In this document: positions 1 to 64,000 of the stretch, one piece after another
How the letters are laid out: the number at the start of each line of letters is the position of its first letter
Numbering within the stretch: position 1 is the first letter of the stretch
Source of the DNA: an uncultured bacterium
Lineage (GTDB): Bacteria > Muiribacteriota > Ozemobacteria > Ozemobacterales > Ozemobacteraceae
Assembly (NCBI GenBank): GCA_964483805.1
Contig: CAZADH010000001.1
Location: forward strand, 28,724 to 92,723
DNA length: 64,000 bases
Direction: 5' to 3'
Translations under genes and position numbers: made by a program
Notes under the pieces: model-generated
What the model was told of the DNA's origin: nothing
Seen by the model: only the letters and a program-made list of their open reading frames with translations
Databases searched by the model: none

Positions 1-1227
1 GTGCCCCGGGCGGTGCGTGGCGACCCGAACCGGTTGCGTCAGGTCCTCACCAATCTGGCCGGCAATGCCATCAAGTTTACGGAAACCGGTGAGGTGGTCA
101 TCCGTGTCGATCCGGTCGAGGTGAATCCCACCGACACCATCGTGCGGTTCTCGGTCACCGACACCGGCATCGGCATTCCCACTGATCGCGTCAATCGCCT
201 GTTCAAGAGTTTCTCGCAGGTCGATGCCTCGATGACCCGCAAATACGGAGGGTCCGGATTGGGGCTGGCGATCAGCAAACGGCTGGTGGCCTTGATGGGT
301 GGCGCCATCGGCTTTGACAGCCGGCGCGGCGCGGGTTCGACCTTCTGGTTCACCGCGCGGCTCGGGGTGCGCCCCGGTGTGGTCGAGGCCCCCGTCGATC
401 CGCTGGTGAAAGGGCAACGCCTTCTTCTGGTCGAAGGGCACGGTGCCACCCGCGAATCGTTGCAGGTCATGCTGAAACAGTGGGGTTGTGCCATTGACAC
501 CGTGGTCGAGGGCAAGAATGTCGAGTCGCTGCTCGTCGAGGCACAGAGTGGAAGTCGTGCATACAATGTAGTTCTCATTGGCAGTGATCTGCCCGATATC
601 TCATGTGATGAGTTGGGCCGACGGTTGCGACAGAATCCGCTGTTGCACGAGATGCGCCTGGTGCTCCTGTCGTACTGGGGACAGCACGACGATCCGACGT
701 TCTGGCGTGGGGCCGGGTTCTCCGGCATCCTCACCCGGCCGGTGCGACGCCGGCAGTTTGTCGAGTTGTTGCGGCGGCTCTGTGTGGGCGGCGATGCGGC
801 GGGCGCGGTCGTGGAAGGTGATGGCGAGCGCGGACTGGGCGAGCGCGTGTTGGTGGCGTTGGTCGATTCCGGTGAGCGCGACCAGGTGGCGAAGGTGTGT
901 GCCGATCACGACTGGACCCACCTGCTCGTCGAGAACACCCACGACTTGCTGCTCGAGATCCTGACCTCGAATCCTAAGTTGTTGATCGTCGAGTTGCGCG
1001 GTGGCGATTTCGACGGGACCGAATTGGCCGAGGCGATCCGCCGACTCGAGCTTGGGCGCGACCGTCGGGTGCCGATGATTGCCGTGACGGCACCAATGAC
1101 CAAGTCGCAGCAGGCCCGCGCCATGATGGCGGGGGTCGACGAGATCCTGGTCCGACCTTTGTCGGCCGATGCTGTGGCCCAGGCGTTTCGGCGCCGCCTG
1201 CTGGCGACGAAGGAAGGCGACAATTGA
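1..1227 (+). CDS. Hybrid sensor histidine kinase/response regulator; 5'-truncated by the window edge, with a HATPase_c C-terminal part followed by two receiver-like domains
   Basis: ATP-lid motifs NLAGNAIKF...DTGIGIP...GGSGLGLAISK are visible, followed by two CheY-like receiver segments. The ORF runs from position 1 without a start codon and ends at TGA 1225-1227. Confidence 0.8.
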   Translation: MPRAVRGDPNRLRQVLTNLAGNAIKFTETGEVVIRVDPVEVNPTDTIVRFSVTDTGIGIPTDRVNRLFKSFSQVDASMTRKYGGSGLGLAISKRLVALMGGAIGFDSRRGAGSTFWFTARLGVRPGVVEAPVDPLVKGQRLLLVEGHGATRESLQVMLKQWGCAIDTVVEGKNVESLLVEAQSGSRAYNVVLIGSDLPDISCDELGRRLRQNPLLHEMRLVLLSYWGQHDDPTFWRGAGFSGILTRPVRRRQFVELLRRLCVGGDAAGAVVEGDGERGLGERVLVALVDSGERDQVAKVCADHDWTHLLVENTHDLLLEILTSNPKLLIVELRGGDFDGTELAEAIRRLELGRDRRVPMIAVTAPMTKSQQARAMMAGVDEILVRPLSADAVAQAFRRRLLATKEGDN

Positions 1228-2426
1228 GCGGCACGCAACGCGCTGTCCACCTGCTCGTTCTCGTCGTCGTGCTGTTGACGGCATCGTCACCGACGACGGC
1301 CGACAATGCGCCCAAGGAGTGGCTCGGCAACAAGTTTCCGGTCGTGTGGCCGCCGAGCGCGTATCAGGGCCGGCCGCTGCCGGCACTCGACCGCTTGTTT
1401 CATCGCACCGATGGGTGGACGGGTGGCGACGGCATCTACTCGGTGCGCCTGGCCCCGACGCGGGTGCTGTGGCTGTTTTCCGATAGTTTCGTCGGCAGTC
1501 TGGTGGACGGCAACACGCGGCGTGGGTCGACGATGATCCACAACGCCGTCGCGATTCAAGACGGCGACGATCCGATGGTGGTGCGACCACGGTTTTATTA
1601 CCGTACTACGAAGGATGGTAAGCCGGCTTCGTTTATCGACGCGCCCGACGGGCGGGGGTTTGTCTGGATCTACGCCGGGGCGATGACCACGCGTGGCTTG
1701 TATTTCTTTCTCATTCAGATCGAACCGACCAGCGATGTGCAGGCGTTCGGGTTTCGCTCGATCGGCATGTGGCTGGCCCATGTGGCTGATCCCAGTGGTT
1801 CACCGAGTCACTGGCGCATTACGACCACGCGAGTCCCTGGCAGTGTGTTCACGCCCGGTTTGAATCGTATCTGGGGTTCGGCGATGCTCGAGCACGACGG
1901 GTTCATCTATATCTATGGCACCGACGAGGAGTTGCCGGCCACGGCGACGACGAGCAAGCGGTTGATCGTGGCGCGCGCGCCGGTCGATCATCTGGGTGAC
2001 TTTGCGCAGTGGCGGTATCGCTGTGGCAACGCGTGGGTCGATGACCCGGCGCGCGTGACGCCGCTGACCTCGGGCATGGCCAACGAGTTCTCGGTGACTT
2101 GCAGCGAACGGCATCGCGACTTTGTCATGGTGCTCAGTGAGAGCGGGTTGTCGTCGCGCATCGTGCGCCGGCGGGCCCGGCATCCCTGGGGGCCGTGGGA
2201 CGCGCCGCGGTGCGTCTTCGCGGTCGAGATGCCCGTCCCGCCGCCACACCAGTTGTTCACCTATGCGGGCAAGGCCCACGCGGTCTTCAAGCTCGGCCGG
2301 CACGAACTGGTCGACCCCGACGAGATGGTGGTCAGTTACGTGATCAACTCGTGCAACTTTGCCGATCTCATCAACGATGCCACCCTGTATCGACCACGCT
2401 TTGTCGCCTGCCGGCTGTGGCCGTAA
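1224..2426 (+). CDS. Secreted hypothetical protein, possibly a DUF4185-like beta-propeller or glycosidase-like fold
   Basis: Candidate TTG start at 1224, overlapping the stop of the upstream kinase. An N-terminal hydrophobic signal-like segment (LLVLVVVLLTASSPTTA) is present. A DGWTGGDG motif was noted; family assignment is from memory only. Confidence 0.45.
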   Translation: MSGTQRAVHLLVLVVVLLTASSPTTADNAPKEWLGNKFPVVWPPSAYQGRPLPALDRLFHRTDGWTGGDGIYSVRLAPTRVLWLFSDSFVGSLVDGNTRRGSTMIHNAVAIQDGDDPMVVRPRFYYRTTKDGKPASFIDAPDGRGFVWIYAGAMTTRGLYFFLIQIEPTSDVQAFGFRSIGMWLAHVADPSGSPSHWRITTTRVPGSVFTPGLNRIWGSAMLEHDGFIYIYGTDEELPATATTSKRLIVARAPVDHLGDFAQWRYRCGNAWVDDPARVTPLTSGMANEFSVTCSERHRDFVMVLSESGLSSRIVRRRARHPWGPWDAPRCVFAVEMPVPPPHQLFTYAGKAHAVFKLGRHELVDPDEMVVSYVINSCNFADLINDATLYRPRFVACRLWP

Positions 2427-2508
2427 TCGCGGGGCGCCGTCGCTGAGCTCGCCCTGCCGCAGGGCGCCGAGGTGTCGCGGGTCGTGGGGGAAATGGTGCT
2501 GAAACAAA

Positions 2509-2540
2509 CCGGCCGCCCGCTTCATCGAGCGGACGGCCGG
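2509..2540. terminator. Bidirectional intrinsic-terminator-like hairpin between convergent genes
   Basis: 13-bp stem with one mismatch (CCGGCCGCCCGCT / AGCGGACGGCCGG) and a 6-nt loop. On the minus strand it is followed by TTTGTTTC, so it lies downstream of the thiolase/DUF35 operon. Confidence 0.5.
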
Positions 2541-2565
2541 CGGCAGACAAGCGATATTTACAATA

Positions 2566-2904
2566 TCAACCTTTTGTAAATATCATGCCGTGGAACTTCT
2601 GATAGCCTTCCTGGCGGACGGTGCCGATGTGGCCCTTGACCTTCATGCCGATCTTGGGTTCGTCGATATCGAGTTGGGCGGTGATCCGCTGGCCGTTTTC
2701 GAGTTCGACGATGCCGAGTGACAAGGTCAATACATCGAAGTCGGCGGGCAGGGTGTGCAGACGCGTGAAGGTCAGCAGTTTGCCGTTGGTCGGCAGGGGT
2801 TGCGTGTCGAACTCGTGATGGCCGCACTTGCGGCAGCGCGAGCGGTTCGGGTAATGCAGGGTCGAGCACTTCTTGCAGGCGTAGCCGAGAATCTGTTTGT
2901 CCAT
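2566..2904 (-). CDS. DUF35-family Zn-ribbon/OB-fold protein, the partner protein of SCP2-type thiolases
   Basis: Zinc-ribbon signature C-x2-C...C-x2-C (CKKCSTLHYPNRSRCRKCGH) followed by an OB-fold-like region. Its ATG lies 3 nt after the TGA of the upstream thiolase reading frame. Confidence 0.8.
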   Translation of the reverse strand: MDKQILGYACKKCSTLHYPNRSRCRKCGHHEFDTQPLPTNGKLLTFTRLHTLPADFDVLTLSLGIVELENGQRITAQLDIDEPKIGMKVKGHIGTVRQEGYQKFHGMIFTKG

Positions 2905-2907
2905 GGC

Positions 2908-4080
2908 TCACTCCTTCACGAAGACGAGGCAGACGACGTTGTTGCCGAAACCGCCGAAGTTGCAGGTGAAGCAGACCTAGGCGTCTTTGACATGGCGCTT
3001 CTTCGCTTAGCCGCGCAGTTGCAGGACGATCTCGTGGGCCTGGCCGATGCCGGTCGCGCCGACCGGATGGCCCTTGGCCTTCAGACCGCCCGAGGTGTTG
3101 ATCGGCAACTTGCCGCCCAACTTCGTGTCACCCCGTTCGAGGGCGAGGTGGCCCTCGCCCTTCTTGAAGAACCCCACCTCTTCGCTTTCGACGATCTCGA
3201 GGATCGTGAACGCGTCGTGCAGTTCGGCGACATCGACATCGGACGGCTTCAGTTTCGCCATGCCGAATGCCTTGGCGGCCGCACCGCGCACCGCGAGCAG
3301 ATCGGTGGGTTCGGTGCGGTCATGCACCACGTGCGTGTCGGTGGCCTGACCGACCCCGGCGAGGCGCACCATCGGTTTGCCGAGTTTCTTGGCGACCTCT
3401 TTGCTGGCCAGGATGACGCTGGCGCCGCCATCGGAAACGGGGCAGCAATCAAAGAACCGCAATGGTTCAGCGACGTACGGGTTGTTGGTCGGCGCGTCTT
3501 TCGAATCGAGAATACCTTCGAGTGTAATACTTTGTCGGACATGCGCAAACGGGTTGAGCAGCGCGTTTTCGTGGTTCTTCACGGCGACCATACCCAGATG
3601 GCGTTCGGTCACACCGTATTTCTTCATGTACAGGCGGGTGAACATGCCGGCAAGTGACGGCAGGGTGACGCCGTAGATCGCTTCAGCCATCGGGTGGGTG
3701 AGCGAGGCGACGAAGTCGGTCGCCTCGAGGTTGTTGACCTCGCTCATGCGCTCGGCGCCAGTCACCATGACGATGTCGTGAAGCCCGGAGGCGATCGCCA
3801 TGTAACCTTGCTTGATTGCCGACGCGCCCGAGGCCGGACCATTTTCGATGGTTTCGGCACCGGCGGGGGTCAGGCTGAGATGATCGACGAGTGCGCTTGC
3901 CAGGCCGGTCTGGTGATTGACGCGGCCGCCGCCCATATTGGCAACGTAGAGATGATCGATGGCGTTCAGTCCGGCGTCTTGAAGAGCCATGATCGACGGA
4001 TAGGCGGCGATTTCGACGAGCGGATACTCGAGGCGGGTGAACGAGGTGATGCCCACGCCCACGACATAGACGTCACGCAT
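2908..4080 (-). pseudogene. Thiolase (acetyl-CoA C-acyltransferase-like, SCP2/DUF35-associated type) interrupted by two in-frame stop codons near the C-terminus. The uninterrupted ORF is 3007..4080.
   Basis: N-terminus MRDVYVVGVGITSF, plus GHPVGATG and thiolase-like core. In the same frame, after ...QLRG comes TAA (3007-3009), then AKKRHVKDA, then TAG (2977-2979), then VCFTCNFGGFGNNVVCLVFVKE and TGA (2908-2910). The tail resembles the conserved thiolase C-terminus (KDAKVGLTHNGGG-like), which normally contains the second catalytic Cys. Confidence 0.7.
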
Positions 4081-4852
4081 GTTTGCCCTCCTTCTTCTTG
4101 CCGGCGGCTTTCTGCTGGGCATCGGCGGCGCCGACGCGCAGAGCGGTGCCGGTCGAGTCGCGGCGGGCCCGGGTGGCCGCGAGCCAGTCGGCGGGTGCAT
4201 GCGGCGGATCGTGCGGCGGCAGAATGCCGGCCATCGCCTTGGCGAGCAGGTCTTTGGGGACCGGGCGCTCGCCGACGATCAAGCTGTCGCGGGCTCTCTC
4301 GAAGAGTTCGCGGGTGAGCGCATACGAAGGCACACCACCCAGTTCATGCGACATCTCGAAGCGCTTCTCGAGTTTGTACTCGATCATCCAGCGGCGAAAA
4401 CCGATCGGCGACTCGGCGACGACCAGCACTTCTTTCTGCTTCAGGATATCGATGTGGTATTCCATTTTGGCGGCGAATGCGTGCGCACCCACGCGCAGAC
4501 CACGGCGCAGCGCCAGCGTGTGATATGACATGCCGATGTCTTTGTTGACGAGCCGGCCGTTGACGATCGCGGCCAGTTCGCCATCGATCTGGGCGACCAG
4601 AACATATTCGTCCTGGACGCGGTGTCGGTAATAACCGAGCAACTCGGCGTAAACACGGGCCGCAACGATGTCGTAATAGTCGCGCTCCATGTGCAGCAGC
4701 GGCTCGACGTGCGGCAGTAGCGATGGCATGTCATCACGCCCCACCTGGCGGATGACCATCTTCTCGCCGCTGGCCAGCGTCACCACCTTGGGTGGAAACG
4801 GCGGCATGGGACTGTCGACCGGACGTAACGCTTTCTCGAGATCAACCGACAT
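4073..4852 (-). CDS. Hypothetical protein, possibly a GNAT-fold acyltransferase, translationally coupled to the thiolase
   Basis: An AAGGAGG ribosome-binding site sits 7 nt upstream of the ATG at 4852. The stop overlaps the thiolase ATG (ATGCGTGA). Only weak GNAT-like features are visible. Confidence 0.4.
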   Translation of the reverse strand: MSVDLEKALRPVDSPMPPFPPKVVTLASGEKMVIRQVGRDDMPSLLPHVEPLLHMERDYYDIVAARVYAELLGYYRHRVQDEYVLVAQIDGELAAIVNGRLVNKDIGMSYHTLALRRGLRVGAHAFAAKMEYHIDILKQKEVLVVAESPIGFRRWMIEYKLEKRFEMSHELGGVPSYALTRELFERARDSLIVGERPVPKDLLAKAMAGILPPHDPPHAPADWLAATRARRDSTGTALRVGAADAQQKAAGKKKEGKHA

Positions 4853-4936
4853 CAATTCCCCTCCTTGTGAAGTGAAGACGTACTTAAATTCTAGCACGCC
4901 CAGACGGGGGGTAATTGGTGGGCGAGGAACGATTTC

Positions 4937-6214
4937 CTATCTCTCCAGGGTCGCGAGTCGGCTGAAGATGCCGTCGACGAACTCCTCGAGCCAGGTGCTG
5001 CCCAGCAGCGGGTTTTGAAACAGGCCGATGATCGTGCCGTGGTCGCGGGTCGCGACCGTGCCCATGTGGGTCCAGATGCCGGGCTGGACGGGTCCGGTGG
5101 CCCAGTCGACGATCGGACTGTTGGCGGGGCCCCGCATCGAGAGCGTATTGACGATGCCGTCGTTGGGTTGCCATGCGCCGGCCTGGCCCGGCGGCACGGC
5201 CCTGCCCGCGTAGTTGCCCATCGCGGCGGCAGCCGGCCAGAGCACGGGGTTCATGTGCATGTCGGCGAGGTTGATGTCGGTGCCGGGCAACCGGTAGGTC
5301 ATGCGATTGCTGTAACTCATGTAGTAAATACAAGGGAATACGCGGATCTGCCGATTCAGTTCGTGGGCGCCTTTGATCGACAGATCCCACGACGAGATGT
5401 CGCGGGTGTTGCCGAGCGTACGGCGCGCGCGCGAAAGAAAAGCGGAGACGCTTTCGCCGGGTTGTCGTTGCAGATCCCATTGGTCGAGATCGAAGTCGCA
5501 GACGATGTTCTCACTTCCGCTGGCCAGGGCCATGACCGCGGCGAGGATCTTCTCGGCCTGGTGCCAGAGCAGGTTGCCGACGATCTCGACCAGCGTGGTG
5601 CCGTTGTGCGGAGTCGAGATCGTGGTGAGCGAGAACACCCAACGTTCATTGGTGCCGGCGCCGAAGTAGTCGCGGGCGAGCAACTCGGTGAGCAGGCGGA
5701 TCGTCTGGCCACCCATGCTGTGGCCGACCAGGTGGACCGGGTGGGCGGCGTCCCATTGCGGATACAGCCCGGGCCAGGTCTCCCCGAATCGTTTGTGGCC
5801 AAAGGCCGCCGCGTGCTGCTCGCCGAAATCGAGGCGGCCTCCCTTGATCTGCCAGAACAGTTCGCAGGCGCGATCGTGGTTCGATGAATACGGCCCGACC
5901 GAGGCGGTGAGACCGCGCATACCGTAGGTTGCCACGCGCTTCTCGATGTCGAGAATGGTGCCGCCCCAATACAGGAAACCGAGCATCTCGTCGCGGCCCC
6001 AGCCATTGAAGCCGTGCACGAGGACGACGGGGCAGTCGCGCCCGTGCACGCGCGATTCGGCGGCGCCGGCGAGGATCGGTGCGGTCACGCCCAGGACGAG
6101 CAACAGCGCGACGCAGGCTCCTGGCAGATGCCGCAACCCCTTGGTTTTGGGGAACGCGCAGCCGGATCGGTCGTTTAGCGTGGTCAGGCTCGGAGGGCGA
6201 GGGTCGTGAAACAT
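4937..6214 (-). CDS. Secreted alpha/beta-hydrolase, triacylglycerol lipase family
   Basis: Oxyanion and nucleophile motifs LVHGFNGW and GHSMGG with an N-terminal signal peptide; resembles Gram-positive-type lipases. Confidence 0.75.
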   Translation of the reverse strand: MFHDPRPPSLTTLNDRSGCAFPKTKGLRHLPGACVALLLVLGVTAPILAGAAESRVHGRDCPVVLVHGFNGWGRDEMLGFLYWGGTILDIEKRVATYGMRGLTASVGPYSSNHDRACELFWQIKGGRLDFGEQHAAAFGHKRFGETWPGLYPQWDAAHPVHLVGHSMGGQTIRLLTELLARDYFGAGTNERWVFSLTTISTPHNGTTLVEIVGNLLWHQAEKILAAVMALASGSENIVCDFDLDQWDLQRQPGESVSAFLSRARRTLGNTRDISSWDLSIKGAHELNRQIRVFPCIYYMSYSNRMTYRLPGTDINLADMHMNPVLWPAAAAMGNYAGRAVPPGQAGAWQPNDGIVNTLSMRGPANSPIVDWATGPVQPGIWTHMGTVATRDHGTIIGLFQNPLLGSTWLEEFVDGIFSRLATLER

Positions 6215-6323
6215 ACATTTTACATATTGAGCAACACGCCCATGGTATCACGACGCTGCGCAACGCGTAATCAATCGCGGATCGACGCTTGAGATTGCCG
6301 CCGCGACACGGTACGATACGCGC

Positions 6324-7970
6324 ATGTCGAATCTGTTGAAAATGATCGGTGCCGCGCTCTGTCTGTACCTTTTGTTCTTCCACGCCATTGGCGATCTGCC
6401 GTTGATCGACCCCGATGAACCGTTCTACGGCCAGGTGGCCAAAGAGATGGCGCGGGGTGCAGGTTGGCTGACGCCGCACTACGACGGCAAGGTGTTCTGG
6501 GACAAACCACCGCTCTATTACTGGTTGTCGGGTTACACCACGGCGGTGTTCGGTGCGAATGGATTGGGGGCGCGTCTGCCGGCGGCGGTGGCAGCCGTGC
6601 TGCTGACCCTGCTCGTGGGTGCCTGGGCCGCCGCGGAGTTCGGTGCGACGGTGGCTGTTTTTGCGGCTGCGGTGTTTGCCACGTGCCTGCACGCGATCAT
6701 CTTGTCGAAGGCTGCGGTGACCGACATGGTGCTCGCGCTCAACCTGGCGAGTGCTTTGTATTGCTATCGGTGTTGGTTGCGTGCCGAGGGTTCCGCGACC
6801 TACGTGTGGGCAGCGGCCTTCGGGGTGGCGGCGGGGCTGGCCCTGCTGACCAAGGGTCCGCTGGCCTTCATTCTGCTTGCCGTTGCCCTGACCATTCACC
6901 TGGTGACGTCCGGGCAGGTGGCGAAGCTCGAGCGCGGTGGGGCGACCGGGGTCGGCATGGCCCTGGTCGTCGGTCTGCCGTGGTTCATGACAATGTATGG
7001 TGTTCATGGCGATTCGTTCGTGCAGAAGTTCATCATCGCCAACAACTTTGGCCGGTTCTTCAGTGCCGAACACCCGGAGATCACCGGGGGCTGGTACTCG
7101 TACCTGATGAACTTTCCGACGTTGCTGCTCTTCTTCTTCCCGTGGAGCCTGTTTCTGCCCCAGGCACTGCTGCACGCCTGGCGTCGCGACGACCCCGATG
7201 CGCGGTTGCCGTTGATCTGGCTGGTGACCGTTTTTGCGTTCTTCTCGACTGCGAAGACGCAGTTGGTCACCTATATCTTTCCGCTGTATCCGGCGGCCGC
7301 GGTGCTGGTCGGGCGCTATTGGCACGACGCATTGGCGGCCGATCACGCACCCGCCGGTTTGCGTCGCGGCGTGCTGGGGGTCGTTGGTTTTTCGGCGTTT
7401 CTCGGCATTGGTCTGGCCGGCACCGCGGCGGCAAAGTATCCGGGGGCTGAGTTGGTTGGCCTGGGCCTCGGGTTGATTGCCGTGGCGGCGAGCGTGCTGG
7501 CACTGCGTCAGTTCGATGGCTACGTCGGAACCGCAGGTGCGGCGGGCCAGAGTGGTGGCGCGGTGATCTTCCAGCCGCGGCCCGCGGTGTTCTGGGCGTT
7601 GGCGGTCGGCATGGTGCCGTTCGCGGTCTACCTGATGAGTGTGCTGTTTCCGCGGGCCTTGCCGTTTGTCAGTACCGATGAGTTGGCGCGGGTCGTGCGC
7701 TCACGGTTTGCTGCCGCCCAGGTCGTGGCGTTGAAACTGGGGCATCGCACCAGCCTGCTCTACAACTTCGACTTCCAGCCGATGCCGACCGAGAGCATCG
7801 CCGAAGCGCGGCAGCGCTTTGCTTGTCTTGGCCCGGTGGTGGTTTTGTGCCAAGACAAGTTCGTCGACCAGGTGGCGTCGGCAACGGCGCCGGTCGCGCG
7901 GCAAGGCAAGATCGTGGCCTTGGCCAACACGGCGGCGTTGGCGGCCGCACAAGAGAACTGCGTGCGTTGA
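6324..7970 (+). CDS. Family GT39/GT83 glycosyltransferase (ArnT/PMT-like 4-amino-arabinose or mannosyl-transferase family), polytopic membrane protein
   Basis: N-terminal DPDEPFYGQVAKEM...WDKPPLYYWL motif typical of ArnT/PMT enzymes, with many hydrophobic helices. Confidence 0.8.
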   Translation: MSNLLKMIGAALCLYLLFFHAIGDLPLIDPDEPFYGQVAKEMARGAGWLTPHYDGKVFWDKPPLYYWLSGYTTAVFGANGLGARLPAAVAAVLLTLLVGAWAAAEFGATVAVFAAAVFATCLHAIILSKAAVTDMVLALNLASALYCYRCWLRAEGSATYVWAAAFGVAAGLALLTKGPLAFILLAVALTIHLVTSGQVAKLERGGATGVGMALVVGLPWFMTMYGVHGDSFVQKFIIANNFGRFFSAEHPEITGGWYSYLMNFPTLLLFFFPWSLFLPQALLHAWRRDDPDARLPLIWLVTVFAFFSTAKTQLVTYIFPLYPAAAVLVGRYWHDALAADHAPAGLRRGVLGVVGFSAFLGIGLAGTAAAKYPGAELVGLGLGLIAVAASVLALRQFDGYVGTAGAAGQSGGAVIFQPRPAVFWALAVGMVPFAVYLMSVLFPRALPFVSTDELARVVRSRFAAAQVVALKLGHRTSLLYNFDFQPMPTESIAEARQRFACLGPVVVLCQDKFVDQVASATAPVARQGKIVALANTAALAAAQENCVR

Positions 7971-8591
7971 TCAGGCGCGCGGACGGCGCAACGGTGCGAC
8001 TTTGCTCGTCCGTAACGGGCGTGGGGCCCGGGCGGCCGGGGCGGCGTTGGCGGCTGGGTTTGCGTTCACGAATTCATCGCGCAGAATACCCATGATGATC
8101 TCGTCGTGGTATTCGCCGCGCCGGTAGAACTGCTGGCGGAGCCGACCTTCCTCGACGAAGCCGAGGCGCCGGTAGCTGGCGATGGCGCGGTCGTTGTAGG
8201 CGAAAACACGTAATAATACCTTGCGCAGGTCGAGTTCGTCGAAGAGGAACCGCAACAACACCCGCATGGCATCGGTGCCGTAACCCTGGCCCCAGCGCTC
8301 TTTGTTGGCGATGGCGATGCCGACGTAGGTCGTGCGGTTTTTGCGGTCGAGTTCAAAATAGCCGCAGCCGCCGAGATACTCGCCCTCGATCGTTTCGATG
8401 GCGAAGTTGTAGCCGCGCTCCTTGCTATTGGCGCACTCGTTGATGAACTTCTCTTCCTCGGCCATCGAGATGGGCAGAATGAGCCCGCTGTTGAGCAGGT
8501 GTTGCACCTCGGGATCGTTGAAGTAACGGTGGGCCAGTTCGAGATCGGTTTTCTCGTAACCGCGCAGGATGACCTTGTCGCCTCGATACAT
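7971..8591 (-). CDS. GNAT family N-acetyltransferase (RimJ/RimL-like)
   Basis: RimL-like sequence (ILRGYEKTDLELAHRYFNDPEV...) with an Ala/Pro-rich C-terminal tail. Confidence 0.75.
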   Translation of the reverse strand: MYRGDKVILRGYEKTDLELAHRYFNDPEVQHLLNSGLILPISMAEEEKFINECANSKERGYNFAIETIEGEYLGGCGYFELDRKNRTTYVGIAIANKERWGQGYGTDAMRVLLRFLFDELDLRKVLLRVFAYNDRAIASYRRLGFVEEGRLRQQFYRRGEYHDEIIMGILRDEFVNANPAANAAPAARAPRPLRTSKVAPLRRPRA

Positions 8592-8662
8592 TGCGCTTGT
8601 CTCCGCTCGTTGCTATAAAATGCACCGTGCCGTCGGTGCGGTGTTGGAAATACAAAGTATGG

Positions 8663-9058
8663 CTATTGTGTCGGTTTGGTGGTGACCAGGGGTTCGTCGG
8701 CAATGACGAATTTGGTGGTCGGATGCAGGTAGAGGCCGGTGTTCCCGGTACGCGCAGAGAACCAGCGGTCGCACGCCGGGCAGATGATATCGACGGTGCG
8801 CTTCAACCGGAACCGCAGGCCGGGATGGTCGTGTTGCAGCCGGTCAATATGCCGCGCCCACAAGATGTCGGCCTGCTCGACGCCACGGGTGCCGATGGTC
8901 TGACCGCAATCCGGACACACGACCCCGACGGCGAACGCGAGCAACTGCTGCCGGGCGCGGTGATGCAGCCACATGGCGACCGGAATGGCCAGCAGCACAA
9001 GCGGCAATGCGACAAACACGGCCGCGGAGAGCAGGAGTTCTGAGAGAACGGCTAGCAT
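8663..9058 (-). CDS. Hypothetical membrane-anchored zinc-ribbon protein
   Basis: N-terminal transmembrane helix plus two CxxC pairs (CPDCGQ...CPACDRW). Confidence 0.4.
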   Translation of the reverse strand: MLAVLSELLLSAAVFVALPLVLLAIPVAMWLHHRARQQLLAFAVGVVCPDCGQTIGTRGVEQADILWARHIDRLQHDHPGLRFRLKRTVDIICPACDRWFSARTGNTGLYLHPTTKFVIADEPLVTTKPTQ

Positions 9059-9269
9059 GGTGTGCCGTCAGCATAGCGTATTTGGGCGTTTGGCGAAAGT
9101 CCCCCTTGCTCGGGGTGTTACGGGGTGCCCGGCCAATGCCACGCCGGTTGTCACGGTGGCATCGCTGGTGGGGCGCATGCCGATGGATGGCCGGTGAACA
9201 TGGACATGGTGCCGAAAACAACAGCGCCGGCCTCTGGGGCCGGCGCTGCACGACAAAGGCGAGGCGTAA

Positions 9270-10610
9270 TCAGTATTTGTAGATGCTGCCGCCGATGTAC
9301 TCGCGGATGAGCGCGTCTTTGGGGACGACGCTCTCGTCCTGCCAGTCATGGAAGGCGGCGAGCATGTCATGCACCCGCTTGGCGCGAATGAAGGCGTCCT
9401 GCCGCTTGGGTTCGGCGCGGTAGTCCTGAATGAAGTCGGGGAAATACTTGAACAAGTGCTTCTTGTAGATCGGCAGTTCGTAGGCGAGCGAGCCGTCGAG
9501 GATATGATCGACGGTGTCGATGAACGGGATGATGTGCTGGATTTCGCTGCGGCGCACGTAATGCCAGTGTTCGAGGGTCTGCCGCGGGTTGTAGCTGCGG
9601 TGCCAACTGTCGCGGACCATGCGGCGGAGCAGCCGCACATCGGCCCAGCGCAGGAAGTTGCCGGTGTGGTCTTTGATCTGGCACAAACTTTCGATGTAGA
9701 GCTTGAACTTCTTGGCGGCCGGGACGCTGTCGGTCATTGGCCCGTAGAGGCCATGCAGGCTGTCGAGCAGCACGATCTGGTGCTTCTCAAGTTTGAGCGG
9801 GTCGGTGTCGAGCTCGCGCTTGCCGGTCTTGAAGTTGTACCGCGGCATCTTGATCGTCTTGCCCTTGAGCAATTGCGACAGGTGCGTGTTGATCAGTTCG
9901 AGGTCGAGGGCCTGCGGGGTCTCGAAATCGTAATCGCCGAACTCGTCGCGCGGATGGTGCGACAGATCGAAGAAGTAGTTGTCGAGGTTCATCGCGACCA
10001 GTTCGTATCCCCGGGCCTGAAGCTGCTCGCCCACCTTGATGGTGGTCGTCGTCTTGCCACTGCTGCTGGGGCCGGCGATGATGACAATGCGGATCTCGTC
10101 TTTGCGGTCGAGGATCTTGGAAACCGCCGCCTGCACGTCAGCGGAGTACTTTTCGGTGACCTCTTGCACGAGGGCCGGATACGAACCGTCTTCAATGCGC
10201 TCATTGATCTTGGCGATCGAGTAGCAGTTGTGGTCGACGGCCCACGACAGGATCTGCCAGATTTTCTTGTACGGGATATTGCCGGAGGTGGCGCTGTATT
10301 GCTCTTTGCCGCGGCGCAGCTTGGCGTGTTCGTAGCGGAACAGAATGAACGCCTTGGCGGTGCGGGCGTGGCCGTCTTCGATCAGTTCACGTTCGATGAT
10401 GTCTTGAATCTCTTCGACGTTGGGCAGAATCGGGGGTTGCTTGGTCAGTTCGAGGTGGTGCACCACCTTGTCGGCAAGGATCTCGGCCAGTTTGCGATCG
10501 CTGCCGCCGACTTCCTGCGCGGCCTTGAAAATGGCTTCGACGATCTTCTCTTTGTCGAACGGAACAACCGAACCGTTGCGTTTGATGACCTTTTGAATCG
10601 AACTGTCCAT
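9270..10610 (-). CDS. ATP-cone domain fused to a uridine-kinase/phosphoribulokinase-family P-loop kinase
   Basis: NrdR-like ATP-cone at the N-terminus (IKRNGSVVPFDKEKIVEAI...) followed by the Walker A motif IVIIAGPSSSGKTTTT. An alternative upstream ATG exists at 10643. Confidence 0.7.
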   Translation of the reverse strand: MDSSIQKVIKRNGSVVPFDKEKIVEAIFKAAQEVGGSDRKLAEILADKVVHHLELTKQPPILPNVEEIQDIIERELIEDGHARTAKAFILFRYEHAKLRRGKEQYSATSGNIPYKKIWQILSWAVDHNCYSIAKINERIEDGSYPALVQEVTEKYSADVQAAVSKILDRKDEIRIVIIAGPSSSGKTTTTIKVGEQLQARGYELVAMNLDNYFFDLSHHPRDEFGDYDFETPQALDLELINTHLSQLLKGKTIKMPRYNFKTGKRELDTDPLKLEKHQIVLLDSLHGLYGPMTDSVPAAKKFKLYIESLCQIKDHTGNFLRWADVRLLRRMVRDSWHRSYNPRQTLEHWHYVRRSEIQHIIPFIDTVDHILDGSLAYELPIYKKHLFKYFPDFIQDYRAEPKRQDAFIRAKRVHDMLAAFHDWQDESVVPKDALIREYIGGSIYKY

Positions 10611-10703
10611 GGGTGGCTTCACTCCTTGCCTTGATCTGTGCAACCCGATTCGCCACGCGAAATCTTTCTCAGCCTAGCCAAGCCGGGGCACGTTGTCAAC
10701 TGT

Positions 10704-10729
10704 GGGGACAGACCCTCAGGTCTGTCCCC
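10704..10729. promoter_or_regulatory. Perfect 11-bp inverted repeat (GGGGACAGACC ctca GGTCTGTCCCC) in a divergent intergenic region
   Basis: Located between the minus-strand kinase start and the plus-strand radical-SAM start. No T-tract follows on either strand, so it looks like an operator site rather than a terminator. Confidence 0.4.
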
Positions 10730-10776
10730 CATCCACAATTTGCCCAGAGAGGGCGTGCGTGGTAGGATACCGGACC

Positions 10777-11754
10777 ATGTTGAACATCCTGGCGCAGATT
10801 GGGGCACGCTGGGCCGGTACACCGCTGCCGGCACCGACGCGAGTGCAGTTCGAGGTGGCGAATTGCTGCAACCTCGCCTGTCCGATGTGTCCGCGCGACC
10901 AGTTGAAACTGCCGCAGACCATCATGCCGCTCGAAGTGTTTCGGGCCGGCCTGGCGTCGTGCCCGCCCGGCTGCAAGATCACCCTGACCGGTTGGGGCGA
11001 ACCGCTGCTGAACCGCGATCTGTTCACGATGGTGCGGGAAGCGCGCGCCCGCGGGCACCAGACTGCGTTCACCAGCAACGGTATTCTGCTCGACCGCCAT
11101 CTCGATGCCATTCTGGATTCGGGTCTCGATGCGTTGTCGGTGTCGCTCGACAGCACGTTGCCCGATGCGCACGGGCACGGCGATGCCTCGAAGCAATTGG
11201 CGAATCTGCAGGCACTGCAGGCACGGGCCCGCGAGCGCGGCCTGCCCTGCCCCACCCTGTCGTTGTTGACGACGTTGCAGGATGACGGGGGCCGTGGGGC
11301 CCTCTCGGTGGTCGAGGCCGCGGCGCGCCTCCGGGTGGCGCGGATGGTGCTGGTGCGCCTCAATATCTGGAATCCGGCATCGGGGCTGAAACGCCCGGAT
11401 CTGGTGACTGAAATACGCAATATTGCCCGAATCGAGCGGGCCGCACGTCGGCACGGTCTACGCGTCGATCACAACGGCGCATTCTTCACCGGGGTGCCGC
11501 GCGTGCTCTACCGTCTGCTTCGGCCGTGGCTGTACCGGGGTGATACCGTTTGCCCCAAGCCGCTCGACTTTCTCTATGTGCGCGACAACGGTGATGTGAC
11601 GCCGTGTTGCGATCTTCCCCACAGTGTCGTCGGCAACGTGATGCGCGAGCGGTTGCTCGACATCTGGAACGGCGCAGCGGTGGCCCGGTTCCGCCAGGCC
11701 ATGCCCGAGCGCTGCCGTCATTGCGATCATCTCTTCCTGCGACAGAAATACTGA
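10777..11754 (+). CDS. Radical SAM enzyme with a C-terminal SPASM/twitch Cys-rich domain
   Basis: CxxxCxxC motif (CNLACPMC) and a C-terminal cysteine cluster (CPKPLDF...TPCCDLPH...CRHCDH). Confidence 0.8.
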   Translation: MLNILAQIGARWAGTPLPAPTRVQFEVANCCNLACPMCPRDQLKLPQTIMPLEVFRAGLASCPPGCKITLTGWGEPLLNRDLFTMVREARARGHQTAFTSNGILLDRHLDAILDSGLDALSVSLDSTLPDAHGHGDASKQLANLQALQARARERGLPCPTLSLLTTLQDDGGRGALSVVEAAARLRVARMVLVRLNIWNPASGLKRPDLVTEIRNIARIERAARRHGLRVDHNGAFFTGVPRVLYRLLRPWLYRGDTVCPKPLDFLYVRDNGDVTPCCDLPHSVVGNVMRERLLDIWNGAAVARFRQAMPERCRHCDHLFLRQKY

Positions 11755-11797
11755 GTATTTACTCCACTGTCGTGGGTGCGAACCCGAGGTCGAAACC

Positions 11798-13237
11798 ATG
11801 AAAATCACTTACATCGCCCCGCCGCCCGAGGCCGGAAAACGTGCCGCCGAGCGTGTTGCCGGTTGTGCCCATGTCATCTACAACGTGCCGAACATCTACG
11901 TGCTCTGGGTGGCGGCCGTGCTCGAGAAAGACGGCCATCAGGTGCGGCACGTCGATGCTGCCCTCGAAAACTGGTCGCCGGAGCGGTTCCGCGAGTTCAT
12001 CAAGGCCGACGACAGCGATGCGTATTATTTCTATTCGGTCAACCTCGCCAAGGAACTGGACATCGCGACGACCCGCATGATCCATGAGGTTCGCGGGGGC
12101 GTGCCGGTGATCTTCACCGGTCCATCGCCGTCCGACAAGGTCGACGATTTCGTGGTCGATGCCCACACCTTCGTGGTGCGCGGCGAGGCGGAGGTGACCA
12201 CCCGCGAACTGGTGCGGGCGTTGCGTGACAAAACCCCGTTGGCCGGGGTCGATGGCATGAGCTGGCGCGACGGCTCCGGCCCGGTGCAGCACAACAAACC
12301 ACGGGCGCTGATCGAGAATCTCGATGAGATACCCTTCCCGGCGCGGCATTTGATCGACCGCGAAGCGTATTTCAACCCGAAGCTTGGCGTGCGGCCGTTC
12401 ACCTCGGTGATGACGTCGCGGGGTTGTCCGAACCAGTGCATCTATTGCGTGCCCAGTTCGGTGACTTTCGCCGCCGAGCTCGAGAACAAGCGGTATTTTG
12501 GCTGCAAACCGCGCGTGCGTGTGCGCAGCATCGACAACATCGTCGCCGAGTTCGAGCAACTGGCCCGCGAAGGCTACAAGGGCATCAGCATTCAAGACGA
12601 CCAGTTCGCGTGGGGGACCGAGCGCACCGTCGAGTTGTGCCGGCGCCTCGCTCCGCTTGGCCTGGCGTGGGGCTGTTCGTGTCGCGCCGACCGGCTCAAC
12701 GAGGCGATCATCAAGGCGATGGCGGCAGCCGGTTGTAAATACATCGACATCGGGGTCGAGTCGTTCGATCCCAAGGTGTTGCGTTACATCAAGAAGGGTT
12801 ACGACGATCCGAAGATGGTCGAGCGGGTGATCAAGCTGATCCAGAAACATGGCGTGAAGGCGAAGATCAACATCCTCTTCGGCGCCAGTCCGCTCGAGAC
12901 GAAGACCACGATCAAACGCACGATTCAAGAGGTCCGCCGCATCGGCCCCGATCAGGTCATGTACGACATCGTCAATCCGTTCCCGGGCACCGAGTTGTAC
13001 AACCTCGCCAAGAAAGAGGGCTGGTTCCGCTACGGTGATTATGTGCCCGCCGACGTCGGCAAGCACAGCATCATCCAGTTGCCGCACCTCAAACCACGCG
13101 ACCTGGAGCGGGCGATCCGGTACGCCAACATCACCTTCTTCTTCAGCCCACGCTTCTTGTTCAAGAACATCGTGGCGCTGCGCAGCCTGACGGCCCTGAA
13201 AAACTCGCTGGTGGCGATGTATCGCAAACTCGTGTGA
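11798..13237 (+). CDS. B12-binding-domain radical SAM protein (class B)
   Basis: N-terminal cobalamin-binding-like Rossmann region followed by TSRGCPNQCIYC. Confidence 0.85.
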   Translation: MKITYIAPPPEAGKRAAERVAGCAHVIYNVPNIYVLWVAAVLEKDGHQVRHVDAALENWSPERFREFIKADDSDAYYFYSVNLAKELDIATTRMIHEVRGGVPVIFTGPSPSDKVDDFVVDAHTFVVRGEAEVTTRELVRALRDKTPLAGVDGMSWRDGSGPVQHNKPRALIENLDEIPFPARHLIDREAYFNPKLGVRPFTSVMTSRGCPNQCIYCVPSSVTFAAELENKRYFGCKPRVRVRSIDNIVAEFEQLAREGYKGISIQDDQFAWGTERTVELCRRLAPLGLAWGCSCRADRLNEAIIKAMAAAGCKYIDIGVESFDPKVLRYIKKGYDDPKMVERVIKLIQKHGVKAKINILFGASPLETKTTIKRTIQEVRRIGPDQVMYDIVNPFPGTELYNLAKKEGWFRYGDYVPADVGKHSIIQLPHLKPRDLERAIRYANITFFFSPRFLFKNIVALRSLTALKNSLVAMYRKLV

Positions 13238-13285
13238 CCGGGCGGCCATAACGGCCGAGGTGACAGAGACTGGTGTGTAAATACA

Positions 13286-14383
13286 ATGAGTGACATCAAC
13301 AGCCAATCGGGAGCGGCGGCCCCCTTGCCGATCGTGACGCCACTGAAGATCAGTGTCGTCGTGCCGGTCTACAACGAAGAACGCAACATCGCCGGCCTGA
13401 CCGCGAGTTTCGACCGCCTGGCCCTGGGCGACGACGACGAAGTGCTTTTTGTCGACGACGGTTCGGCCGACCGGTCGTTCGAGTTGTTGAGCAACTACGT
13501 GCAGGGCAAGCCGCGGGCGTTTCGCCTGGTGCGGTTGCCGGCAAACGTGGGGCGGGCCGAGGCCTTGAATGCCGGCGCCCGGGAGGCGAAAGGTGACGTG
13601 CTTGCGTTCACCGATGCTGACGCGCATCCACCGGTCGATTGGCTGCAACACGTGCGACGGTGGTTCGCCGATCCGACCGTCGTCGCGGCTGGCGGGGCGT
13701 TTGCGCCGTCGAATCCCGATGAGGGCCTGGTCGGTTGGTATCATCTCGGCGATCGGGTAATGAACGAGATTCTCAGCAAGGGGCTGACCGCCAACAAACT
13801 GTCGGGTGTGAACTCGGCGGTACGGCGCGAGGCGTTGCTGAAGGTCGGCGGTTTCCGCCGCGAGGCCTGGTGGGCCGAAGATTCTGACCTGTGCTTCCGG
13901 CTCAAAGACCTGGGGCGCATCCACTACGATTCCAGTGTGGTGGTGACCACGGCGTATCCGGCCACGGTGGTCGAGATCTGGAAGCGCAAGTGGATCTGGG
14001 GCCAGGCCATGGGCGTGAAGTTCCGCCGCGAGGGCGTGCCCGAGCCGCGCCTGCTCATTCGGCCGACCGTCATCACCGGGTTGACCGGGGTGCTGGCGAT
14101 GCTGCCGTTTCTCGACGCGCAACAGCGCCGCACCGTGCTGCTGACCTTCGTCGCGCTGCAACTGTTCATGACCACCTACATCTGGGGGCGCAGCAAGCGC
14201 TCGCTGAGTCTCGGTGAATGCGCGGCGGTGATCCCGTTGCTGGTGTTGCGCGAGGTCGCGTACGTCGGCGGGTTCTACGACGGTCTGTGGCGCGGCGACG
14301 CGGTGACGAAGCGCGCTTCGTGGAAGCCGATGGTTGCCCCCGAGAACCCGGTCGCCACGGCGACCGAAACGGAAAACAGGTAA
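13286..14383 (+). CDS. Family 2 glycosyltransferase with a C-terminal membrane region
   Basis: ISVVVPVYNEERNI...VLFVDDGSAD...FTDADA motifs typical of GT2 enzymes. Confidence 0.8.
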   Translation: MSDINSQSGAAAPLPIVTPLKISVVVPVYNEERNIAGLTASFDRLALGDDDEVLFVDDGSADRSFELLSNYVQGKPRAFRLVRLPANVGRAEALNAGAREAKGDVLAFTDADAHPPVDWLQHVRRWFADPTVVAAGGAFAPSNPDEGLVGWYHLGDRVMNEILSKGLTANKLSGVNSAVRREALLKVGGFRREAWWAEDSDLCFRLKDLGRIHYDSSVVVTTAYPATVVEIWKRKWIWGQAMGVKFRREGVPEPRLLIRPTVITGLTGVLAMLPFLDAQQRRTVLLTFVALQLFMTTYIWGRSKRSLSLGECAAVIPLLVLREVAYVGGFYDGLWRGDAVTKRASWKPMVAPENPVATATETENR

Positions 14384-14391
14384 TAACACGC

Positions 14392-15888
14392 ATGCGCGTT
14401 CTTCTCATTGATCCGCCCTTCTATCGCCTGATCGGCTTCACCAATCGGTATTACCCGATGGGCTTGTGTTCCCTTGGGGCGCATCTCGAGCGGCTGGGGC
14501 ACACGGTCGCCGTGCACGACCACGACGCCAACCTGGCGACCGGTCGCATGGATTACGCGAACCAGACCTGGGCGTATCAGGAGTTCGTCAAGCTGTTGCA
14601 GAATCCGGATCACCCGACCTGGCGCGAGATCGTGCAGCAGGCGCGGGAGTTCAACCCCGACATCATCGGCATCAGCCTGCTGACCCCGAAACTGGGCGCG
14701 GGCGTGCGGGTGGGATTGGCGTTGCGGGCCGCCTTGCCGGCCGTGCCGATCGTGTTGGGCGGGACGCACCCGACGGTGCAGCCCGAGGAGACCCTGTCGT
14801 GGGGCTTTGCCGACATCGTGGTGCGCGGCGAAGGCGAAGAGACGTTTGCCGAGTTGCTCGAGGCGATCGCCGCCGACCGCTCGATGGCCGGCATTCCGGG
14901 GTTGTCGTACCGGGGCGCCGACGGCAAGATCCACCACAACCCCGATCGCAAGTTGATTCAAGAGATCAGCACCCTGCCGGCGCCCGGTCGGCACCTGTTG
15001 AAGAACCTGGCGCGCTACACCGGCGAAGACCTCGGTCTGATCATGACTTCGCGCGGTTGTCCGTACAACTGCCGGTTCTGCTCGAGCAAGTCGATCTGGA
15101 CCCGCCGCACGCGTTTTCGCGCGATCGATGACGTGGCCAATGAGATCGATGAAATACAAAGTCGTTACAACGTAAGCTATATTACCTTCAAAGACGATTC
15201 GTTCACGTTGCGGCGCGAACGCATCCTCGCATACTGCCGTCTGCATCGGCAACGATTTCCGAAGCTGCCCTGGGAATGCGTGACGCGTCTCGACCTGATC
15301 GACGCCGACTTGCTGGCGACGATGCGGGCTGCCGGGTGTGTCACCGTGAAAGTCGGCGTCGAGAGCGGCAGTGCGCGTATGCTCGCGGCGATCGACAAGG
15401 GTGAGGGGTTGGCCGAGATGCGTCACGGGGCGCGGTTGTTGCGCCAGTCGGGGATGTTCTGGAGCGCCTATTTCATCATCGGGTTGCCCGGTGAGACCGA
15501 AGCCGACCAAGATGAATCGGTGCGGGTGCTCGGGCAGTTGGCCCCCGATTTTGCTGCCGTCGGCTGTTACGAGCCGTTCCCCGGCACGCCGATGTTTGCC
15601 GATGGGCTGCAACGTGGGCTGTTCGTGCCGCGCATGAGTGCCGACGAGATTCTGGGCACGCCGCCGGGTGAATACTATCTGAAGACACCGGGCGTTCGTT
15701 CCGACCTGATTTCGCCCGAGCGCTTCGCGCAGCGGGAACGGCACCTCGTGGGCCTGTTTGCTGCGCGGAACCGGCGGGTGCGGGCGGTCGTGCGACGATT
15801 GCGGGCCCGGGTGGCGCAGTATCGGCTGAACCCGCGGATGTTTTTCCGTGACGCGTGGCAGTTCGTCCAGTGGTATCATCACGCGTAG
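14392..15888 (+). CDS. B12-binding-domain radical SAM protein (class B), second copy
   Basis: MRVLLIDPPFY...GLCSLGA B12-like N-domain followed by MTSRGCPYNCRFCSS. Confidence 0.85.
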   Translation: MRVLLIDPPFYRLIGFTNRYYPMGLCSLGAHLERLGHTVAVHDHDANLATGRMDYANQTWAYQEFVKLLQNPDHPTWREIVQQAREFNPDIIGISLLTPKLGAGVRVGLALRAALPAVPIVLGGTHPTVQPEETLSWGFADIVVRGEGEETFAELLEAIAADRSMAGIPGLSYRGADGKIHHNPDRKLIQEISTLPAPGRHLLKNLARYTGEDLGLIMTSRGCPYNCRFCSSKSIWTRRTRFRAIDDVANEIDEIQSRYNVSYITFKDDSFTLRRERILAYCRLHRQRFPKLPWECVTRLDLIDADLLATMRAAGCVTVKVGVESGSARMLAAIDKGEGLAEMRHGARLLRQSGMFWSAYFIIGLPGETEADQDESVRVLGQLAPDFAAVGCYEPFPGTPMFADGLQRGLFVPRMSADEILGTPPGEYYLKTPGVRSDLISPERFAQRERHLVGLFAARNRRVRAVVRRLRARVAQYRLNPRMFFRDAWQFVQWYHHA

Positions 15889-15918
15889 TGAACAACCAAA
15901 GCCAGAGGGTCGTGATCG

Positions 15919-17380
15919 ATGAGTAGTCGCCGCCGTCGCCCGTTGCCGTTCATGCTGCGGGTGCCGCCCAACGCCGAGATGTTGTTTTCGATCGGCATGG
16001 TCGTGCTCGATGCGTTGGTGCTCAACGCCGTGGTGTTGTCGGTGTATCAGTTCTGGTTGACGCCGACCTCGCAGGGCATCTACATCGACGCGTATTACAA
16101 TGTGCGGCTGATTCTTTTCGGTCTGTATTTTGTTTTTGGGGCGCTGCTCACCCGATTCTCGCTGCGCCACGTCGGCAACGTGGCCGACAACTTCTCGGGG
16201 TCGGCGAGTAGTCTGCTGGCAGTGTTTGTCAGTTTCAACCTGCTCTTGTTCCTGTCGCGCGAACTGGCCCGGCAGGCGCACAACTTCCCACGACCGGTGT
16301 TGCTCATGTCGACGGTCGTGGCGATATTCGCACTGTTCTTGTTGCGGGTCGCGTTGTCGTCACTGTTCAAACCGTATCCGCGGTTGCGCCGGGCGTTCAT
16401 CGTCGGCGACGACGAGGAGGGGCGCCGGATTCTGCGGCACATGCACATGAACGGGCAGGAGCGGTTCAAGATCCTGCGGGTGTTCAAGGCGGCCGAGATC
16501 GACCAGTTGGCGGCCGAGGTGGTGTTCCATCGGGTCGACGAGGTCATCGTCACCGATCCGCACGTGTCGCTCGACAAGTTCTGGGCGCAGATCTACTACG
16601 GCCGCAAGGCCGAGCCGCACCCGTTTCGTGTGCGCCTGGCCGTCGATCCCTCCACGGCCACCGGCGTGTTCGGGTTGCGCAGTCTCGACGATCTGCCGCT
16701 GCTGACCGTTGGGTCCGATGCGCTCGGGCCGATCGGTCGATTCGTGAAGCGCACGTTCGACATCTGTTTTGCCATCTTCGCGTTGATCATCACCTCGCCG
16801 GTGTTGCTGTTGACGGCGATCGCCGTGCGGCTCGATTCGCCGGGGCCGATCTTTTACAAACAGAAGCGGGTCGGCCGGTTCGGGCGCGAGTTCTACGTGA
16901 TCAAGTTCCGCTCGATGACCGTCGATGCCGAGAAGGGCAAGGGGCCACAGATCGCGACCGAGCACGATCCGCGCGTCACCCGCATCGGTCGCTGGTTGCG
17001 GGGATTGGGCATCGATGAGCTGCCGCAGTTCTTCTCGGTTTTGATCGGCGAGATGTCGGTGGTCGGCCCGCGCCCGGAGCGACCGTTCTTCGTCGAACAG
17101 CACCCCGAGTTTCAGGGCCGTCGGCTTGCGGTGCGCCCGCTTCGGCTATCACGCGGCTCACCAGCTCACCGGCCCGGGGGTGACCGGGTTGGCCGCGGTG
17201 AATGCGCGCTACTATCTGAAGCTCACCGACAAGGTCAGCTACGACTACATCTATCTCGACAATGCAGGTCTGTGGCTCGACATCAAGATCATCTTCCAGA
17301 CGATCTGGGTCGTGCTGTTTCAGGCCAAGCGGTCGATGAAAGACCCGACCATCAACGACGGTACCAGCGGGGATACCTGA
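15919..17380 (+). pseudogene. Polyprenyl-phosphate sugar phosphotransferase (WbaP/CpsE-like initiating transferase), apparently frameshifted (+1) around 17101-17140. Could be a sequencing error.
   Basis: Frame 1 encodes the transmembrane N-domain and the catalytic core (...DELPQFFSVLIGEMSVVGPRPERPFFVEQ). The conserved C-terminus (RFGYHAAHQLTGPGVTGLAAVN...YDYIYLDNAGLWLDIKII) is in frame 2 (ORF 17126..17380). The frame-1 continuation to 17445 is junk. Confidence 0.65.
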
Positions 17381-17413
17381 TCGCGGTCTTCTCTCCCGCG
17401 GCCGGGGTTTCGC

Positions 17414-18046
17414 TCAGGCGCGTGCCGGCGCGGTTGTTTCGGTAAGAAACTCGAGAAACCGCCAGAACCGTTCCCGGAATGCCAGACGCCCCACACCGGT
17501 CGCATTCAGTCGCGGCAGTTCGGTCTCGTGCCAGGTCTCGAGCAATGCTTCGTATTGCATCGCTTCGCGCGATGCGCGTCGCGACATGATCTGCACTTCA
17601 TGGCGGGTCAGGGCGTCGAGCGGCCACGGGGTCGGGCACAGGGCGCGTTCGAGTCGGCGGACGCGCTTCACGTCGGCGGTGAACGGGTAGAGCCGACAAG
17701 ACAGTGGTCGCCAGGCGTGTACGCCGCACCGGCGGGTGCCGCCGAGATTGAGCAGAAAAAGGCAGCGACCGGTGCGGCGGCGCAGGCCCATCAGGAAGCG
17801 CTCTTCCTCGCCGAGCGAGAACGACCAGGCGGCTTGCTCGGCGTTCTCGGCCGTCAAAGGAACCGGCATGATGATCGTTTCGGGGGCGACATGCAGGTGG
17901 TCGCGCAGGCGGCGCAGATCGTCAGGAAAGAGATAGACCCGGTAGGCTCCGCAACACACCGTATGGCAGCGGATACACGGAATATTGCTGCCGGCCGATT
18001 CGGGCCCGCAAGCCGAGGGATTGCTTTCACCGCGCTCGTTGACCAT
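17414..18046 (-). CDS. YkgJ-family cysteine-cluster (CxxCxxCC) protein
   Basis: Motifs CIRCHTVCCGAY...CRLYPF. Confidence 0.65.
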   Translation of the reverse strand: MVNERGESNPSACGPESAGSNIPCIRCHTVCCGAYRVYLFPDDLRRLRDHLHVAPETIIMPVPLTAENAEQAAWSFSLGEEERFLMGLRRRTGRCLFLLNLGGTRRCGVHAWRPLSCRLYPFTADVKRVRRLERALCPTPWPLDALTRHEVQIMSRRASREAMQYEALLETWHETELPRLNATGVGRLAFRERFWRFLEFLTETTAPARA

Positions 18047-18065
18047 CAGCGGTATGCTGCGCGCA

Positions 18066-19364
18066 TCAGATGACCTTCACCGGGGGCAGGTCCTGCCCGC
18101 GCCACGCGAACCACAGGGTGCCGACGAGGCCGCAACATCCGGCGGTGATCAGGTTGACCCCGGGTCCGAGATCCCAGAGCGCAAAGCTGGCAAAGGCCGC
18201 GAGTGATACGATGATGTCGCGCAAGAGGTAGTAGAGGCCAAACATCGCCGCCTTGCGGCCTTCGGGGGCGAGATCCATGATCAACGCCTTGCGGGTCGGT
18301 TCGCCGAATTCCTTGAGGCCGCGCACGAAGAAGGCGAACACCAGCGGCCAAAACGAACGACAGAAATACAATGTAAATGGGAATGCGGTGAAGAAGCCGA
18401 AGGTGGCGACGACGAACCACTTCTTGCCGAAGCGGTCGGCGTAATAGGCCACCGGCACGTAGATGAGCATGGCCGTGATCATCTCGACGGTCGTGAGGAT
18501 GCCGAAATCGACCGAGTCGACGGCCGCGCCGCCAAACTCGGGCGTGCCCAGCGTCTTCATGCACCAGACGACGACGAACGCGTACGGGATCTGCTCGGCG
18601 AAGCGCACGAGAATATCGGAGACCAGCAGGCTCTTGAGCGGCGCCGGCATCTCGACGAAGAGCCGCCAGGGCCGGGCCTCGGGGCTGTGGGCAGTCTCGG
18701 CGGGTCGCGGCGGATCATCGGGAATCATACGTTCCTGCACGAGGATGGCGACGAGAGCCATGAGAATCGCGACGCGGAACGCCATCTGCACGCCGGTGAA
18801 CTCGCCGAAATGCTGGATGCACAGGCCGCCGACGATGGGTCCAAGTGCCATCGGGATGCGCCGCACCAGCGAATGCATCGACACGCCCATGGTGCGCTTC
18901 TCTTTCGGCAAAAGTTGAGCGACGAGCGACATCATGGCGGGCAGTGAGATCGCCGACCAGGCCATGAACAACACCGCGCCGATGAGGACGGCCTCCCATG
19001 ACGGGACGAGGACGACGATCAGGTAACCGAAGATCGACATCAGGTTGAACACGAGCAGCGATCGGCGGGTGCCGAGGCGGTCGGCGAGGTAGCCCCCCGG
19101 AAAGGAATACAGCGCCCCGAGCAGATTCTGCAGGCCATTGAGAATGCCGACCGCAAGCGTGCCACCACCGAGGGCAAGCAGGTAAATGGGCAGGAAACGC
19201 TCGGCCATCTTTTCGCCCATGCCCACGAGAATGACGATGACGAGAACGCCGACGATGCCGCGGCGCAGGCCGAAGAACTCGATGAGACGACGGGTTGTGT
19301 CGGTGGGATGCGTCATACGTGGGATGAATGGTAGCATGAACAAATGCGGATCAGATTGCTGCAC
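18066..19364 (-). CDS. MFS transporter
   Basis: About 12 hydrophobic helices with MFS-like loop motifs. Confidence 0.8.
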   Translation of the reverse strand: MQQSDPHLFMLPFIPRMTHPTDTTRRLIEFFGLRRGIVGVLVIVILVGMGEKMAERFLPIYLLALGGGTLAVGILNGLQNLLGALYSFPGGYLADRLGTRRSLLVFNLMSIFGYLIVVLVPSWEAVLIGAVLFMAWSAISLPAMMSLVAQLLPKEKRTMGVSMHSLVRRIPMALGPIVGGLCIQHFGEFTGVQMAFRVAILMALVAILVQERMIPDDPPRPAETAHSPEARPWRLFVEMPAPLKSLLVSDILVRFAEQIPYAFVVVWCMKTLGTPEFGGAAVDSVDFGILTTVEMITAMLIYVPVAYYADRFGKKWFVVATFGFFTAFPFTLYFCRSFWPLVFAFFVRGLKEFGEPTRKALIMDLAPEGRKAAMFGLYYLLRDIIVSLAAFASFALWDLGPGVNLITAGCCGLVGTLWFAWRGQDLPPVKVI

Positions 19365-19375
19365 CGGAGGGTCGC

Positions 19376-20347
19376 TTGATTGATAGTCGACGGATCGAGA
19401 TCGGGGCGTTGGCGGTTGTGCTGGGTGTTGCGTGTTTCGTTGTCGCGCTGCTGATCGGTCCGATCAACCTCGAGAGTTTTCTCCGTTACGGGGATGTGGG
19501 CACCTGCATCGTCGAGAACCTTGACGGGACGAGGTTTTCAGCAGAGCAACATGCACGAAACCGTGTCTGGCGAACGCAACGGGATGGCCGGATCATGTGG
19601 TCGAAGGCGATGCGTGAACTGATGCGGCAACAACCGCAGATGGCGACTTCGGCGATGCAAGCCGGATTCTCGGGTTTTCCGGAAATGCCGGTGCCATTGC
19701 TGGCTTCGATCGGTGGCTGTGACGAAATGCTCTGCTTCAATATCTCGGTGAATCACCAGTTGGACGGGGATGACTTGAATCGGTGTGTGCCGACCAATCT
19801 GAAGGCGATCGCCCCACCGTATCTCGACCCTTGGGGTTTGCCGCTGGTTCCAGTGAGCGACTTTCCGGCCTTCGCATCACAGGTTCCCGAACTGGCCGGC
19901 AAGAATCCCGAAGAGGACGTGCCCGTCGGGTGCGCGGTCGAGAATCCGCCGCGATACCTGGTTTCGTTGGGCGCGCTGTTTCGCGGACACGATACCGAGA
20001 AGCGTCTGGAGTGTTTCACGACCTGGTGGCGGCCTGTCCGCATCGTCTTGCTGCTGGCGGGCATTGGGCTCGTGACGCTGGGGCTTGGCCTCTTCTTTGG
20101 CTGGAAGCTTCTTTGGTTGCCGGTGCTCTTTGCCGTGGCGTATCAACGCCCCATGATCCAGTGTTACATCTCCGAAGGCGGTCCAGTCGATGACGGTTTG
20201 CGGATCTCCGCGCAGCAGCATCGCGAGTTGCGCGAACGCAGCCGCGTGCTGATCCGCCGTCTCGTGGCCAGCGGCCAGATGGACGAGGCGACGAAGGATC
20301 TGCTAGAACGGACGTTGCTTGATCCGACGACGACGTATCGTAAATAA
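19376..20347 (+). CDS. Hypothetical membrane protein
   Basis: Candidate TTG start with a GGAGG ribosome-binding site 5 nt upstream. Transmembrane helices at both ends. No recognisable family. Confidence 0.4.
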   Translation: MIDSRRIEIGALAVVLGVACFVVALLIGPINLESFLRYGDVGTCIVENLDGTRFSAEQHARNRVWRTQRDGRIMWSKAMRELMRQQPQMATSAMQAGFSGFPEMPVPLLASIGGCDEMLCFNISVNHQLDGDDLNRCVPTNLKAIAPPYLDPWGLPLVPVSDFPAFASQVPELAGKNPEEDVPVGCAVENPPRYLVSLGALFRGHDTEKRLECFTTWWRPVRIVLLLAGIGLVTLGLGLFFGWKLLWLPVLFAVAYQRPMIQCYISEGGPVDDGLRISAQQHRELRERSRVLIRRLVASGQMDEATKDLLERTLLDPTTTYRK

Positions 20348-20418
20348 ATCGTATTGTAACTGCGCCCAGGTTGTGTCGCTGCATCGGCACGGACAAGACC
20401 CATTCGTGATAAGCAAGC

Positions 20419-20447
20419 GGGCCGACCGGGAAGGTCCCGATCGGCCC
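20419..20447. terminator. Hairpin between convergent genes
   Basis: 12-bp stem with one mismatch (GGGCCGACCGGG / CCCGATCGGCCC) and loop AAGGT. Confidence 0.4.
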
Positions 20448-20467
20448 GCAATACATCGTAACTCTTC

Positions 20468-23400
20468 TCAGCGCGATATGTTGGCCAGCAAGAAGTCGCC
20501 AGACTGGACGACCGTCGAAGTGCCACCGTGGCGGTTGTTGGTGTACGTTGTCAACCGTGCGGCACCGGCAGGAATAACGATCTTCGCTGTGCCCGGACCG
20601 CGGACGTTTGAAACCACGACCTCCACAACGTCCTCCATGGGCCCCGTCCGCCATCCCTGCTGAGAGCGATTACCGGTCCGTGGATTGGTGACGAAGACTG
20701 GGATCTGCCCGGTGGGATGAATCGCTGTAATTGTTGCTGTGAACGATCCGGTGACGTTGGCAAGGTAGACCTGCGGCGACAGTACATACACCCCCTCCGC
20801 GTCGAAACGAAACTTGAAGCGATATCGGCATTGCGTCGGGGTCTCGGCGGCCGACAGCACCTGGAGGGTCAACCGGTCGCCGACCGGTCGGATGGTCCAG
20901 TTGAACACCGTTGGCGTACCCGTGGCCTGCCAGACGCCCTCGTTGGTGACGCCCAGAACCTGAACGGTGTGCGGGTAGGGACTGGGCGCCAGCCCCGACA
21001 GAGCAAGTGGTTGCGCAACCGACCGCCGTGTCGACCAAGCTCCGCTGTCCAGTCGATACACGTAGCCAACCACGTCGGGTCCGCGAACAATGAACTCGGC
21101 AAAATTGAGATTGGTCACGACCGGGGGGCAGTTGGTCAGTTGCGACGTCACCGCTGCGGTCGAGACTGTCCAGTTGAGCACGGTCGGGTTCGATGCCGAC
21201 TGCCAGTTTCCCGCGGCATCGCAACCGATGACGTGCAGCGTGTGAGCGCCAGGCGCGAGGTTGCGCAGGCGAATCGGCGTGTCGATCGGCAGAGGTTCGG
21301 TATACGGATCATTGAGATCGGCCAACCGGTATGAGTATTTGACCACACCTTCGCCGCCGACGTTCAGAACCGCGCTCGTCAGTCGCGTGACCGAATTAGG
21401 CGTGTTGAGCAGCGCCGCGGTCGGCGGCGTATTATCGATGACCCAGGTGTAACTCGATGTATTGCTCTCGGACTGCCAGTTGTCGGACGAGTCGTGCCCG
21501 ATCACGCGCAACGTGTGTGTGCCCGGGGCGATGTTCTGCGCCTGGATCGGCACATTGACCGGCGTGGTGGGGCCAAATGCGGCACCGTCGAGCGAATAGC
21601 GGTACTCTTCGATTGAGTCGCCGGCAAACGGGACCACGACCCAGGAAACCCGGACATTGATCGAGTTCTGATTGGTCATGCTGGGCGGCAGGTTTTCGAG
21701 CCACGCCGGCGCCGCATGTTGGTCGGAGAACCAGGAGAGGCGCGTCGGGGTGTTCTCGCTCTGCCAGACACCGGCGGCGGTCTTGCCGATCACGAGCAGG
21801 TAGTTCCAACCCTCGCGGATCCCTGTCAATACAATAGGTTGCGACACCGGTTGCTCGACCCCGAAGACGGGGGTTTGAGCCGACGCCGAGTCGAGGTAGT
21901 GCGCGTATTTGTAGGCCGTGATGCCTGTGCCGCCGATCGTGATCGAGGCTTCCGAGGCGTTCATGGCGGGTCGACCGGCTGTGATGACCGCAGGGCGCGC
22001 GGTGTTGTCGATGGTCCAGCCGATCACCGTGGGCATCGTGGCCGGTTGCCAGTTGCCGGCGGCATCGACCGAGATGACGGCCACCTGGTGCGCCCCGGCC
22101 GCCAGTCCGGTTAACTGAATCGGCGTGTTCATCGGGAGAGTCGCGCTCCAGGTACCGTTGTCTAGTTGCCACCGGTAACCCACGGCATCGTCGGCATGGA
22201 TGTCGAGCTGGCACGCGGTCTCGGCTGTCATCGATGCCGGCGCACCGTTCACGCGCGCCACCGGAACTTCCGCATCGACGTCGAAACGGAACACCAGGGC
22301 ATTCTCGAGCGGAACCCACACGCCCTGGGCGTTTCCGGCCAAGACCTCGACGACGTGCTGCCCGTTGGTGAGGTTCTGCAGGCGCAACGGCACGTTGATC
22401 GGGAAATCAGCGCTGAACTCCCCACCATCGACACTGAAGCGATAGAACGCAGTGTCGGTGCCATTGAGGACCACCGAGAACTCGCGCTGATTCGTCAGCG
22501 TCGCGACTTCGACGGCGGGGACAACCGTCGGAATCGTGGCCACGCCGGTGATGCTGATCCAGGGGGATGACCGGGCCTTGCCGTTGGTGTCGACCACGCG
22601 GGCGGTCAGGATATACTCGGCGGCCGGGGTCGTCGGCATGCGAAACATGTACGGCGGCGTCGCGACCGCACCCAACCGGATGAAGTCGGCGAAGAACTCG
22701 ACGCGATCGATCGGGGCCTGGGTCGGCGTTGCCAGTGCCGTCAATACAATGTCTGCACCATCGGTGAACAACGACCGATCGGTCGGCGTGACCAACACGA
22801 CGCTCGGCAACTGGTCGCGATGGCGCCAGCCGTCGAGCACGTCGGCATAGACGGTCGGCGAGTTCAGGTTCGCGCAACCCACAACGGTGCCGACTTCCTG
22901 GGCCGCCTTTTGCGGCAGCGTAGCAAAGTCGGCGGGGGCGCTGGCCAGGGTCAGCAGGGTCGCGGCCAGCACGTCGGGAACGAAGGTGCTGCTGGCCGGT
23001 GCCAGGACCATCAGGTTGTCGCCGGCGACCAGATCGAGCGCGCCGCGGAAGCGGGTGTAACCGGCGAGATCGGCCCCTTCGATCAGGGCCGCACCGATCG
23101 CGGTCTTCAGCGGCAGATCCGGGAAAGACGCTTCGGCCGCCCCGTCGATGATCGGCACGGTCTGGCTGATCGTCGTGAGAGGTTGCGTCGCCACGCCGAG
23201 GTTGATGAAGGTCAACGAATACGTGACCGAGGGCGACGATGCCACGGCGCCGGCCACGGCCGCCCGCACCGACAACCGCGACGGCGCAACCGCTGCATTC
23301 GGTTCAAATTCGGACAGGCGCATCTGCATGCGCACGCGCGCCAGGCCGTTGGCCTGCGGTGTGGCCGTCACAGACAGGGCAGCACCATCGGGAGACGTGG

Positions 23401-23506
23401 TGTCGGTCGGGCGCAACTGGCAGCCCAGTTGCATCATGGCGATGAACAATGACAAACAGACGATGAGCAGTCGCGACGGTTTCACAAACAAGATCCTCCT
23501 CGACAA
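20468..23506 (-). CDS. Large secreted repeat protein (about 1012 aa) with about 7 tandem ~95-residue Ig-like repeats; adhesin-like
   Basis: Signal peptide, then a repeated pattern ...Y.Y.LD.G.WS...P..TPI.L..LA.G.HTL.VIG.D.AGNWQ....PT...WT.DNT.P... recurring about 7 times. Confidence 0.6.
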   Translation of the reverse strand: MSRRILFVKPSRLLIVCLSLFIAMMQLGCQLRPTDTTSPDGAALSVTATPQANGLARVRMQMRLSEFEPNAAVAPSRLSVRAAVAGAVASSPSVTYSLTFINLGVATQPLTTISQTVPIIDGAAEASFPDLPLKTAIGAALIEGADLAGYTRFRGALDLVAGDNLMVLAPASSTFVPDVLAATLLTLASAPADFATLPQKAAQEVGTVVGCANLNSPTVYADVLDGWRHRDQLPSVVLVTPTDRSLFTDGADIVLTALATPTQAPIDRVEFFADFIRLGAVATPPYMFRMPTTPAAEYILTARVVDTNGKARSSPWISITGVATIPTVVPAVEVATLTNQREFSVVLNGTDTAFYRFSVDGGEFSADFPINVPLRLQNLTNGQHVVEVLAGNAQGVWVPLENALVFRFDVDAEVPVARVNGAPASMTAETACQLDIHADDAVGYRWQLDNGTWSATLPMNTPIQLTGLAAGAHQVAVISVDAAGNWQPATMPTVIGWTIDNTARPAVITAGRPAMNASEASITIGGTGITAYKYAHYLDSASAQTPVFGVEQPVSQPIVLTGIREGWNYLLVIGKTAAGVWQSENTPTRLSWFSDQHAAPAWLENLPPSMTNQNSINVRVSWVVVPFAGDSIEEYRYSLDGAAFGPTTPVNVPIQAQNIAPGTHTLRVIGHDSSDNWQSESNTSSYTWVIDNTPPTAALLNTPNSVTRLTSAVLNVGGEGVVKYSYRLADLNDPYTEPLPIDTPIRLRNLAPGAHTLHVIGCDAAGNWQSASNPTVLNWTVSTAAVTSQLTNCPPVVTNLNFAEFIVRGPDVVGYVYRLDSGAWSTRRSVAQPLALSGLAPSPYPHTVQVLGVTNEGVWQATGTPTVFNWTIRPVGDRLTLQVLSAAETPTQCRYRFKFRFDAEGVYVLSPQVYLANVTGSFTATITAIHPTGQIPVFVTNPRTGNRSQQGWRTGPMEDVVEVVVSNVRGPGTAKIVIPAGAARLTTYTNNRHGGTSTVVQSGDFLLANISR

Positions 23507-23826
23507 TTTGGGCGGTCGTCCACCCGGGCCGAATACATAGCATGGAACCGGGGTGCCTCGTCAAGTCCGGTTTCTGTGGCTTTCATGCGGTGGCTAAACA
23601 AGCGGATGTCTGCGTGCAACCAACCATAATACGATACGCCTGAGTTCCACAGTGTTGATGCTGGACAACGCCCTGGACCCTGGGATAGAATCATCATCGA
23701 GAAGTTTCGCGGGTGTCCGTTTCACATGCCGAGGGCGGCACGCAGCAGTTTTCGTGTGCGGCGCCACGATTCCTGAACCGGGCAACCAGACACAGGGTAA
23801 CGAGCCACATTTCACGGAGAGCGATC

Positions 23827-26800
23827 ATGCACCCCATCTACACCTCCCGCTGGGTGATCCTCACTGTCGTCTGTTGTATTGCTGCCGCCTTGATCGGCTG
23901 CGCCCTGCGCGGTCCTGAGTCGGCGGGCGTTGGCGTGTCGACCACGCCGGCACCTGCAGCGGTGGCGACGACAGGGGCGGCCGACGTGTTGCTCTCGTTT
24001 CAGGTCTCGACGACGGCGACGCCGACCACCCAGGCTGCTGTCCGGGCGGCCGCAGGGCCGGCGAGCGTGAGATTCCGCCTTCTGACGTTGAACATCGGCC
24101 AACCGGCACTACCGACGATTGCAACAGAACAGACTATTCTTGTTCCCCCGTCCGGGCGGGTTTCAGCGACATTTACCGCCGTTCCGGCACTGCCCACGAT
24201 CGCTCAGGTCGAGGGAATCAACGCCGTGATTGGCTCATACAGCACTTTCCATGGCGCACGCGACCTGCACGTCGGTGCCAATGTGATCACGGTTGCGCCG
24301 GTCGGATCGAACTGGCGGCACGACATCGCTGCCCAGGTTCTGGAAAACGCCATTCTTGATGCGACGGTGTTTGCGAAGCTGACCGCAACGGCTGCCGCGA
24401 CGGCCCTGAACGTTGCGGACGCGATCGATCGTAGCCAGCCGGCAGCCCCTCAGGATGCCGTGCGGGCTTTCGTGAGGGCGGTTGCCCCGCCACGGTGGGC
24501 GCTGTCGGCGGCAACGATTCTCTCCGCGCAGACCCGGGCCCTCGCGGCCGCCGGGCAACCGGCAAACGCAGTGACCATGTGGGTTCCAGGCGACACCTAT
24601 GTGACCGAGAGCTGTAGCCAGGAGAGTCTCGCGCGCATCTGCGGCTGGAGCACGCCCGCCGAACTCGACGTGGTTGCGTCGCTCCAGGCCGATGGAGCGG
24701 GCGAAGGAACGGCGGCCCGCTCATCGACTCGCGCCGTCACCCTGCCCGCAAGCATCGACTGGCGGAACCGAAACGGGACCGATTGGCTGGGCGGCGTGCG
24801 GAATCAGTTTCCCCGCCCCACGAGCGTGGCATTTGCGTGCTGTTCGACGCTCGAGGCCATGGCGCGAATCGACGCGAACCTTCCGGACTTCGACCTTTCG
24901 GAGTGGTTCCTCATGCGCTTCGGTCAGGCCAACGCGCCCGGTCTTCTCGATCAGGGTTGGAGCATCCAGCAAGCGTTGGAAGTACTGAAAACGAGCGGTA
25001 CGGTGTCAGAAAAGACCGTTCCCTATGGCTTGATCCCCTTCTACAATGCGCCGCCCGAGACTTCGCGCCGGTTTCGGGCCGCCAGTTATCAGCTGCTGCA
25101 GGGGACCGACGCCATCAAGCAGGCGCTTCAGGCGGGGCCCGTCATCACCGGCATGCGCGTATACGAGGATTTTGCCAGATACTCGAGTGGGATCTATTGG
25201 CACGCCGAGGGCAGACAGGTCGGGCACCAGGCGATTGTGCTCGTTGGCTACAACGATGCTGACGGGTGCTGGATTGCCAGGAACTCCTGGTCATCGAACT
25301 GGGGAGAGAACGGATACTTCCGCATCCGGTTTGGCGAACTGGGAGCCCGCGCCTATCAGGTCCGGTTTTCGTTCACAGATCCCGTTCCGGCGGCGCCCGC
25401 AGGTTTGACGGCGGTGCCAGGGGATCGCGAAGCAACGCTTTCCTGGTCGGCAACCTCTGGTGCGCGATCCTATACTCTCTACTATGGATCGACCCAGGGG
25501 ACCCGACGGGAAACGGGCGTGCGGGTTGGCGGAGTCACCAGTCCGCATCGATTGGGCGGTCTCCAGAATGGAACGACGTACTACTGTGTATTGACATGTG
25601 AGAACGAAACCGGGGAGTCAGCGTTGTCGCAAGAGATGAGCGTCACGCCTCGAGACCCGGCGGCGCTCATTCCTGCCAATGCTCATGCCGTTGCCGGCGA
25701 CCGCGCGGTCACCGTGACGTGGTCATCCGTGGCGCCGGCTTCGAGTTACCGCCTCTACTGGTCGACAACGCCAGGATCGGCCCGCTCCAGCGGTACCGTC
25801 ATCGATAATGCGAATTCTCCGTTCAGTCACACCGCGTTGGCCAATGGAACCACGTATTACTATCAGGTGACCGCGATCGTGGGCGGCGTCGAGTCGGGTC
25901 CCTCGCCCGAGTTCAGTGCGCGCCCCTGGCCCGGACTCCCGGGCGCCCCCACGGGCCTGCGTGCCGATGCCGGCAACGCACAGACGACCGTGTCGTGGAA
26001 CCCGGTCGCCGGCGCCGATCGCTACAATCTCTATTTCAGCAATGTTGCGACCGTCAACCGCACGAGCACGCTGATCGCTTCGGTGTCGAGTCCGTTCGTG
26101 CATCGGGACCGCCCCAATGGCACAACCGTGTATTACGTCGTCACCGCGGCAAACATGGCCGGGGAGTCGGCGGAATCGACGGCCGCTGCAGCCACTCCCG
26201 TTTTGCCGGCACCGACCGGAGTCAACGTGGTGCGCGGCTCGAGCGCGGTGACTGTGAACTGGTCACCGGTTCCTGGATCATCGGGCTACAACATTTATTA
26301 TAGCGAGTCGCCGCTGGCGTTGCGTACTGCAGGTGTTCCCGTCCGCAACGTGCAACCCGGAACGAGCATCACGGGTCTGGTCAACGGGCGCACTTACTTC
26401 TTTCAAGTCACGGCTCTCGACACCAGTGTCGAATCGGTGGGCTCGATGGTGGCCTCCGATCAGGCCATGCTGGCGCCGGCCAGCAACCTGCGGGTCAGTG
26501 GGACGCGTGGTCGCATCGGCGTCACCTGGGACGCCAACGTGGGCACCACCTACGGTATCAAACTGTACTACTCGATCGACAACGGCACGACCTGGCTTGC
26601 GACCACCCACGTCGAGGGCGCAACAACGGGTATTGCACCGGGAACGAATCAAAGCGTCAACTGGGTGTCGCACCAGGATTTCGCCGCGAACCAGGGGCAG
26701 GTGCGTGCCCGCGTGGTTCTCAACGACGGCGTCATGGATTCTCCCCCGATCGACTCGGGCGCCTTTACCATCGATAACCGGGTCATCGTCACTTCGGTTA

Positions 26801-29010
26801 CGTCGAACACCTCAGACGGCGTCTATGGTCCGGGTGCCGCGATTGATGTTCAGGTGACATTCTCGACGCCGGTTCTGGTCACCGGCACCCCACAATTACT
26901 TCTCGAAACCGGGGTTACCGATCGGCAGGCCAGTTACCTCTCGGGAAACAACAGCAATACGTTGTCGTTCCGATACGTCGTGCAGAACGGAGATGTCGCC
27001 AGTGACCTCGATTTCGCAAACTCGGCCGCACTGGCGCTCAACGGCGGCACGATTCGTGACGACGCCGGGAACAACGCGACACTGACGCTGCCCGGCCCCG
27101 GCGCCGCCGGTTCGCTCGGCGCCGCCAAAGCAATCGTGGTCGATGGAATCGCCCCGACCCTGGTGTCGGTGACCTCGACTTCGCCGGACGGCGACTATGG
27201 ATCGGGACGCGGCATCAATGTGACGTTGAACTTCTCGGAACCTGTCACGTTGGCCAACGGAGACCTCCGCCTCGACTTTGATACCGCCGGTTCGGCGACA
27301 GTCGCTCCGTTCGCCCCCGCCGCGGCGGCCAGTACGACATACGTTGTAAGTGCACCCGAGGCGAGCGCCGATCTCGACACCGTCGGACTGACACTGGTTG
27401 GCGGGGCAACCCTGCGCGATGCCGCTGGCAATGACGTCGCACTGGCCATTCCCGTCGGCCAGTCTCTGAAAGACAGTCGGGCATTGGTGGTCGATACGAT
27501 TCCGCCACAGATTCAGTCGATCAGACGCGAGATCCCGCTGGCGACTACAACCAATGCTCTCTCGGTTACGTGGCGGGTGACCTTCAGCAGGGCAATCGAT
27601 CCGACTACGGTCCAGCTCAGCGACTTCACCTTGGGCAATTCACCGAACACGATCGTCGACGAAGCTTTGAACGGGTTGAGCCAGGTCGATGCAACATCAT
27701 GGGATGTCACCGCAACAACGGGCACATCGGGAGACGGCACTCTCAGTCTCGGAAGCTATCCTGGCAATGGAGCCGACATCAGAGACGCCATCGGTAATCC
27801 GTACGCTGGGGCAATGGGCCCGCGTCAAAACTACACGATCGACAAGACGCCGCCGACGTTCGTGGCGATGGTTCCGTTTGACACCAACGCTGTCGATCTG
27901 AAGTTCAGCGAGAATATGGTTGGGTTGACAACCCCCGGCGGCATCAGCGTGTCGGGTGCAGGTATCAACTCCTTGTCCGCAACACCGGACACTATCGCGT
28001 CGGTTTCCATCGTAACCGGAATGTACCGACTCGAATGGGCAACCGGGGCAATGTTGGCGGACAGCACACTGACCGTGTCGACCTCGGGCCTGACCGACGT
28101 CGCGGGAAACAGTATTCAAGGGGTGACCAGCATTACCGACCAGACCCCCTTGATGTTCATTGACACGGTGGTAGTTGGCGACCCGGGCAATCAGTCAGAC
28201 CCGGTTGGTTACGGTGGAGTGGCAGTCGCATTCCGCATCGGGAAGTATGAGATTACCAATACACAATATTGCACATTCCTGAATGCTGTGGCACAGACGG
28301 ACACCTACGGTCTCTACTACACGCTGATGGCCGGAACGCCTGCCAGCAACCGAGGGGGGATCGATCGTTCGGGGTCATCAGGAAGTTACGTGTATTCGGT
28401 CGTCGCCAACATGGGAGACAAGCCTGTCAACTACGTGAGTTTCCTCGGTGCCGCAAGATTTGCCAACTGGATGCACAACGGTGGCCGCAATGGTGGCAGT
28501 ACAGAGACCGGGGCTTACACGATCACCGGAGGCGGTGACAATGCCGGCACGGTTGGGGGCCGCCAGAACGGGGCCCGGTTTTCGATCCCGAACGCGAGTG
28601 AGTGGCACAAGGCCGCACATTACAAGGGAGGAGGCACGAACAGCGGCTATTGGCAGTTCGCGACCCAGAGCGATGCCACGCCGACTGTTGCCCTTGCAAA
28701 CCCTGTAGGTAGTGTCAGTAACCCTGGAGTGAACGTCGCGAACTATGACATGGGAGCAGTTTGGAACGGACAGAACGCCAACTTCACGACGGTAGGGAGT
28801 TGTGGTGCATCATCCTGCAGCGCCTATGGCACTGCAGACCAGACCGGCAATGTGTCGGAGTGGACCGAGACCTATCCCTCCAGCCCGCCTTTTCGAGCCA
28901 CTCTTGGCGGCAATTCGCAAAGTCCGGGGTCTTGGCTTCGTTGGACAGCTCTCGCTGGCACGGACCAGACAGAGCGTTTTGCTCTCTACGGTTTTCGTGT
29001 TCGCCGGTAA
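23827..29010 (+). CDS. Giant multidomain lipoprotein, paralog 1 (about 1727 aa). Domain order: N-terminal domain, papain-like C1 peptidase, ~5 FN3 repeats, one BNR/Asp-box, bacterial Ig-like domains, C-terminal FGE-sulfatase/SUMF1-type domain.
   Basis: Lipobox LIGC; ribosome-binding site GGAGA 6 nt upstream. C1 motifs NQ...AFACCSTLEA and GHQAIVLVGY...NSWSSNWGENGYFRI. FN3-like ...LSWSAT..ARSYTLYY. Asp-box SIDNGTTW. C-terminus YRIGKYEITN...GFRVRR typical of the FGE-sulfatase fold. Confidence 0.8.
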   Translation: MHPIYTSRWVILTVVCCIAAALIGCALRGPESAGVGVSTTPAPAAVATTGAADVLLSFQVSTTATPTTQAAVRAAAGPASVRFRLLTLNIGQPALPTIATEQTILVPPSGRVSATFTAVPALPTIAQVEGINAVIGSYSTFHGARDLHVGANVITVAPVGSNWRHDIAAQVLENAILDATVFAKLTATAAATALNVADAIDRSQPAAPQDAVRAFVRAVAPPRWALSAATILSAQTRALAAAGQPANAVTMWVPGDTYVTESCSQESLARICGWSTPAELDVVASLQADGAGEGTAARSSTRAVTLPASIDWRNRNGTDWLGGVRNQFPRPTSVAFACCSTLEAMARIDANLPDFDLSEWFLMRFGQANAPGLLDQGWSIQQALEVLKTSGTVSEKTVPYGLIPFYNAPPETSRRFRAASYQLLQGTDAIKQALQAGPVITGMRVYEDFARYSSGIYWHAEGRQVGHQAIVLVGYNDADGCWIARNSWSSNWGENGYFRIRFGELGARAYQVRFSFTDPVPAAPAGLTAVPGDREATLSWSATSGARSYTLYYGSTQGTRRETGVRVGGVTSPHRLGGLQNGTTYYCVLTCENETGESALSQEMSVTPRDPAALIPANAHAVAGDRAVTVTWSSVAPASSYRLYWSTTPGSARSSGTVIDNANSPFSHTALANGTTYYYQVTAIVGGVESGPSPEFSARPWPGLPGAPTGLRADAGNAQTTVSWNPVAGADRYNLYFSNVATVNRTSTLIASVSSPFVHRDRPNGTTVYYVVTAANMAGESAESTAAAATPVLPAPTGVNVVRGSSAVTVNWSPVPGSSGYNIYYSESPLALRTAGVPVRNVQPGTSITGLVNGRTYFFQVTALDTSVESVGSMVASDQAMLAPASNLRVSGTRGRIGVTWDANVGTTYGIKLYYSIDNGTTWLATTHVEGATTGIAPGTNQSVNWVSHQDFAANQGQVRARVVLNDGVMDSPPIDSGAFTIDNRVIVTSVTSNTSDGVYGPGAAIDVQVTFSTPVLVTGTPQLLLETGVTDRQASYLSGNNSNTLSFRYVVQNGDVASDLDFANSAALALNGGTIRDDAGNNATLTLPGPGAAGSLGAAKAIVVDGIAPTLVSVTSTSPDGDYGSGRGINVTLNFSEPVTLANGDLRLDFDTAGSATVAPFAPAAAASTTYVVSAPEASADLDTVGLTLVGGATLRDAAGNDVALAIPVGQSLKDSRALVVDTIPPQIQSIRREIPLATTTNALSVTWRVTFSRAIDPTTVQLSDFTLGNSPNTIVDEALNGLSQVDATSWDVTATTGTSGDGTLSLGSYPGNGADIRDAIGNPYAGAMGPRQNYTIDKTPPTFVAMVPFDTNAVDLKFSENMVGLTTPGGISVSGAGINSLSATPDTIASVSIVTGMYRLEWATGAMLADSTLTVSTSGLTDVAGNSIQGVTSITDQTPLMFIDTVVVGDPGNQSDPVGYGGVAVAFRIGKYEITNTQYCTFLNAVAQTDTYGLYYTLMAGTPASNRGGIDRSGSSGSYVYSVVANMGDKPVNYVSFLGAARFANWMHNGGRNGGSTETGAYTITGGGDNAGTVGGRQNGARFSIPNASEWHKAAHYKGGGTNSGYWQFATQSDATPTVALANPVGSVSNPGVNVANYDMGAVWNGQNANFTTVGSCGASSCSAYGTADQTGNVSEWTETYPSSPPFRATLGGNSQSPGSWLRWTALAGTDQTERFALYGFRVRR

Positions 29011-29056
29011 TCGGTCCCGTTTCCCAAACCATCCCTATCGATCTCGGAGACTGCTA

Positions 29057-32000
29057 ATGTCTGGTTATCACCGCACGAACCTTGTGGGTGTAATCTGCGG
29101 CTTGTTTCTTGCATCAATGTTCGTTAGCCTCGGGTGCTCGATCGATGGTCGAGGTCGAGGAGGGATCGGAACCGACTTGACCACCACGCATTCGGTCGAC
29201 TCCCATTCCGCGAACGTGTCATTCGCTTTTCAAGTGACTCCCATCGCATCGGGACCGGCCATCCCGGTGCATCCCGCCGTATTCGCGCCCGGCGAGATGA
29301 CCGTGAGTTTTCGGCTGTTGACACTGAACATCGGCAATGTGTTGGCGCCGACCACGGCCACCGAGCAGACCGTGATCGTGCCGTCGAGTGGCCTCGTCAC
29401 CGCGCATTTCGGCGCCGTGCCAATGCGCAGCACCGTCGCCCAGGTCGAGCTGCGGGGTGCCTCGATCGCCTCGTTCTCGCGCTTTCACGGCGCACGCGAC
29501 CTCGGCCCCGGCAGCAATGTCATCACCGTGGCGCCGGTCGGTTCAGGATGGTCGAACGATCTGGCGGCCCATGCCCTCGAGACCGCGGCCCTGTCGCCAG
29601 TTCTGTTCGCGCGGTTGCCGGCATCCGCTGCTGCAGTCGCACTGCAAGTGGCCCTGCAACAGGACCGGTCGCGCGCGAACCTGCAGCAGGAGATGGTGCA
29701 AGCCTTTTCACAGGTTTTGAATCCCCCTCGATGGAGCCTGACCGGTGAGGCCATTCGGAGCGCACAGATTCAGGCTCTTGCTGCCCGAGGACAGATCGCC
29801 AATGACGAAACGACATGGACCGCCGGTGACACGTTCGTGACCCGCATTGCCGGTCAGAACGAGTTGGGCATGTGGTGTAGCTGGAACACCCCCACGGAGT
29901 TTTCGGTCGCGGGAAACATCAAGAATTCGACGGCCGTTGATGCCGGTGTCCGTGCCAGCACCCTGCCGCGCGTGCTCGATTGGCGGAACAAGAACGGCCG
30001 CAACTGGTTGCCCCCAGTGCAGAATCAGTATCCCCACTCGACCGGAGTGGCCTTCGCCTGCTGCAGCGCTCTGGAGACCATGGCCCTGATCGAGGGGAAC
30101 CTGGAAGGCGTCGACCTTTCGGAGTGGCAACTCATTCACGAGGGCCAACCCAACGAGTCGCAACGTCTGACCGGCGGTTGGAGTTTTCGCCCGGCGTGTG
30201 ACCATTTGGCCCAGGTCGGAGTGGTCAGCGACGCTCTGCTGCCCTACCACACGATCCCGCACTTTTCGACACCTTCGCCCGGCGCCCGCGTCTATCGCGC
30301 GGCATCGTATGTTCTGGCGCAGGGTTCCGATGGCATCAAACAGGCTCTGCAAGAGGGACCGGTCCTGGCCGGCATCAGGGTGTTCGAGGACTTCATGCGC
30401 TATACCGGAGGCGTCTACTGGCACGCCGCGGGTCAGGAGGTCGGCTTTCAAAGCATCCTTCTGGTCGGGTATGACGACGACCGGGAGTGTTGGATCGGCC
30501 GCAACTCCTGGTCGATCGACTGGGGCGAGCTGGGCTATTGCCGCATCCGCTACAGTGAGGCGCAGATCGATCGCGGCTATCTCGTGCGCTTCGCATATCA
30601 GATCCCCGCTCCCGCTGCGCCGGCCTCAGTCGCGGTTTCGATCGGCGATCGGGGAGCTCTCATTTCATGGCCGGTCGTTGCCGGCGCCACCAACTACAAC
30701 CTCTACCATGACACGATTCCCGGTCGACCAATTTCGAGCGGGGTCCGCATTTCGAACGTGACGAGTCCATACCGGCTGACAGGATTGACCAATGACGCAA
30801 CGTATTACGTTGTAATTACGTCCGAAAACAGCACCGGAGAGTCTCCCGGCTCGCCCGCGCTGCACGTGACGCCGCGCCCGCCGAGTGTTCTGACCGTGGC
30901 CAGTGCCTCGGCTGTCGCCGGCGATGGAACGGCTACCGTGTCGTGGTCACCGATCCCTGGGGCTGCCAGCTATAACCTCTTCTGGGCCGCAACCCCTGGC
31001 CAGGTCAGGTCTAGCGGCGTGCGGATTGCCGGTGTCGCAAGCCCCTTCACACATACACCGCTGACCAACGGTAACACGTATTACTACCAGGTGACCGCCA
31101 TCGTTAACGGCATTGAGACCGCGCCATCATCTGAGATCAGCGCACGACCGTGGCCGCGCATTCCCGATGCCCCTGGAAACGTGGTGGCCACCGCAGGCAA
31201 TGGTCAGGTTTCCATCGCATGGCCGCCGGTCGCGGAAGCTACGAGTTACAACGTCTACTCCGGATCATCGGCCAATCTCACCCGCCTGAACGGAACGCGG
31301 GTTACAGGAGTTGCGACCCCGTTCATTCATTCGGGAGTTGCGAACGGGTCCCGCCTCTACTACCTGGTCACTGCCGAAAACGCCGCCGGTGAGTCTGTCG
31401 AATCGATAGTCGTTGCGGCGACACCACAGTTGCCTTCGCCAGCAGACGTCAGTCTGGTTCGTGGCTCGACCCAGGTCACTGTCAACTGGTCGGCCGTTCC
31501 CGGTGCACTCGCTTACAATCTTTACTACGGCGAAAGCGCAACGGCACTGCGCACCACGGGCACGATCGTACGCAACGTGCAATCGGGCCGAACCATCACC
31601 GGGCTCGTCAACGGACGTTCGTACTACTTTGTGGTTACGGCCATCGATCAGAACGTCGAGTCGGCTGATTCGGTCATCCAGTCCGATCAACCGATCCTCG
31701 CGCCGGCTACAAACCTTCGCGTGACCGGGAACCGTGGCCGGATCACCCTCACGTGGGATGCGGTCACGGGCATCAACTATGGCGCGAAAGTGTTCTATTC
31801 ACTCGATGGCGGCACATCCTGGAGTCCGACCACGCACCTCGAAGGCACGTTGTCGGGCATCACGCCAGGCTCCGATCGCTCGCTGACCTGGGTCTCGCAT
31901 CAGGATTTCACCGCGCTGCAGACCCAGACCCGGGTTCGCTTGGTCCTTAATGATGGGGCCGTCGATGCCAACCCCATAGACTCGTCCGCATGGTCTGTGG

Positions 32001-34261
32001 ACAATCGGATCTTCGTTGCGGGCGTTGATGCCGTGTCGCCGGACGGCGCGTATCCGCTCGGCAGCACGATCGACATCAAGGTCAGATTCAGCACCATCGT
32101 GCGGGTCACCGGCACTCCTCAGCTCACGCTTGAAACGGGAGCGATCGATCGGACTGCCGCGTTCGCCGGGGGAGACAACACCGATACCTTGCTGTTTCGT
32201 TACACGGTGCAGGCAGGGGACACGACTCCAGATCTCGATTACGCCGGCACCAACGCACTCAACCTCAACGGCGGCACCATCCGCGACGACGTCGGCAATG
32301 CAGCAGCGCTGGCTCTGGCCCCTGTGACGACGTCGGGGTCCCTTGGCAGTGCACGGGCGATCGCCATTGACGGTGTGGTGCCGACTGTCGTTGCCATCAC
32401 CTCGCCAAACAGTAATACAACATATGGATGTAGCCAGACGATCACGCTCAACGTCGCCTTCTCCGAACCCGTCACGCTGGCCGGCAACTCGCTCGGCATC
32501 ACGCTCGACACCGGAGCCGTCGTGACAGTTGCACCGTTTTCCAACGTGGCGGTAGCTACCGCGACGTACCAAATAGCGCCGGGTCAGACCAGCGCTGACC
32601 TCGACACGACCGTCTTGGCACTGACCAACGGCGCGACACTGCGCGATGCCGCCGGCAACAACTGCAGCCTCACGATCCCTGGGGGCGAGTCGCTGAAAGA
32701 ACACAGCAATCTCGCCATCGACGCGGTCTTGCCGGCCGTCGTGTCGATCGTGCGGCAGACGCCGACTGCCGCACGAACCAATGCCGCGACAGTCGTCTGG
32801 CGCGTTACGTTCAATCGCGCACTCGACCTGGCTTCTGTGCAGACGACGGACTTCTCGCTGATCGACACCAGTGGCAGCCTTGCGGGCGAGGCAATCACCG
32901 GCGTGACCCAGATCAACCCGTCGACCTACGATGTCACGGCATCGACCGGAACGTCGGGTGACGGCGATCTTCAACTCAGGGTCCAGGCCTCCGTCGCAAC
33001 GATCGACGACACGGTGGGCAATCACCTGAGCACCGACGGCCCTGTTGGCGAAGGCTTCCGAATCGACAAGAACCCGCCCGCTCTCGTGCGTGCCACGGGC
33101 CTGGATACCGGCCTCGTCGAGATCTGTTTCGATGAACCTGTTACAGCCGGAGCTGATGCCCCGGGTTGTTTCACGATTTCGGGCGCGGGTCAGAGCACCC
33201 TGGCGGCGAACCCGACGTCCGTGACGGTTGTCGGCACCACGACCTATCACTTGAAGTGGTCGGCAGGTTCAATGTTGGCGAGCAGCACGGTTAGCGTGTC
33301 GGTCGCCGCTGGCGTGACCGATCAGTTTGGTCACGTGACCACCGGGGCGATTCATGCCGGCGCACCCACCCCGCTGCTATTCATCGAAACGGTGGCCGTC
33401 GGTGATCCGGGAAACAACTATGATGGCCGGGTGATGGCTGACATGGTGACCTTCTGCGGAAACGTGGCCTACGCCTATCGAATTGGCAAGTTCGAAGTCA
33501 CCAACGAGCAATACTGCGTATTCTTGAATGCCGTCGCCAGGTCCGATTCCTACGGATTGTACTCGACGTCAATGGCCGGTATGCCTTCCGATAATCTTGG
33601 GGGCATCGACCGCTCTGGACCCATGGGTGCATACGTGTATACGACGGTTGCCAATATGGGCAATAAGCCGGTCAACTGGGTGAGCTTCTATGGCGCCAGT
33701 CGCTTTGTGAATTGGTTGCACAACGGCGCACAGATCGGTGGGTCGACGGAAACGGGCGCATACACGATCACCGGCGGGGGCGACAATGCCGGCACGATCG
33801 GTTCCCGCGAGAATGGTGCAAGATACGCATTGCCGACCGAGAACGAATGGTATAAGGCGGCCTTCTACAAGGGTGGCAGCACCAACGCCGGGTACTGGTT
33901 CAGCGCGATGCAGAGCGATGCAGTCGCCACCAAAGCCACGGCCAATGGCACCGGCGACATCTCGAACCCGGGTGCCAATGTTGCCAACTATGCGAACAAT
34001 GCGGTTTGGAACGGCCAGGCAGGTCTCACCACAGTGGGGTCGGCTGGTCCATTGTCTGCAAGCGCCTATGGAACATACGATCAGACCGGCAACGTCACCG
34101 AGTGGTGTGAAACAATGTTAGACGGGGCAAATCACTGCATTCGTGGGTGTAATTACTCCTGGTCATACTGGCCGAACGCTACATACATGAATCGGGGTCC
34201 CTCCGGTGACGACTATCAGTACCGCACTAATGGTCTTCGTATTTTCCGCGCAGCCCAGTGA
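29057..34261 (+). CDS. Giant multidomain lipoprotein, paralog 2 (about 1734 aa), same architecture
   Basis: Lipobox SLGC; ribosome-binding site GGAGA 6 nt upstream; collinear with paralog 1. The catalytic-His region reads GFQSILLVGY, so no His is present there. Confidence 0.8.
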   Translation: MSGYHRTNLVGVICGLFLASMFVSLGCSIDGRGRGGIGTDLTTTHSVDSHSANVSFAFQVTPIASGPAIPVHPAVFAPGEMTVSFRLLTLNIGNVLAPTTATEQTVIVPSSGLVTAHFGAVPMRSTVAQVELRGASIASFSRFHGARDLGPGSNVITVAPVGSGWSNDLAAHALETAALSPVLFARLPASAAAVALQVALQQDRSRANLQQEMVQAFSQVLNPPRWSLTGEAIRSAQIQALAARGQIANDETTWTAGDTFVTRIAGQNELGMWCSWNTPTEFSVAGNIKNSTAVDAGVRASTLPRVLDWRNKNGRNWLPPVQNQYPHSTGVAFACCSALETMALIEGNLEGVDLSEWQLIHEGQPNESQRLTGGWSFRPACDHLAQVGVVSDALLPYHTIPHFSTPSPGARVYRAASYVLAQGSDGIKQALQEGPVLAGIRVFEDFMRYTGGVYWHAAGQEVGFQSILLVGYDDDRECWIGRNSWSIDWGELGYCRIRYSEAQIDRGYLVRFAYQIPAPAAPASVAVSIGDRGALISWPVVAGATNYNLYHDTIPGRPISSGVRISNVTSPYRLTGLTNDATYYVVITSENSTGESPGSPALHVTPRPPSVLTVASASAVAGDGTATVSWSPIPGAASYNLFWAATPGQVRSSGVRIAGVASPFTHTPLTNGNTYYYQVTAIVNGIETAPSSEISARPWPRIPDAPGNVVATAGNGQVSIAWPPVAEATSYNVYSGSSANLTRLNGTRVTGVATPFIHSGVANGSRLYYLVTAENAAGESVESIVVAATPQLPSPADVSLVRGSTQVTVNWSAVPGALAYNLYYGESATALRTTGTIVRNVQSGRTITGLVNGRSYYFVVTAIDQNVESADSVIQSDQPILAPATNLRVTGNRGRITLTWDAVTGINYGAKVFYSLDGGTSWSPTTHLEGTLSGITPGSDRSLTWVSHQDFTALQTQTRVRLVLNDGAVDANPIDSSAWSVDNRIFVAGVDAVSPDGAYPLGSTIDIKVRFSTIVRVTGTPQLTLETGAIDRTAAFAGGDNTDTLLFRYTVQAGDTTPDLDYAGTNALNLNGGTIRDDVGNAAALALAPVTTSGSLGSARAIAIDGVVPTVVAITSPNSNTTYGCSQTITLNVAFSEPVTLAGNSLGITLDTGAVVTVAPFSNVAVATATYQIAPGQTSADLDTTVLALTNGATLRDAAGNNCSLTIPGGESLKEHSNLAIDAVLPAVVSIVRQTPTAARTNAATVVWRVTFNRALDLASVQTTDFSLIDTSGSLAGEAITGVTQINPSTYDVTASTGTSGDGDLQLRVQASVATIDDTVGNHLSTDGPVGEGFRIDKNPPALVRATGLDTGLVEICFDEPVTAGADAPGCFTISGAGQSTLAANPTSVTVVGTTTYHLKWSAGSMLASSTVSVSVAAGVTDQFGHVTTGAIHAGAPTPLLFIETVAVGDPGNNYDGRVMADMVTFCGNVAYAYRIGKFEVTNEQYCVFLNAVARSDSYGLYSTSMAGMPSDNLGGIDRSGPMGAYVYTTVANMGNKPVNWVSFYGASRFVNWLHNGAQIGGSTETGAYTITGGGDNAGTIGSRENGARYALPTENEWYKAAFYKGGSTNAGYWFSAMQSDAVATKATANGTGDISNPGANVANYANNAVWNGQAGLTTVGSAGPLSASAYGTYDQTGNVTEWCETMLDGANHCIRGCNYSWSYWPNATYMNRGPSGDDYQYRTNGLRIFRAAQ

Positions 34262-34323
34262 TTGTTTGTGAACGGGCGGCTTCTTCGGCCTCGAAAGAGT
34301 TCGGGGCGACAGGTGGTGCAAGC

Positions 34324-37300
34324 ATGAGACGTAAATACATCAGACACGTAGCGGCTGCATTCGGCATTCTCTTTGCCGCAGTGGTGGCTTTCGTTGGATG
34401 CTCGGTTAGCCCCGCGGACCGTTCGGGCGTCGGGCCGACCCACCTTGTCCAAGACCTTGCTGCGCCCCAGTCTCAGGTTGCCTTTTCTTTCCAGGTCGAC
34501 GCAACTGCGTCGGCTTCAGTTGCAGGCAGCGTGCGGGCCGCAGGCACATCCGGCATCGTCACTTTTCGGCTGCTGTCGCTCAACATTGGCAATCCGGCCA
34601 ACCCGACGACGGCCACCGAACAGACTGTGTTGATCCCACCGACGGGACTGGTTACTGCGAACTTCTTGGCGGTTCCTGCCAAGACGACGATCGCGCAGGT
34701 TGATATTGTAGGCTCAACGGTTGGATCGTATTCGAGTTTTCATGGGGCCGGAGATCTTCGTCCGGGCCTGAATGTCATCACCGTGGCCCCGTCCGGGTCC
34801 GGTTGGCGCAATGATCTGGCCGCACACATTCTCGAGACGGCCGTCGTGACACCGACCATATTCTCAAAGCTGCCGGCATCGGCAGCGGCAATGGCGTATG
34901 AGATGACCGGCAGCATCAATCGCTCGCTGCCAACTGCCCAGGAGGATGTGGTGCGGGCTTTCACCCGGTTGATCAACCCCCCACGCTGGTCGCTTACTGC
35001 CGAGGCTGTTCGCAGCGCGCAGGCGCAACTTCTTGGCGTGAGTGGGCAGTCGGTCAACGGCGACACCGCGTGGGCTCCTGGCGAGACATTCATCACCGAG
35101 ACGATCAGCCAGGACGAGGTGGCCGGAATGTGTGGCTGGTCCGCGCCGACCGAGTTCTCGGCAAATCTCGCGAGTCCGTCTCTGGAACGGCCCGCGGTGC
35201 GCGGGGCCGCACTGCCGCGCAGTCTCGACTGGCGCAACAAAGACGGTAAGAACTGGTTGACTCCGGTGCGGAATCAGTATCCCTACTCGACGTGTGTCGC
35301 CTTCGCGTGTTGCGGTGCCCTGGAGGCGATGATGAAGATCCAGGCCAATCTCGACGGTGTGGATCTGTCTGAGTGGGCGCTGTTTCGATCCGGCAACGTC
35401 GCCGATCTGGGGGCGCTGTCCAGAGGTTGGGAGTTTCGCGTGGCCTGCGAGCAACTGAGGGTCGGCGGTGTGGTCGGCGAGAGTTATGTGCCGTATCACC
35501 TGATTCCGCGTTTCACTCAACCCCCGACTGGCATTCGGCAATACAAAGCAGACAGCTACGTACTGGTTCAGAGTGTCGATGGCATCAAACAGGCGCTGCA
35601 AAACGGCCCGGTGGTCACGGGAATTCGGGTCTTCGAAGACCTCATGCGTTACACCGGGGGGGTCTATTGGCATGCCACCGGTCGCGAGGTCGGCTTTCAC
35701 GCTATTCTGTTGGTCGGCTACGACGATGACCGGCAGTGTTGGATCGCGAAGAATTCCTGGTCGAGCGGATGGGGCGAGCAGGGTTTTTTCCGGGTGCGCT
35801 ACACCGAGGTCCAGACTGACCGCGGCTATCAGTTGCGGTTTGCCTTCACCTCGCCGGTGCCGACTGCGCCAAGTGGCGTGACCGCAATGCCCGGCGATCG
35901 CGAGGTCGTGGTGTCCTGGGCAGCCGCGGGCGAGGCGACCAGCCACAATCTCTACTACGGCACCGTTTCCGGGGTCCGCCGCGGTACTGGCCTGCGGGTG
36001 CCCGGCGTCGTCAGTCCCCATCGTCTCACCGGGTTGCGCAACGGTACGACCTATTACTTTGTATTGACGTCTGAGAACTCGACCGGCGAGTCCGGCGAGT
36101 CGTCGGAGGTGTCGACAACCCCCCGCGACCCGGCGACGTTGGTGCCATCGGGAGTGACCACCACGCCTGCGGACGGCCAGGTTGCGGTGCAGTGGACGGC
36201 GGTGCCGCAGGCCTCGGGTTACCGCGTATACTGGTCCACGACCCAAGGTGCGGCGAGAACCGGTGGCCAACGATTCGAACCGACGAGCGGGCCGTTCACC
36301 CATACGGGGCTGATCAACGGCAGCACCTATTATTACCAGGTGACCGCCCTCGTCGATGGCGTCGAGACTGCAGCGTCAACTGAGGTCAGCAGTCGACCGT
36401 GGCCGCAGATCCCACTGGCACCCACGGGCGTCTCCGCGACACCCGGCAACGGACAGAACACGATCGTCTGGAACCCGGTCCCCGGTGCAACCTCGTATCG
36501 GCTCTATCACGGCGGGGGCAGCAATATCAATCGGACGGCAGGCACGCGGATCGACAACGCGTCCAGTCCGCACGTTCATACGGGCCTGCCCAACAGTACG
36601 ACAGTGTACTACGTGGTTACGGCGCTCAACTTGGCCGGCGAATCGATCGAGTCGGCGGCAGTTGCCGCCACACCGTTGCTTGCCGTGCCCGGCGATGTTG
36701 CCATCGTTCGCGGTTCCAGTCAGGTGCAGTTGACGTGGTCGGCTGTGCCTGGGGCGTCCACCTACTCGATCTACTATGGCGAGTCGCCGGGTTCTCTCCG
36801 GACGACAGGAACGCCGATCCACAGCGCCCAACCCGGGCAGGTAATCTCCGGGCTCGTCAATGGTCGGACGTATTACTTTACGGTCGTCGCTCGCGACCCG
36901 AACTCTGAATCGGCTGGCTCGTCCGTCATCTCCGACAACCCGGCGCTGGCGATGGCCACCAATCTGCGGGTCACGGGCACCCGGGGACGAATCGTCATGA
37001 CCTGGGACGCAGCAACCGGTGTCAACTACTCGATCAAGGTCTTCTTTTCACTTGACGGCGGCACGACGTGGACACAAACCACACGTCTCGAAGGGACCTC
37101 GTCCGGAATTACGCCAGGCGTCAATCGCTCGGTCACCTGGGTGTCACATCAGGACTTTGCCTCCCTGCAACCCAATGCCCGGGTCCGCCTGGTTCTCAAT
37201 GACGGCACCGGGGACACGGCCCCGGTTGATTCCGGCGTCTTGAACATCGACAACCGGGTCACCGTCGAATCACTCTCTGCCGTGGCTGCCGACGGGCTCT

Positions 37301-39483
37301 ACGGTGCAGGATCGACGATCGATGTCACTGTGCGATTCAGTACTGTCGTTCGCGTCAACGGCACGCCGCAATTGGTGCTTGAAACCGGGTCCCAGGACCG
37401 CAGTGCTACTTACCTGAGCGGCGACAATTCCAATACGCTCGTGTTACGGTACTCCGTGCAACCCGGTGACGTGTCCTCTGACCTCGACTACGCGGGAACG
37501 ACAGCCCTGTCATTGGCCGGCGGAACCATCCGCGACGACGTGGGTAATGATGCCAACCTGCTCCTTCCTTCCCCCGGTGCGGCCGGATCCCTTGGCGCTG
37601 CACGGGCCCTTGTCATCGATGGCGTGGCACCGACAATCCTCTCGCTGACCTCTACCACCAACAATGGTGTCTACATTGAAGGCCAGAGTGTGAACGTAAC
37701 CCTGTCGTTTTCGGAACCGGTCGCTCTGACCGGCGGGTCGATGACCGTCAATCTCGATAGCGGGGGCGCGTGTGAGATCCTGCCTTTCGGCCTGCGTTCG
37801 AGCACTGCGGCGAACTACACGGTCAGCGGTGGTCACGCGAGTTTGGATCTCGACACCCTTTCGGTGGGGCTGGCCGCTGGAGCCAGTCTGCGCGATGCAG
37901 CAGGAAATCAGGGTTTGCTTGGAATTCCAGCAAATCAATCGTTGAAAGATCATCGCGATCTCGTCATCGATGCCATCGCGCCGACAGTCACGAGCATTGT
38001 CCGCCAGAGTGGGGTAGGTTCATTCACCAACGCTGCCGCGGTCAACTGGCGCGTTACGTTCAGCGAGGCCATGGATCCAGCCACCGTGAACAGCAGCGAT
38101 TTCACGATTGTCGACGCAAGTGGCACGATCACTGGGGAGGTGGTCACCGGGGTGACGCAGGTCACCAGTATAGCGTGGGATGTTGCCGCATCGACCGGTT
38201 CATCCGGCGATGGCGATCTACGCCTCGATGTTCTCGGATCAACGGCTTCGCTCAACGATCTCGCGGGACATGCAATCACCTCAGACTATACCGGAGGCGC
38301 GATCTACAGTGTTGATCGCACTGCACCCACGATCACATCTGTCATGCCGTTCGACCGCGGTGCGGTCGACGTGGTATTCAGTGAGCCGATGGGACCGGCC
38401 GCAGCCAGCGTGACCAACTTCACCATCTCAGGTGCGGCCCAGAGCACGTTGGCCGCGAACCCCAGTCAGGTCGACCAGGTTTGCGGAGGTGTCTGCCGTT
38501 TGACCTGGGCGGCGGGCACCATGAACACCAACAGCAGTCTCAACATGTCGGTCACGAATCTCGCCGATCGAGCAGGTAACACACTCACTGGCACCACCGC
38601 ATTCACAGAAACAACCCCACTTCTGTTCATCGACACAGTCCCGGTCGGAGACGCGGGCAACGCGGCCGACAACACTGATTATGGCGCCCTGGGCGCAGTC
38701 GCATACCCGTATCGTATTGGCACCTACGAAGTCACCAATGAGCAATACACGGTGTTTCTCAATGCGGTTGCCCAGACTGATGACCTGCAGCTCTACGCCC
38801 CGGCGATGTCCACCACCACCCCTTCGAACCGCGGCGGGATCGACCGCAGTGGCTCTCCAGGCGCATACTCCTACGCCACCGGGGCAAACTGGGGCAGCAA
38901 ACCAGTCAACCATCTGACCTTTTTTGACGTCGTCCGTTTTGTCAACTGGCTCCACAATGGTGCTCGCGCGGGCGGGAATCTTGAAACCGGAGCGTACTCG
39001 ATTGAAGGATGGTCCGGACCTATTGGCGCAAGGCAACCAGGCGCACGCTTCGCCGTGCCAACTGAAGATGAGTGGTATAAGGCGGCCTACTACAAAGGCG
39101 GAGGGCTAGCGGCGGGTTACTGGACGTTCGCAACAAGGAGCGACACGGCCCCATTTGTCGCGACAACCGACGCTCAGGGGGTCATCTCCAATCCGGGTAC
39201 AAACATCGTGAACTACGACAATGGCGCCTCATGGAACGGACTCACGGGCAATCTATCGACGGTCGGTTCGGCAGGCCCATCGTCGACAAGCTATTATGGC
39301 ACCTACGATCAATCCGGTAACGTCACTGAATTCATCGAGGCCTGGTATATTGAGGGGTCGGCGGTGTATTGCCGGGGCGGTACCTATAGCCAGAACTGGT
39401 ATTATATAGGAAAAGAAGCGGCTCGCGCCCCGGCCGGCGCCTGGTACAACTACGGGTTTCGCATCTGCAGACCATCGCAGTGA
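34324..39483 (+). CDS. Giant multidomain lipoprotein, paralog 3 (about 1719 aa), same architecture
   Basis: Lipobox FVGCS; collinear with paralogs 1 and 2. The catalytic-His region reads GFHAILLVGY. Confidence 0.8.
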   Translation: MRRKYIRHVAAAFGILFAAVVAFVGCSVSPADRSGVGPTHLVQDLAAPQSQVAFSFQVDATASASVAGSVRAAGTSGIVTFRLLSLNIGNPANPTTATEQTVLIPPTGLVTANFLAVPAKTTIAQVDIVGSTVGSYSSFHGAGDLRPGLNVITVAPSGSGWRNDLAAHILETAVVTPTIFSKLPASAAAMAYEMTGSINRSLPTAQEDVVRAFTRLINPPRWSLTAEAVRSAQAQLLGVSGQSVNGDTAWAPGETFITETISQDEVAGMCGWSAPTEFSANLASPSLERPAVRGAALPRSLDWRNKDGKNWLTPVRNQYPYSTCVAFACCGALEAMMKIQANLDGVDLSEWALFRSGNVADLGALSRGWEFRVACEQLRVGGVVGESYVPYHLIPRFTQPPTGIRQYKADSYVLVQSVDGIKQALQNGPVVTGIRVFEDLMRYTGGVYWHATGREVGFHAILLVGYDDDRQCWIAKNSWSSGWGEQGFFRVRYTEVQTDRGYQLRFAFTSPVPTAPSGVTAMPGDREVVVSWAAAGEATSHNLYYGTVSGVRRGTGLRVPGVVSPHRLTGLRNGTTYYFVLTSENSTGESGESSEVSTTPRDPATLVPSGVTTTPADGQVAVQWTAVPQASGYRVYWSTTQGAARTGGQRFEPTSGPFTHTGLINGSTYYYQVTALVDGVETAASTEVSSRPWPQIPLAPTGVSATPGNGQNTIVWNPVPGATSYRLYHGGGSNINRTAGTRIDNASSPHVHTGLPNSTTVYYVVTALNLAGESIESAAVAATPLLAVPGDVAIVRGSSQVQLTWSAVPGASTYSIYYGESPGSLRTTGTPIHSAQPGQVISGLVNGRTYYFTVVARDPNSESAGSSVISDNPALAMATNLRVTGTRGRIVMTWDAATGVNYSIKVFFSLDGGTTWTQTTRLEGTSSGITPGVNRSVTWVSHQDFASLQPNARVRLVLNDGTGDTAPVDSGVLNIDNRVTVESLSAVAADGLYGAGSTIDVTVRFSTVVRVNGTPQLVLETGSQDRSATYLSGDNSNTLVLRYSVQPGDVSSDLDYAGTTALSLAGGTIRDDVGNDANLLLPSPGAAGSLGAARALVIDGVAPTILSLTSTTNNGVYIEGQSVNVTLSFSEPVALTGGSMTVNLDSGGACEILPFGLRSSTAANYTVSGGHASLDLDTLSVGLAAGASLRDAAGNQGLLGIPANQSLKDHRDLVIDAIAPTVTSIVRQSGVGSFTNAAAVNWRVTFSEAMDPATVNSSDFTIVDASGTITGEVVTGVTQVTSIAWDVAASTGSSGDGDLRLDVLGSTASLNDLAGHAITSDYTGGAIYSVDRTAPTITSVMPFDRGAVDVVFSEPMGPAAASVTNFTISGAAQSTLAANPSQVDQVCGGVCRLTWAAGTMNTNSSLNMSVTNLADRAGNTLTGTTAFTETTPLLFIDTVPVGDAGNAADNTDYGALGAVAYPYRIGTYEVTNEQYTVFLNAVAQTDDLQLYAPAMSTTTPSNRGGIDRSGSPGAYSYATGANWGSKPVNHLTFFDVVRFVNWLHNGARAGGNLETGAYSIEGWSGPIGARQPGARFAVPTEDEWYKAAYYKGGGLAAGYWTFATRSDTAPFVATTDAQGVISNPGTNIVNYDNGASWNGLTGNLSTVGSAGPSSTSYYGTYDQSGNVTEFIEAWYIEGSAVYCRGGTYSQNWYYIGKEAARAPAGAWYNYGFRICRPSQ

Positions 39484-39616
39484 ATGATTGCTACATTCGC
39501 TGGCATCATCGAATGCGATACTCGATACAGAGGTTCTTCCGGGGTTCGCAGTGCCCGTGGCGACAATCCTGGCCGGGTGCCAAATCGGGGTCTAATGATC
39601 ATCGTTTCGTTGACGG

Positions 39617-41341
39617 GTGAACTCGGAACATGAGCAGGCCGAATCGCCAGTATTGCGCCCGCCTCGTATGCAACAATCCCCGAAGATCACCATTGTGGGA
39701 GGTTCCCCTGTGACATCACGTGCATGGCATCGACAACTTCGTTTCGCGCTGGTCGCACTGATGGTGTGCGGCGCGGCGGTCATGGCCGTCCTGACCGGTT
39801 GCGGGCAGAACAGCAGCGTGCCCGGACTCGTTAATCGCACCCTGACCCTTCTCGTGACGGCGTATTCAGGAACGGCCAGCCCGACTGTTTCGCTGCGCCC
39901 GCTCGTGGTTCAGTCGTCGCCGCCACGGATCGTGCTCGAATACGGTGGTGGCGACGACAAGCGGCGCGTGGTTCTCGAGCGATTGAGCCTCGACAACCTC
40001 GACGACAAGGGGATCCTGCACTTCGCGGTGCTGATCAACGAAGCCATGCGGCGCGTGGGCACACAGACGTTTACGATCGCCATCGAGAACGATTTCGGCA
40101 CCATCTTACGGGGTATTTACACACATGCGGGGAACGTCGATGCCGAGATCAACCCACGCGTCGAGGTCCTGCTCAACGCCCTTTCCACGGCCAAGGCGTT
40201 GGTTTTTGACGAGTCGGTCACGCGCGGCCAGACGTTTGACTATCCGACGTTCGAACAACTGGTGGTCACCGGCGGCGGCGAGCTGTACGGACTCGATCTC
40301 AAGACCCTGGTCAACCTGGTGACCAGCACGTTGCTCGGTGATATGCGTTCGGGCCGCCTGTCGGCCGACAGTCAATACGATGTGAAGACACAAATGCAGG
40401 TTCGGGTGTTCACGCCGATCCGCACTGCCAGCGAAACCGGGACGGCAAGCGCCACCTCGACCATTGCCTCGACTACCGATTACGTCGGCCAGAGCACCAC
40501 GACTTTCGGCACGCCGACATCCAGCACCGGTGGCGGTGGTAGTAGTGCCGTGGCCGTCACCTCGTTGGGCATTATGGGCCGCATCGTCAACGCATCTGCG
40601 GTGGGTATCGGCGGCGCCCAGGTTTGGCTCGAAGCGGCACCACAAGTTGTCACGACGACGGCAGCCGACGGCAGTTTTGTCCTCAACGGGCTTCCGGCCG
40701 GGATGTATCGGGTCGTCGCGCGCGCCGTGGTGGGCGCTACCACCATGACCAATCGGTCGGCCGTGGTCCCAGCCGGTGCGGTCACGCAACTTCCTGACCT
40801 GCAGTTGCTGCCGGCTTCCCCGACCGTGGCGATTCGCGTGAATGACAGCACGCAGGCCCCGATCGTGAACGCCCGGATATCCTGGTGGGGAGAATCGGTG
40901 AACACGGACGCTTCGGGGGCATGCAACCTGCCGCCAATGCCGATCGGTGCGACCGGCGAGATCCAGTGCACCGCGACCGGATTCACACCTTGCACGCTCA
41001 GTTGGCTCGCGAGCGCAACCTATCGCCAGGATCTGTCGATCACCCTGTCACGCACCAGCGAACTGAACGCGGGGCCGAGCGTGCAACTGAGCCACGACAC
41101 CACGCTCGCGCCCACGCGACGCATCATCCGCCTGTTTGCCCAGGGCGCTGATGCCGACGGGACACCGCTCACCTATCGATGGCTCGGGGCGACCGCGGGC
41201 ACCCTCGCGAGCGGCACCGGACCGAGCGACGTGACATGGACCGCACCGGCCGGCGCGTTCACCAGCACGTTTGTCGCCGTCGAAGTGACCGACCCGGCGG
41301 GCTGGCGCGCGTCGTCTGACATTCTCATTACCGACTACTGA
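39617..41341 (+). CDS. Hypothetical lipoprotein with a carboxypeptidase-regulatory-like (transthyretin-fold) domain
   Basis: Lipobox LTGC. The segment GRIVNASAVGIGGAQVWL...DGSFVLNGLPAGMYRVVA resembles CarbopepD_reg. The start may instead be at 39668. Confidence 0.5.
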   Translation: MNSEHEQAESPVLRPPRMQQSPKITIVGGSPVTSRAWHRQLRFALVALMVCGAAVMAVLTGCGQNSSVPGLVNRTLTLLVTAYSGTASPTVSLRPLVVQSSPPRIVLEYGGGDDKRRVVLERLSLDNLDDKGILHFAVLINEAMRRVGTQTFTIAIENDFGTILRGIYTHAGNVDAEINPRVEVLLNALSTAKALVFDESVTRGQTFDYPTFEQLVVTGGGELYGLDLKTLVNLVTSTLLGDMRSGRLSADSQYDVKTQMQVRVFTPIRTASETGTASATSTIASTTDYVGQSTTTFGTPTSSTGGGGSSAVAVTSLGIMGRIVNASAVGIGGAQVWLEAAPQVVTTTAADGSFVLNGLPAGMYRVVARAVVGATTMTNRSAVVPAGAVTQLPDLQLLPASPTVAIRVNDSTQAPIVNARISWWGESVNTDASGACNLPPMPIGATGEIQCTATGFTPCTLSWLASATYRQDLSITLSRTSELNAGPSVQLSHDTTLAPTRRIIRLFAQGADADGTPLTYRWLGATAGTLASGTGPSDVTWTAPAGAFTSTFVAVEVTDPAGWRASSDILITDY

Positions 41342-41380
41342 GATCATGTGGGATGATCACCAAACCTGCCGACGGGTGAT

Positions 41381-42868
41381 TCAGCCCCTCGAGAACACTT
41401 CCGCCGGCTCGCTCCACCGGTAATCGCGGTGGGTCGGGCCCAGCCCCATCACTGAAATCGGCGCACCCACGAGCCCGGCAATCGTCGCGGCGCAGGCGTC
41501 AGGCGTCAGGCCGTGGGTGCGTTGCCACACCGGTTCGCAGTGGCGCAGCCAGCGGGCCAGCAGTTGCTGGTGTGCCGGCTCGGGATCGGGGGTAGGGCGA
41601 ATAGCGGTGATCACCGTTTCGTCGTGCCCAAAGACGAAGAAATCGTCGGGGCCGCGGCCATCGATCGTGTCGCCGCGTCCCTTCGCCGACGAGAGGCGAT
41701 AACGGTTCGCGAAGCAGATTTCGGGCAGCGCTGTGACGCGGTCGAGGTGGGTGACGGCCAGGCGATCGATGCCGCCGTTGACCGCGACGGCGTAACGCAA
41801 GGCGACCGCGTCGAGCCAACCCACGCGGAACGGCCCCTGCCAGGGGTGCAGTTTGTTGTGCGTGTCGGGCAGCAGTTCCGTCAGGCGGGTGCTCTCGGTG
41901 ACGAACGGGCCCGGGCCGTGGCGTGTGGTGTAGGCACGGGTGACCCCGATGACCAGCGAGGGGACGGGCGGATCGAGGCGCGCCAGCAAAGCGAAGGCTG
42001 GGGCCGTCGTCGTGACGGTCTTGGTGACGAACGGCCAGAAACCGTGGGTGCGATCGAGCAATACACCGTGTGCACCTTCACAGATTACCGGCGTCGTCGC
42101 CACTTGGGCGGCAATGGCGGTGGCGGCCGCGGCGGGAGGGCCAATCAAGCCGGGCCTTCGGCGCAGCAGAGCCTCGCAATCGGCGACCCAGTCAGGAAGC
42201 CAGGCCGGGTCGCCCAGGTCGCGCAGCATCTCGGCAAGATGCGGCTGATCGGGATGGGCGTCGAGCAACTGCTCGGCCCGATCGAGGCAGTTCAACCTTA
42301 CGAAACGCGCCTTCTCTTCGAGACCGCTCAGGCTCAGCAGATCAGCGGCGCGCGGTGCCTGCTCGCCAAAGACGGCTGCGTCGTGCACCGTCTGGCCGAC
42401 ACCCATGCCGCAACTGCCGTGTCGGCGGGAGCCGCGCGCAACCTCGCGCATGCGGCCGAGTGCGCGCTGCCAGGGGGTGATCACCAGGCAGGCGGGGTCG
42501 ATGGTCAGGCGGGCAAGACCGTCGGCAAAACCCGCGGCGGTGAAGACGTCGTTCTCGCGCATGAGCGCCGGCGGGTCGATGAGCATGGTGTCGGCCAGCA
42601 CCCCGCGCACGTCGGGAGTCATGAGCCCCGCCGGCAACTGGCTGAAACAGTGGGTGCGCCCCTCGGGATCGACCACGTGATGCGCCGCCTGCGGGCCGCC
42701 GTTGTAGCGCACAACCAGGCCCGCGCCGTGCGTACGGGTCAGGAAATCGACGACCGCCCCTTTGCCCTCGTCGCCGTAACCGAGACCGACGACGACATAC
42801 ACTGTATGGCGACGTTCGTTCACTGCGTCGGCGAGGTCTCGGGAAAAACGGCGAGGAAGTCTTGCCAC
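41381..42868 (-). CDS. Adenylosuccinate synthetase (PurA)-family protein, divergent paralog
   Basis: Collinear PurA motifs: VVVGLGYGDEGKGAVVD (P-loop), VVRYNGGPQAAHH (the GHNAGHT region, altered), GSCGMGVGQT (GTTGRGIGP), EGAHGVLLDRTHGFWPFVT, RAYTTRHGPGPF, GWLDAVALRYAVAVNG. Confidence 0.75.
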   Translation of the reverse strand: MARLPRRFSRDLADAVNERRHTVYVVVGLGYGDEGKGAVVDFLTRTHGAGLVVRYNGGPQAAHHVVDPEGRTHCFSQLPAGLMTPDVRGVLADTMLIDPPALMRENDVFTAAGFADGLARLTIDPACLVITPWQRALGRMREVARGSRRHGSCGMGVGQTVHDAAVFGEQAPRAADLLSLSGLEEKARFVRLNCLDRAEQLLDAHPDQPHLAEMLRDLGDPAWLPDWVADCEALLRRRPGLIGPPAAAATAIAAQVATTPVICEGAHGVLLDRTHGFWPFVTKTVTTTAPAFALLARLDPPVPSLVIGVTRAYTTRHGPGPFVTESTRLTELLPDTHNKLHPWQGPFRVGWLDAVALRYAVAVNGGIDRLAVTHLDRVTALPEICFANRYRLSSAKGRGDTIDGRGPDDFFVFGHDETVITAIRPTPDPEPAHQQLLARWLRHCEPVWQRTHGLTPDACAATIAGLVGAPISVMGLGPTHRDYRWSEPAEVFSRG

Positions 42869-43749
42869 GCCTGCATGGCCGGGTCGAAGGCATGGTGCGA
42901 GATGCCGTCGCTGAGCATGAAATGACGATAACCGAGTTGACTCATCAAACGCAGATCCGATAGGTCGGCCATCGACGGCGAATCACCCTGGCGCAAACCC
43001 ATGAACAGGTGCGAGGCAAGGATGGCGGTCGGGTCGCGGGCGATGATCAGCGAAAGCGCAGGCAGAATCCGGGCCTTGTTGGCGCCGATGTTGGTGAGCA
43101 GGTCGTCACGGGCGGCCATCAGGCGGCAGTGGGGATGGGTCAGGCGGGCGAACTCGTGCCCGACGAAGGCCAGGCCTGCCGGGGATTCGATTTTCAAGAC
43201 GCAACGGGCGCGCGGATTGATGCGCAATACTTCGTCAATATCAGATGCTCTTTCGACGAACGACAACATGAAATCGTCGATGCCGGCAGCAGCGGCAGCC
43301 TGAATATAGGCGCGGTCTTCGGTGGTCAGGTAGTCGCCGCCGATCTCGACGTGGTCGCCGATGATGTTGACGGCTTGCCCGGCGCCGAGGGCCGAGCGGG
43401 GATCCGGATCGACGAAGACCTGGTTCCCGCGCGTGGCGACGACGTTCGACCACTCGGCGCCGCGAAAATGGATGCGTGCCGGCCCGCGCACAACCACCTC
43501 GCGATTGAGTTCGATGTCGCCGTAGGTCGGGTCGGCCCAGCGGGTGATCCGCAGTTGGCGGCCCTTCAGGTCGATCCACAGTTGCTTGCCGGCGTCGCGG
43601 GCGATGTCGGCCAATTGTGTCAATACATCGTGTGGCGACAAGGCGGTGCGGGCGCCGACGTTGTAGCGCACGCCGCCGATCCCGGGGTGGTTGATCATCC
43701 GCTGCAGCAACGGCAAACGGTGGAGCGAGGGGAGGGTTCCGATCAGCAT
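42820..43749 (-). CDS. Pyruvate-kinase-like TIM-barrel protein (about 310 aa, PK barrel domain only, no C-terminal allosteric domain)
   Basis: Collinear with the PK A-domain: ...LWIDLKGRQLR..., LTTEDRAYIQAAAAAGIDDFMLSFVERASDI, LKIESPAG (PK KIENQEG), MAARDDL (PK MVARGDLG). Overlaps the downstream PurA-like gene by about 49 nt. Confidence 0.55.
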   Translation of the reverse strand: MLIGTLPSLHRLPLLQRMINHPGIGGVRYNVGARTALSPHDVLTQLADIARDAGKQLWIDLKGRQLRITRWADPTYGDIELNREVVVRGPARIHFRGAEWSNVVATRGNQVFVDPDPRSALGAGQAVNIIGDHVEIGGDYLTTEDRAYIQAAAAAGIDDFMLSFVERASDIDEVLRINPRARCVLKIESPAGLAFVGHEFARLTHPHCRLMAARDDLLTNIGANKARILPALSLIIARDPTAILASHLFMGLRQGDSPSMADLSDLRLMSQLGYRHFMLSDGISHHAFDPAMQAWQDFLAVFPETSPTQ

Positions 43750-43849
43750 CGACTTCGTCCTTTCTGTGATGGGTCGGCAGGCGCCGACCATCTGTGGGGG
43801 TTGGCGAGACCCGCAGACAGCAGGCGATTGGGCGACCTGCGCGAGCCGA

Positions 43850-45328
43850 TCAGAGGCGTTGCGCCTTGCTCTTGCGCGACTTGCCGGCGCCCTTGCCGAC
43901 GAGCGCGTTGCCCTCGACCTTGACCAGGGCATTGTTTGTTTGCAGGTCGGCCAGCGCTTTGCGGGTTTCGTCCTGGCGCAACGCCGTCTGACCGCGACCC
44001 TGCATGTCGACCATGTAGGCGTCGAGATCGCGGGTGCCGGCCTTGATCGCCAGCGCACCGAGCAATACATCGACAATCGCCTTGGGGTCGTCGATGGTCA
44101 ACAGGTTCTCGTGCGGGATCACCGCCGCCCACTGGTTGCGGATCGTGGCATCGTCGTAGCCGGCGTAATTGCCCGATGCCTTCGCCTCGGCGGCCTGCTC
44201 GGCGGGGCGCTGAGACGGATCGTAGGTGAAGGCCGCGACCTCGACGTTGCTCTCGTCGCCGGTCTCGCCGGCCCGAGTTGTGCCTGTGAAATGCTTGATC
44301 TCGCCGTTGATCTCCAGTTCGACCTTGAAATCGGTGGCCGCCTGGCTGTATTCGTGGAACCTGTAATTCTGCACAAATACGCGGTATTTACCGGCAGGCG
44401 CCTCGCCCTTGCGCCAGCGCACGTTCTCGACCGGTTTGGTCGTCTCGCCGCTGACGTTCATGTCGACGTCGAGCCAACCACCGCATGGCGACTTCTTGTC
44501 GCCGAAGTAGATGTGATAGCCACTGGGTGCGATGACGTGCAGATCGAGATCGTTGGTGTTGTTCCAGAGCAGCGACGCCCGGATGTCGACGCCGTCGTAC
44601 TGGCCACCGGCGGCGAGCACCCGCTGCCGGATCTCGGCATCGATGTCGGATTTGCGTTGTTCCCAACTCTTGCGCGGGTAGATGAAGAAGACGTGGAATT
44701 TCTCCTGCAATTGGGCAAAGATCTCGGCGGCGCTGAGATCCTTGCCGATGCGGTCGCCAACGACCGCTGCGACCTGTTCGCGGTAGAGCTTGGGGTAGAA
44801 CCCTTCGTCGCCGATGAAGAAGAAGTAGCCCTTCTGCCCGGCGGCAAGACAGGCGAGATCGGCGTGGCGCGCGTAGTAGTAGGCCGCGAGTTCGTACGAC
44901 TCCTGGCCGGTGCCACCGCCGCCCTCCTCGAGCCACATGTTTGTCAATACAGTGTCAAGCTTATTGTCGGCGGCGAACTGACCGACCTGCAGCGGTGCCT
45001 TGTCGCACGTGGCGTCGCCGATCGCGGCGAAGCTGACCAGCGGGCCGGGCACGTAGTTCTTCATGCAGATCTGGCCGATCAGCATGGGCAACTTGCCGTA
45101 GACGACCTTGGCGTCGTCGCCGCGCGAGCGGGTGACATCCATGGCCACGACCACCGGGGTGTGCGTGACCCCCGATTGGGCTGGACACTTCAGCGTGCGG
45201 CCCTTCGGATCGAGATCGGCATGCACGCCGGTGCGGGTGTGCGTGCCGCGGTCGTTTGGACTCGCGAAGGCGCGATGTGCTGTGGAAGATCGTGAAGAAA
45301 CGTCGCCGCTGTAGAAGCCACCACCCAT
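43850..45328 (-). CDS. vWA-domain protein (TerY-like) with an uncharacterised C-terminal beta-rich domain
   Basis: The MIDAS-type DxTxS motif begins the vWA fold (VVVAMDVTRSRG). The C-terminal domain has no confident family. Confidence 0.6.
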   Translation of the reverse strand: MGGGFYSGDVSSRSSTAHRAFASPNDRGTHTRTGVHADLDPKGRTLKCPAQSGVTHTPVVVAMDVTRSRGDDAKVVYGKLPMLIGQICMKNYVPGPLVSFAAIGDATCDKAPLQVGQFAADNKLDTVLTNMWLEEGGGGTGQESYELAAYYYARHADLACLAAGQKGYFFFIGDEGFYPKLYREQVAAVVGDRIGKDLSAAEIFAQLQEKFHVFFIYPRKSWEQRKSDIDAEIRQRVLAAGGQYDGVDIRASLLWNNTNDLDLHVIAPSGYHIYFGDKKSPCGGWLDVDMNVSGETTKPVENVRWRKGEAPAGKYRVFVQNYRFHEYSQAATDFKVELEINGEIKHFTGTTRAGETGDESNVEVAAFTYDPSQRPAEQAAEAKASGNYAGYDDATIRNQWAAVIPHENLLTIDDPKAIVDVLLGALAIKAGTRDLDAYMVDMQGRGQTALRQDETRKALADLQTNNALVKVEGNALVGKGAGKSRKSKAQRL

Positions 45329-45432
45329 GGATCACCCTCCTGCCGGATCGGATATTGCCCGGCGCCGTCGCGCCTGGATGTCGACCGTCCCATGTCCCCC
45401 CGTGGAAGTATATGCGTTTCGCGGCGGTGTTG

Positions 45433-46563
45433 CTATTCGACGGTGAACGCAACGAATCGCGGTGGACCGAACAGTTCGGTGCGCAACTCGCGCAACTGGC
45501 CGTGCATTTCCCAGGCGTCCTGGGCGCGTTGTCGCGGGCTGTCGCGGAGGAAGAACGCGGCGAATCGCTGCAGGCGCTCGTCGATGGCCGGCGGCAACGC
45601 TCCGGTGGCGGGATCGCCGCCGAGCAGGTGGATCATGCATTTGCCCACGGCGAACAGATCGGCGGCCGGCGTCGGTGCGCCGCGTTGCTGCACTTCGGGA
45701 GCGTGGAAGTCAGGGTTGAAACACTTGAAGGAATCGCCGGTGCGGGCCGGTTCGAGGATCGAGTAGCACCAGTCGATGAGAAATACATTGTGATCACGCG
45801 GTCGCACCATGATGTGGGCCGGTTCGATGTTGCCGTGGAGCATGCCGCGACTGTGCGCGTAGCCGAGCACGCTCAGCAGGCGTTCCCAGATCCAGAGCAC
45901 GTGCTCGGCGGGAACGCCGCGGGGCAGTCTCTCGCGCAGCGTCAGACCGTCGAGGGCGTCGAGACGGCGCAGAACATTGCCCAGTTGGCCGTCGGTGGTC
46001 TTGAACTGGTCGAGCAACACCGGCAGATGCTTGGTCTGTGGCCCCGCATCGGACCAGAGTTTGCGCAGGGCATCGGCTTCGCGCTGCAGCATCGGGTTGT
46101 CTGCGGGGTCGGTCACGAGTTTGGCGACCACCCCGGCATCGCCGGTGTCGGCGTCGATGCAGGTGCCGCCATAGATCATCGCCAGGTCGCCCTCGGCAAG
46201 GACCGAGGTGAGATGATACTCACGCCGGCGCGTGCGGATACGCAGGTCGATGTCGCTGTCGTTCCCGTCGCCGGCGGGTGAGTCTGAGGCGGTATGCACG
46301 CCGTAAATACCACTGGCAATGCGGCTCTGGGCGCGCTGATACAGGTCGTTGAGCCGGGCGCACGCCTCATTGGCGAGGTCGAGTGCGTCGGGGTCGCGGG
46401 CGAACAGATCGGGGTGCACGAGTCGCGACAGCCGATGGTACTCGGCGCGCACCTGCGCAGTGATTGCCGCCGCATCGGCCCTGGCAGGAGCGTCGCCGAA
46501 GATCTCTTCGACGCGGATCGCCTGCATCAGCCGTTCGTAGATGGCGCGCAGTTCAGTGGACAT
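45433..46563 (-). CDS. J-domain (DnaJ, HPD motif) fused to a protein-kinase-like domain, likely a pseudokinase
   Basis: N-terminus YHRLSRLVHPDLF carries the HPD tripeptide. The kinase-like part has VVAKLV (equivalent to VAIK), but the catalytic loop reads HGNIEPAH rather than HRDLKPEN, so the catalytic Asp is replaced by Asn. The DFG region reads LIDW. Confidence 0.6.
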   Translation of the reverse strand: MSTELRAIYERLMQAIRVEEIFGDAPARADAAAITAQVRAEYHRLSRLVHPDLFARDPDALDLANEACARLNDLYQRAQSRIASGIYGVHTASDSPAGDGNDSDIDLRIRTRRREYHLTSVLAEGDLAMIYGGTCIDADTGDAGVVAKLVTDPADNPMLQREADALRKLWSDAGPQTKHLPVLLDQFKTTDGQLGNVLRRLDALDGLTLRERLPRGVPAEHVLWIWERLLSVLGYAHSRGMLHGNIEPAHIMVRPRDHNVFLIDWCYSILEPARTGDSFKCFNPDFHAPEVQQRGAPTPAADLFAVGKCMIHLLGGDPATGALPPAIDERLQRFAAFFLRDSPRQRAQDAWEMHGQLRELRTELFGPPRFVAFTVE

Positions 46564-46594
46564 CGGGCGACATGTCGTGCGGACCGTGACCCGG

Positions 46595-47065
46595 TCAGAC
46601 CGTGGCCACGCCTTCGTCGGTCGGCGGTGGCGGCGGGTTTTTCGCCATCTCGAGCCGACACCAGGCGTACAGGGCATCGTAAACGGCGAACTGGTGGGCA
46701 AGATTGGCGCGATCGTCGGGGAAGACCAGGCCGAAACCGGTGGCGATCGCCTCGAGACCGGCCGCCAGTGGGTCGTCATCGAGGGCGTCGGTGTCGGCGG
46801 CATCGACGATGCGCGCGAGGCGTTCGAGGGCGCGGTCGCGCAAGCGATAATGCCGCATGATGGTCACAAACGAGCAGTGACCTTCGTGGTGGCCGAGTTC
46901 GACACCCGGAACATCGAAAGGAATCGCGGCTTCACGCCGCGCGGTCTCTTCGATGGCGGCAGGCGAAACGAAGAGAAACTCGGCGTCGGCATCGATGAAG
47001 CGTTTGATCAACCAGGGGCAGGCAACACGATCAACATGAACCCGCGAGCGGGTGACCCATTTCAT
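46595..47065 (-). CDS. ChrB C-terminal-domain-like protein (chromate-resistance-associated domain)
   Basis: MKWVTRSRVHVDRVACPWLIKRFID resembles ChrB-C-domain signature sequences, recalled from memory. Confidence 0.45.
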   Translation of the reverse strand: MKWVTRSRVHVDRVACPWLIKRFIDADAEFLFVSPAAIEETARREAAIPFDVPGVELGHHEGHCSFVTIMRHYRLRDRALERLARIVDAADTDALDDDPLAAGLEAIATGFGLVFPDDRANLAHQFAVYDALYAWCRLEMAKNPPPPPTDEGVATV

Positions 47066-47119
47066 TCGCTCTCTCCCTCGAATGCGGTACAGTGGTGGCT
47101 TTGCTGTGCTCATGCTATC

Positions 47120-48067
47120 ATGAATCGGTTGCCAACCCGACCGTCGTTTGAAGGGGGCCATGTGGACGAGTCGCCACGCTACTACCGATTGTCCGGAGAA
47201 ATGGGGCCGGTTGGCCCCGTGATGGCTTTCGCGTACGGGGTGCTTGCCGCCGTCCTTCTCGCGATTCCCTACGGTTATGCGATCCGCTACATTCCCATTG
47301 TTTATCTGAATGTGCTGATTACGCTCGTCTTTGGCGGGTTCATCGGTTGGATGACGGGCAAGGGGGGCATGGCCGGCAAGATCCGCAATGCCACCATCCT
47401 CGGTGTCGTCGGCATCGTGACCGGTGCCACCGCCCTCTATTGCGGGTGGGTTGGCTGGCTGTTTGCGCTGTCGGGCGGCAAATCCTTGGTCTTGTGGCCC
47501 CCCGACCTGTGGGGGTTCGTGGGCGAGATCGCCAAGGTCGGCACCTGGAGCCTGCGCGGCGGCCAGAACGTGTCGGGGTGGACTCTTTACATTGTATGGA
47601 TCTTCGAAGCGGTCTTCATTGTTGGGTTGTCATGGTTCATTGCCGCCAATCACCTCGAAGATGAGGTGTTCTGCGAGCGCTGCCAAGTGTGGCTGGGCGA
47701 GCCGCGCAACAGTGGGTCGTTGGAGGTTCCGCCTGATCCAGACGCCTTTCGCGCGGCCGTTGAAGGCGGTGACATCAACCCGTTGCTGGCGTTGTTCCGC
47801 AGTTCGGGAACGCCCGAGCTGTTTGCGCTGGTGAACTGGTGGCACTGCGCGCGTTGTCGCCAGATCAGTGTGGTCAAGGTGTCGGCGATCCGAACGACGC
47901 TCAATGACAAGAAGAATGAAGAAACCGAGACGGCGGTGTTGTTGGATCCCATGCAGATCGGGGCGGCGGACGTGGCCCGGCTCGAGGAAGCGGCCGCAAC
48001 ACCGCGCGCGCCTGCGGTGGAAAACGATCCCACAGACGAGTCAAAAGAAGGCCCTGCGCAGGGCTGA
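47120..48067 (+). CDS. Hypothetical integral membrane protein
   Basis: Several transmembrane helices, a CxxC...CxxC pair (CERCQ...CARCRQ) and an acidic C-terminal tail. Confidence 0.5.
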   Translation: MNRLPTRPSFEGGHVDESPRYYRLSGEMGPVGPVMAFAYGVLAAVLLAIPYGYAIRYIPIVYLNVLITLVFGGFIGWMTGKGGMAGKIRNATILGVVGIVTGATALYCGWVGWLFALSGGKSLVLWPPDLWGFVGEIAKVGTWSLRGGQNVSGWTLYIVWIFEAVFIVGLSWFIAANHLEDEVFCERCQVWLGEPRNSGSLEVPPDPDAFRAAVEGGDINPLLALFRSSGTPELFALVNWWHCARCRQISVVKVSAIRTTLNDKKNEETETAVLLDPMQIGAADVARLEEAAATPRAPAVENDPTDESKEGPAQG

Positions 48068-48083
48068 TGCGAGGAGTATGCCA

Positions 48084-49628
48084 ATGAGTAAGCGAGCGGA
48101 AGTCCGGTGGTTGGCGCTGGTGGTGTTCTTCCTTGTCGCGTTGGTGTCGGCGGTGCCGGCCAGCGCCGCCGATGATCGTGCTGCCGGCGACACCGGTGTT
48201 GCGGTGACCGGGTTGTCGCGCCGCGCCGGGCCGGCACTGAGCACCGATGATCTGCCGATGTCGCGACTGGTTCGCGACTATCGGGCATTGCGCAGTCTGG
48301 CCGACACCGGCGACGCCTTGTGCGTCGAGATGAATGGCCATCTGCAGCGCTTGCGTAATGCCGAGACGCTGACGATCGAGGATGAAGAAGCGCTGGCGCG
48401 GTGGATGTTTGCGAACCGCAACCTGCGGCGCGCGCTTGGGCAGATCGCCGAACGGTGGCGCAACTGGGCGACACAGCCGGGCGTCTCGCCGCTCAAACAG
48501 GAAAAGGCGTTGCAGGTGTCGTTCGCAGCCTTGCTCGAGTGGTACCGCAACTGTGTCTATCTCAGCGCCGGTCCGCAGAAGTTCAAGATCGTGCGCCGCA
48601 AGCTGAACGAGCGGGTGCCCGAACTCGACCTGCCAGCCGATCAACTGGATGCCATGATGGCGCCGCTGGGTAATCACGATCTGGCCGAGCAGATCGAAGA
48701 TGGCTACCAACAGATTGCTGCCGTCATTGCCCGCGAAGGCACCACGAACCGGCCGATGCAGGCGCGCATGGAAGCGAACTACAAATTCATTACGCAGTAT
48801 GCACCGAATCCCTGGAAGATGCGGGTGCGCAACTGGTGGCAAACGTTCCTGCATACGACGCGCAATCGCTATTACCGGGCCGAGGCCGCGTTGTTCACGT
48901 GGGTCGGCGATTCGAAATACAAACGCCATGCGCCGAGCATCAAGCACGAGCGCATTCGCGAAATGACCGCGAAGCTGCAGCCGGGCGACATCTTGCTCGA
49001 GCGCGAAAACTGGTTCATGAGCAATATCTTTCTGCCTGGCTTCTGGCCGCATGCGATCTTGTATGTGGGCACCGTCGATGATCTGCGCAAGCTTGGGCTC
49101 GACCGCGAGCCGATCGTGGCGGCGCACCTGCAAGCCATGGATGAAAACGACGATCACGGGCACACCCGCCGGGTGGTCGAGGCGGTCAGTGATGGCGTGG
49201 TGATGAGCTCGATGGAGGAAGCGACCGACGCCGACTATATCTGCGCATTTCGTCCGCGTCTGTCTCAGGAACAGATCAAGGCGGTCATCGTCGAGGCGTT
49301 CCGGCATGTGGGCAAACCGTACGATTTCGAGTTCGATTTCCAGACAGCCGACAAACTGGTGTGTTCCGAGCTGATCTACCGGGCGTTTCGTGGCAAACTG
49401 CCGCTGAATCTGAAGCGAACCATGGGTCGGTGGGCGATGCCGACCGATGATCTCGTGCGGCTGTTCACCAACGAGCGCGTCTCGCCCGAGCGCAACCTCG
49501 ATTTTGTGTTCTTCCTCGACTCCGACCCGAAGACGGGGCAGACGATGTTTCGCGATGCCGAAGCCCTGTGTCAGACCCTGAAGCGTCCCGGTTTCGACTG
49601 GCAGCAGAAGTCGTTGCCGAATCCCTGA
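48084..49628 (+). CDS. Secreted protein with a C-terminal YiiX/YaeF-type permuted papain-like domain
   Basis: GAGGAG ribosome-binding site, signal peptide, and a C-terminus VCSELIYRAFRG / HAILYVGTVDD typical of the permuted papain fold. Confidence 0.6.
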   Translation: MSKRAEVRWLALVVFFLVALVSAVPASAADDRAAGDTGVAVTGLSRRAGPALSTDDLPMSRLVRDYRALRSLADTGDALCVEMNGHLQRLRNAETLTIEDEEALARWMFANRNLRRALGQIAERWRNWATQPGVSPLKQEKALQVSFAALLEWYRNCVYLSAGPQKFKIVRRKLNERVPELDLPADQLDAMMAPLGNHDLAEQIEDGYQQIAAVIAREGTTNRPMQARMEANYKFITQYAPNPWKMRVRNWWQTFLHTTRNRYYRAEAALFTWVGDSKYKRHAPSIKHERIREMTAKLQPGDILLERENWFMSNIFLPGFWPHAILYVGTVDDLRKLGLDREPIVAAHLQAMDENDDHGHTRRVVEAVSDGVVMSSMEEATDADYICAFRPRLSQEQIKAVIVEAFRHVGKPYDFEFDFQTADKLVCSELIYRAFRGKLPLNLKRTMGRWAMPTDDLVRLFTNERVSPERNLDFVFFLDSDPKTGQTMFRDAEALCQTLKRPGFDWQQKSLPNP

Positions 49629-49680
49629 GTGGGTGACGTGCCCGTTATACTTACGTTGCACATCAATCGTATGTAAATCG

Positions 49681-49709
49681 ACCGGGGTCGCCGCAATGGC
49701 GACCCCGGT
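49681..49709. terminator. Perfect 12-bp stem hairpin (ACCGGGGTCGCC gcaat GGCGACCCCGGT) between convergent genes
   Basis: Perfect inverted repeat. On the minus strand it is followed by a T-containing stretch (TCGATTTACAT). Confidence 0.45.
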
Positions 49710-49732
49710 CTGGTATTGGCCGGTTGTTGCGG

Positions 49733-51100
49733 CTACATCGGCCAGGCCTTGAAGATCCAGAGGTCGAAGCCCGCGTGGCCGCTCTTGATGTCGCCCTCGC
49801 CGCGCGGCGATGCGCCGCCGGTGACGACGTAGCCGCCGTCGCTGGTGGGCCACAGATCGTTGCCCACGTCGGGGTCGCGTCCGCCCAGGCAGCGTTGCCA
49901 GTGGATATCCCCGGCGGCGCCGAGGCGCACGAGCCACAGGTCAGGCCGATCGGTGTGCACGCCGCCGACGTCGCCGTTGAACGACGCCGTTTCGCCGGTC
50001 ATGATGTAGCCGCCGTCGTTCAGTTGGCGAATGCTGGTCGCGGTGTCGTCGGCCGAACCGCCGAGCGATTTTTCCCAGACCTTGCCGCCGTTGGCGTCGA
50101 GTGCGAACACCCAGGCATCACTGCCACCTTGATGTCCGGCGGTGCTGGGCGAGCGGTTGTAGCCGGCGCAGATGAAGCCGCCAGCCGCGTTCGGGTGAAC
50201 CGCGAGCACGGTGTCGTCGTCCATGCCGCCCAGATCGACGAGCCACTCGGTGGCTCCGCTTGCCGCCAGTTTCGCGACCATGCCGTTCCCCAGGCACCAC
50301 GGCGCCGGTTGGTTGCCCGGGCCGCGCGCGATGCGTCCCCCGACGACGTAGCCGCCTGCCGCGTTGTCGACGGCACAAGCCAGATCGTCGCCCTTGGTGC
50401 CGAGACACTTCTGCCACTGGATATTCAGGGCACTGTCGAGTTTGACCACCCACGCGTCGTTCTGGCCGATCAGGCCTTTGACGTCGCCGTCTGGAGAATC
50501 GGTGGTACCGACGACGATGCAGCCGCCGTCACCGGTCGCCTGCACGCCGCAGGCGATCTCGCTGTTGCCTCCGCCCAGGCATTTGCGGGCGAGCAGTGAC
50601 CCCGAACCCGACACCTTGATGACCCACGCGTCGTTACCGCCGTGGTTGCCCGACACATCGCCCTCGTTCGAGTCGGTGTAGCCGGCCACCCAGTAGGTGT
50701 CGTTGCCAACCGCAGCAATGGCCAGGGCCCGCTCGGTGCCGGTGCCGCCAAAACACTTCGACCAGACCTTCTTGCCGGTGTTGTCGTAACGGGCGACCAG
50801 AAAGTCGCCGCGTCCCCAGTAGGCACTGACGTCGCCGTCGTGGTGGTTGGTCATGTCGTGGTCGCGCGAGTTGGCGTAGCCCGCCACCATCCATTGTCCG
50901 TTCGGCGTCGGGCAGATGGCTTGGCCGACGTCGTCGCTGTCGCCACCCAGGCACGCCTGCCACGTGAAGGTCAGCGGCGCCGCCGGCACTTCATAAGCCG
51001 TGACCGGTTGGGCGACGAGAGTCAGGGTCACGATCAGGGTCAGTCTGATGACCAGCACGATGGCGCTGGACGTCGGATCGCAAGCAGGGCGTTGTCGCAT
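49733..51100 (-). CDS. Secreted SBBP-repeat beta-propeller protein
   Basis: Seven to eight repeats of the form W.K..GG...D.A..V....GY...G.T.S.DGDV..G..DAWV.KLD. Confidence 0.65.
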   Translation of the reverse strand: MRQRPACDPTSSAIVLVIRLTLIVTLTLVAQPVTAYEVPAAPLTFTWQACLGGDSDDVGQAICPTPNGQWMVAGYANSRDHDMTNHHDGDVSAYWGRGDFLVARYDNTGKKVWSKCFGGTGTERALAIAAVGNDTYWVAGYTDSNEGDVSGNHGGNDAWVIKVSGSGSLLARKCLGGGNSEIACGVQATGDGGCIVVGTTDSPDGDVKGLIGQNDAWVVKLDSALNIQWQKCLGTKGDDLACAVDNAAGGYVVGGRIARGPGNQPAPWCLGNGMVAKLAASGATEWLVDLGGMDDDTVLAVHPNAAGGFICAGYNRSPSTAGHQGGSDAWVFALDANGGKVWEKSLGGSADDTATSIRQLNDGGYIMTGETASFNGDVGGVHTDRPDLWLVRLGAAGDIHWQRCLGGRDPDVGNDLWPTSDGGYVVTGGASPRGEGDIKSGHAGFDLWIFKAWPM

Positions 51101-51245
51101 ACCGATGTTCTCCTCATGCCGAACTGGTCCGCCGGGACCATCGGGCATCATCGGCAGGATGCGCGGTTTTGTTTACCTTCGCGATTGGCTCGATTCGATA
51201 GCGCGGCACGGCGCAACGCGCACCTGTGTGTCGACGATGCGCAAA

Positions 51246-52415
51246 TCAATACAACGTAATGTCGCCGACGATCGGGGCGTGGTCTGACAGCCGCGGGATG
51301 ACCACGGTGTTGCTCTCGAACAGGGTGCGTGTGCCCGACGCGGGGCGGACCAGCAGGTAGTCGATCTTGCGCGTCGGGCGGGCCACGTTGTTCTCGAAGT
51401 CGGCCACTGAGGTGCCGCGCGGGACTGTGCTCTCATTGTTGCCGGCGTCGAGATATCGCTCGGTGTATTGCGGCTGGACGACGTCGGGAAGCAGGTTGAA
51501 GTCGCCGCCGAGGATCAGCGGGTCGGGCAGTGTGGCGCTGAGTGAGAACACGCGGTGACTCTGGTCGGCGGTGATGGCGCGTTCTCGCTCCCCGTGTGGC
51601 GCAAACAGGTGGGTGTTGGCCGCCGTGATCTCGCGATTGCCGATGCGACACCGCACCCAGAGCACGCCTTTGCCGGCCGCCAACTCGACCGCCGTGTGGT
51701 CGGCGGTGATCGGAAAGGCGAGGAAACCCGAGGCGACGATGGGATGGCGGGAAAACGTCAGCAGGCCGCCGCGGTTGTAAACAGTGGACCCCGACGAGCG
51801 GACGTGCCACTGTGGGAACGCCCGGCGAAACCGGGTGACCTCCTCGGTGCGCCAGACCTCTTGTAGCAATACAATGTCTGGATTCAATTCGCGGATCATC
51901 TTCAGGATGCGTTCGATGCGCAACTCGGGGGCGGTGACAACCGGGGGCGGCAGAAGCCAGGTATTCAGCGAAAACACCCGCAGGCGCAGCTCAGTGCTGA
52001 CTGTCGCCGGGGCGGCCACCGGCGTGGAGGCCGAAGCCGCTGCCGGCGCTGAGGTTGGCAGCAGCAGACCCATGCGGGTGAGGCTGGCGATCTCGGCCGC
52101 CTGCGCCGCGGCAGAGGCTGGAGAGAGCGGTGGGAGGGCGGTCGGACCTGAAGCGCTGCGTTTGTCGCTGGTCTTGCCGGTCGGTTTCGTCGCCTGTGTG
52201 GCCGCGCTGGCCGTCGTTGATGCACCGCGGACGGCCGATGCCGGAAACTCGGGGTTCCAGTCATCGATCGCCGCCACCGACGACGATGCTGGCGACGACG
52301 ATGCTATAGGCGTCGATGCATCAACGACTGCGGAGGTGTAAGCAATACACAGTATGGCGACCACAAAAGCCGCTGCGCGCAGCGGGCGTGGACAGCGAAG
52401 ATGTCGCCGGCGCAT
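51246..52415 (-). CDS. Endonuclease/exonuclease/phosphatase (EEP) family protein with a long Ala/Ser/Pro-rich N-terminal linker
   Basis: EEP motifs LRVFSLNTW...DIVLLQEV...GDFN...SDHAPI. Its start is coupled to the upstream stop by a TGATG overlap. Confidence 0.7.
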   Translation of the reverse strand: MRRRHLRCPRPLRAAAFVVAILCIAYTSAVVDASTPIASSSPASSSVAAIDDWNPEFPASAVRGASTTASAATQATKPTGKTSDKRSASGPTALPPLSPASAAAQAAEIASLTRMGLLLPTSAPAAASASTPVAAPATVSTELRLRVFSLNTWLLPPPVVTAPELRIERILKMIRELNPDIVLLQEVWRTEEVTRFRRAFPQWHVRSSGSTVYNRGGLLTFSRHPIVASGFLAFPITADHTAVELAAGKGVLWVRCRIGNREITAANTHLFAPHGERERAITADQSHRVFSLSATLPDPLILGGDFNLLPDVVQPQYTERYLDAGNNESTVPRGTSVADFENNVARPTRKIDYLLVRPASGTRTLFESNTVVIPRLSDHAPIVGDITLY

Positions 52416-53137
52416 CAGCGGGCGGCCGCGGCGGGGTGACGGGCGGCGGCACTTGCCAGGGCAGCGAACGACAGGTCGAGCAGCGGCATGCGGTCCCAGC
52501 CCGGGAAATCGAAATGCCACCATTCGCTGTTGAGCAGCTTGAAGCCCTGGCGGAGCATGGCCTTCTGCAGACGCGTGCGATTGGCAAACACTTCGGGGGT
52601 GAGCCCGGGGGCGCGGGCGGGGGTGAACGAGGAGACCTCGTCATACGCCGTGGGCATCGCGACCTCGCTGCCGTCAAGGCGGGCGAGGGTCAGGTCGACC
52701 GCGCAGCCGCGGTTGTGGCGCGAGCCGGTCTTGGGGTCGGCGACGAGCTCGGGGTCGGGCCGCTTCTCCCACAGACGGCGTTGCACCGACAACGGACGGT
52801 AGGCGTCCCAGATCACCAACGCAAAGCCTTGACTTGCGAGGTCGGCATTGGCGCGGGCGAGAGCGCGCGCGGCCGGTTCGGCCAGATACGCGACGGCATC
52901 GGGATACAGTGGCTCGCCGACGAAGTTGTCGGCGGTGGCATAGAGCAGGCGCAGGATTGGCGCGGGGCGCAGCGTGGTCAGGTCGATCATCGGCACGACC
53001 GGGGCCGTGGCCACCGGCGGATTGGCGATCGCGGCCTGGGCGCAGAAGAGTGCCACCGTGCCGAGGGCGAGAAGTTGGCAGATCGTCGCCGGGCGGGCGT
53101 TGGCGGCGGTGGCGTGGCGCAGAAGACGATGAAGCAT
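52415..53137 (-). CDS. D-Ala-D-Ala dipeptidase-like M15 metallopeptidase (VanX/DdpX family), secreted
   Basis: Motifs DAYRP...SRHNRGCAVDLTL...EWWHFD. Confidence 0.8.
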   Translation of the reverse strand: MLHRLLRHATAANARPATICQLLALGTVALFCAQAAIANPPVATAPVVPMIDLTTLRPAPILRLLYATADNFVGEPLYPDAVAYLAEPAARALARANADLASQGFALVIWDAYRPLSVQRRLWEKRPDPELVADPKTGSRHNRGCAVDLTLARLDGSEVAMPTAYDEVSSFTPARAPGLTPEVFANRTRLQKAMLRQGFKLLNSEWWHFDFPGWDRMPLLDLSFAALASAAARHPAAAAR

Positions 53138-53283
53138 GCAGGCCTCCGGATGCGGGGATGATGCCGGTATGGTATCCGGGAGAGCTGCCGTTTGTCATCC
53201 TCTCGGCCGCTCTGGTGCCGTTGCCAACGAAACCCGGCCACGTGCCGCCGGAAAGCGGATCGGAAAGAATCTGCTATATAGGT

Positions 53284-53320
53284 TGACTTATATATAGCGA
53301 ATATAATATATAGTAAGTCA
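53284..53320. promoter_or_regulatory. AT-rich inverted repeat (TGACTTATATATA...TATATAGTAAGTCA) immediately upstream of the ArsR-family gene; candidate operator and promoter
   Basis: A near-perfect 13-14-bp dyad ending 10 nt before the ATG at 53330. It is an AT-rich island in GC-rich DNA. Confidence 0.55.
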
Positions 53321-53329
53321 TCGATATCC

Positions 53330-53662
53330 ATGAAGAAGCTGACGACACTCAAATCCGAGAATCTCGAGCACCTGGCGCAGGTGTTGAAGGCGGTGGCGCA
53401 TCCGTTGCGGTTGCGCCTGCTCGATCTGCTGTGCCGGTCCGAGCACACCGTGAACGAGCTGACCGCGCATCTGGGCATTGCTCAGGCGCTGGTGTCGCAG
53501 CAACTCAAGACGATGCGATCGGCGGGCATTCTGGCGGTTCGCCAGGACGGGGCGCGGCGCATCTACTCGCTGGCTTTGTCGCAACTGCGCCACTTGATCG
53601 AGTGCATGGCGTCGTGTCAGGACCATTGCCGGCCAGCAGTGAAATCATCCAGGAGGTCATAA
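53330..53662 (+). CDS. ArsR/SmtB-family HTH regulator, SqrR/BigR-like Cys arrangement
   Basis: Winged-helix motif HPLRLRLLDLLCRSEHTVNEL...QALVSQQLK. Cys residues in helix 2 (LLCRSE) and near the C-terminus (ECMASCQDHC). Confidence 0.7.
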   Translation: MKKLTTLKSENLEHLAQVLKAVAHPLRLRLLDLLCRSEHTVNELTAHLGIAQALVSQQLKTMRSAGILAVRQDGARRIYSLALSQLRHLIECMASCQDHCRPAVKSSRRS

Positions 53663-53663
53663 C

Positions 53664-56162
53664 ATGGAAGCTCAAACGATCGGTTCCGCGAAGTCTCTGC
53701 GCCTGGTAATCGTCGGTGGTGTGGCCGGAGGCGCGTCGGCAGCGGCGCGCGCGCGGCGACTCGATGAACACGCCGAGATCATCGTCCTCGAGGCGGGGCC
53801 GTACGTCAGTTTCGCCAACTGCGGGCTGCCCTATCATCTGGGGGGCGTGATCGAAGATCGCGACGACTTGCTGGTGCAGACGCCTGAGTCGTTGAAAGAG
53901 CGATTCAACCTCGACGTGCGGGTGCGGCACGAAGTGACGGCGATCGACGCAGCGGCAAAAAAGGTCACGGTCAAGAACCATGCCTCCGGCGCCACCGAGG
54001 CAATCACCTACGACAAGTTGATTCTCGCACCGGGAGCGGCGCCGTTCCGGCCGCCGATCAATGGCCTCGACCTGCCGAATGTCTTCAACCTCTGGACGAT
54101 TCCAGATCTGGACAATGTATTGCAATACATCAAAGCGAAGTCTCCCCGCCACGCGACGGTCATCGGCGGTGGCTTCATCGGCATCGAGGTGGCCGAGAAC
54201 CTCCGGCACAAGGGGCTGGCGGTCACGGTGGTCGAGCGTGAGAAACAGGTGATGCCGCCGATCGACAGCGAGATGGCCGAGCTGTTGCATCAGCATCTGC
54301 GCCTGCATGGTGTCGACCTCAAGCTGGGTGCGAGCGTGACCGGCATCGTCGGCACGGGCGCCCGCACTGCCGTGCAGCTCGGCAGCGAGCCTCCGCTCGA
54401 GACCGATCTGGTCATCGTGGCCATTGGCGCGCGTCCGCGCACAGAGTTGGCCAAGGGCGCGGGCTTGAAGATTGGGGAGCGGGGCGGCATTGTCGTCGAC
54501 GATCGCATGCAGACCTCGAATCCCGATATCTACGCCGTCGGCGACGCGATCGAAGTGAAGGACCGCGTGACCGGCCTGCAGACGCTGATTCCGCTGGCAG
54601 GCCCGGCGAACCGGCAGGGGCGGATCGCCGCCGATCAGGTGTTCGGGCGCGACAGTCGCTACCGCGGATCGCAGGGCACGGCAATCTGCAAGATCTTCGA
54701 TCTCGCCGTGGCCATGACCGGGGCGAGCGAGAAGACGTTGAAGCGGCTGAAGATGCCGTATCAGAAGGCGATGATTCATGCGGCCAGCCATGCGGGGTAT
54801 TACCCTGGGGCGATGCCGCTGACTGTCAAGATTGTATTTACACCTGATACGGGCAAGGTTCTTGGCGCCCAGGCGATCGGCGCTGATGGGGCCGACAAAC
54901 GGGTCGACGTGCTGGCGACGGCGATTGCCGCAGGCATGACCGTTTACGATCTCGAGCATCTCGAGTTGTGTTACGCGCCGCCGTTTGGTTCGGCGAAGGA
55001 TCCGGTCAACGTGGTCGGCATGGTGGGCGCCAACCTGCTGCGTGGCGATCACCGTGGATTCCAGACCGATGACCTGGCTACGATGGCGCTCGACAAGGCG
55101 ATGTTGCTCGACGTGCGCACGCCGACCGAGCACGAGGCCGGCCACATTCCGGGGTCGGTGCTGATCCCGGTTGATGAGTTGCGGCCGCGGATGGCCGAGT
55201 TGCCGCGCGACAGGGAAATCTTGATCTATTGCCAACAGGGTTTGCGTGGGTATGTGGCGCAACGCCAGTTGGTGCAGAAAGGTTTCATCGTTCGCAATCT
55301 CGTGGGCGGTTACAAGGCCTGGGCGATGGCGAACCAACGGTTGTCGGGGCTCGGGGCGGTTCCGGTGCCGCACACGCAAACGTTCTGCAGCTCTCCGTCG
55401 ACGTCGCCGTCAGTGCCCGATACGGCGTTCGAGCTCGACGCGTGTGGGCTGCAGTGTCCGGGGCCCTTGTTGAAGATGCGCGAGCGCCTCGACGAATTGA
55501 AAGAGGGTCAGCGCCTGCGGATCATCGCGACCGATCCCGGGTTCCCTGCCGATGTTGCCGCCTGGGCGAAGCGCGCCGGGCACCGCCTGGTGTCGATGAA
55601 CCCGGAGAAGGGGCGATACATCGCGCTCGTGGAGCGTGGTCCCGTGGCGCCGCCGGTTGACACAAACGCGGCGCTGGCCGGCCTTGCGGGCAAGAAGAGA
55701 CTGACGATGGTCGTGTTCTCGAACGACCTCGACAAGGCGATGGCGGCGATGATCATCGCGAACGGTGCAGCGGCGATGGGGCTCGAGGTGACGTTGTTCT
55801 TCACCTTCTGGGGCCTGAACATTTTGCGCAAGGAGCAGCCGCCGGCCGTCGAGAAGGGTCTCATCGACAAGATGTTCGGCGCGATGATGCCGCGTGGTCC
55901 CGAGAAGCTGTCGCTCTCGAAGATGAACATGGGCGGCATGGGCACCATGATGATGAAGCAGGTCATGGCGCAGAAGAACGTGGCGTCGCTGCCTGAGTTG
56001 ATCGCGAGCGCCCGCAAGAACAAGGTCCGCTTCGTGGCCTGCACGATGTCGATGGACGTGATGGGCCTGAAGAAAGACGAACTGGTCGACGGCGTCGAAG
56101 AGGGCGGCGTCGCCGCCTATCTCGACTCGGCCAGCGATTCGACGATCAATCTGTTCATTTGA
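53664..56162 (+). CDS. CoA-disulfide reductase-type FAD/NAD(P) disulfide oxidoreductase fused to rhodanese, TusA-like and DsrE-like domains (persulfide/polysulfide reductase-like)
   Basis: VIVGGVAGG and SFANCGLPY (CoADR active-site Cys); rhodanese CQQGLRG; TusA CGLQCPGP; C-terminal DsrE-like segment MVVFSNDLDKAMAA...FTFWG. Confidence 0.8.
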   Translation: MEAQTIGSAKSLRLVIVGGVAGGASAAARARRLDEHAEIIVLEAGPYVSFANCGLPYHLGGVIEDRDDLLVQTPESLKERFNLDVRVRHEVTAIDAAAKKVTVKNHASGATEAITYDKLILAPGAAPFRPPINGLDLPNVFNLWTIPDLDNVLQYIKAKSPRHATVIGGGFIGIEVAENLRHKGLAVTVVEREKQVMPPIDSEMAELLHQHLRLHGVDLKLGASVTGIVGTGARTAVQLGSEPPLETDLVIVAIGARPRTELAKGAGLKIGERGGIVVDDRMQTSNPDIYAVGDAIEVKDRVTGLQTLIPLAGPANRQGRIAADQVFGRDSRYRGSQGTAICKIFDLAVAMTGASEKTLKRLKMPYQKAMIHAASHAGYYPGAMPLTVKIVFTPDTGKVLGAQAIGADGADKRVDVLATAIAAGMTVYDLEHLELCYAPPFGSAKDPVNVVGMVGANLLRGDHRGFQTDDLATMALDKAMLLDVRTPTEHEAGHIPGSVLIPVDELRPRMAELPRDREILIYCQQGLRGYVAQRQLVQKGFIVRNLVGGYKAWAMANQRLSGLGAVPVPHTQTFCSSPSTSPSVPDTAFELDACGLQCPGPLLKMRERLDELKEGQRLRIIATDPGFPADVAAWAKRAGHRLVSMNPEKGRYIALVERGPVAPPVDTNAALAGLAGKKRLTMVVFSNDLDKAMAAMIIANGAAAMGLEVTLFFTFWGLNILRKEQPPAVEKGLIDKMFGAMMPRGPEKLSLSKMNMGGMGTMMMKQVMAQKNVASLPELIASARKNKVRFVACTMSMDVMGLKKDELVDGVEEGGVAAYLDSASDSTINLFI

Positions 56163-56505
56163 TTCTCGGGGCGATGGACAGCCCCATCGCCGGATCTGCG
56201 TGGAAGGGAATGCCGGCCGTCGGGCCAGTTATGCAGGCAAGAGTCCGCAGATCGTCGGTGTAGAATACGTTGTATTGTTGTCCACACGGTCCCCGTTTCG
56301 CTAACGTGAAGCGGGGGCCGTGGTGTGTGTGGCGAACATTTTTTCCCGGGGCACCCTCGACGGCGGATGTTTACAGTGATTGAGTCCGCAGTCGAGGGGG
56401 TGCACTGTCGATGGATGCCATACGCCGATTGCTCGAAGACACGCTGCTGGCCAGGAATCCGGTAGCCGGAATGGTTGCCGCGGCACCGCCCGCACAAGAG
56501 GCATC

Positions 56506-57417
56506 ATGACCCGGCGCCACGACGAGGGTTACAAGCTCCTGTTCTCGCATCCCGAAATGGTGCGCGATCTCTTGCGCGGGTTCGTGCACGAACCGTGGGT
56601 CGAGGAACTCGACTTCACCACGCTCGAAAAGGAACCGTGCAGTTTCGTTGGCGATCGGCTGCGCGAACGGCGCGACGATCTCATCTGGCGGGTGCGTTGG
56701 CAGGGCAACTGGCTCTACGTCTATATCTTGCTCGAGTTTCAATCGAAGGTCGATCCGTACATGGCGCTGCGCATGATGTCGTATGTGTCGTCTCTGTGGC
56801 TCGACCTGCACGCCCGCAGGCGACTTCATCCCGATGGCTCGCTGCCGCCGGTGCTACCCGTCGTCTTATACAACGGACGCAAACACTGGACCGCGCCGGT
56901 CGAGGTTGCCGACCTTGTTGCGACGATGCCGGTGGGCCTCGATCGATTTCGTCCGCGCCTGACTCACCTGGTGATCGATGAGTTGCGCTGTGCCGAGAGC
57001 GACCTGCAGCCGGTGCGCAATCTGGTGGCGGTGTTGTTTCAGCTCGAGCACGGCCGCGACGAGGACACGCTGGTTCAGTTGATGCGGAACCTGCTTGTGT
57101 GGTTACATAGTGATGAACAACGAAGTCTGCGCAGATCATTCGCCGTCTGGATCCGCCGCGTGTTGCTGAACACCGATGTTGTCGGGCGGGTTGCGGTGTC
57201 GCAGGAAATCGGTGAACTGTCGGAGGCCACCGTCATGTTGGAAGAAAACATCAGATACATTATTGCCCGGCGCAAGGCCGAGGCGCGTGCCGAGGGCCGC
57301 ACCGAGGCCCTGCGCGCGACTGCACGGCGCATGCAGGGACTTGGCGTATCGGTGGCCGAGATTGCGAAGTTTCTCGGGATCACCGAAGACGCGGTGCGCG
57401 GCCTGCTGGAGTCGTGA
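56506..57417 (+). CDS. Rpn-family recombination-promoting nuclease/putative transposase (PD-(D/E)XK, YhgA-like)
   Basis: DDLIWRVRWQGNWLYVYILLEFQSKVD is typical of the Rpn/Transposase_31 family. Confidence 0.7.
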   Translation: MTRRHDEGYKLLFSHPEMVRDLLRGFVHEPWVEELDFTTLEKEPCSFVGDRLRERRDDLIWRVRWQGNWLYVYILLEFQSKVDPYMALRMMSYVSSLWLDLHARRRLHPDGSLPPVLPVVLYNGRKHWTAPVEVADLVATMPVGLDRFRPRLTHLVIDELRCAESDLQPVRNLVAVLFQLEHGRDEDTLVQLMRNLLVWLHSDEQRSLRRSFAVWIRRVLLNTDVVGRVAVSQEIGELSEATVMLEENIRYIIARRKAEARAEGRTEALRATARRMQGLGVSVAEIAKFLGITEDAVRGLLES

Positions 57418-57481
57418 GCGCCGGGTTGTGCGAGCAGCAAGTCACCATGGACGACACCACGTTTGGGGCGAGTTAAACGAA

Positions 57482-57507
57482 GCACCGCTTGCTTGCGCAA
57501 GCGGTGC
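57482..57507. terminator. Perfect 11-bp stem hairpin (GCACCGCTTGC ttgc GCAAGCGGTGC) between convergent genes
   Basis: Perfect inverted repeat in the gap between 57417 and 57538. Confidence 0.45.
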
Positions 57508-57537
57508 CATGAGCGCCGTGTCGTTGGCGACAGGTCG

Positions 57538-58206
57538 TCAGTCGACGTTGGCCGTCACCAGGATGACCGTGATCTGGTCACGCGCTTCGCCCTCGGCGAA
57601 GCGGACCAGCACCGGATCGATGTCGACGGCGCCAACCTGCGTGCCGCCAGGCAACTTGTAATCGAGGGTGGCATGCAGCCGATGCAGGCTGAGGCGGTCG
57701 CGCTCGGTGGTTAGATAGCGGGCCAGCACCTTGCGGCCTTCGGTGGTCCACTTGGTGCCGTGTTGCGAGATCGTGACCAGATCGAGAATCTCTTTTTTGG
57801 TGGTGGTCATGAGCGCCGTGTCGTTGACGTGGCGACCGTTGGCCTCATACTCATTGATGATGACCTGGCGAATGACCTGGGCAAGGGTCAGGTCGAGATC
57901 TTTCTCTTTGTCGGCGCGGACCGGGAACACTTCACGGCTCTGGCCGTCGACGGTCTGAAAGTAGGCGACCTGATACGTCACGCTGTGCTCGAAACCGGCA
58001 GGAGCAGCAACCGGAACCAGTTCGATGCGATCGAACGCGGCGACCGGAGCGCGGTCGGGTGTGGCCTGTGCGGCAGCAGCCATCTCGGCGAGAACCGCTT
58101 CGCCTGGCGCCACGGTTGCGGGCGCACCCACCACCGGACCCACCAAAAGAACAACGATGAAGGCAAAAACAGCAATACAACGAGAATACGAGAACACCAT
58201 GATCAA
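57538..58206 (-). CDS. Hypothetical secreted protein
   Basis: Signal peptide; no recognisable family. Confidence 0.4.
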   Translation of the reverse strand: MIMVFSYSRCIAVFAFIVVLLVGPVVGAPATVAPGEAVLAEMAAAAQATPDRAPVAAFDRIELVPVAAPAGFEHSVTYQVAYFQTVDGQSREVFPVRADKEKDLDLTLAQVIRQVIINEYEANGRHVNDTALMTTTKKEILDLVTISQHGTKWTTEGRKVLARYLTTERDRLSLHRLHATLDYKLPGGTQVGAVDIDPVLVRFAEGEARDQITVILVTANVD

Positions 58207-58448
58207 ACCCCACGAACCTCAACGAAATCGACCGGACGGTTTGCCCTGACGGGTTGGCGCCGGCATCCACTGAAGCACGGCAGTGTAGCAAATTCTGTGC
58301 CGTCTGTCACTATGTCTATCGACAAAGGCCGAAACCGGCATTAGATGCTGTTTCCCGTAGTCACTGCACGGTGGGTGAACGCTCGTTGTGCAGGCGCGGC
58401 ACCCCGGATTGCCAACTGTGCTCGACCTGTGACCACCCCGGTGGTCGG

Positions 58449-60149
58449 TTAATGCGCAGGAGTCGTCGTCGTGTAGAGATTGCCGATCGGGCGCAAACGG
58501 GCAAACCACGTCCCTTGCCTGAAGAACGCAACCTCGAGAACGGCTCCGCCGGCCGGTGGCCGCGCTTGATCGAAGAGAAAATTACCCAGCGACCAGGCAC
58601 AATTGGCGCGGTTGAGCAGGTCGAAGCTGCTCGCGACGTGCGGGTGGCAGCCGATGATCAAGGTGAAGCCCTGGGTCTCGAGCCATGACGCGACCTCACG
58701 TTGGCGGGGCGTGGGGGTGCACTGCCACTCGCGCCCCCAGTGCACGAATGCGAACGCCGGTTTGCCTGCATGAGGGAGCGGCAGATCGGCGACCGCCGGA
58801 GCGGACAGCAGTTGCACGATGCGCGGGTCGTTGTTGTCGAGGTCGGTCAGGGCGGTCAGCGTGAACGACCCGAGATCGACGGTCTGGAGATTGCCGACAA
58901 CGGTGAAGCGATTGTCATGCAATGTGTTGCACATTTCTCGATACCGGCGTGCACCGAAATCCCGACCGTGGTTGTTGGCCGTGATGACCACGCGCGCACC
59001 CAGGGCCCGCAACCACGACTGCGCGAAGAGCGGATCCATGGCAAGTGGGATCGGGGTCCGCGTGGGGTCGTCGGGATTTGCGAAGACCCCCTCGAGGTTG
59101 ACCGCGAGCGTTGCCGAACCCACCAGGTCACGGGCCGCTCGCAACGTGGCCGGCCCATGGTGCGGATTGGCGAGACGCGGCACCATGAAGCGTCCGAAGA
59201 AGGTATCGCCGGCGAAAGCCCAGGTGGGCGCGAGACCGGGGCGGGGAAAGCCCGGAGAATAGACGGCGGCGATGTAGCTGGTCGAACTGGCAATCGGTTC
59301 GGGGGCGTACTCCTGCGAGTTGCGATTGTCGATCACCCACGGTCGGGCACCGAAACGCTCGCGTTGCAGGCGCATCTGCAAATACATGGCGCCGAGACAG
59401 TCGCAGTGCTGCGGTTGTGACAACGAGGCGACCCGGCGCTCGTCAGCGCCGGCCAATACCTGCAGTGAGTCCTGGTCGTGTCGACGGGCGTCGAACGGCG
59501 TGAGGAAATGCGAATAATCAGTGCTTTGCACGACCAGAGTCGTGCTCGACACGAGCGGGGCAAGATATGAATACAGTGTATTCCAGTCTTCGACTCGACT
59601 CTTGTTGGCGATGGCGATGGCCAGTATCGGGGTGTTGGGCAATATCCGGGCGCAGAATGGCACGAGCGCCTGCACGGCGTGTTCGTGCGAAAACAGGCCC
59701 GACGGAGAAACCAGCGGGCAACCACGCAGTTGAGCGACGTCGCTGCCGGCAACCGGCACCGGGCCGAAACAGGTATTCAGATCGCGGTCACACACCGAGA
59801 ATAGGGAGGTGCCTCGTGAGTAATGATCGGGGCCGATGATGACGATCTTGTCGTAACGTTTTCCGCGAATGGTTGTGAAAGCAGCGGCAATGAGGTCGAC
59901 GGCCAGTAGGTGGTGCGACACGACCAACCCGGTGACCGATTCGGCAAGCGGCGCCTGGGCAGCGGTCGCGACGGCCGGGTCAAACAACGACGCGTCGGCA
60001 TACATCGGGGCAATCGGCAAGACGCCGACGTCGGTGGCCAGAGGGGCGCTCACCACCGGCAGCGCCATGATGAACAACAGCGTCAGGGCTGCAACCGAGC
60101 GCGCGGAGCTCGCATGCGCGACCAACCCGACCGTGAGTGCGGTTTTCAT
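58449..60149 (-). CDS. Fusion protein: Memo-like (AmmeMemoRadiSam system protein B family) N-domain plus CapA/PGA-type metallophosphoesterase C-domain; secreted or membrane-anchored
   Basis: Memo-like segments IVIIGPDHY, SHEHAVQALVPF, VVQSTDYSHF. CapA-like segments AFAGDTFFGR, VVITANNHGRDFG, FVHWGREW, IIGCHPHV. Confidence 0.65.
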   Translation of the reverse strand: MKTALTVGLVAHASSARSVAALTLLFIMALPVVSAPLATDVGVLPIAPMYADASLFDPAVATAAQAPLAESVTGLVVSHHLLAVDLIAAAFTTIRGKRYDKIVIIGPDHYSRGTSLFSVCDRDLNTCFGPVPVAGSDVAQLRGCPLVSPSGLFSHEHAVQALVPFCARILPNTPILAIAIANKSRVEDWNTLYSYLAPLVSSTTLVVQSTDYSHFLTPFDARRHDQDSLQVLAGADERRVASLSQPQHCDCLGAMYLQMRLQRERFGARPWVIDNRNSQEYAPEPIASSTSYIAAVYSPGFPRPGLAPTWAFAGDTFFGRFMVPRLANPHHGPATLRAARDLVGSATLAVNLEGVFANPDDPTRTPIPLAMDPLFAQSWLRALGARVVITANNHGRDFGARRYREMCNTLHDNRFTVVGNLQTVDLGSFTLTALTDLDNNDPRIVQLLSAPAVADLPLPHAGKPAFAFVHWGREWQCTPTPRQREVASWLETQGFTLIIGCHPHVASSFDLLNRANCAWSLGNFLFDQARPPAGGAVLEVAFFRQGTWFARLRPIGNLYTTTTPAH

Positions 60150-60219
60150 GGCGGCTGTCCGCAGGCCGATGCGGAACAGGTGGTTCCGAGGCGACCCGGG
60201 GTGAACAAATACAAAATAC

Positions 60220-62658
60220 TTACTGCTCGTTGACCAGAGCCTTGTAGTAATCGGGTTTTGCTGGCAGTTCCGGGGGTTGCCCGTAGACTCGCTTCTGCCA
60301 GGCGGCATCGTCGAGGCGCCGGGCGAGCGGTTCGGTGAATTCGTAGTGGTTGTAAGTGATGCCGATGGCCAGGCGGGTCTGTTTTTCGTTGCCGATCAGT
60401 GCGAGGATCACGTAGGGCTCGGCGGTTGCTTGATACAGGACCTGCGCTTTGGCGATGTCGGTGTGAATGTCGGCCACGAGTCCCGAGCGGAAATCCTCAT
60501 CGCGGTGGAACACAACATCACCATAAGGTTTCGCCATGTATGACAGTTGCATGACGCGCAATTTCTCGTGCTCGTCTTCGCTCAGCGTCGTGCCGGCGAG
60601 TTCCTTCTCGGCCAGTGACGTCAGGAAGTCGATGTCGTTCTTGAAGCGGTTGATGGTGCCATACTCCTCGAGTTCCGAGGCCATCTCAGGGAATTGCTGC
60701 AGGCCGCTGTGAAAATACGCCAACAGGCGTTGCAGTTGATACCAGAAGGCGAGGTTGGGTTCGACAAAGCCGCGCGGTACCGGGGGAATCTTCTTCTCAT
60801 CGTCGCCGCCGCCGAATTCGGCGTAGTTCTGTTTGGCGTAGAGCAGAGTGTCGTGCTTCAGTTCGGCGTAAGAACCCAGCAGTTCCTGAATCTGCTGCAA
60901 CGGATAGAGTGGGCTCTGCATGTACTGCGGATAGCCCTTGCCGAAAGTGCGCGTCAGCGTGCCGAGGGTTTTCAACCACGCGCCCGCGACGCTGACGAAC
61001 CACTCGTCGTCCTTGACGCGGGAAATCGTTGCTTCGGCGCGCAACAAGAGATCGTGGAACTTCTTCTGATCGTCAGGATTCTGCGAAACCACGGTGCGGT
61101 AGAACTGTTCCGACAGATCGCGGGCCGTGCGACTGCCGAGTGCGGCAGCGACGAACAGCGCCGTGGGTGTCGATGGCAGGGTAAACTCGGTCTTCTCCTG
61201 GCCGGCGGTGAGCCGGCCGAGGGTGAGGGCATCGAAGGTGAAACGCTGGCCGAAGACGCGAAAACCTTTGGTCTTTGCGAGCATGTCGGCCTTGGTCATG
61301 CCGGGGACCGCGTCGTCGATGAACGCATCGCTGAGAATGCGCGGGGGCGCAAGTTCACCGAGACGGGCGGTGATCGCCTTGATGAACTTGTCGTCGACCG
61401 CTGCGGTGGGAGCGAGCTCGGCACGGCCTGCCACCGACGTGACGAAGTTCCGCCAGACCGGGTAACCGATGTCGTCGGCTGGGCCGGCGAAGAACCCGGT
61501 GACACTCATGATCCGGCGAAAGGTGTTGACCAGGGGTTGCCCGTTGCGATCGGGGTTGGCCATGAGCCAGGCGACGAGCAGGGCGTCGCGAACACCGTCG
61601 GTCGTCTCGAACAACCATGTATTGCGCCCGAAATACATCATAGTGCGAAAGTATGCACGTAGGTTTGATGACTTCGTGTAGTGGCTGCGCGGCGTGAACT
61701 GGGTGTAGTCGGCTGGCCGCGGTGGGCCGTCGACGTATTGACCAAACAACGGCGAGATCTCGAGTTTCTCGGCCGCGTAGATCAGGTCCAATTCCCGCTC
61801 GATCTGCTCAGCCGTAGGGGCGTCGAAATCGCGACGCCAGGTGTCGGCGAACAGTTTTTTGGCCGTGACGGCGGTGTCGGCATGGTCTTTTTCCTCGGCG
61901 GTCTGGGCGGCGCCTTCGGGATGCCGTGGATACGACGCCACCGAGTTCTCGAGCAGGATCAGCGGCACGGTGAACTGAGCGGCCACGAGTTGCAGTCGCC
62001 CGGCCAGTGGACCGGTGGCCTTGTTCTTCGCCTCGATCGCCCGTTGGCGCATCTCGCGGGTGAAATGGAGCAGGTCGTGGCGCAGCGAGGTCTTTTCGAG
62101 TTCTTCGATGGTGTTCTCGAGGTACTTGTGGAACGCATGCAGCACGATGGCCGGAGTGACAAGCCGGGTGTTTTCAGGAAGACGCTCGCAGGGCACAGGG
62201 TTGCCGGCAATCTCATCGAACATGCCGAGCATTTCGTCCCAGGGCAGCGCCGCGTATCCCGCAAACTGGACCTGGCCTTTGAAGCGGGTGGCGCTCTTGG
62301 GCACGAGCAGAAACTTGTGCTGGTTGAGAAAGGCTATTTGCTTCTTGTCGAGTTTGAGTTTCAGATAGTCGAGCACGGCGCGTTTGTTGACCGCGCGCTC
62401 GAGCGTGCGTGCCGTGTCGGCCACGTTGGGTTCGATCCGGGGTGTCTGGGTTCGCGGGAGCGCGCCGAAGCGAGGCACCTGGCCGTCCGGCAGCGGAATG
62501 GCATCGAGGCCCGCGAGCGCCGGCGCCGGTGCGGCGCCGTTGCTGGAATCGCCTTGTTGTTCGGTGATCCACGATTCAACGGCAAAGAGGGGGCCGGGCG
62601 CAGCAATGCCGGCGGTAACGATGATGGCGACGAGCAGGGGCGTAAGAAAGCGGCGCAT
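60220..62658 (-). CDS. Large secreted hypothetical protein (about 812 aa)
   Basis: Signal peptide. Possibly a DUF3160-type family (recalled from memory); no catalytic motifs recognised. Confidence 0.4.
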   Translation of the reverse strand: MRRFLTPLLVAIIVTAGIAAPGPLFAVESWITEQQGDSSNGAAPAPALAGLDAIPLPDGQVPRFGALPRTQTPRIEPNVADTARTLERAVNKRAVLDYLKLKLDKKQIAFLNQHKFLLVPKSATRFKGQVQFAGYAALPWDEMLGMFDEIAGNPVPCERLPENTRLVTPAIVLHAFHKYLENTIEELEKTSLRHDLLHFTREMRQRAIEAKNKATGPLAGRLQLVAAQFTVPLILLENSVASYPRHPEGAAQTAEEKDHADTAVTAKKLFADTWRRDFDAPTAEQIERELDLIYAAEKLEISPLFGQYVDGPPRPADYTQFTPRSHYTKSSNLRAYFRTMMYFGRNTWLFETTDGVRDALLVAWLMANPDRNGQPLVNTFRRIMSVTGFFAGPADDIGYPVWRNFVTSVAGRAELAPTAAVDDKFIKAITARLGELAPPRILSDAFIDDAVPGMTKADMLAKTKGFRVFGQRFTFDALTLGRLTAGQEKTEFTLPSTPTALFVAAALGSRTARDLSEQFYRTVVSQNPDDQKKFHDLLLRAEATISRVKDDEWFVSVAGAWLKTLGTLTRTFGKGYPQYMQSPLYPLQQIQELLGSYAELKHDTLLYAKQNYAEFGGGDDEKKIPPVPRGFVEPNLAFWYQLQRLLAYFHSGLQQFPEMASELEEYGTINRFKNDIDFLTSLAEKELAGTTLSEDEHEKLRVMQLSYMAKPYGDVVFHRDEDFRSGLVADIHTDIAKAQVLYQATAEPYVILALIGNEKQTRLAIGITYNHYEFTEPLARRLDDAAWQKRVYGQPPELPAKPDYYKALVNEQ

Positions 62659-62723
62659 GGACAATCCTTTTCTGAAGTGGTGTCGGCGAGTGACCGACAT
62701 ACAGTGTATTACGTCGCGGCCGG

Positions 62724-63368
62724 TCAGCGGATGGTGCGGTCTTCGATGAGGCGGGCGGAATCCTGGGCGGGCTCGCTGCGGGAGCGACTCAGTTCGGCGA
62801 ACACCTGGCGGCGCACGTCCTCGGGAATGCGGGTGTTGAGGATGGCGGCAATCTCGTGACTGTCCGCCTGCAAAGCGGTGCGGGCGCGGTCGAGTTGTTC
62901 GCGGATCTGGCGACTGGTGGTCTGCAACGACTCGTCGAGGCGGCTCTCGATCTGGTCCCAGCGCTCGGCCAGGGCTGAACTGAGCTTCTGGTTGAGCTGC
63001 ACGAGCTTGAAGATCAGGGTCGGTGCTTCGGCGCCGGTGGCTCCTTTGAACTCGGCCAGAACCTTGTCATGGTCCTGCCACGAGCTTTTCATGGCTTCGA
63101 GGTCGCGCTGCAATTGCTGCAACTGCTGGTCCTTTTCGGCGATCTGCGTATCATACAACCGTTGTTGTTGCTGCAATTGCTTGAAGCCCGACTCGGCCAG
63201 GGTCGTGGCGTGGCGCTCTTTTTCGTTCTTGAGGTCGGCGATCTGGCGCTCGTAGTCGGTCCGAACGCGGTCGAACTCCCGTTTGCGCCACCAGGCGTCG
63301 ACCTTGGCGCCGAGAACGAACAGCACGACCATGATGCCAAGAAAGAGGATCTGTTGCAGTGTTTCCAT
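62724..63368 (-). CDS. Membrane-anchored coiled-coil protein
   Basis: N-terminal transmembrane helix, then a heptad-like region rich in Gln, Leu and Glu. Confidence 0.45.
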   Translation of the reverse strand: METLQQILFLGIMVVLFVLGAKVDAWWRKREFDRVRTDYERQIADLKNEKERHATTLAESGFKQLQQQQRLYDTQIAEKDQQLQQLQRDLEAMKSSWQDHDKVLAEFKGATGAEAPTLIFKLVQLNQKLSSALAERWDQIESRLDESLQTTSRQIREQLDRARTALQADSHEIAAILNTRIPEDVRRQVFAELSRSRSEPAQDSARLIEDRTIR

Positions 63369-63435
63369 GGCTGTTGTCTACCCCTTGTCAGTCTTGCCGC
63401 GTGGGCGGATGCCGCCTGTCTTGCCGGTCGACGCA

Positions 63436-63476
63436 TTTATATATAAATATATGTGCATATATACATATATACATGG
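63436..63476. repeat. AT-rich alternating purine/pyrimidine simple repeat ((CATATATA)n-like)
   Basis: tttatatataaatatatgtgcatatatacatatatacat; about 27 nt of strict pyrimidine-purine alternation in otherwise GC-rich DNA. Confidence 0.6.
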
Positions 63477-63532
63477 GCGAATTGCGGTTGTCATGCCAGT
63501 CTGGCCGCGGGTGCCCTGCCGGCTGGCCTCGA

Positions 63533-63886
63533 TCAAGAGCGCACCAAAGTGTCGATCTTCGCGGCCATCAGAAAGTCGTTGTCATGCAGTCCCTTGATCT
63601 TGTGGGTCGTCAACTCAACCCGGCAGAACCCCCACCCCACGGTCAACGTCGGGTGATGCCCCTCCGCTTCTGCCAGTTCACCAATGCGGTTGGCCAGGGC
63701 GAGGGCCTCGCGAAAATTCGGGCACTTGAATCGGCGCGAGATCTGGGTTGCCGCCTCATCGAGTGTCCAGTCCGGCGCCAGTTCGGCCCGACGGGCAGAC
63801 GACTCGGCAGCAGTCAGCGCGGGTACTCCACCCTGACATGGGGTGCAGTGCCGGTTGTGCAGAGAGCAAGCGTCCATCGTCGCCAC
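63533..63886 (-). CDS. Pterin-4a-carbinolamine dehydratase (PCD/DCoH)
   Basis: Motifs CTPCQGG...EAEGHHPTLTVGW...THKIKGLHDNDFLMAAKID. Confidence 0.8.
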   Translation of the reverse strand: MATMDACSLHNRHCTPCQGGVPALTAAESSARRAELAPDWTLDEAATQISRRFKCPNFREALALANRIGELAEAEGHHPTLTVGWGFCRVELTTHKIKGLHDNDFLMAAKIDTLVRS

Positions 63887-64000
63887 CTCCCGATGTGGTT
63901 GCCGTTTCGAGCAACGACAGCATAGGCCGATGCCGAACGGTCGTCAAACTCTCGGCGCGGCTGGATCCGGCGGGGCGAACCGGGATCACTCATCCTTCGT

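Follow-up and report, generated by a model that had tools for sequence, protein, structure and literature searches.

Known uptake sequences, such as the Neisseria DUS GCCGTCTGAA and the Haemophilus USS AAGTGCGGT, are asymmetric 9- to 12-mers present in hundreds of identical copies. The sites of Noc (NBS), SlmA (SBS), MatP (matS), and ParB (parS) are 12- to 16-bp palindromes, often located inside genes, which are read by dimeric proteins. Another palindrome, the cyanobacterial HIP1 (GCGATCGC), carries a target for orphan methyltransferases, and roles in nucleoid structure and in recombination or transformation have been proposed for it. HIP1 is hyper-abundant within and between genes, and methyltransferases recognize sequences inside it (PMC4390886). 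It occurs mostly as perfect copies at a 15- to 300-fold excess and is apparently kept by selection, which a conservation analysis favored over biased repair (PMC5861425). Here, we compare with these systems the hexamer AATACA/TGTATT, using a single 64-kb window, the whole stretch of DNA analyzed, from which all motif statistics were derived. The closest analogue of the motif appears to be HIP1, with the uptake sequences next.

The window contains 52 copies of the hexamer (AATACA on the plus strand in 33 cases and TGTATT in 19), corresponding to approximately one copy per 1.2 kb. This is an AT-rich word in host DNA of 62.6% GC; AATACA is the commonest AT-rich hexamer of the window, a class that shows no overall enrichment (1347 observed versus 1684 expected). 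The original prediction had listed 39 positions, of which 34 were exact, while five were displaced by 1 to 10 bases (13270 for 13280, 44063 for 44064, 51867 for 51868, 52343 for 52344, and 60207 for 60208) and 13 copies were missed. The over-representation that it claimed was borne out by codon-aware nulls. Shuffling synonymous codons within genes yielded 12.9 ± 3.1 genic copies as compared to the 47 observed, a number reached by none of 1000 shuffles. A stricter shuffle, which kept the proteins, the codon boxes, and every dinucleotide and fixed GTAC at its low observed count, yielded 20.2 ± 3.1, and none of its 55 sampled states exceeded 29. Thus, the raw excess is in part due to the avoidance of GTAC by the genome, which lifts the expectation from 12.9 to 20.2. 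Under the same stricter null, AATACNNNGT was found 31 times versus 7.8 ± 2.2, and genic dyad matches of at least 10/12 were found 15 times versus 2.0 ± 1.2 (1.7 in a separate estimate). Overall, the excess of the motif over expectation is 4- to 9-fold. Markov models predicted 6.7 (first order), 24.6 (third order), and 37.7 copies (maximal order, z ≈ 2.3) versus the 52 observed, the last value being high because whatever enriches the motif also enriches its overlapping sub-words.

Single-base variants of AATACA were not enriched, with the exception of AATACG (2x). AGTACA, which is one transition away, was depleted (8 versus 18 expected), while the other one-step neighbors were found at expectation; GTAC and CAGCTG occurred in the window at 0.5x and 0.04x of expectation, respectively. 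The same pipeline detected no excess of AATACA/TGTATT in 20 control loci from other GC-rich genomes (ratios near 1), nor was it found in the nearest relatives (L081, L082, and L083). The genic excess is therefore real and specific beyond codon-aware nulls, and among everything compared it is restricted to the present genome.

The hexamer belongs to a larger unit, a degenerate inverted repeat of 13 bp (AATACA-N-TGTATT), of which it is the stronger half. This structure had been missed in the original prediction, the interpretation of which is supported only in part. Five copies of AATAC-Nx-GTATT were found at x = 3, with at most one at any other spacing from 0 to 30 (a single copy at x = 19), and TAC-N3-GTA occurred 22 times as compared to 0 to 7 at other spacings. 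When all 4-mer dyads in the window were ranked by over-representation, TACA-N1-TGTA and ATAC-N3-GTAT took the top two places. The enrichment climbs with the summed match of both halves, on which it depends additively: sites with halves matching at 6 and 4 of six positions were found 10 times versus 0.72 expected, those with 6 and 3 were found 15 times versus 1.87, those with 6 and at most 2 were found 20 times versus 9.9, and those with 5 and 5 were found 4 times versus 0.87. The perfect 12/12 dyad is present only once in 64 kb, and three sites match at 11/12 or better. The proposed constraint on the flanks was confirmed, with G or T at position -2 and C or A at position -1 in 43 of the 52 AATACA copies each, and G at position +8 in 37 of 52; the "NNG" described 3' of the hexamer is the beginning of the second half of the dyad. 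Weaker symmetric flanks lengthen the dyad to roughly GT[C/A]-AATACA-N-TGTATT-[G/T]AC. Among longer words, the 9-mer AGCAATACA occurs 10 times in the window. The 10-mer CAATACATCG does occur four times on the plus strand, as claimed (2728, 20449, 43621, and 44063, the last having been placed at 44062), with an additional copy on the minus strand giving five. CAATACAATGTCTG is found twice, as predicted, at 22742 and at 51867, rather than at 51866.

Table 1. Dyads, partial dyads, and half-sites in the 64-kb window.
Position	Strand	Site	Match	Context
59570..59582	.	dyad AATACAGTGTATT	perfect, 12/12	in Memo/PGA_cap gene
56264..56276	.	dyad AATACGTTGTATT	11/12	intergenic, upstream of YhgA-like (Transposase_31) gene
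62698..62710	.	dyad CATACAGTGTATT	11/12	overlaps DUF3160 gene start codon
11747..11759	.	dyad AATACTGAGTATT	perfect AATAC-N3-GTATT	radical-SAM/SPASM gene end
33510..33522	.	dyad AATACTGCGTATT	perfect AATAC-N3-GTATT	giant paralogue B
44376..44388	.	dyad AATACGCGGTATT	perfect AATAC-N3-GTATT	genic
560..572	.	dyad CATACAATGTAGT	10/12, halves 5+5	genic
42796..42808	.	dyad CATACACTGTATG	10/12, halves 5+5	5' end, purA-like gene
20343..20355	.	dyad AATAAATCGTATT	10/12, halves 5+5	convergent gene end
8649..8661	+	AATACAAAGTATG	10/12, halves 6+4	intergenic
18365..18377	+	AATACAATGTAAA	10/12	MFS transporter gene
22743..22755	+	AATACAATGTCTG	10/12	genic; coding strand GAC ATT GTA TTG
25580..25592	-	ACTACTGTGTATT	10/12, halves 4+6	paralogue A; homologous to 36053 site
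36053..36065	-	ATTACTTTGTATT	10/12, halves 4+6	paralogue C
28258..28270	+	AATACACAATATT	10/12	paralogue A
38744..38756	+	AATACACGGTGTT	10/12	paralogue C
45782..45794	+	AATACATTGTGAT	10/12	kinase-like gene
51248..51260	+	AATACAACGTAAT	10/12	overlaps stop codon
51868..51880	+	AATACAATGTCTG	10/12	genic
52344..52356	+	AATACACAGTATG	10/12	genic
2729..2741	+	AATACA	9/12, second half 3/6	
5327..5339	+	AATACA	9/12, second half 3/6	
13280..13292	+	AATACAATG...	9/12	abuts GT2 gene start codon
15153..15165	+	AATACAAAGT...	9/12	
20450..20462	+	AATACATCGTAAC	9/12	intergenic
21828..21840	+	AATACA	9/12	
23532..23544	+	AATACA	9/12	divergent intergenic region
32414..32426	+	AATACA	9/12	
42060..42072	+	AATACACCGTGTG	9/12	purA-like gene; read CAC GGT GTA TTG; H252 codon
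43622..43634	+	AATACATCGTGTG	9/12	
44946..44958	+	AATACAGTGTCAA	9/12	
60208..60220	+	AATACAAAATACT	9/12	between Memo gene (true start 60149) and DUF3160 gene
61632..61644	+	AATACA	9/12	
6750..6762	-	...TGTATT	9/12, halves 3+6	
21451..21463	-	...TGTATT	9/12	
26122..26134	-	...TGTATT	9/12	
54109..54129	.	TGGACAATGTATTGCAATACA	9/12 dyad, then back-to-back TGTATT-GC-AATACA	CoA-disulfide-reductase fusion gene
61611..61623	-	...TGTATT	9/12	
54833..54838	-	TGTATT half-site		AAG ATT GTA TTT; I390, V391 codons
59381..59386	+	AATACA half-site		read ATG TAT TTG; M255 codon
1699..1704	-	lone TGTATT half-site	other half ≤2/6	
5968..5973	+	lone AATACA half-site		
10295..10300	-	lone TGTATT half-site		AGCAATACA on - strand
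12738..12743	+	lone AATACA half-site		GTAAATACA
16124..16129	-	lone TGTATT half-site		
19106..19111	+	lone AATACA half-site		
23875..23880	-	lone TGTATT half-site		AGCAATACA on - strand
28391..28396	-	lone TGTATT half-site		
34334..34339	+	lone AATACA half-site		GTAAATACA
35540..35545	+	lone AATACA half-site		GCAATACA
39365..39370	-	lone TGTATT half-site		GCAATACA on - strand
44064..44069	+	lone AATACA half-site		AGCAATACA
44347..44352	-	lone TGTATT half-site		
48916..48921	+	lone AATACA half-site		
51464..51469	-	lone TGTATT half-site		GCAATACA on - strand
58174..58179	+	lone AATACA half-site		AGCAATACA

The copies are spread evenly, over the window as a whole (chi-square p = 0.97) as well as inside genes (KS p = 0.33), and intergenic DNA, which makes up 4.5% of the window, carries them at a 3- to 4-fold higher density (7 versus 0.72 expected). 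As had been proposed, the reading frame varies among genes: all six frame/orientation classes are above expectation, five of them clearly, while the sixth is represented by one copy. The frame xxT-GTA-TTx was found 14 times versus 0.41 expected, and thus 14 of the 62 GTA codons lie within the motif word. The copies are made of rare codons and specify residues carried by only a minority of homologues. In the CoA-disulfide-reductase fusion, each of residues 151 to 156 (NVLQYI) is a minority residue among 80 homologues; N151 is found in 1 of 78, and I390 and V391 in none of 80. The Memo protein has M255 where 38 of 43 homologues carry Q, its Y193 is found in 1 of 43, and the residues encoded by its perfect dyad, N-T-L-Y-S, correspond to D/E, S/R/A, L, A/I/V, and A/Q in homologues. 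In the purA-like protein, 46 of 52 homologues carry Q at the position of H252. At the position equivalent to the dyad of paralogue B, paralogue C has AATACACGGT. Because all frames and orientations are enriched, with rare codons and minority residues, the signal acts at the DNA and not the protein level, in agreement with the earlier view that the DNA word is selected.

The better half prefers AATACA on the G-rich strand (33:19, that is, 63% rather than the approximately 70% originally estimated; binomial p = 0.003, composition expectation 0.42), and the excess is 5.9x on the plus strand as compared to 2.2x on the minus strand in genes of both orientations. The bias is moderate, and a purely symmetric reader leaves it unexplained. 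Since it opposes the base-composition skew, it speaks for a polar, replication-oriented signal acting on one strand and in one direction, such as Chi (RecBCD/AddAB) or a KOPS-type translocase guide, which had been among the initial suggestions. Chi, KOPS, and architecture-imparting sequences are likewise short, over-represented words that favor one chromosomal strand to some extent, and the range of known Chi sites includes 6- to 7-base words at comparable density. However, these sequences are asymmetric, usually G-rich, and 75 to 95% co-oriented with replication, whereas the present motif is a fixed-spacing dyad with a weak bias, and its symmetry argues against a polar motif. The G-rich octamer CGGCGGTG (22:2 in genes of both orientations) and GGCGGTG (35:5) from the same window look like normal polar motifs, and CGGCGGTG is a better candidate for such a role than AATACA. 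A Chi/KOPS-type role is unlikely, the least probable of the readings weighed here. It is also very doubtful that biases in codon pairs, dinucleotides, or oligonucleotide avoidance, or a local peculiarity of the window, generated the excess statistically, with no dedicated reader. The modest maximal-order z value, the effect of GTAC avoidance, and the size of the examined DNA (64 kb only) fit such an origin; however, the excess survives the strict null, is limited to one spacing, extends to intergenic DNA, and is absent from the control loci.

An uptake or self-recognition sequence would be raised by a competence receptor preferring motif DNA and by recombination of the fragments taken up. Similarly to DUS and USS, the present motif occurs about once per kb, is mostly genic, in all frames and orientations, and denser in spacers, consists of a strong core between weaker flanks, and is absent from unrelated genomes. 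It also falls on minority residues, just as uptake sequences prefer poorly conserved amino acids; in H. influenzae, 65% of them lie inside genes (PMC2817400). In addition, a recent preprint reports that HIP1 raises natural transformation efficiency (bioRxiv 10.1101/2024.09.10.611283). Thus, the density and genic location behind the likeness first drawn to uptake signals hold, but the anatomy differs: in contrast to the near-identical, asymmetric 9- to 12-bp DUS and USS, the unit here is a spacing-specific dyad with a 6-bp invariant half, in which the second half adds to the enrichment and both halves are required for it. An invariant core of 6 to 7 bp, with the longest repeated words at only 10 (9-mer) and 5 (10-mer) copies, would be poor at telling self from foreign DNA, and neither com nor pil genes turned up when the 64-kb window was searched for competence genes, as had been suggested. 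We consider an uptake function unlikely, and a nucleoid-protein site or modification target, also considered initially, appears to be a better fit to the motif anatomy. More doubtful is a by-product of biased mismatch repair of the very-short-patch type at a methylated site. In such a scenario, the repair of intermediates of deamination or mismatch close to a target of the TACNNNGTA type would continually turn near-matches into matches, and the motif itself would serve no function. The scarcity of GTAC and CAGCTG points to k-mers shaped by forces of the DNA-modification type, AGTACA is depleted while AATACA is enriched, methylation at the inner core TACNNNGTA is known from elsewhere, and Elhai's model for HIP1 is of the same kind (PMC4390886). 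However, fixing GTAC takes away only part of the excess, the remaining one-step neighbors are not depleted, the HIP1 conservation analysis favored selection (PMC5861425), and neither a methyltransferase nor a Vsr-like gene is available in the 64-kb window.

The explanation that we favor, if tentatively, is that the dyad may be recognized, at the level of DNA, by a symmetric, dimeric protein and maintained across the genome in a HIP1-like manner. Similarly to HIP1 and the "alternate HIPs," it is a palindrome hyper-abundant inside and between genes, independent of reading frame, lineage-specific, and unexplained by peptides or RNA, and its inner core is a plausible methyltransferase target (CGATCG/GATC in HIP1 and TACNNNGTA here). 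For Streptococcus mutans UA140, TACNNNGTA has been reported as a methylation motif (PMC7291102), and thus enzymes of such specificity exist. In contrast to the GC-rich and uninterrupted HIP1, the present motif is AT-rich, interrupted, and strongly degenerate, with one perfect copy in 64 kb, a 4- to 9-fold rather than 15- to 300-fold excess, and moderate strand polarity. It shares the palindrome, and presumably the dimeric reader, with the Noc, SlmA, MatP, and ParB sites; those number tens per genome and are regionally restricted, whereas the present motif would amount to thousands of evenly spread copies. The putative reader would be a symmetric, probably dimeric, sequence-specific protein, either a methyltransferase or a nucleoid-type protein, encoded elsewhere in the genome. 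The 64-kb window offers no candidate of the methyltransferase, restriction, or DNA-binding type that could be tied to the motif; a look for methyltransferases of matching specificity had been among the suggested checks. A DNA-level force (selection for binding, or else biased repair tied to modification of the site) would keep the sites at approximately one per 1.2 kb through genes and spacers and would be powerful enough to bring in rare codons and to replace some amino acids.

We found 52 copies of the hexamer in the 64 kb, with AATACA occurring 33 times and its reverse complement TGTATT 19 times on the forward strand. Of the 39 positions listed in the original prediction, 34 were exact and five were displaced by 1 to 10 bases; 13 copies had been missed. 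A base-composition-type model predicts 6.7 copies, and Markov models predict 24.6 (third order) and 37.7 (maximal order), the higher-order expectations being larger because overlapping sub-words are enriched too. The window has 62.6% G+C, with G exceeding C and T exceeding A on the forward strand throughout its 64,000 bases, and about 95% of it is coding (40 genes, called from third-position G+C and open reading frames). For a window so rich in genes, the suitable null shuffles synonymous codons gene by gene, leaving proteins and codon usage unchanged. Under this null, 12.9 ± 3.1 genic hexamers were expected versus 47 observed, and 0 of 1000 shuffles gave a count as high. Longer words deviated more than the hexamer: CAATACA, GCAATACA, and GTCAATACA, each counted with its reverse complement, had 27, 17, and 7 genic copies versus 4.6, 2.1, and 0.1 expected. 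The longest common exact words in the whole window were CAATACA (28 copies), GCAATACA (17), and AGCAATACA (10). The excess is thus confirmed as real, and it is stronger than originally stated.

General clustering of AT-rich codons was rejected as an explanation, as the AT-rich hexamer class as a whole was under expectation (1347 versus 1684). AATACA was the commonest AT-rich hexamer in the window, and its one-base variants occurred at the expected level, with the exception of AATACG, which was twofold enriched. An artefact of the shuffling was also rejected: the same pipeline gave ratios near 1 on 20 control loci of 13 to 22 kb from other genomes (57 to 68% G+C), and the excess still reached z≈9-11 under the stricter null described below. 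Repeat copies or paralogous genes were not the source either, since among the three tandem giant genes of the window, which are 51 to 53% identical, just two sites lie at homologous positions. The remaining sites are private to one paralogue, which implies that sites turn over.

A further confounder was GTAC, which is strongly avoided in the window, with 81 genic copies versus 152 to 175 expected under codon-aware nulls (0.5-fold). Because the avoidance of xxG-TAC pushes tyrosine codons to TAT and thereby inflates TGTAT-type words, we built a stricter null, in which third codon bases were permuted among codons sharing the same first two bases and the same next base. This procedure preserves the proteins, the codon boxes, and every dinucleotide, and a Metropolis constraint kept GTAC from exceeding the number observed. 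The genic hexamer expectation became 20.2 ± 3.1, and the highest count in 55 sampled states was 29, far short of the 47 observed. The extended forms retained a 4- to 7-fold excess, with genic counts of 31 versus 7.8 ± 2.2 for AATACNNNGT, 18 versus 3.3 ± 1.3 for AATACANNGT, 17 versus 2.5 ± 1.4 for TACNNNGTA, and 15 versus 2.0 ± 1.2 for sites matching at least 10 of the 12 positions of the dyad defined below. The scarcity of GTAC itself suggests that the source genome has a restriction system specific to GTAC or has undergone methylation-driven decay. Separately, the PvuII-type palindrome CAGCTG was found in a single copy versus about 27 expected from codon shuffles, a scarcity that is classic restriction-site avoidance.

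The hexamer had been described as usually followed by NNG, and this flank held up, with G at position +8 in 37 of the 52 copies, T at +9 in 27, and A at +10 in 26. Because the hexamer's reverse complement begins in this way, the flank provided the clue to a dyad. Across spacings of 0 to 30 bases, AATAC faced GTATT five times at a spacing of 3 and at most once at any other spacing, the single such copy being at 19 bases. Similarly, TAC-N3-GTA occurred 22 times versus 0 to 7 times at other spacings, and the reversed arm arrangement showed no comparable spacing-specific excess. When all 4-mer dyads with gaps of 0 to 8 were scanned without bias, TACA-N1-TGTA (5 versus 0.24 expected) and ATAC-N3-GTAT took the top two places. 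Thus, the fixed arm spacing and the ranking of the 4-mer dyads identify the unit as the 13-mer AATACA-N-TGTATT, with two 6-bp halves. Its flanks are also symmetric, with GTC, GTA, or AGC before AATACA and GAC or TAC after TGTATT.

Of the 12 specified positions, 50 sites in the window match at least 9 (42 genic versus 10.7 expected, about a 4-fold excess), 20 match at least 10 (15 genic versus 1.7, a 7- to 9-fold excess), and one matches all. When sites were sorted by the matches in their best and other half, the counts were 10 versus 0.72 expected for 6/4, 15 versus 1.87 for 6/3, and 20 versus 9.9 for 6 with at most 2; they were 4 versus 0.87 for 5/5 and 12 versus 6.9 for 5/4, and 5 with at most 3 was at expectation. 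Hexamers standing alone, their second half poorly matched, were only about 2-fold enriched. Enrichment of the dyad depends on both halves jointly and additively, as two-half-site recognition produces, for example by a dimer on double-stranded DNA. Among known operator types, the BlaI/CopY-type TACA-N2-TGTA had 0 occurrences in the window and the GTA-Nx-TAC type was not enriched; both were rejected.

The conclusion of the original prediction that the DNA word rather than the protein is the target was supported, as all six combinations of orientation and frame were above the null, five of them clearly and the sixth with one copy. The most extreme frame, xxT-GTA-TTx, occurred 14 times versus 0.41 expected, and nearly a quarter of the 62 GTA valine codons in the window lie inside the hexamer. 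Because sense and antisense copies stand in the same ratio (32:15) as under the null (8.4:4.6), transcripts are not the target, and a transcript-level function was rejected. Alignments with homologues showed that the motif codons often encode minority residues. In the CoA-disulfide reductase, N151 is found in 1 of 78 homologues, V152, L153, and Q154 in 7, 8, and 6, and I390 and V391 in 0 of 80. The Memo/PGA_cap protein carries M255 where 38 of 43 homologues have Q; within its perfect dyad, 40 of the 43 have D or E at N190 and just 1 shares Y193. The purA-like protein has H252 where 46 of 52 homologues have Q, and the CAC codon of this histidine provides the AC completing the dyad. Overall, the plurality residue was matched at 9 of 23 motif codons versus roughly 60%, a background taken from one gene only (495 of 822 positions across the whole CoA-disulfide reductase). 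These alignments are suggestive rather than conclusive of a preference of motif codons for minority residues.

Neither along the window (chi-square p=0.97) nor inside genes (KS p=0.33) did hexamers show positional bias; they were evenly spread at both scales, and 24 of the 40 genes carried at least one. Intergenic DNA, which makes up 4.5% of the window, contained 7 hexamers (0.72 under the null); of the 20 best dyads, 4 also lie there, and the density of sites was 3- to 4-fold that inside genes. This is expected where coding constraint limits a motif that is favored everywhere. AATACA showed a 63% bias toward the forward strand; because this strand is rich in T and G, composition predicts just 42%, and the bias is therefore significant (p=0.003). 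The excess over the codon null was 5.9-fold on the forward and 2.2-fold on the reverse strand, in genes of both orientations. Stronger skew was seen for G-rich words. The octamer CGGCGGTG occurred 22 times on the forward strand and 2 times on the reverse strand (92%), was skewed in genes of both orientations, and compared with expectation as 24 versus 9.9 (forward) and 2 versus 4.3 (reverse); GGCGGTG was split 35:5. The skew of these words suggests that the forward strand is the leading strand, the replication direction being inferred from GC skew together with the G-rich words. It also suggests that the usual polar signals of the source genome are G-rich, with CGGCGGTG a more typical Chi/KOPS-like candidate than the dyad.

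The window, part of a 121,952-bp NCBI contig, carries ordinary bacterial accessory genes, including radical-SAM enzymes and glycosyltransferases, a CoA-disulfide-reductase/rhodanese/TusA/DsrE fusion, three tandem paralogues of about 1,750 residues, a purA-like cluster, and a YhgA-like nuclease; no tRNAs were found in it. In a search of 5.8 billion sequences, the best protein matches other than the proteins of the window itself were just 44 to 60% identical, indicating an isolated, uncultured lineage. The same organism was recovered as 100% identical contigs of 2 to 3 kb in MAG GCA_022711295.1, JGI 3300009776 and 3300010429, ENA, and Logan assemblies, which together added 1.3 kb of new sequence with no sites. 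At the closest homologous locus (L081; 51% protein identity, with a shared DUF3160-Memo gene order), AATAC was only weakly in excess (z≈3-4) and the dyad was absent. No motif signal was found in the two loci with the purA-like cluster (L082 and L083) or in 80 loci found via the CoA-disulfide reductase. As far as can be seen from these loci, the motif appears specific to the source lineage.

Several of these genes lie in loci that we describe as side observations. The three giant paralogues share one architecture, with a papain-like Peptidase_C1, a fibronectin type III, and a C-terminal FGE-sulfatase (C-type-lectin-like) domain, and their third-position G+C (0.69 to 0.71) is below that of their neighbors. 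The purA-like cluster consists of protein-kinase-like, unknown, pyruvate-kinase-barrel-like, and adenylosuccinate-synthetase-like genes; it is conserved in distant genomes, where it adjoins a large NAD-synthase gene, and its kinase weakly resembles a methylation-associated defence-system kinase model. Immediately downstream of an ArsR-family regulator is the 832-residue CoA-disulfide reductase fusion, whose best matches (44 to 57% identity) are scattered over many phyla, suggesting horizontal spread. The Memo-like/PGA_cap fusion, which some sources name AmmeMemoRadiSam system protein B, adjoins the gene of a DUF3160 protein, an order that the closest relative found also shows. L085 to L088, four other assemblies of this organism, all stop at one position, and one of them, the MAG contig, departs from the window beside the YhgA-like (Transposase_31) gene, which suggests that the sequence was rearranged or the assembly broken there.

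Positions of motif copies, other words, and neighboring loci
Feature	Window position	Strand	Position in relative locus
AATAC-N3-GTATT	11747, 33510, 44376, 56264, 59570		
Perfect dyad (12/12)	59570		
GTAC (examples)	672, 1603, 3475		
CAGCTG	25090		
GGCGATCGCC	3790, 14862, 16815, 19804, 32356, 46742		
CGGCGGTG	6541, 6583, 14223 ... 61869	+	
CGGCGGTG	44120, 44914	-	
Three tandem giant paralogues	23713-39483		
Kinase/adenylosuccinate-synthetase-like cluster	41381-46803		L082 6369-11443; L083 4151-11407
ArsR regulator and CoA-disulfide reductase fusion	53282-56162		
Region in L085-L088, all ending at 58754	56025-58754		
Departure of MAG contig L085	upstream of ~56085		
Memo-like/PGA_cap fusion and DUF3160 gene	58449-62700		L081 5338-9426

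The dyad, a symmetric 13-mer with fixed spacing and additive halves, points to duplex DNA recognized by a symmetric protein, and its density of about one per 1.2 kb, spread evenly and at a cost in codons and amino acids, suggests a genome-wide force rather than a regulon. The closest known phenomenon is the highly iterated palindrome HIP1 of cyanobacteria. Like HIP1, the dyad is palindromic, its arms pairing at one spacing alone, and it occurs within and between genes, in all frames and both orientations, so that a peptide or RNA function offers no explanation. The two differ in that HIP1 is GC-rich, uninterrupted, and mostly perfect, with the perfect palindrome 15- to 300-fold in excess (PMC5861425), whereas the dyad is AT-rich, interrupted, and degenerate, with one perfect copy and a 4- to 9-fold excess. 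For HIP1, orphan methyltransferases have targets inside the palindrome (PMC4390886), conservation analysis argues for selection and a role in nucleoid structure has been proposed (PMC5861425), and a recent preprint reports an effect on natural transformation (bioRxiv 10.1101/2024.09.10.611283). The useful matches of a literature search for the motif strings were limited to TACNNNGTA, which forms the inner core of the dyad and for which methylation is reported in S. mutans UA140 (PMC7291102), and a TTAC-N3-GTAA-type LexA box, similar to a Bdellovibrio motif (PMC8565304). The methylation of TACNNNGTA in that strain makes a methyltransferase a plausible reader of the dyad; no methyltransferase, restriction, com, or pil/competence genes were found among the 40 genes of the window. 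We tentatively favor a HIP-like iterated dyad read by a putative dimeric DNA-binding or DNA-modifying protein, at a probability a little short of even. As a separate observation, the decamer palindrome GGCGATCGCC, which contains the HIP1 octamer, occurred 6 times versus about 0.9 expected from codon shuffles of genes, and GATCG-containing words were generally enriched in the window.

The uptake-sequence reading of the original prediction stood with respect to density and placement: as with DUS/USS, there is about one copy per kb in its own genome (one window examined) versus ratios near 1 in control loci, and copies lie in genes in all frames, are denser between genes, and fall at weakly conserved residues, genic placement at such residues being described for uptake sequences (PMC2817400). 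However, known uptake sequences are asymmetric 9-12-mers in identical copies, whereas here the word is a dyad with no such invariant core; uptake is thus one of several readings and not the best fit. A Chi/KOPS-type role conflicts with both the symmetry and the weakness of the skew. Chi is an asymmetric word that is read in one direction and mostly runs with replication (about 75% or more), and KOPS or architecture-imparting words are usually G-rich with a skew above 80 to 90%, whereas the dyad is a spacing-specific inverted repeat needing both halves, and its hexamer is AT-rich and biased to 63% (33:19) relative to a replication direction that is itself inferred. The moderate polarity of the better half is accounted for by none of the hypotheses. 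A restriction-modification target fits poorly, as such a word would be avoided or at most neutral and the dyad is enriched, unlike GTAC and CAGCTG. A transcription-factor operator, such as a LexA box, fits poorly as well, since 45 of the 52 hexamers lie inside genes and are evenly spread, which does not fit a promoter-bound regulon. The dyad is possibly a pure by-product of biased repair.

Words iterated throughout a genome are uncommon; what they do is still debated or was settled only after decades, and the role of HIP1 is among those under debate. To our knowledge, uptake sequences are known in two families only. The dyad could be an undescribed genome-wide signal of this kind, an AT-rich, interrupted, degenerate palindrome in a GC-rich genome, with a dedicated dimeric protein, serving chromosome organization or the recognition of self-DNA in gene transfer; we consider this broader proposal rather unlikely. 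Should the whole genome carry no excess, the finding would reduce to a local curiosity. If the proposal is true, the principle of HIP1 and uptake sequences would have been invented independently outside the cyanobacteria, Neisseriaceae, and Pasteurellaceae, and the strand polarity would be an addition absent from both. The dyad would serve as a clean test case for identifying its reader and as a sequence signature when binning contigs of the source organism. A third, structurally different iterated word, AT-rich, interrupted, and dyad-symmetric, in an isolated lineage and strong enough to alter codons and amino acids, would show that genome marking of such a kind arises repeatedly.

What the first reader, a model, noticed from the sequence alone, without database searches (positions are those of the whole stretch)
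2908..4080. Thiolase gene with two independent in-frame nonsense codons (TAA 3007-3009, TAG 2977-2979) in the last ~37 codons, within an otherwise intact translationally coupled operon
Translating through the two stops restores a typical thiolase C-terminus: ...QLRG[E]AKKRHVKDA[K]VCFTCNFGGFGNN...VKE, then TGA, with the ATG of the DUF35 partner 3 nt later. This is the expected arrangement. Each stop is one transversion from a plausible sense codon (GAA to TAA, AAG to TAG).

The lost segment would include the C-terminal CxxGG region, which normally carries the second catalytic Cys. The truncated product is therefore probably inactive.

Possible explanations are a recent pseudogene, sequencing or assembly errors, or stop-codon readthrough/suppression. 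Two different stop codons both being suppressed would be unusual.
Basis: seen in the sequence. Interest (0 to 1): 0.5.

Follow-up and report, generated by a model that had tools for sequence, protein, structure and literature searches.

The report
Four-base lesion truncating a thiolase-like gene
The two stop codons are really in the sequence, but they belong to one 37-base patch of four changes found only in this assembly, so this is a sequencing/assembly error or a very recent knock-out, not a new way of decoding.

Summary
A minus-strand gene runs from 4080 to 2908. It has in-frame TAA (3009-3007, codon 358) and TAG (2979-2977, codon 368). Reading through gives a normal C-terminus, then TGA, then the DUF35 ATG 3 nt later.

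The stops are not independent. Against 78 orthologs, the window has only four residues never seen elsewhere, all within 13 codons: E358*, Q363H, K368*, G370C. Each is a single N>T change on the coding strand. Four contigs about 95% identical in DNA carry GAG, CAG, AAG and GGT there. Outside the patch, these contigs differ from the window at 49 synonymous and 2 non-synonymous codons. Codons 371-390 are identical.

TAA and TAG end other genes in the window, so the code is standard. No ortholog has a stop at either site.

My best reading is an error patch in the deposited metagenome assembly (about 0.5). The main rival is one very recent clustered mutation (about 0.35). Only reads can separate them. 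Readthrough is very unlikely (about 0.02).

Aside: the whole family has Pro where thiolases have the nucleophilic Cys. It sits in a conserved trio of a GNAT-fold protein, the thiolase-like protein and DUF35.

The parts
2908..4080 (-). Thiolase-like gene of 390 codons plus TGA, interrupted at codons 358 and 368.
   Evidence: Translation. Pfam Thiolase_N and Thiolase_C_1. PDB hits 7yvy at 2.4e-79 and 6esq at 2.6e-67. 78 orthologs at 78-84% amino-acid identity.
3007..3009 (-). In-frame TAA, codon 358. Relatives have GAA or GAG (Glu).
2992..2994 (-). CAT (His), codon 363. 77 of 78 orthologs and all four near-identical contigs have Gln (CAG or CAA). The changed base is 2992.
2977..2979 (-). In-frame TAG, codon 368. 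Relatives have Lys or Arg, and the near-identical contigs have AAG.
2971..2973 (-). TGC (Cys), codon 370. Gly in 78 of 78 orthologs, and GGT in the near-identical contigs. The changed base is 2973.
2908..2976 (-). The tail of the gene downstream of the second stop: codons 369-390 plus the natural TGA. Codons 371-390 are identical in DNA to the near-identical contigs. The tail encodes the last two beta-strands and the CNFGG motif.
2566..2904 (-). DUF35 partner of 112 aa (zinc ribbon plus OB fold), intact, starting 3 nt after the thiolase TGA.
   Evidence: Pfam zf-ChsH2 and OB_ChsH2_C. Present after the thiolase-like gene in 78 of 80 loci. 11 synonymous and 2 non-synonymous codon differences from the near-identical contigs.
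4073..4852 (-). Upstream 259-aa protein with no Pfam match and a GNAT-like fold. Its stop overlaps the thiolase start by 8 nt.
   Evidence: AF2 pLDDT 77. Foldseek best hits are the GNAT acetyltransferases RimJ, PA3270 and SpeG, E about 3e-7. Found upstream in 78 of 80 loci.
2508..2541 (-). Intrinsic-terminator-like hairpin (14 pairs, 11 G-C) with a T-rich tail, after the DUF35 gene. It marks the end of the operon.
4937..6214 (-). Lipase-like gene (Lip_C, 425 aa) upstream on the same strand. It ends in a functional TAG. It is not a conserved neighbour of the trio.
   Evidence: Pfam. 0 of 80 loci have it. Stop usage.

Best explanation
The gene is a normal member of a very strongly conserved thiolase-like family. 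In this one deposited assembly it carries a single 37-nt patch of four N>T substitutions, at window positions 3009, 2992, 2979 and 2973 on the coding strand. Two of them create stop codons.

I think the patch is most likely a base-calling or assembly error in a poorly supported stretch of a metagenome-assembled contig. On that reading, the organism makes the full-length 390-aa protein, and no special decoding is involved.

What is shown:
- The patch is private to this assembly.
- The changes are clustered and all go to the same base.
- The rest of the gene and its partner genes show strong purifying selection.

What is inferred: that the patch is technical rather than biological.
For: 1. Across 390 codons, the only four residues unseen in any of 78 orthologs lie in codons 358-370. 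The chance of such clustering is 8e-5.
2. All four are single-base changes to T from codons common in relatives: GAA>TAA, CAG>CAT, AAG>TAG, GGC>TGC. A one-strand, one-base bias is what I would expect from degraded base calls. That rests on my own knowledge of Illumina error profiles, and I did not test it here.
3. Four independent contigs about 95% identical in DNA and syntenic over 3.3 kb are intact at all four sites (L082-L085).
4. Outside the patch, the window and these contigs differ at 49 synonymous and 2 non-synonymous codons. Codons 371-390 are identical, so there is no decay of the kind expected in an established pseudogene.
5. The DUF35 gene and the upstream 259-aa gene are intact and conserved.
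6. An independent assembly (Logan) of run SRR12133404 reproduces both flanks at 100% identity: window 150-2488 and 3362-6384. It yields no contig with a complete gene across the 874 nt that hold the patch. That suggests locally weak or ambiguous read support.
7. Related contigs of this species group were assembled at about 3x coverage (contig name).
Against: - No reads or coverage are available for the window's contig, so read support is unknown.
- A contig of 121,952 bp suggests decent overall coverage. That makes a consensus patch of four errors less likely.
- The four changes do not fit the 'lagging base' pattern of GGC-triggered Illumina sequence-specific errors (PMC3141275). I checked this by eye.
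- The patch also holds six ordinary synonymous differences from the near-identical contigs. Only part of its divergence is therefore anomalous.
- The Logan gap could reflect strain variation rather than low coverage.
Confidence: 0.5

Rival explanations
1. The lesion is real and very recent. One multi-nucleotide mutation event, for example an error-prone repair or translesion patch or local oxidative damage, introduced all four substitutions at once. It truncated the protein at residue 357. The gene would then be a newborn pseudogene, and its partner genes have not yet decayed.
For: - The stops are in the public record (P0001).
- Clustering and a shared direction of change are also what a single mutational event would give.
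- The absence of any other damage fits an extremely recent event.
- One other disrupted copy among 80 loci, L046 with a frameshift near codon 346, shows that broken copies do appear in assemblies.
Against: - The family is among the most constrained proteins seen here: 78-84% identity across more than ten phyla, with 212 of 390 columns at least 95% conserved. A knock-out should be strongly selected against.
- Four substitutions in 37 nt in one event is rare. This rests on my own knowledge.
- G>T fits 8-oxoG damage, but the A>T at 2979 does not.
- Independent accumulation is excluded. After a first stop, further neutral hits should scatter over 1173 nt rather than over 37.
Confidence: 0.35
2. 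The 40-nt block 3010-2971 is a short imported or chimeric tract. It could come from gene conversion with a divergent or defective copy elsewhere in the genome. It could also arise if the assembler switched between co-occurring strains.
For: The block has 10 differences in 40 nt from the near-identical contigs, followed by 70 nt with none. The Logan assembly is fragmented exactly here.
Against: - No second copy or donor exists in the window: no 11-mer covering a mutated site recurs.
- No ortholog matches the patch better than it matches the flanks.
- Other 60-nt bins are just as divergent, for example 3340-3399 with 10 differences.
- A functional donor would not supply stop codons.
Confidence: 0.07
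3. Both stops are decoded, by suppressor tRNAs, readthrough or a variant code, and the full-length protein is made.
For: The downstream frame is open and conserved up to the natural TGA. This is expected under any of the explanations.
Against: - TAA (11 genes) and TAG (5 genes) terminate other genes in the window. One is the Lip_C gene of the same gene string.
- 0 of 78 orthologs and 0 of 4 near-identical contigs have a stop at either site.
- Two different stop codons would both have to be suppressed.
- The window has no tRNA gene and no Rfam element.
- No other in-frame stops were found in the window.
- Even if read through, the product would carry His363 and Cys370. Position 363 is Gln in 77 of 78 orthologs, and position 370 is Gly in 78 of 78.
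Confidence: 0.02
4. The 357-aa truncated protein is itself functional, that is, a shortened variant of the family.
For: The His338 (GHP) motif and most of the fold lie before the stop.
Against: - The lost 33 residues form the last two beta-strands, 369-376 and 381-390, in the AF2 model of an 84%-identical ortholog. These are inner strands of the C-domain sheet in thiolase folds (sheet order 6, -9, 8, 7; PMC12329534).
- Residues 370-385 are at least 90% conserved.
- Every intact ortholog is 389-403 aa long.
Confidence: 0.03

Closest known systems
Archaeal-type acetoacetyl-CoA thiolase that works in a thiolase/HMG-CoA synthase/DUF35 complex (PDB 6esq/6et9; also 7yvy).
   Same: These are the best solved-structure matches: 7yvy at 2.4e-79 and 6esq at 2.6e-67, aligned end to end. 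The fold has the same two domains. It shares the GHP His motif and the QLRGEA...NxGGxG C-terminus. A DUF35 gene lies immediately downstream.
   Different: This family has Pro82 where those enzymes have the nucleophilic Cys (ACASG versus GPASG). The third conserved partner is a 259-aa GNAT-fold protein, not an HMG-CoA synthase. In the window the gene is interrupted.
Thiolase-fold proteins without the Cys pair that bind a DUF35 domain: the steroid side-chain aldolases Ltp2 and Sal.
   Same: They have a thiolase fold, altered catalytic residues, and DUF35 as a structural partner (PMC12329534). Ltp2 (6ok1) matches at 1.3e-31.
   Different: The sequence relationship is much more distant. Ltp2 uses a YDHF motif and Sal uses Tyr302/Cys304, whereas this family has HDAF. 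There is no hydratase partner and no steroid-catabolic context here.
PhlABC Friedel-Crafts acylase (PhlC thiolase-like, PhlB DUF35, PhlA KAS III-like; PDB 5m3k).
   Same: It has a three-protein architecture of a thiolase-like subunit, DUF35 and a third acyl-CoA-related subunit. PhlC matches at 7.3e-21.
   Different: The third subunit has a different fold (GNAT-like here), and the sequence similarity is low.
Ordinary nonsense-disrupted genes in draft or metagenome assemblies, whether recent pseudogenes or consensus errors.
   Same: The stops are private to one assembly. Close relatives have sense codons. The reading frame is preserved and the neighbours are intact.
   Different: Four same-direction substitutions within 37 nt is an unusually tight cluster.

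Membership tests
Thiolase superfamily (archaeal/SCP2-like branch that pairs with DUF35) | Two-domain thiolase fold (Thiolase_N plus Thiolase_C) | tested here: met
Full-length PDB matches. AF2 model of an ortholog.
Thiolase superfamily (archaeal/SCP2-like branch that pairs with DUF35) | Nucleophilic Cys in the N-domain (the ACASG-type motif) | tested here: not met
   Pro82 aligns with the Cys of 7yvy. Pro is present in 78 of 78 orthologs.
Thiolase superfamily (archaeal/SCP2-like branch that pairs with DUF35) | Second catalytic Cys (C-terminal CxG motif, or HDCF in SCP2-type thiolases) | tested here: inconclusive
   HDAF replaces HDCF in 78 of 78 orthologs. Cys373 (CNFGG) is present in 73 of 78 orthologs, but in the window it lies after both stops.
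Thiolase superfamily (archaeal/SCP2-like branch that pairs with DUF35) | Active-site His in the GHP motif | tested here: met
   His338 is present in 78 of 78 orthologs.
Thiolase superfamily (archaeal/SCP2-like branch that pairs with DUF35) | Adjacent DUF35 (zinc ribbon plus OB) partner gene | tested here: met
   The partner is at window 2566-2904 and is present in 78 of 80 loci.
Established pseudogene | Disabling changes that are absent from orthologs | tested here: met
   Two stops at sites that are sense codons in 78 of 78 orthologs and in 4 of 4 near-identical contigs.
Established pseudogene | Relaxed selection or decay spread along the gene and its dependent partners | tested here: not met
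   49 synonymous against 2 non-synonymous codon differences outside the patch. Codons 371-390 are unchanged. DUF35 and the 259-aa gene are intact.
Established pseudogene | The lesion is supported by reads or by an independent assembly | not testable with these tools
   No reads are available. Logan contigs of the same run stop short of the patch on both sides.
Programmed stop-codon readthrough or codon reassignment | The stop codon is conserved at the site in relatives | tested here: not met
   0 of 78 orthologs and 0 of 4 near-identical contigs have a stop there.
Programmed stop-codon readthrough or codon reassignment | The codon is not used as a terminator elsewhere, and other in-frame occurrences exist | tested here: not met
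   TAA ends 11 and TAG ends 5 coding-like ORFs in the window. No other in-frame stops with coding flanks were found.
Programmed stop-codon readthrough or codon reassignment | Suppressor tRNA or a recoding RNA element | tested here: inconclusive
   The window has no tRNA gene and no Rfam match. The rest of the genome could not be examined.
Sequencing or assembly error | Private to one assembly, clustered, with same-base substitutions | tested here: met
Sequencing or assembly error | Low or one-sided read support at the sites | not testable with these tools
   The only evidence is indirect. The independent Logan assembly has no complete-gene contig across 2489-3361.

The most novel reading that the evidence does not exclude
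Both stop codons are decoded in vivo, by suppression or local recoding of TAA and TAG, so a full-length thiolase-like protein is still made from this allele.
Probability: 0.02. Interest if true: 0.7.

Novelty: already known. Interest (0 to 1): 0.15.

Why it matters
As a finding about decoding or gene structure it matters little. It is either an error in a deposited metagenome assembly or a newborn pseudogene, and both are ordinary.

Its practical value is as a quality flag. Anyone using this contig should treat the 357-aa 'thiolase' as suspect and check the reads.

If the lesion is real, it would be a small natural example of one clustered mutation event disabling an extremely conserved gene.

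The more interesting biology lies beside the finding. The gene family lacks the thiolase nucleophile yet is about 80% identical across many bacterial phyla. It always travels with an uncharacterised GNAT-fold protein and a DUF35 protein.

Tried and rejected
- Exact-product look-ups of the truncated protein, of P0001 and of DUF35 found no positions on record.
- I guessed the partial product that a Logan contig starting at window 3391 would encode. Nothing was found.
- A homolog search with only the C-terminal 127 residues returned only fragments at 88% identity or less. It gave no independent copy of this strain.
- A metagenome scan with a degenerate pattern spanning the patch returned only the already known ERZ795054 contig.
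- For template-switch or ectopic conversion, I looked for k-mers covering the mutated sites elsewhere in the window. No 11-mer recurs. The local DNA fold is weaker than its shuffles (z = +1.56), so there is no quasi-palindrome.
- No ortholog matches the patch better than the flanks, so none looks like a donor.
- A variant genetic code is rejected by stop-codon usage.
- GGC-triggered Illumina sequence-specific error (PMC3141275): a GGC does precede the first change, but the miscalls do not copy the preceding bases as that model predicts. This specific mechanism is therefore not supported.
- A diversity-generating retroelement is rejected. There is no repeat of the patch, and the changes are not adenine-specific.
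- A literature search for the trio of GNAT-fold protein, thiolase-like protein and DUF35 found nothing relevant.

Full report
**Observation**

On the minus strand, an ORF starts at ATG 4080-4078. It runs in one frame through TAA (3009-3007, codon 358) and TAG (2979-2977, codon 368) to TGA (2910-2908). Three bases later the next gene starts at ATG 2904.

The repaired 390-aa sequence matches Pfam Thiolase_N and Thiolase_C_1, the latter over residues 244-387. It aligns end to end with solved archaeal-type thiolases: 7yvy at 2.4e-79, 4yzo at 9.4e-74 and 6esq at 2.6e-67.

The downstream gene (2566-2904) is a DUF35 protein with a zinc ribbon and an OB fold. A strong terminator-like hairpin follows at 2541-2508.

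The one adjustment is that 33 codons are cut off, not about 37.

**The stops are not independent**

I collected 80 orthologous loci from one-genome-per-species contigs and translated them through the C-terminus.
- 78 usable orthologs, at 78-84% identity and from many phyla, all have sense codons at both sites.
- Codon 358 is E in 69, D in 5, and K, R or A in the remaining 4. Codon 368 is K in 51 and R in 25.

I then asked where in the whole protein the window carries a residue seen in none of the 78 orthologs. There are exactly four such positions, all within 13 codons:

| Codon | Change | Window codon | Orthologs |
|---|---|---|---|
| 358 | E to stop | TAA | E in 69 of 78 |
| 363 | Q to H | CAT | Q in 77 of 78 |
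| 368 | K to stop | TAG | K in 51, R in 25 of 78 |
| 370 | G to C | TGC | G in 78 of 78 |

Four random codons out of 390 fall within such a span with probability 8e-5. Each change is a single substitution to T on the coding strand, from a codon common among orthologs: GAA, CAG, AAG and GGC. The changed bases are at 3009, 2992, 2979 and 2973.

**Close relatives**

The DUF35 protein belongs to a 90% identity cluster whose representative lies on four short contigs from independent metagenome assemblies: JGI 3300010429, JGI 3300009776, ENA ERZ795054 and ENA ERZ27257455.
- These contigs are about 95% identical in DNA to window 417-3751, with the same gene order.
- All four read GAG, CAG, AAG and GGT at the four sites, so their gene is uninterrupted.
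- Over the 272 thiolase codons they cover, the window differs at 49 synonymous and 6 non-synonymous codons. Four of those six are the patch.
- Codons 371-390 and the junction with DUF35 are identical in DNA.
- DUF35 itself shows 11 synonymous and 2 non-synonymous codon differences.

The gene was thus under strong purifying selection for essentially all of the time since this lineage split from its nearest sampled relatives. There is no decay outside the 37-nt patch.

This rules out slow, independent accumulation of the changes. After a first stop, further neutral hits should scatter over the whole 1173-nt gene.

**Decoding**

The window uses all three stop codons as terminators: TGA 33 times, TAA 11 and TAG 5 among coding-like ORFs. 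The lipase-like gene just upstream ends in TAG.

A codon-usage scan finds no other in-frame stop with comparably coding-like flanks. There is no tRNA gene and no Rfam match in the window.

No relative has a stop at either site. Even a read-through product would carry His363 and Cys370 at positions that are invariant or nearly so. Readthrough or reassignment is therefore very unlikely.

**Effect of the truncation**

An AF2 model of an 84%-identical ortholog places a helix at 340-356. The last two beta-strands lie at 369-376 and 381-390. In thiolase folds these are inner strands of the C-domain sheet (order 6, -9, 8, 7; PMC12329534). Residues 370-385 are at least 90% conserved.

**Artefact or real mutation?**

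The truncated 357-aa product is on record from an NCBI contig of 121,952 bp, so the stops are in the deposited sequence.

An independent assembly (Logan) of run SRR12133404 reproduces window 150-2488 and 3362-6384 at 100% identity. It has no contig with a complete DUF35 gene across the 874 nt in between, which is where the patch lies. That points to locally weak or ambiguous read support, but it is indirect evidence.

I found no donor sequence in the window and no local hairpin. No ortholog matches the patch better than it matches the flanks. The changes do not fit the lagging-base pattern of GGC-triggered Illumina errors.

Favouring an artefact:
- The cluster is tight and all changes go to the same base on one strand.
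- There is no other damage.
- The family is extremely constrained.
- The Logan assembly has a gap exactly here.

Against an artefact: a long contig implies reasonable coverage.

I put an error patch at about 0.5, a single very recent clustered mutation at about 0.35, a short imported or chimeric tract at about 0.07, and readthrough or a functional truncated form at a few percent together. Read pile-ups would settle it.

**What the gene is**

Public annotations call the family 'acetyl-CoA acetyltransferase'. NCBIfam PRK06064 scores 415 bits, just under its cut-off of 420.

All 78 orthologs and the window have Pro82 where thiolases have the nucleophilic Cys (GPASG against ACASG in 7yvy). They have HDAF where SCP2-type thiolases have HDCF. 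His338 is invariant, and Cys373 is present in 73 of 78. The protein is therefore thiolase-like, not a demonstrated thiolase.

In 78 of 80 loci it is preceded by a protein of about 250 aa with no Pfam match. In the window this is 4852-4073, and its stop overlaps the thiolase start by 8 nt. In 78 of 80 loci it is followed by DUF35.
- The upstream protein has more than 3000 relatives, and every source-given name among the listed hits is 'hypothetical protein'.
- Its AF2 model (pLDDT 77) matches GNAT acetyltransferases in the PDB, such as RimJ, PA3270 and SpeG, at E about 3e-7.

The nearest known architectures are these:
- the archaeal thiolase/HMG-CoA synthase/DUF35 complex;
- PhlABC;
- the Ltp2 and Sal aldolases bound to DUF35.

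None has this composition. I found no paper on the trio.

**Verdict**

The phenomenon is ordinary: an assembly error or a newborn pseudogene. The interest score is low.

Noticed in passing
window 2566-4852 (minus strand); loci L001-L080: The 'thiolase' family has Pro in place of the nucleophilic Cys and HDAF in place of HDCF in 78 of 78 orthologs. It is still 78-84% identical across more than ten phyla, including Verrucomicrobiota, Ignavibacteria, Zixibacteria, Riflebacteria, Eisenbacteria, Elusimicrobia and Acidobacteriota. It sits in a conserved trio with an uncharacterised GNAT-fold protein of about 250 aa (no Pfam match) and DUF35. I found no literature on this trio.
   Followed up: partly
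window 23713-39483 (+): Three tandem paralogous giant ORFs of 1765, 1819 and 1741 aa. Each has a papain-like Peptidase_C1 domain, fn3 repeats and a C-terminal FGE-sulfatase domain. Their GC3 (about 0.70) is lower than in most other genes of the window.
   Followed up: partly
L046 (CAVYAC010000067.1), match 6001-7041: This is the only other disrupted copy among the 80 orthologous loci. It has a frameshift near codon 346, close to the same C-terminal region.
   Followed up: no
window 150-2488 and 3362-6384; L081, L086: Logan contigs of run SRR12133404 match the window at 100% identity but are only 2-3 kb long. They leave 2489-3361 without a complete-gene contig. This suggests low coverage or strain mixture in that run.
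   Followed up: partly
window 4937-6214 (minus strand): A lipase-like (Lip_C) gene lies 84 nt upstream of the trio on the same strand. It is absent from all 80 orthologous loci, so it is a lineage-specific neighbour and not part of the conserved module.
   Followed up: yes

Follow-up and report, generated by a model that had tools for sequence, protein, structure and literature searches.

A five-gene cluster in an uncultured Ozemobacteraceae bacterium as a probable operon for a radical-SAM-tailored glycan on a polyprenyl-phosphate carrier

What would a bacterium make with three radical SAM enzymes and two glycosyltransferase-type enzymes encoded side by side? Five plus-strand genes raise this question in the window, which is the whole 64,000-nt stretch of DNA analyzed here, and the open reading frames and Pfam domains (all matches exceed the gathering scores) confirm the gene content given in the original prediction. 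The genes are g1 (10777-11754, 325 aa; Radical_SAM and SPASM), g2 (11798-13237, 479 aa; B12-binding and Radical_SAM), g3 (13286-14383, 365 aa; GT2), g4 (14392-15888, 498 aa; B12-binding and Radical_SAM) and g5 (15919-17380; Bac_transf, with an interrupted reading frame). The tight spacing first described also stands, with gaps from g1 to g5 of 43, 48, 8 and 30 nt, but the proposed gap of -1 nt disappears with the g4 start at ATG 14392, which is backed by the Logan gene call and by homologs. The block lies between two minus-strand genes, at 9270-10643 and 17414-18046, and terminator-like sites are not enriched within it. PF04055 scores of 58 bits (g1), 72 bits (g2) and 82 bits (g4), against a cut-off of 29.5 bits, place the three enzymes in the radical SAM superfamily. 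Their CxxxCxxC cluster motifs read CNLACPMC, CPNQCIYC and CPYNCRFC, respectively, and the cluster cysteines are invariant in the g2 (C210, C214 and C217) and g4 alignments. None of the five proteins reaches a curated NCBIfam equivalog cut-off, and no characterized pathway with this gene combination was found in literature searches, as had been anticipated. Searches with PADLOC defense models returned only matches to the N-terminal core (pVip, 51 bits on g1 residues 23-132; PDC-M51A, 41 bits on the radical SAM core of g4).

The five genes probably form an operon for a radical-SAM-tailored glycan that is built on a polyprenyl-phosphate carrier and exported to the cell envelope. The case for this reading is carried by gene context in other genomes. 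Among 56 non-redundant loci of the g2 family, which span Bacteroidota, Planctomycetota, WOR-3, Nitrospirota, Gammaproteobacteria and Methanosarcinales, 41 have a GT2 gene within 300 nt of the g2-family gene, and four further loci have a GT4 gene directly downstream. A small polyprenyl-phosphate sugar-phosphate transferase (PGT) or a GT1-PGT fusion adjoins g2-family and GT4 genes in three loci (L003, L050 and L065); a PGT lies within 10 kb of the g2-family gene in only 3 of the 56. In Brocadiales, the gene order is purF, a g1-like gene (37% identity over 308 aa, with the same cysteine pattern), a g2-like gene (52-55%), a GT2 gene (36-39% identity with g3) and purM, and the g4-g5 pair resides at a separate locus; in Brocadia sapporoensis, a PGT gene directly follows the g4-family gene. 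Judged from gene order, the window operon is thus the union of a g1-g2-g3 module and a g4-g5 module that are separate in anammox Planctomycetota. Because each of these two adjacencies recurs in other genomes, the grouping of g1 to g5 goes beyond chance.

It is also evident that g4-family genes lie inside O-antigen-type loci in three other lineages, with GLF, GT2 and GT4 genes in one context, GT2, GT4, methyltransferase, SDR and PMT_2 genes in another, and Wzy_C, GT9, GT4, SPASM, PGT and PMT_2 genes in the third. Similarly, a g2-like gene in Omnitrophota (L011) follows GT4, Wzy_C, GT4 and acetyltransferase genes and precedes another GT4 gene. A Methanosarcinales locus (L045) carries, in order, a PMT_2 GT-C, a GT4, a membrane GT2, a g2-like and a g1-like gene, with AglB/STT3 ~2.8 kb further on the opposite strand. 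In a second archaeal locus (L012), the g2-like gene adjoins genes for a sugar SDR epimerase/dehydratase, a second B12 radical SAM enzyme, a split TPP E1-like enzyme and a cupin. Two results count against the glycan reading: few g2 loci have a PGT nearby, and the Bacteroidales g2-GT2 pair, which has a soluble GT2, stands alone amid housekeeping genes of unrelated function. The neighborhood comparison suggested at the outset yields glycan-type contexts around both g2 and g4 relatives, and the earlier idea of a radical-modified glycan or glycolipid is supported by the GT2, GT4 and PGT neighbors of the two families and by the archaeal locus L045.

The two glycosyltransferase-type proteins are consistent with assembly on a carrier. 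g5 is a large PGT with four N-terminal transmembrane segments, one further transmembrane segment and a Bac_transf domain, and it shares the architecture and signature of the WbaP/WcaJ family (TIGR03025; 281 bits for the N part and 59 bits for the C part, cut-off 296) seen in Wzx/Wzy O-antigen and exopolysaccharide loci, where g2 and g4 relatives also lie among Wzy_C, GT4 and GT9 genes. Unlike those loci, the operon contains no flippase, polymerase or ligase gene and no chain-length regulator or export gene, and it has one glycosyltransferase against three radical SAM enzymes. g3 matches Glycos_transf_2 (98 bits), Glyco_trans_2_3 and Glyco_transf_21, and has two to three predicted C-terminal transmembrane segments (hydrophobic stretches at about residues 255-331). 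Orthology of the partner GT2s across phyla receives no support, as g3 scores 77 bits against their profile, within the range of control GT2s (46-104 bits). The best PDB match of g3 is the family-2 glycosyltransferase 6yv7 (65 bits), which we take to be a crenarchaeal membrane mannosyltransferase of N-glycan assembly; DPMS, ArnC and GtrB align with the N-terminal half of g3 only. In the Arn and Gtr schemes, the polyprenyl-phosphate sugar made by a GT2 can undergo editing while on its lipid, and its transfer outside the cytoplasm falls to a GT-C enzyme. A comparable arrangement is found here, where the membrane GT2 g3 lies near an ArnT/PMT_2-type GT-C gene outside the operon (6324-7970, plus strand). 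This gene encodes a 548-aa protein with multiple membrane spans that matches PMT_2 and PMT in Pfam and, at 150 bits and thus under the cut-off, ArnT in NCBIfam. The combination is repeated in L045. The differences are that 6yv7 is by sequence a closer relative of g3 than ArnC or GtrB, that a WbaP/WcaJ-type PGT is present here and absent from Arn and Gtr systems, and that the putative editing enzymes are radical SAM proteins, not a deformylase. In four loci (L003, L045, L091 and L092), a PMT_2 GT-C gene is found close to a member of the g2 or g4 family, and by this recurrence, the only link between them, the GT-C protein at 6324-7970 is a possible periplasmic transferase for the product.

What g2 may do to a sugar bears on the first alternative. 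Its best curated-family match is HpnJ, aligned near full length (184 bits), and it also matches AprD4 (NF033070; 132 bits, cut-off 500). Among solved structures, g2 comes nearest to AprD4 (PDB 6fd2), the radical SAM 1,2-diol dehydratase from the apramycin pathway, whether compared by sequence profile (129 bits) or, with an AF2 model of pLDDT 89, by fold (TM 0.74/0.78). AprD4 acts on a sugar ring and has an N-terminal Rossmann-like domain that binds no cobalamin (PMC12931638). The likeness has limits, with 22-23% identity and neither an AprD3-type reductase partner nor an aminoglycoside cluster here. The B12-binding match of g2 (PF02310) is 40 bits against a cut-off of 32, the domain is undetected in several g2 homologs, and in the fold search the g2 and g4 models are about equally near the cobalamin-free AprD4 and the cobalamin-bound TsrM, MgmA and OxsB. 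Given that its closest relatives are HpnJ and the cobalamin-independent AprD4, g2 may not use cobalamin. The original assignment of both g2 and g4 as B12-dependent, methylase-type enzymes was therefore too strong, and C-methylation is left as a reasonable guess for g4 only.

The HpnJ match suggests an alternative in which the operon remodels a glycolipid head group, as in the hopanoid series HpnI, HpnK and HpnJ or by calditol synthase in archaea. In this scheme, a lipid alcohol in the membrane would receive a sugar from g3, ring contraction by g2 would turn that sugar into a cyclitol-type head group, and g1 and g4 would make further changes. The Bacteroidales ortholog of g2 is likewise HpnJ-like (189 bits), and g3 and its relatives pass the threshold of Glyco_transf_21, a ceramide glucosyltransferase-like family. 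As with HpnI and HpnJ, the partner of the GT2 is a radical SAM enzyme bearing a B12-binding-like domain; the tight two-gene unit resembles hpnI and hpnJ, and the operon may follow the same logic, in which a sugar is attached and then rearranged by radical chemistry (PMC13459092). However, the g2 score is only about one third of the equivalog cut-off of HpnJ (TIGR03471, 577.6 bits; rounded to 578), g4 scores 159 bits against the same model, and g3 reaches 24.5 of the 310 bits required for HpnI. No HpnK/YdjC deacetylase or hopanoid gene is present among the genes examined, and no YdjC-type or squalene-hopene cyclase-type domain was detected in the flanking genes scanned. Unlike HpnI/HpnJ, the g2 family has members in Bacteroidales and Methanosarcinales as well and is tied to PGT, Wzy, AglB and PMT_2 genes. 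Bacteroidales, which host g2 orthologs, are not known to produce hopanoids. The PGT, Wzy_C, GT9, AglB or PMT_2 genes in related loci favor carrier-linked glycans over bulk lipids, and glycolipid remodeling is thus unlikely.

A different doubt comes from g5 itself, which had been counted as one of five genes with no mention of a break. Its reading frame is interrupted, in that a 37-nt insertion (17140-17176, plus strand) splits the gene and frameshifts it inside the conserved catalytic-domain motif RP|G(V/I/L)TG. Frame 1 carries g5 residues up to RLAVRP (to 17139) and itself stays open until 17445, whereas the conserved C-terminus lies in the +1 frame (17126-17380, with g5 residues from 17177). 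The Bac_transf domain (PF02397; 160 bits for the N part and 46 bits for the C part) therefore follows the membrane segments as expected of the family, without an intact frame through its C-terminus. In silico removal of 17140-17176 restores an intact 474-aa g5 that matches a Brocadia PGT to its end. In a second alternative, g5 would be a pseudogene and the locus a decaying or inactive remnant that makes no product, whatever its ancestral function; no uninterrupted g5 junction was found in metagenome contigs, which agrees with this. Against it, g1 to g4 are intact with conserved cluster cysteines, and g5 is full-length and conserved apart from the insertion. Moreover, the 46 nt at 17127-17172 recur without a mismatch on a metagenome contig (L090) that is otherwise unrelated, where they are native to a gene read as coding for a solute-binding protein, and this identity suggests a chimeric read, an assembly artifact or a very recent event. 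The sole independent contig (L001) stops at 17099, just short of the insertion site. We consider a remnant rather improbable, even though the pathway may be inactive here, with g5 frameshifted in this assembly.

Under a third alternative, g4 and g1 would modify a peptide or protein, which g3 would then glycosylate, in a RiPP-type system. g4 (B12-binding 75 bits, cut-off 32; Radical_SAM 82 bits; AF2 model with pLDDT 90) matches the RiPP enzyme ApyD best among NCBIfam families (194 bits), followed by BchE (174 bits) and HpnJ, all under their cut-offs; it scores 99 bits against the AprD4 family (cut-off 500), and among PDB sequences it is closest to 9ccb, which C-methylates a glutamine of the protein MCR. 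With a B12-binding domain and a radical SAM core, g4 resembles the class-B C-methyltransferases (GenK, Fom3, TokK and QCMT/MgmA 9ccb), some of which methylate sugar carbons in antibiotic pathways (PMC12931638); it differs in falling under every curated cut-off and in lying in a putative envelope-glycan operon, not in a secondary-metabolite cluster.

g1 matches Pfam SPASM at 48 bits, and SPASM enzymes frequently mature peptides. The SPASM label given to g1 at first stands as a Pfam match and fails as a full SPASM domain: its C-terminus has only five cysteines (Cx12Gx4CC...CxxC), the protein ends nine residues past CxxC, and it lacks the full seven-cysteine motif with two auxiliary clusters (Cx9-15Gx4C ... 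Cx2Cx5Cx3C ... C). A twitch-family match (NF033640) covers residues 284-344 of a 353-aa open reading frame from TTG 10693, or about residues 256-316 in the 325-aa numbering, and on this pattern the SPASM domain of g1 is truncated and twitch-like. g1 has no NCBIfam equivalog, its best match reaching 94 bits where 380 are required, and the best 25 of its 41 NCBIfam matches do not include MftC. Its PDB matches are weak (8wm2, BtrN, BlsE and MoaA); BtrN and BlsE among them are sugar-acting enzymes. Only about 28 residues precede the CxxxCxxC motif of g1, which therefore leaves no room for a peptide-recognition domain. The suggested search for a short precursor gave no plausible candidate in the 134-nt leader or the 8-48-nt gaps; open reading frames of at least 20 aa in the leader were only ones that overlap neighboring genes and lack support. 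Protease and transporter are also absent, the ApyD score and the best NCBIfam match of g3 (MftF, 127 bits, cut-off 280) are far below their cut-offs, and the g2 and g4 relatives are located in glycan loci. We know of no role for a PGT, such as g5, in RiPP pathways. These results agree with the earlier judgment against a peptide-modification role, which we regard as very unlikely.

It is equally hard to credit a soluble product, whether a cofactor or another small molecule, for example a glycosylated redox cofactor or a compound resembling mycofactocin or an arsenosugar: g3 matches MftF and the arsenosugar-type GT2 family TIGR04283 (85 bits) and the Bacteroidales pair has its soluble GT2, but both matches are under cut-off (182 for the latter), the neighbors seen include none of MftA, B, D and E and neither an ArsS nor an ArsM partner, g3 and g5 are membrane proteins, and the relatives recur in O-antigen and N-glycan contexts.

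For the carrier-linked glycan, a short sugar unit would be assembled on polyprenyl phosphate at the cytoplasmic face of the membrane, and radical SAM remodeling would precede export. By family membership, g5 would put a sugar-1-phosphate on polyprenyl phosphate, and g3 would add a sugar to the lipid-linked intermediate or, alternatively, make a polyprenyl-phosphate sugar as GtrB and ArnC do. g2 may then rearrange or dehydrate a sugar by redox-neutral radical chemistry (a deoxygenation or ring change), with either the nucleotide sugar of the partner glycosyltransferase or the lipid-linked product as its substrate; g4 may C-methylate a sugar carbon; and g1, twitch-type and remotely BtrN/BlsE-like, may oxidize, epimerize or decarboxylate a sugar position. 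We infer this exact chemistry (C-methylation, deoxygenation, rearrangement) from homology and gene neighborhood. A flippase and a transferase encoded elsewhere would complete the pathway, the GT-C protein being a candidate for the latter. The acceptor would be in the cell envelope, for example a surface or S-layer protein glycan, LPS or exopolysaccharide. Beyond this bacterium, related gene pairs occur in many anaerobes.

In the window, whose G+C content is about 62%, five plus-strand genes form a compact block: g1 (10777-11754) encodes a Radical_SAM plus SPASM protein, g2 (11798-13237) and g4 (14392-15888) each encode a B12-binding plus Radical_SAM protein, g3 (13286-14383) a family-2 glycosyltransferase (GT2), and g5 (15919-17380) a Bac_transf-type polyprenyl-phosphate sugar-phosphate transferase (PGT). 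Every one of these Pfam domain matches exceeds its gathering score, which served as the threshold. The original prediction of five tightly spaced co-directional ORFs holds for the arrangement but not for a supposed 1-nt overlap: the intergenic gaps from g1 to g5 are 43, 48, 8 and 30 nt, and the g4 start at 14392, like the other gene calls, is the same on an identical 5.7-kb Logan contig. Minus-strand genes bound the block on either side, one for a CxxCxxCC protein (17414-18046) and the other, divergent and 134 nt from g1, for a 457-aa fusion of an ATP-cone with a uridine-kinase/PRK-type nucleoside kinase (9270-10643), whose adjacency to g1 homologues is not conserved elsewhere. Co-transcription of g1-g5 is plausible. 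Scans for promoter- and terminator-like sites returned counts at chance level and are not counted as evidence, and Rfam and tRNA scans gave no match, cobalamin riboswitches included; long antisense ORFs here (e.g., 11759-14389, minus strand) are the shadow ORFs to be expected where G+C content is high. Elsewhere in the window, genes for three giant paralogues (1741-1819 aa) follow one another in tandem (23713-29010, 28802-34261 and 34258-39483, plus strand) beside a gene for a 1012-aa Ig-domain protein (20468-23506, minus strand); the first paralogue, the sole one scanned with Pfam, carries a papain-like C1 protease, fibronectin-III repeats and a C-terminal FGE-sulfatase-type domain. All four are probably located at the cell surface and might be targets of glycosylation. 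An 832-aa fusion of sulfur-relay type, joining a pyridine-nucleotide disulfide oxidoreductase to rhodanese, TusA and DsrE, is encoded at 53664-56162 (plus strand).

None of the five proteins reaches a curated NCBIfam equivalog cut-off, and therefore no known pathway is assignable to them; curated family assignment was ruled out by these scores. The best NCBIfam match of g1 is a tungsten-cofactor maturase (94 bits against a cut-off of 380, N-terminal core only), and its PDB relatives are weak matches to 8wm2, BtrN, BlsE and MoaA. The C-terminus of g1 bears only five cysteines (Cx12Gx4C-C ... CxxC, then the protein end), a pattern identical in its Brocadiales orthologue. The SPASM domain predicted for g1 is matched by Pfam, but it is truncated and twitch-like, and most likely would hold one auxiliary cluster. 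For g3, the best matches are MftF (127 of 280 bits) and, in the PDB, the GT2 6yv7 (65 bits); DPMS, ArnC and GtrB align to its N-terminal half only, and two to three membrane segments follow at the C-terminus. The g5 protein scores 281 + 59 bits over two reading frames against TIGR03025 (cut-off 296), and its 4+1 TM layout is that of large WbaP/WcaJ-type PGTs.

The best NCBIfam matches of g2 are HpnJ (184 of 578 bits), AprD4 (132 of 500) and BchE (108 bits), and those of g4 are ApyD (194 bits), BchE (174) and HpnJ (159). The best PDB relative of g4 is 9ccb, the MCR glutamine C-methylase QCMT/MgmA (PMC12931638), and that of g2 by profile is AprD4 (129 bits). In Foldseek searches with the AlphaFold models (pLDDT 89 for g2 and 90 for g4), g2 is also nearest to AprD4 (TM 0.74/0.78), which dehydrates a sugar 1,2-diol without cobalamin, and g4 is about equally near AprD4, TsrM and MgmA. 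Two B12-dependent enzymes had been proposed; both do carry B12-binding domains, but the nearest PDB relative of g2 by profile and by fold does not use cobalamin. For both models AprD4, TsrM and MgmA rank too close to one another for cobalamin use to be read from the fold.

We pooled the 80 loci of a genome scan with those of other look-ups, removed duplicates and took at least 38% identity as the threshold for orthology to g2, which gave 56 loci. The closest g2 homologues (52-55% identity) are found in anammox Brocadiaceae and other Planctomycetota. A GT2 gene lies within 300 nt of the g2 orthologue in 41 of the 56 loci, downstream in 34 and upstream in 7, and often abuts it. Four further loci have a GT4 gene directly downstream instead, and in three of these (L003, L050 and L065) a small PGT or a GT1-PGT fusion adjoins the GT4. 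Members of Bacteroidales (Muribaculaceae, Porphyromonadaceae, Tannerella and Paludibacteraceae), Planctomycetota, WOR-3, Nitrospirota and Methanosarcinales carry the g2-GT2 pair, as does one gammaproteobacterium. The partner has 330-365 aa where it is a membrane protein, the form present in the window, and about 250-290 aa in Bacteroidales, where it is soluble. Cross-phylum orthology of the partners found no support: a profile of non-planctomycete partners gives g3 77 bits versus 46-104 bits for unrelated control GT2s, so we claim adjacency alone. Tandem arrays of B12-binding radical SAM paralogues, five to eight per array and about 30% identical to g2 and g4, occur at two loci: L061 (the whole locus; an uncultured bacterium), with GT2-like genes interspersed, and L068 (4064-18963; a Methanocellales MAG), with such genes at the locus edge. 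A g1 homologue in Peregrinibacteria has an uninformative context.

In anammox genomes the five genes correspond to two separate modules. The Brocadiales order is purF, a g1-like gene (37% identity over 308 aa), variable toxin-antitoxin/mobile genes, a g2-like gene, GT2 (36-39% identical to g3) and purM. The genes between g1-like and g2-like include toxin-antitoxin/abortive-infection types (DUF433/PIN, DUF6036/AbiEii and DUF2971; L085 9187-9814, L086 7189-9939 and L002 8637-9995), and insertions are tolerated at this point of the module. Orthologues of g4 (about 40-44% identity) have these settings: in Brocadia sapporoensis at a separate locus with a PGT directly after; in a Phycisphaerales genome amid GLF, GT2 and GT4 genes; in a 7.5-Mb genome amid GT2, GT4, methyltransferase, SDR epimerase/dehydratase, another GT2 and PMT_2 GT-C genes; and in one metagenome contig amid Wzy_C, GT9, methyltransferases, GT4, a deacetylase, a small SPASM enzyme, PGT and PMT_2 GT-C. 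The window operon therefore unites g1-g2-g3 with g4-g5, which argues for a shared pathway. In Archaea, a Methanosarcinales locus (L045) reads UbiA, DUF362, PMT_2 GT-C, GT4, membrane GT2, g2-like and g1-like, with AglB/STT3 about 2.8 kb downstream; it mirrors the window, where a PMT_2/ArnT-like GT-C gene (6324-7970) lies upstream of the operon with its g1, g2 and g3 types. In a Methanosarcinales MAG (L012 226-7250), genes downstream of the g2 orthologue encode a sugar SDR epimerase/dehydratase and a second B12 radical SAM enzyme, and also a split E1-like enzyme (TPP-dependent), DJ-1/PfpI and a cupin, a set that looks like nucleotide-sugar tailoring, branched or deoxy. Two glycan loci unrelated to each other (L045 5419-6474; L091 3206-4612 and 14554-15624) both have DUF362 proteins near genes of the g2 or g4 family.

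The original prediction of a radical-modified glycan or glycolipid pathway thus gains from the glycosyltransferase, PGT and glycan genes that adjoin g2- and g4-family genes elsewhere. On balance, the operon probably makes a short polyprenyl-linked sugar unit remodelled by radical SAM enzymes; each individual step is held with lower confidence than this general mechanism. The g5 product would prime the lipid carrier, and g3 would extend it or form a polyprenyl-P-sugar. The donor or the lipid-linked sugar would be the substrate of an AprD4- or HpnJ-type rearrangement or dehydration by g2; C-methylation of a sugar carbon is a possible role of g4, and oxidation, epimerisation or decarboxylation of a sugar position a possible role of g1. 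Genes elsewhere would provide flipping and final transfer, the upstream GT-C being a candidate transferase. The glycosyltransferase and PGT roles follow from family membership, and we infer all of the radical chemistry. A glycolipid head-group pathway in the style of HpnI/HpnJ or calditol would fit the tight pairing of radical SAM and GT2 genes and the likeness of g2 to HpnJ (PMC13459092), but it is unlikely, as the HpnJ and HpnI cut-offs are missed, HpnK is absent, and the PGT, Wzy, AglB and PMT_2 contexts are left unexplained.

The g5 gene, predicted as a single ORF, proved to be split over two reading frames. Frame 1 encodes the protein through ...QGRRLAVRP, to 17139, and the conserved C-terminus (GVTGLAAVNARYY...) is displaced to the +1 frame, ending at 17380; in an alignment with a Brocadia PGT, the break falls within the conserved RPG(L/V)TG motif. 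In-silico removal of 37 nt (17140-17176) yields a 474-aa protein conserved to its end. The uninterrupted junction (...CGCCCG joined to GGGGTGACC...) was not found in metagenome contigs, and the interrupted one matched a single contig (L090), otherwise unrelated to the window. The identity covers 46 nt (17127-17172, in the window region 17127-17176; L090 173-218), which on L090 are native to a gene whose product resembles a periplasmic solute-binding protein; the left flank shares a further 21 nt, all but one of them matching. The pattern suggests a templated insertion or a chimera, from an in vivo event, amplification or assembly. The only independent contig of the same strain stops at 17099, 41 nt short of the insertion, and so does not discriminate between these origins. 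If the insertion is real, the operon is possibly an inactive remnant.

A RiPP-type system and cofactor-type biosynthesis are each very improbable, lacking a precursor, partner genes and any NCBIfam score above cut-off; the precursor peptide search gave no credible ORF, in line with the earlier view that a RiPP role is less likely. Defence-system models gave generic radical SAM core matches only.

Sugar tailoring by radical SAM enzymes is documented for antibiotics (GenK, AprD4, BtrN and DesII) and for lipid head groups (HpnJ and calditol synthase). To our knowledge, from searches and otherwise, there is no tested example for envelope glycans linked to a carrier lipid. Literature searches found no characterised envelope pathway of B12 radical SAM plus glycosyltransferase genes, in line with the original reading, which knew of none for this gene combination. 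What appears new here, judged from sequence, is a putative operon for an envelope glycan that combines unusual tailoring by radical SAM enzymes with a conserved pair of radical SAM and glycosyltransferase genes, so far uncharacterised. More tentatively, the g2-type enzyme and its adjacent glycosyltransferase might give anaerobic Bacteria and Archaea a widespread way, so far uncharacterised, of making an envelope-glycan sugar with an altered skeleton (deoxy, C-branched or carbocyclic), joined in this lineage to a module of cobalamin-dependent sugar C-methylase and PGT. If so, cell-surface sugars linked to a carrier would be the targets of radical C-C or C-H chemistry. Kuenenia, an anammox bacterium, has an S-layer O-glycan with heavy methylation, and the structures of two of its residues, a methylated HexNAc and a putative dimethyl-deoxyhexose, were left unresolved (PMC5088730). 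Such a route could account for these two sugars, and a radical SAM origin for some of the methyl groups is at most a testable hypothesis. If the operon works as proposed, unusual surface sugars of anaerobes would become accessible to genetics and specific enzymes would be at hand for in vitro study of new radical sugar chemistry, with relevance to carriers of the g2-GT2 pair among gut Bacteroidales (Muribaculaceae, Porphyromonadaceae and Tannerella) and anammox bacteria.
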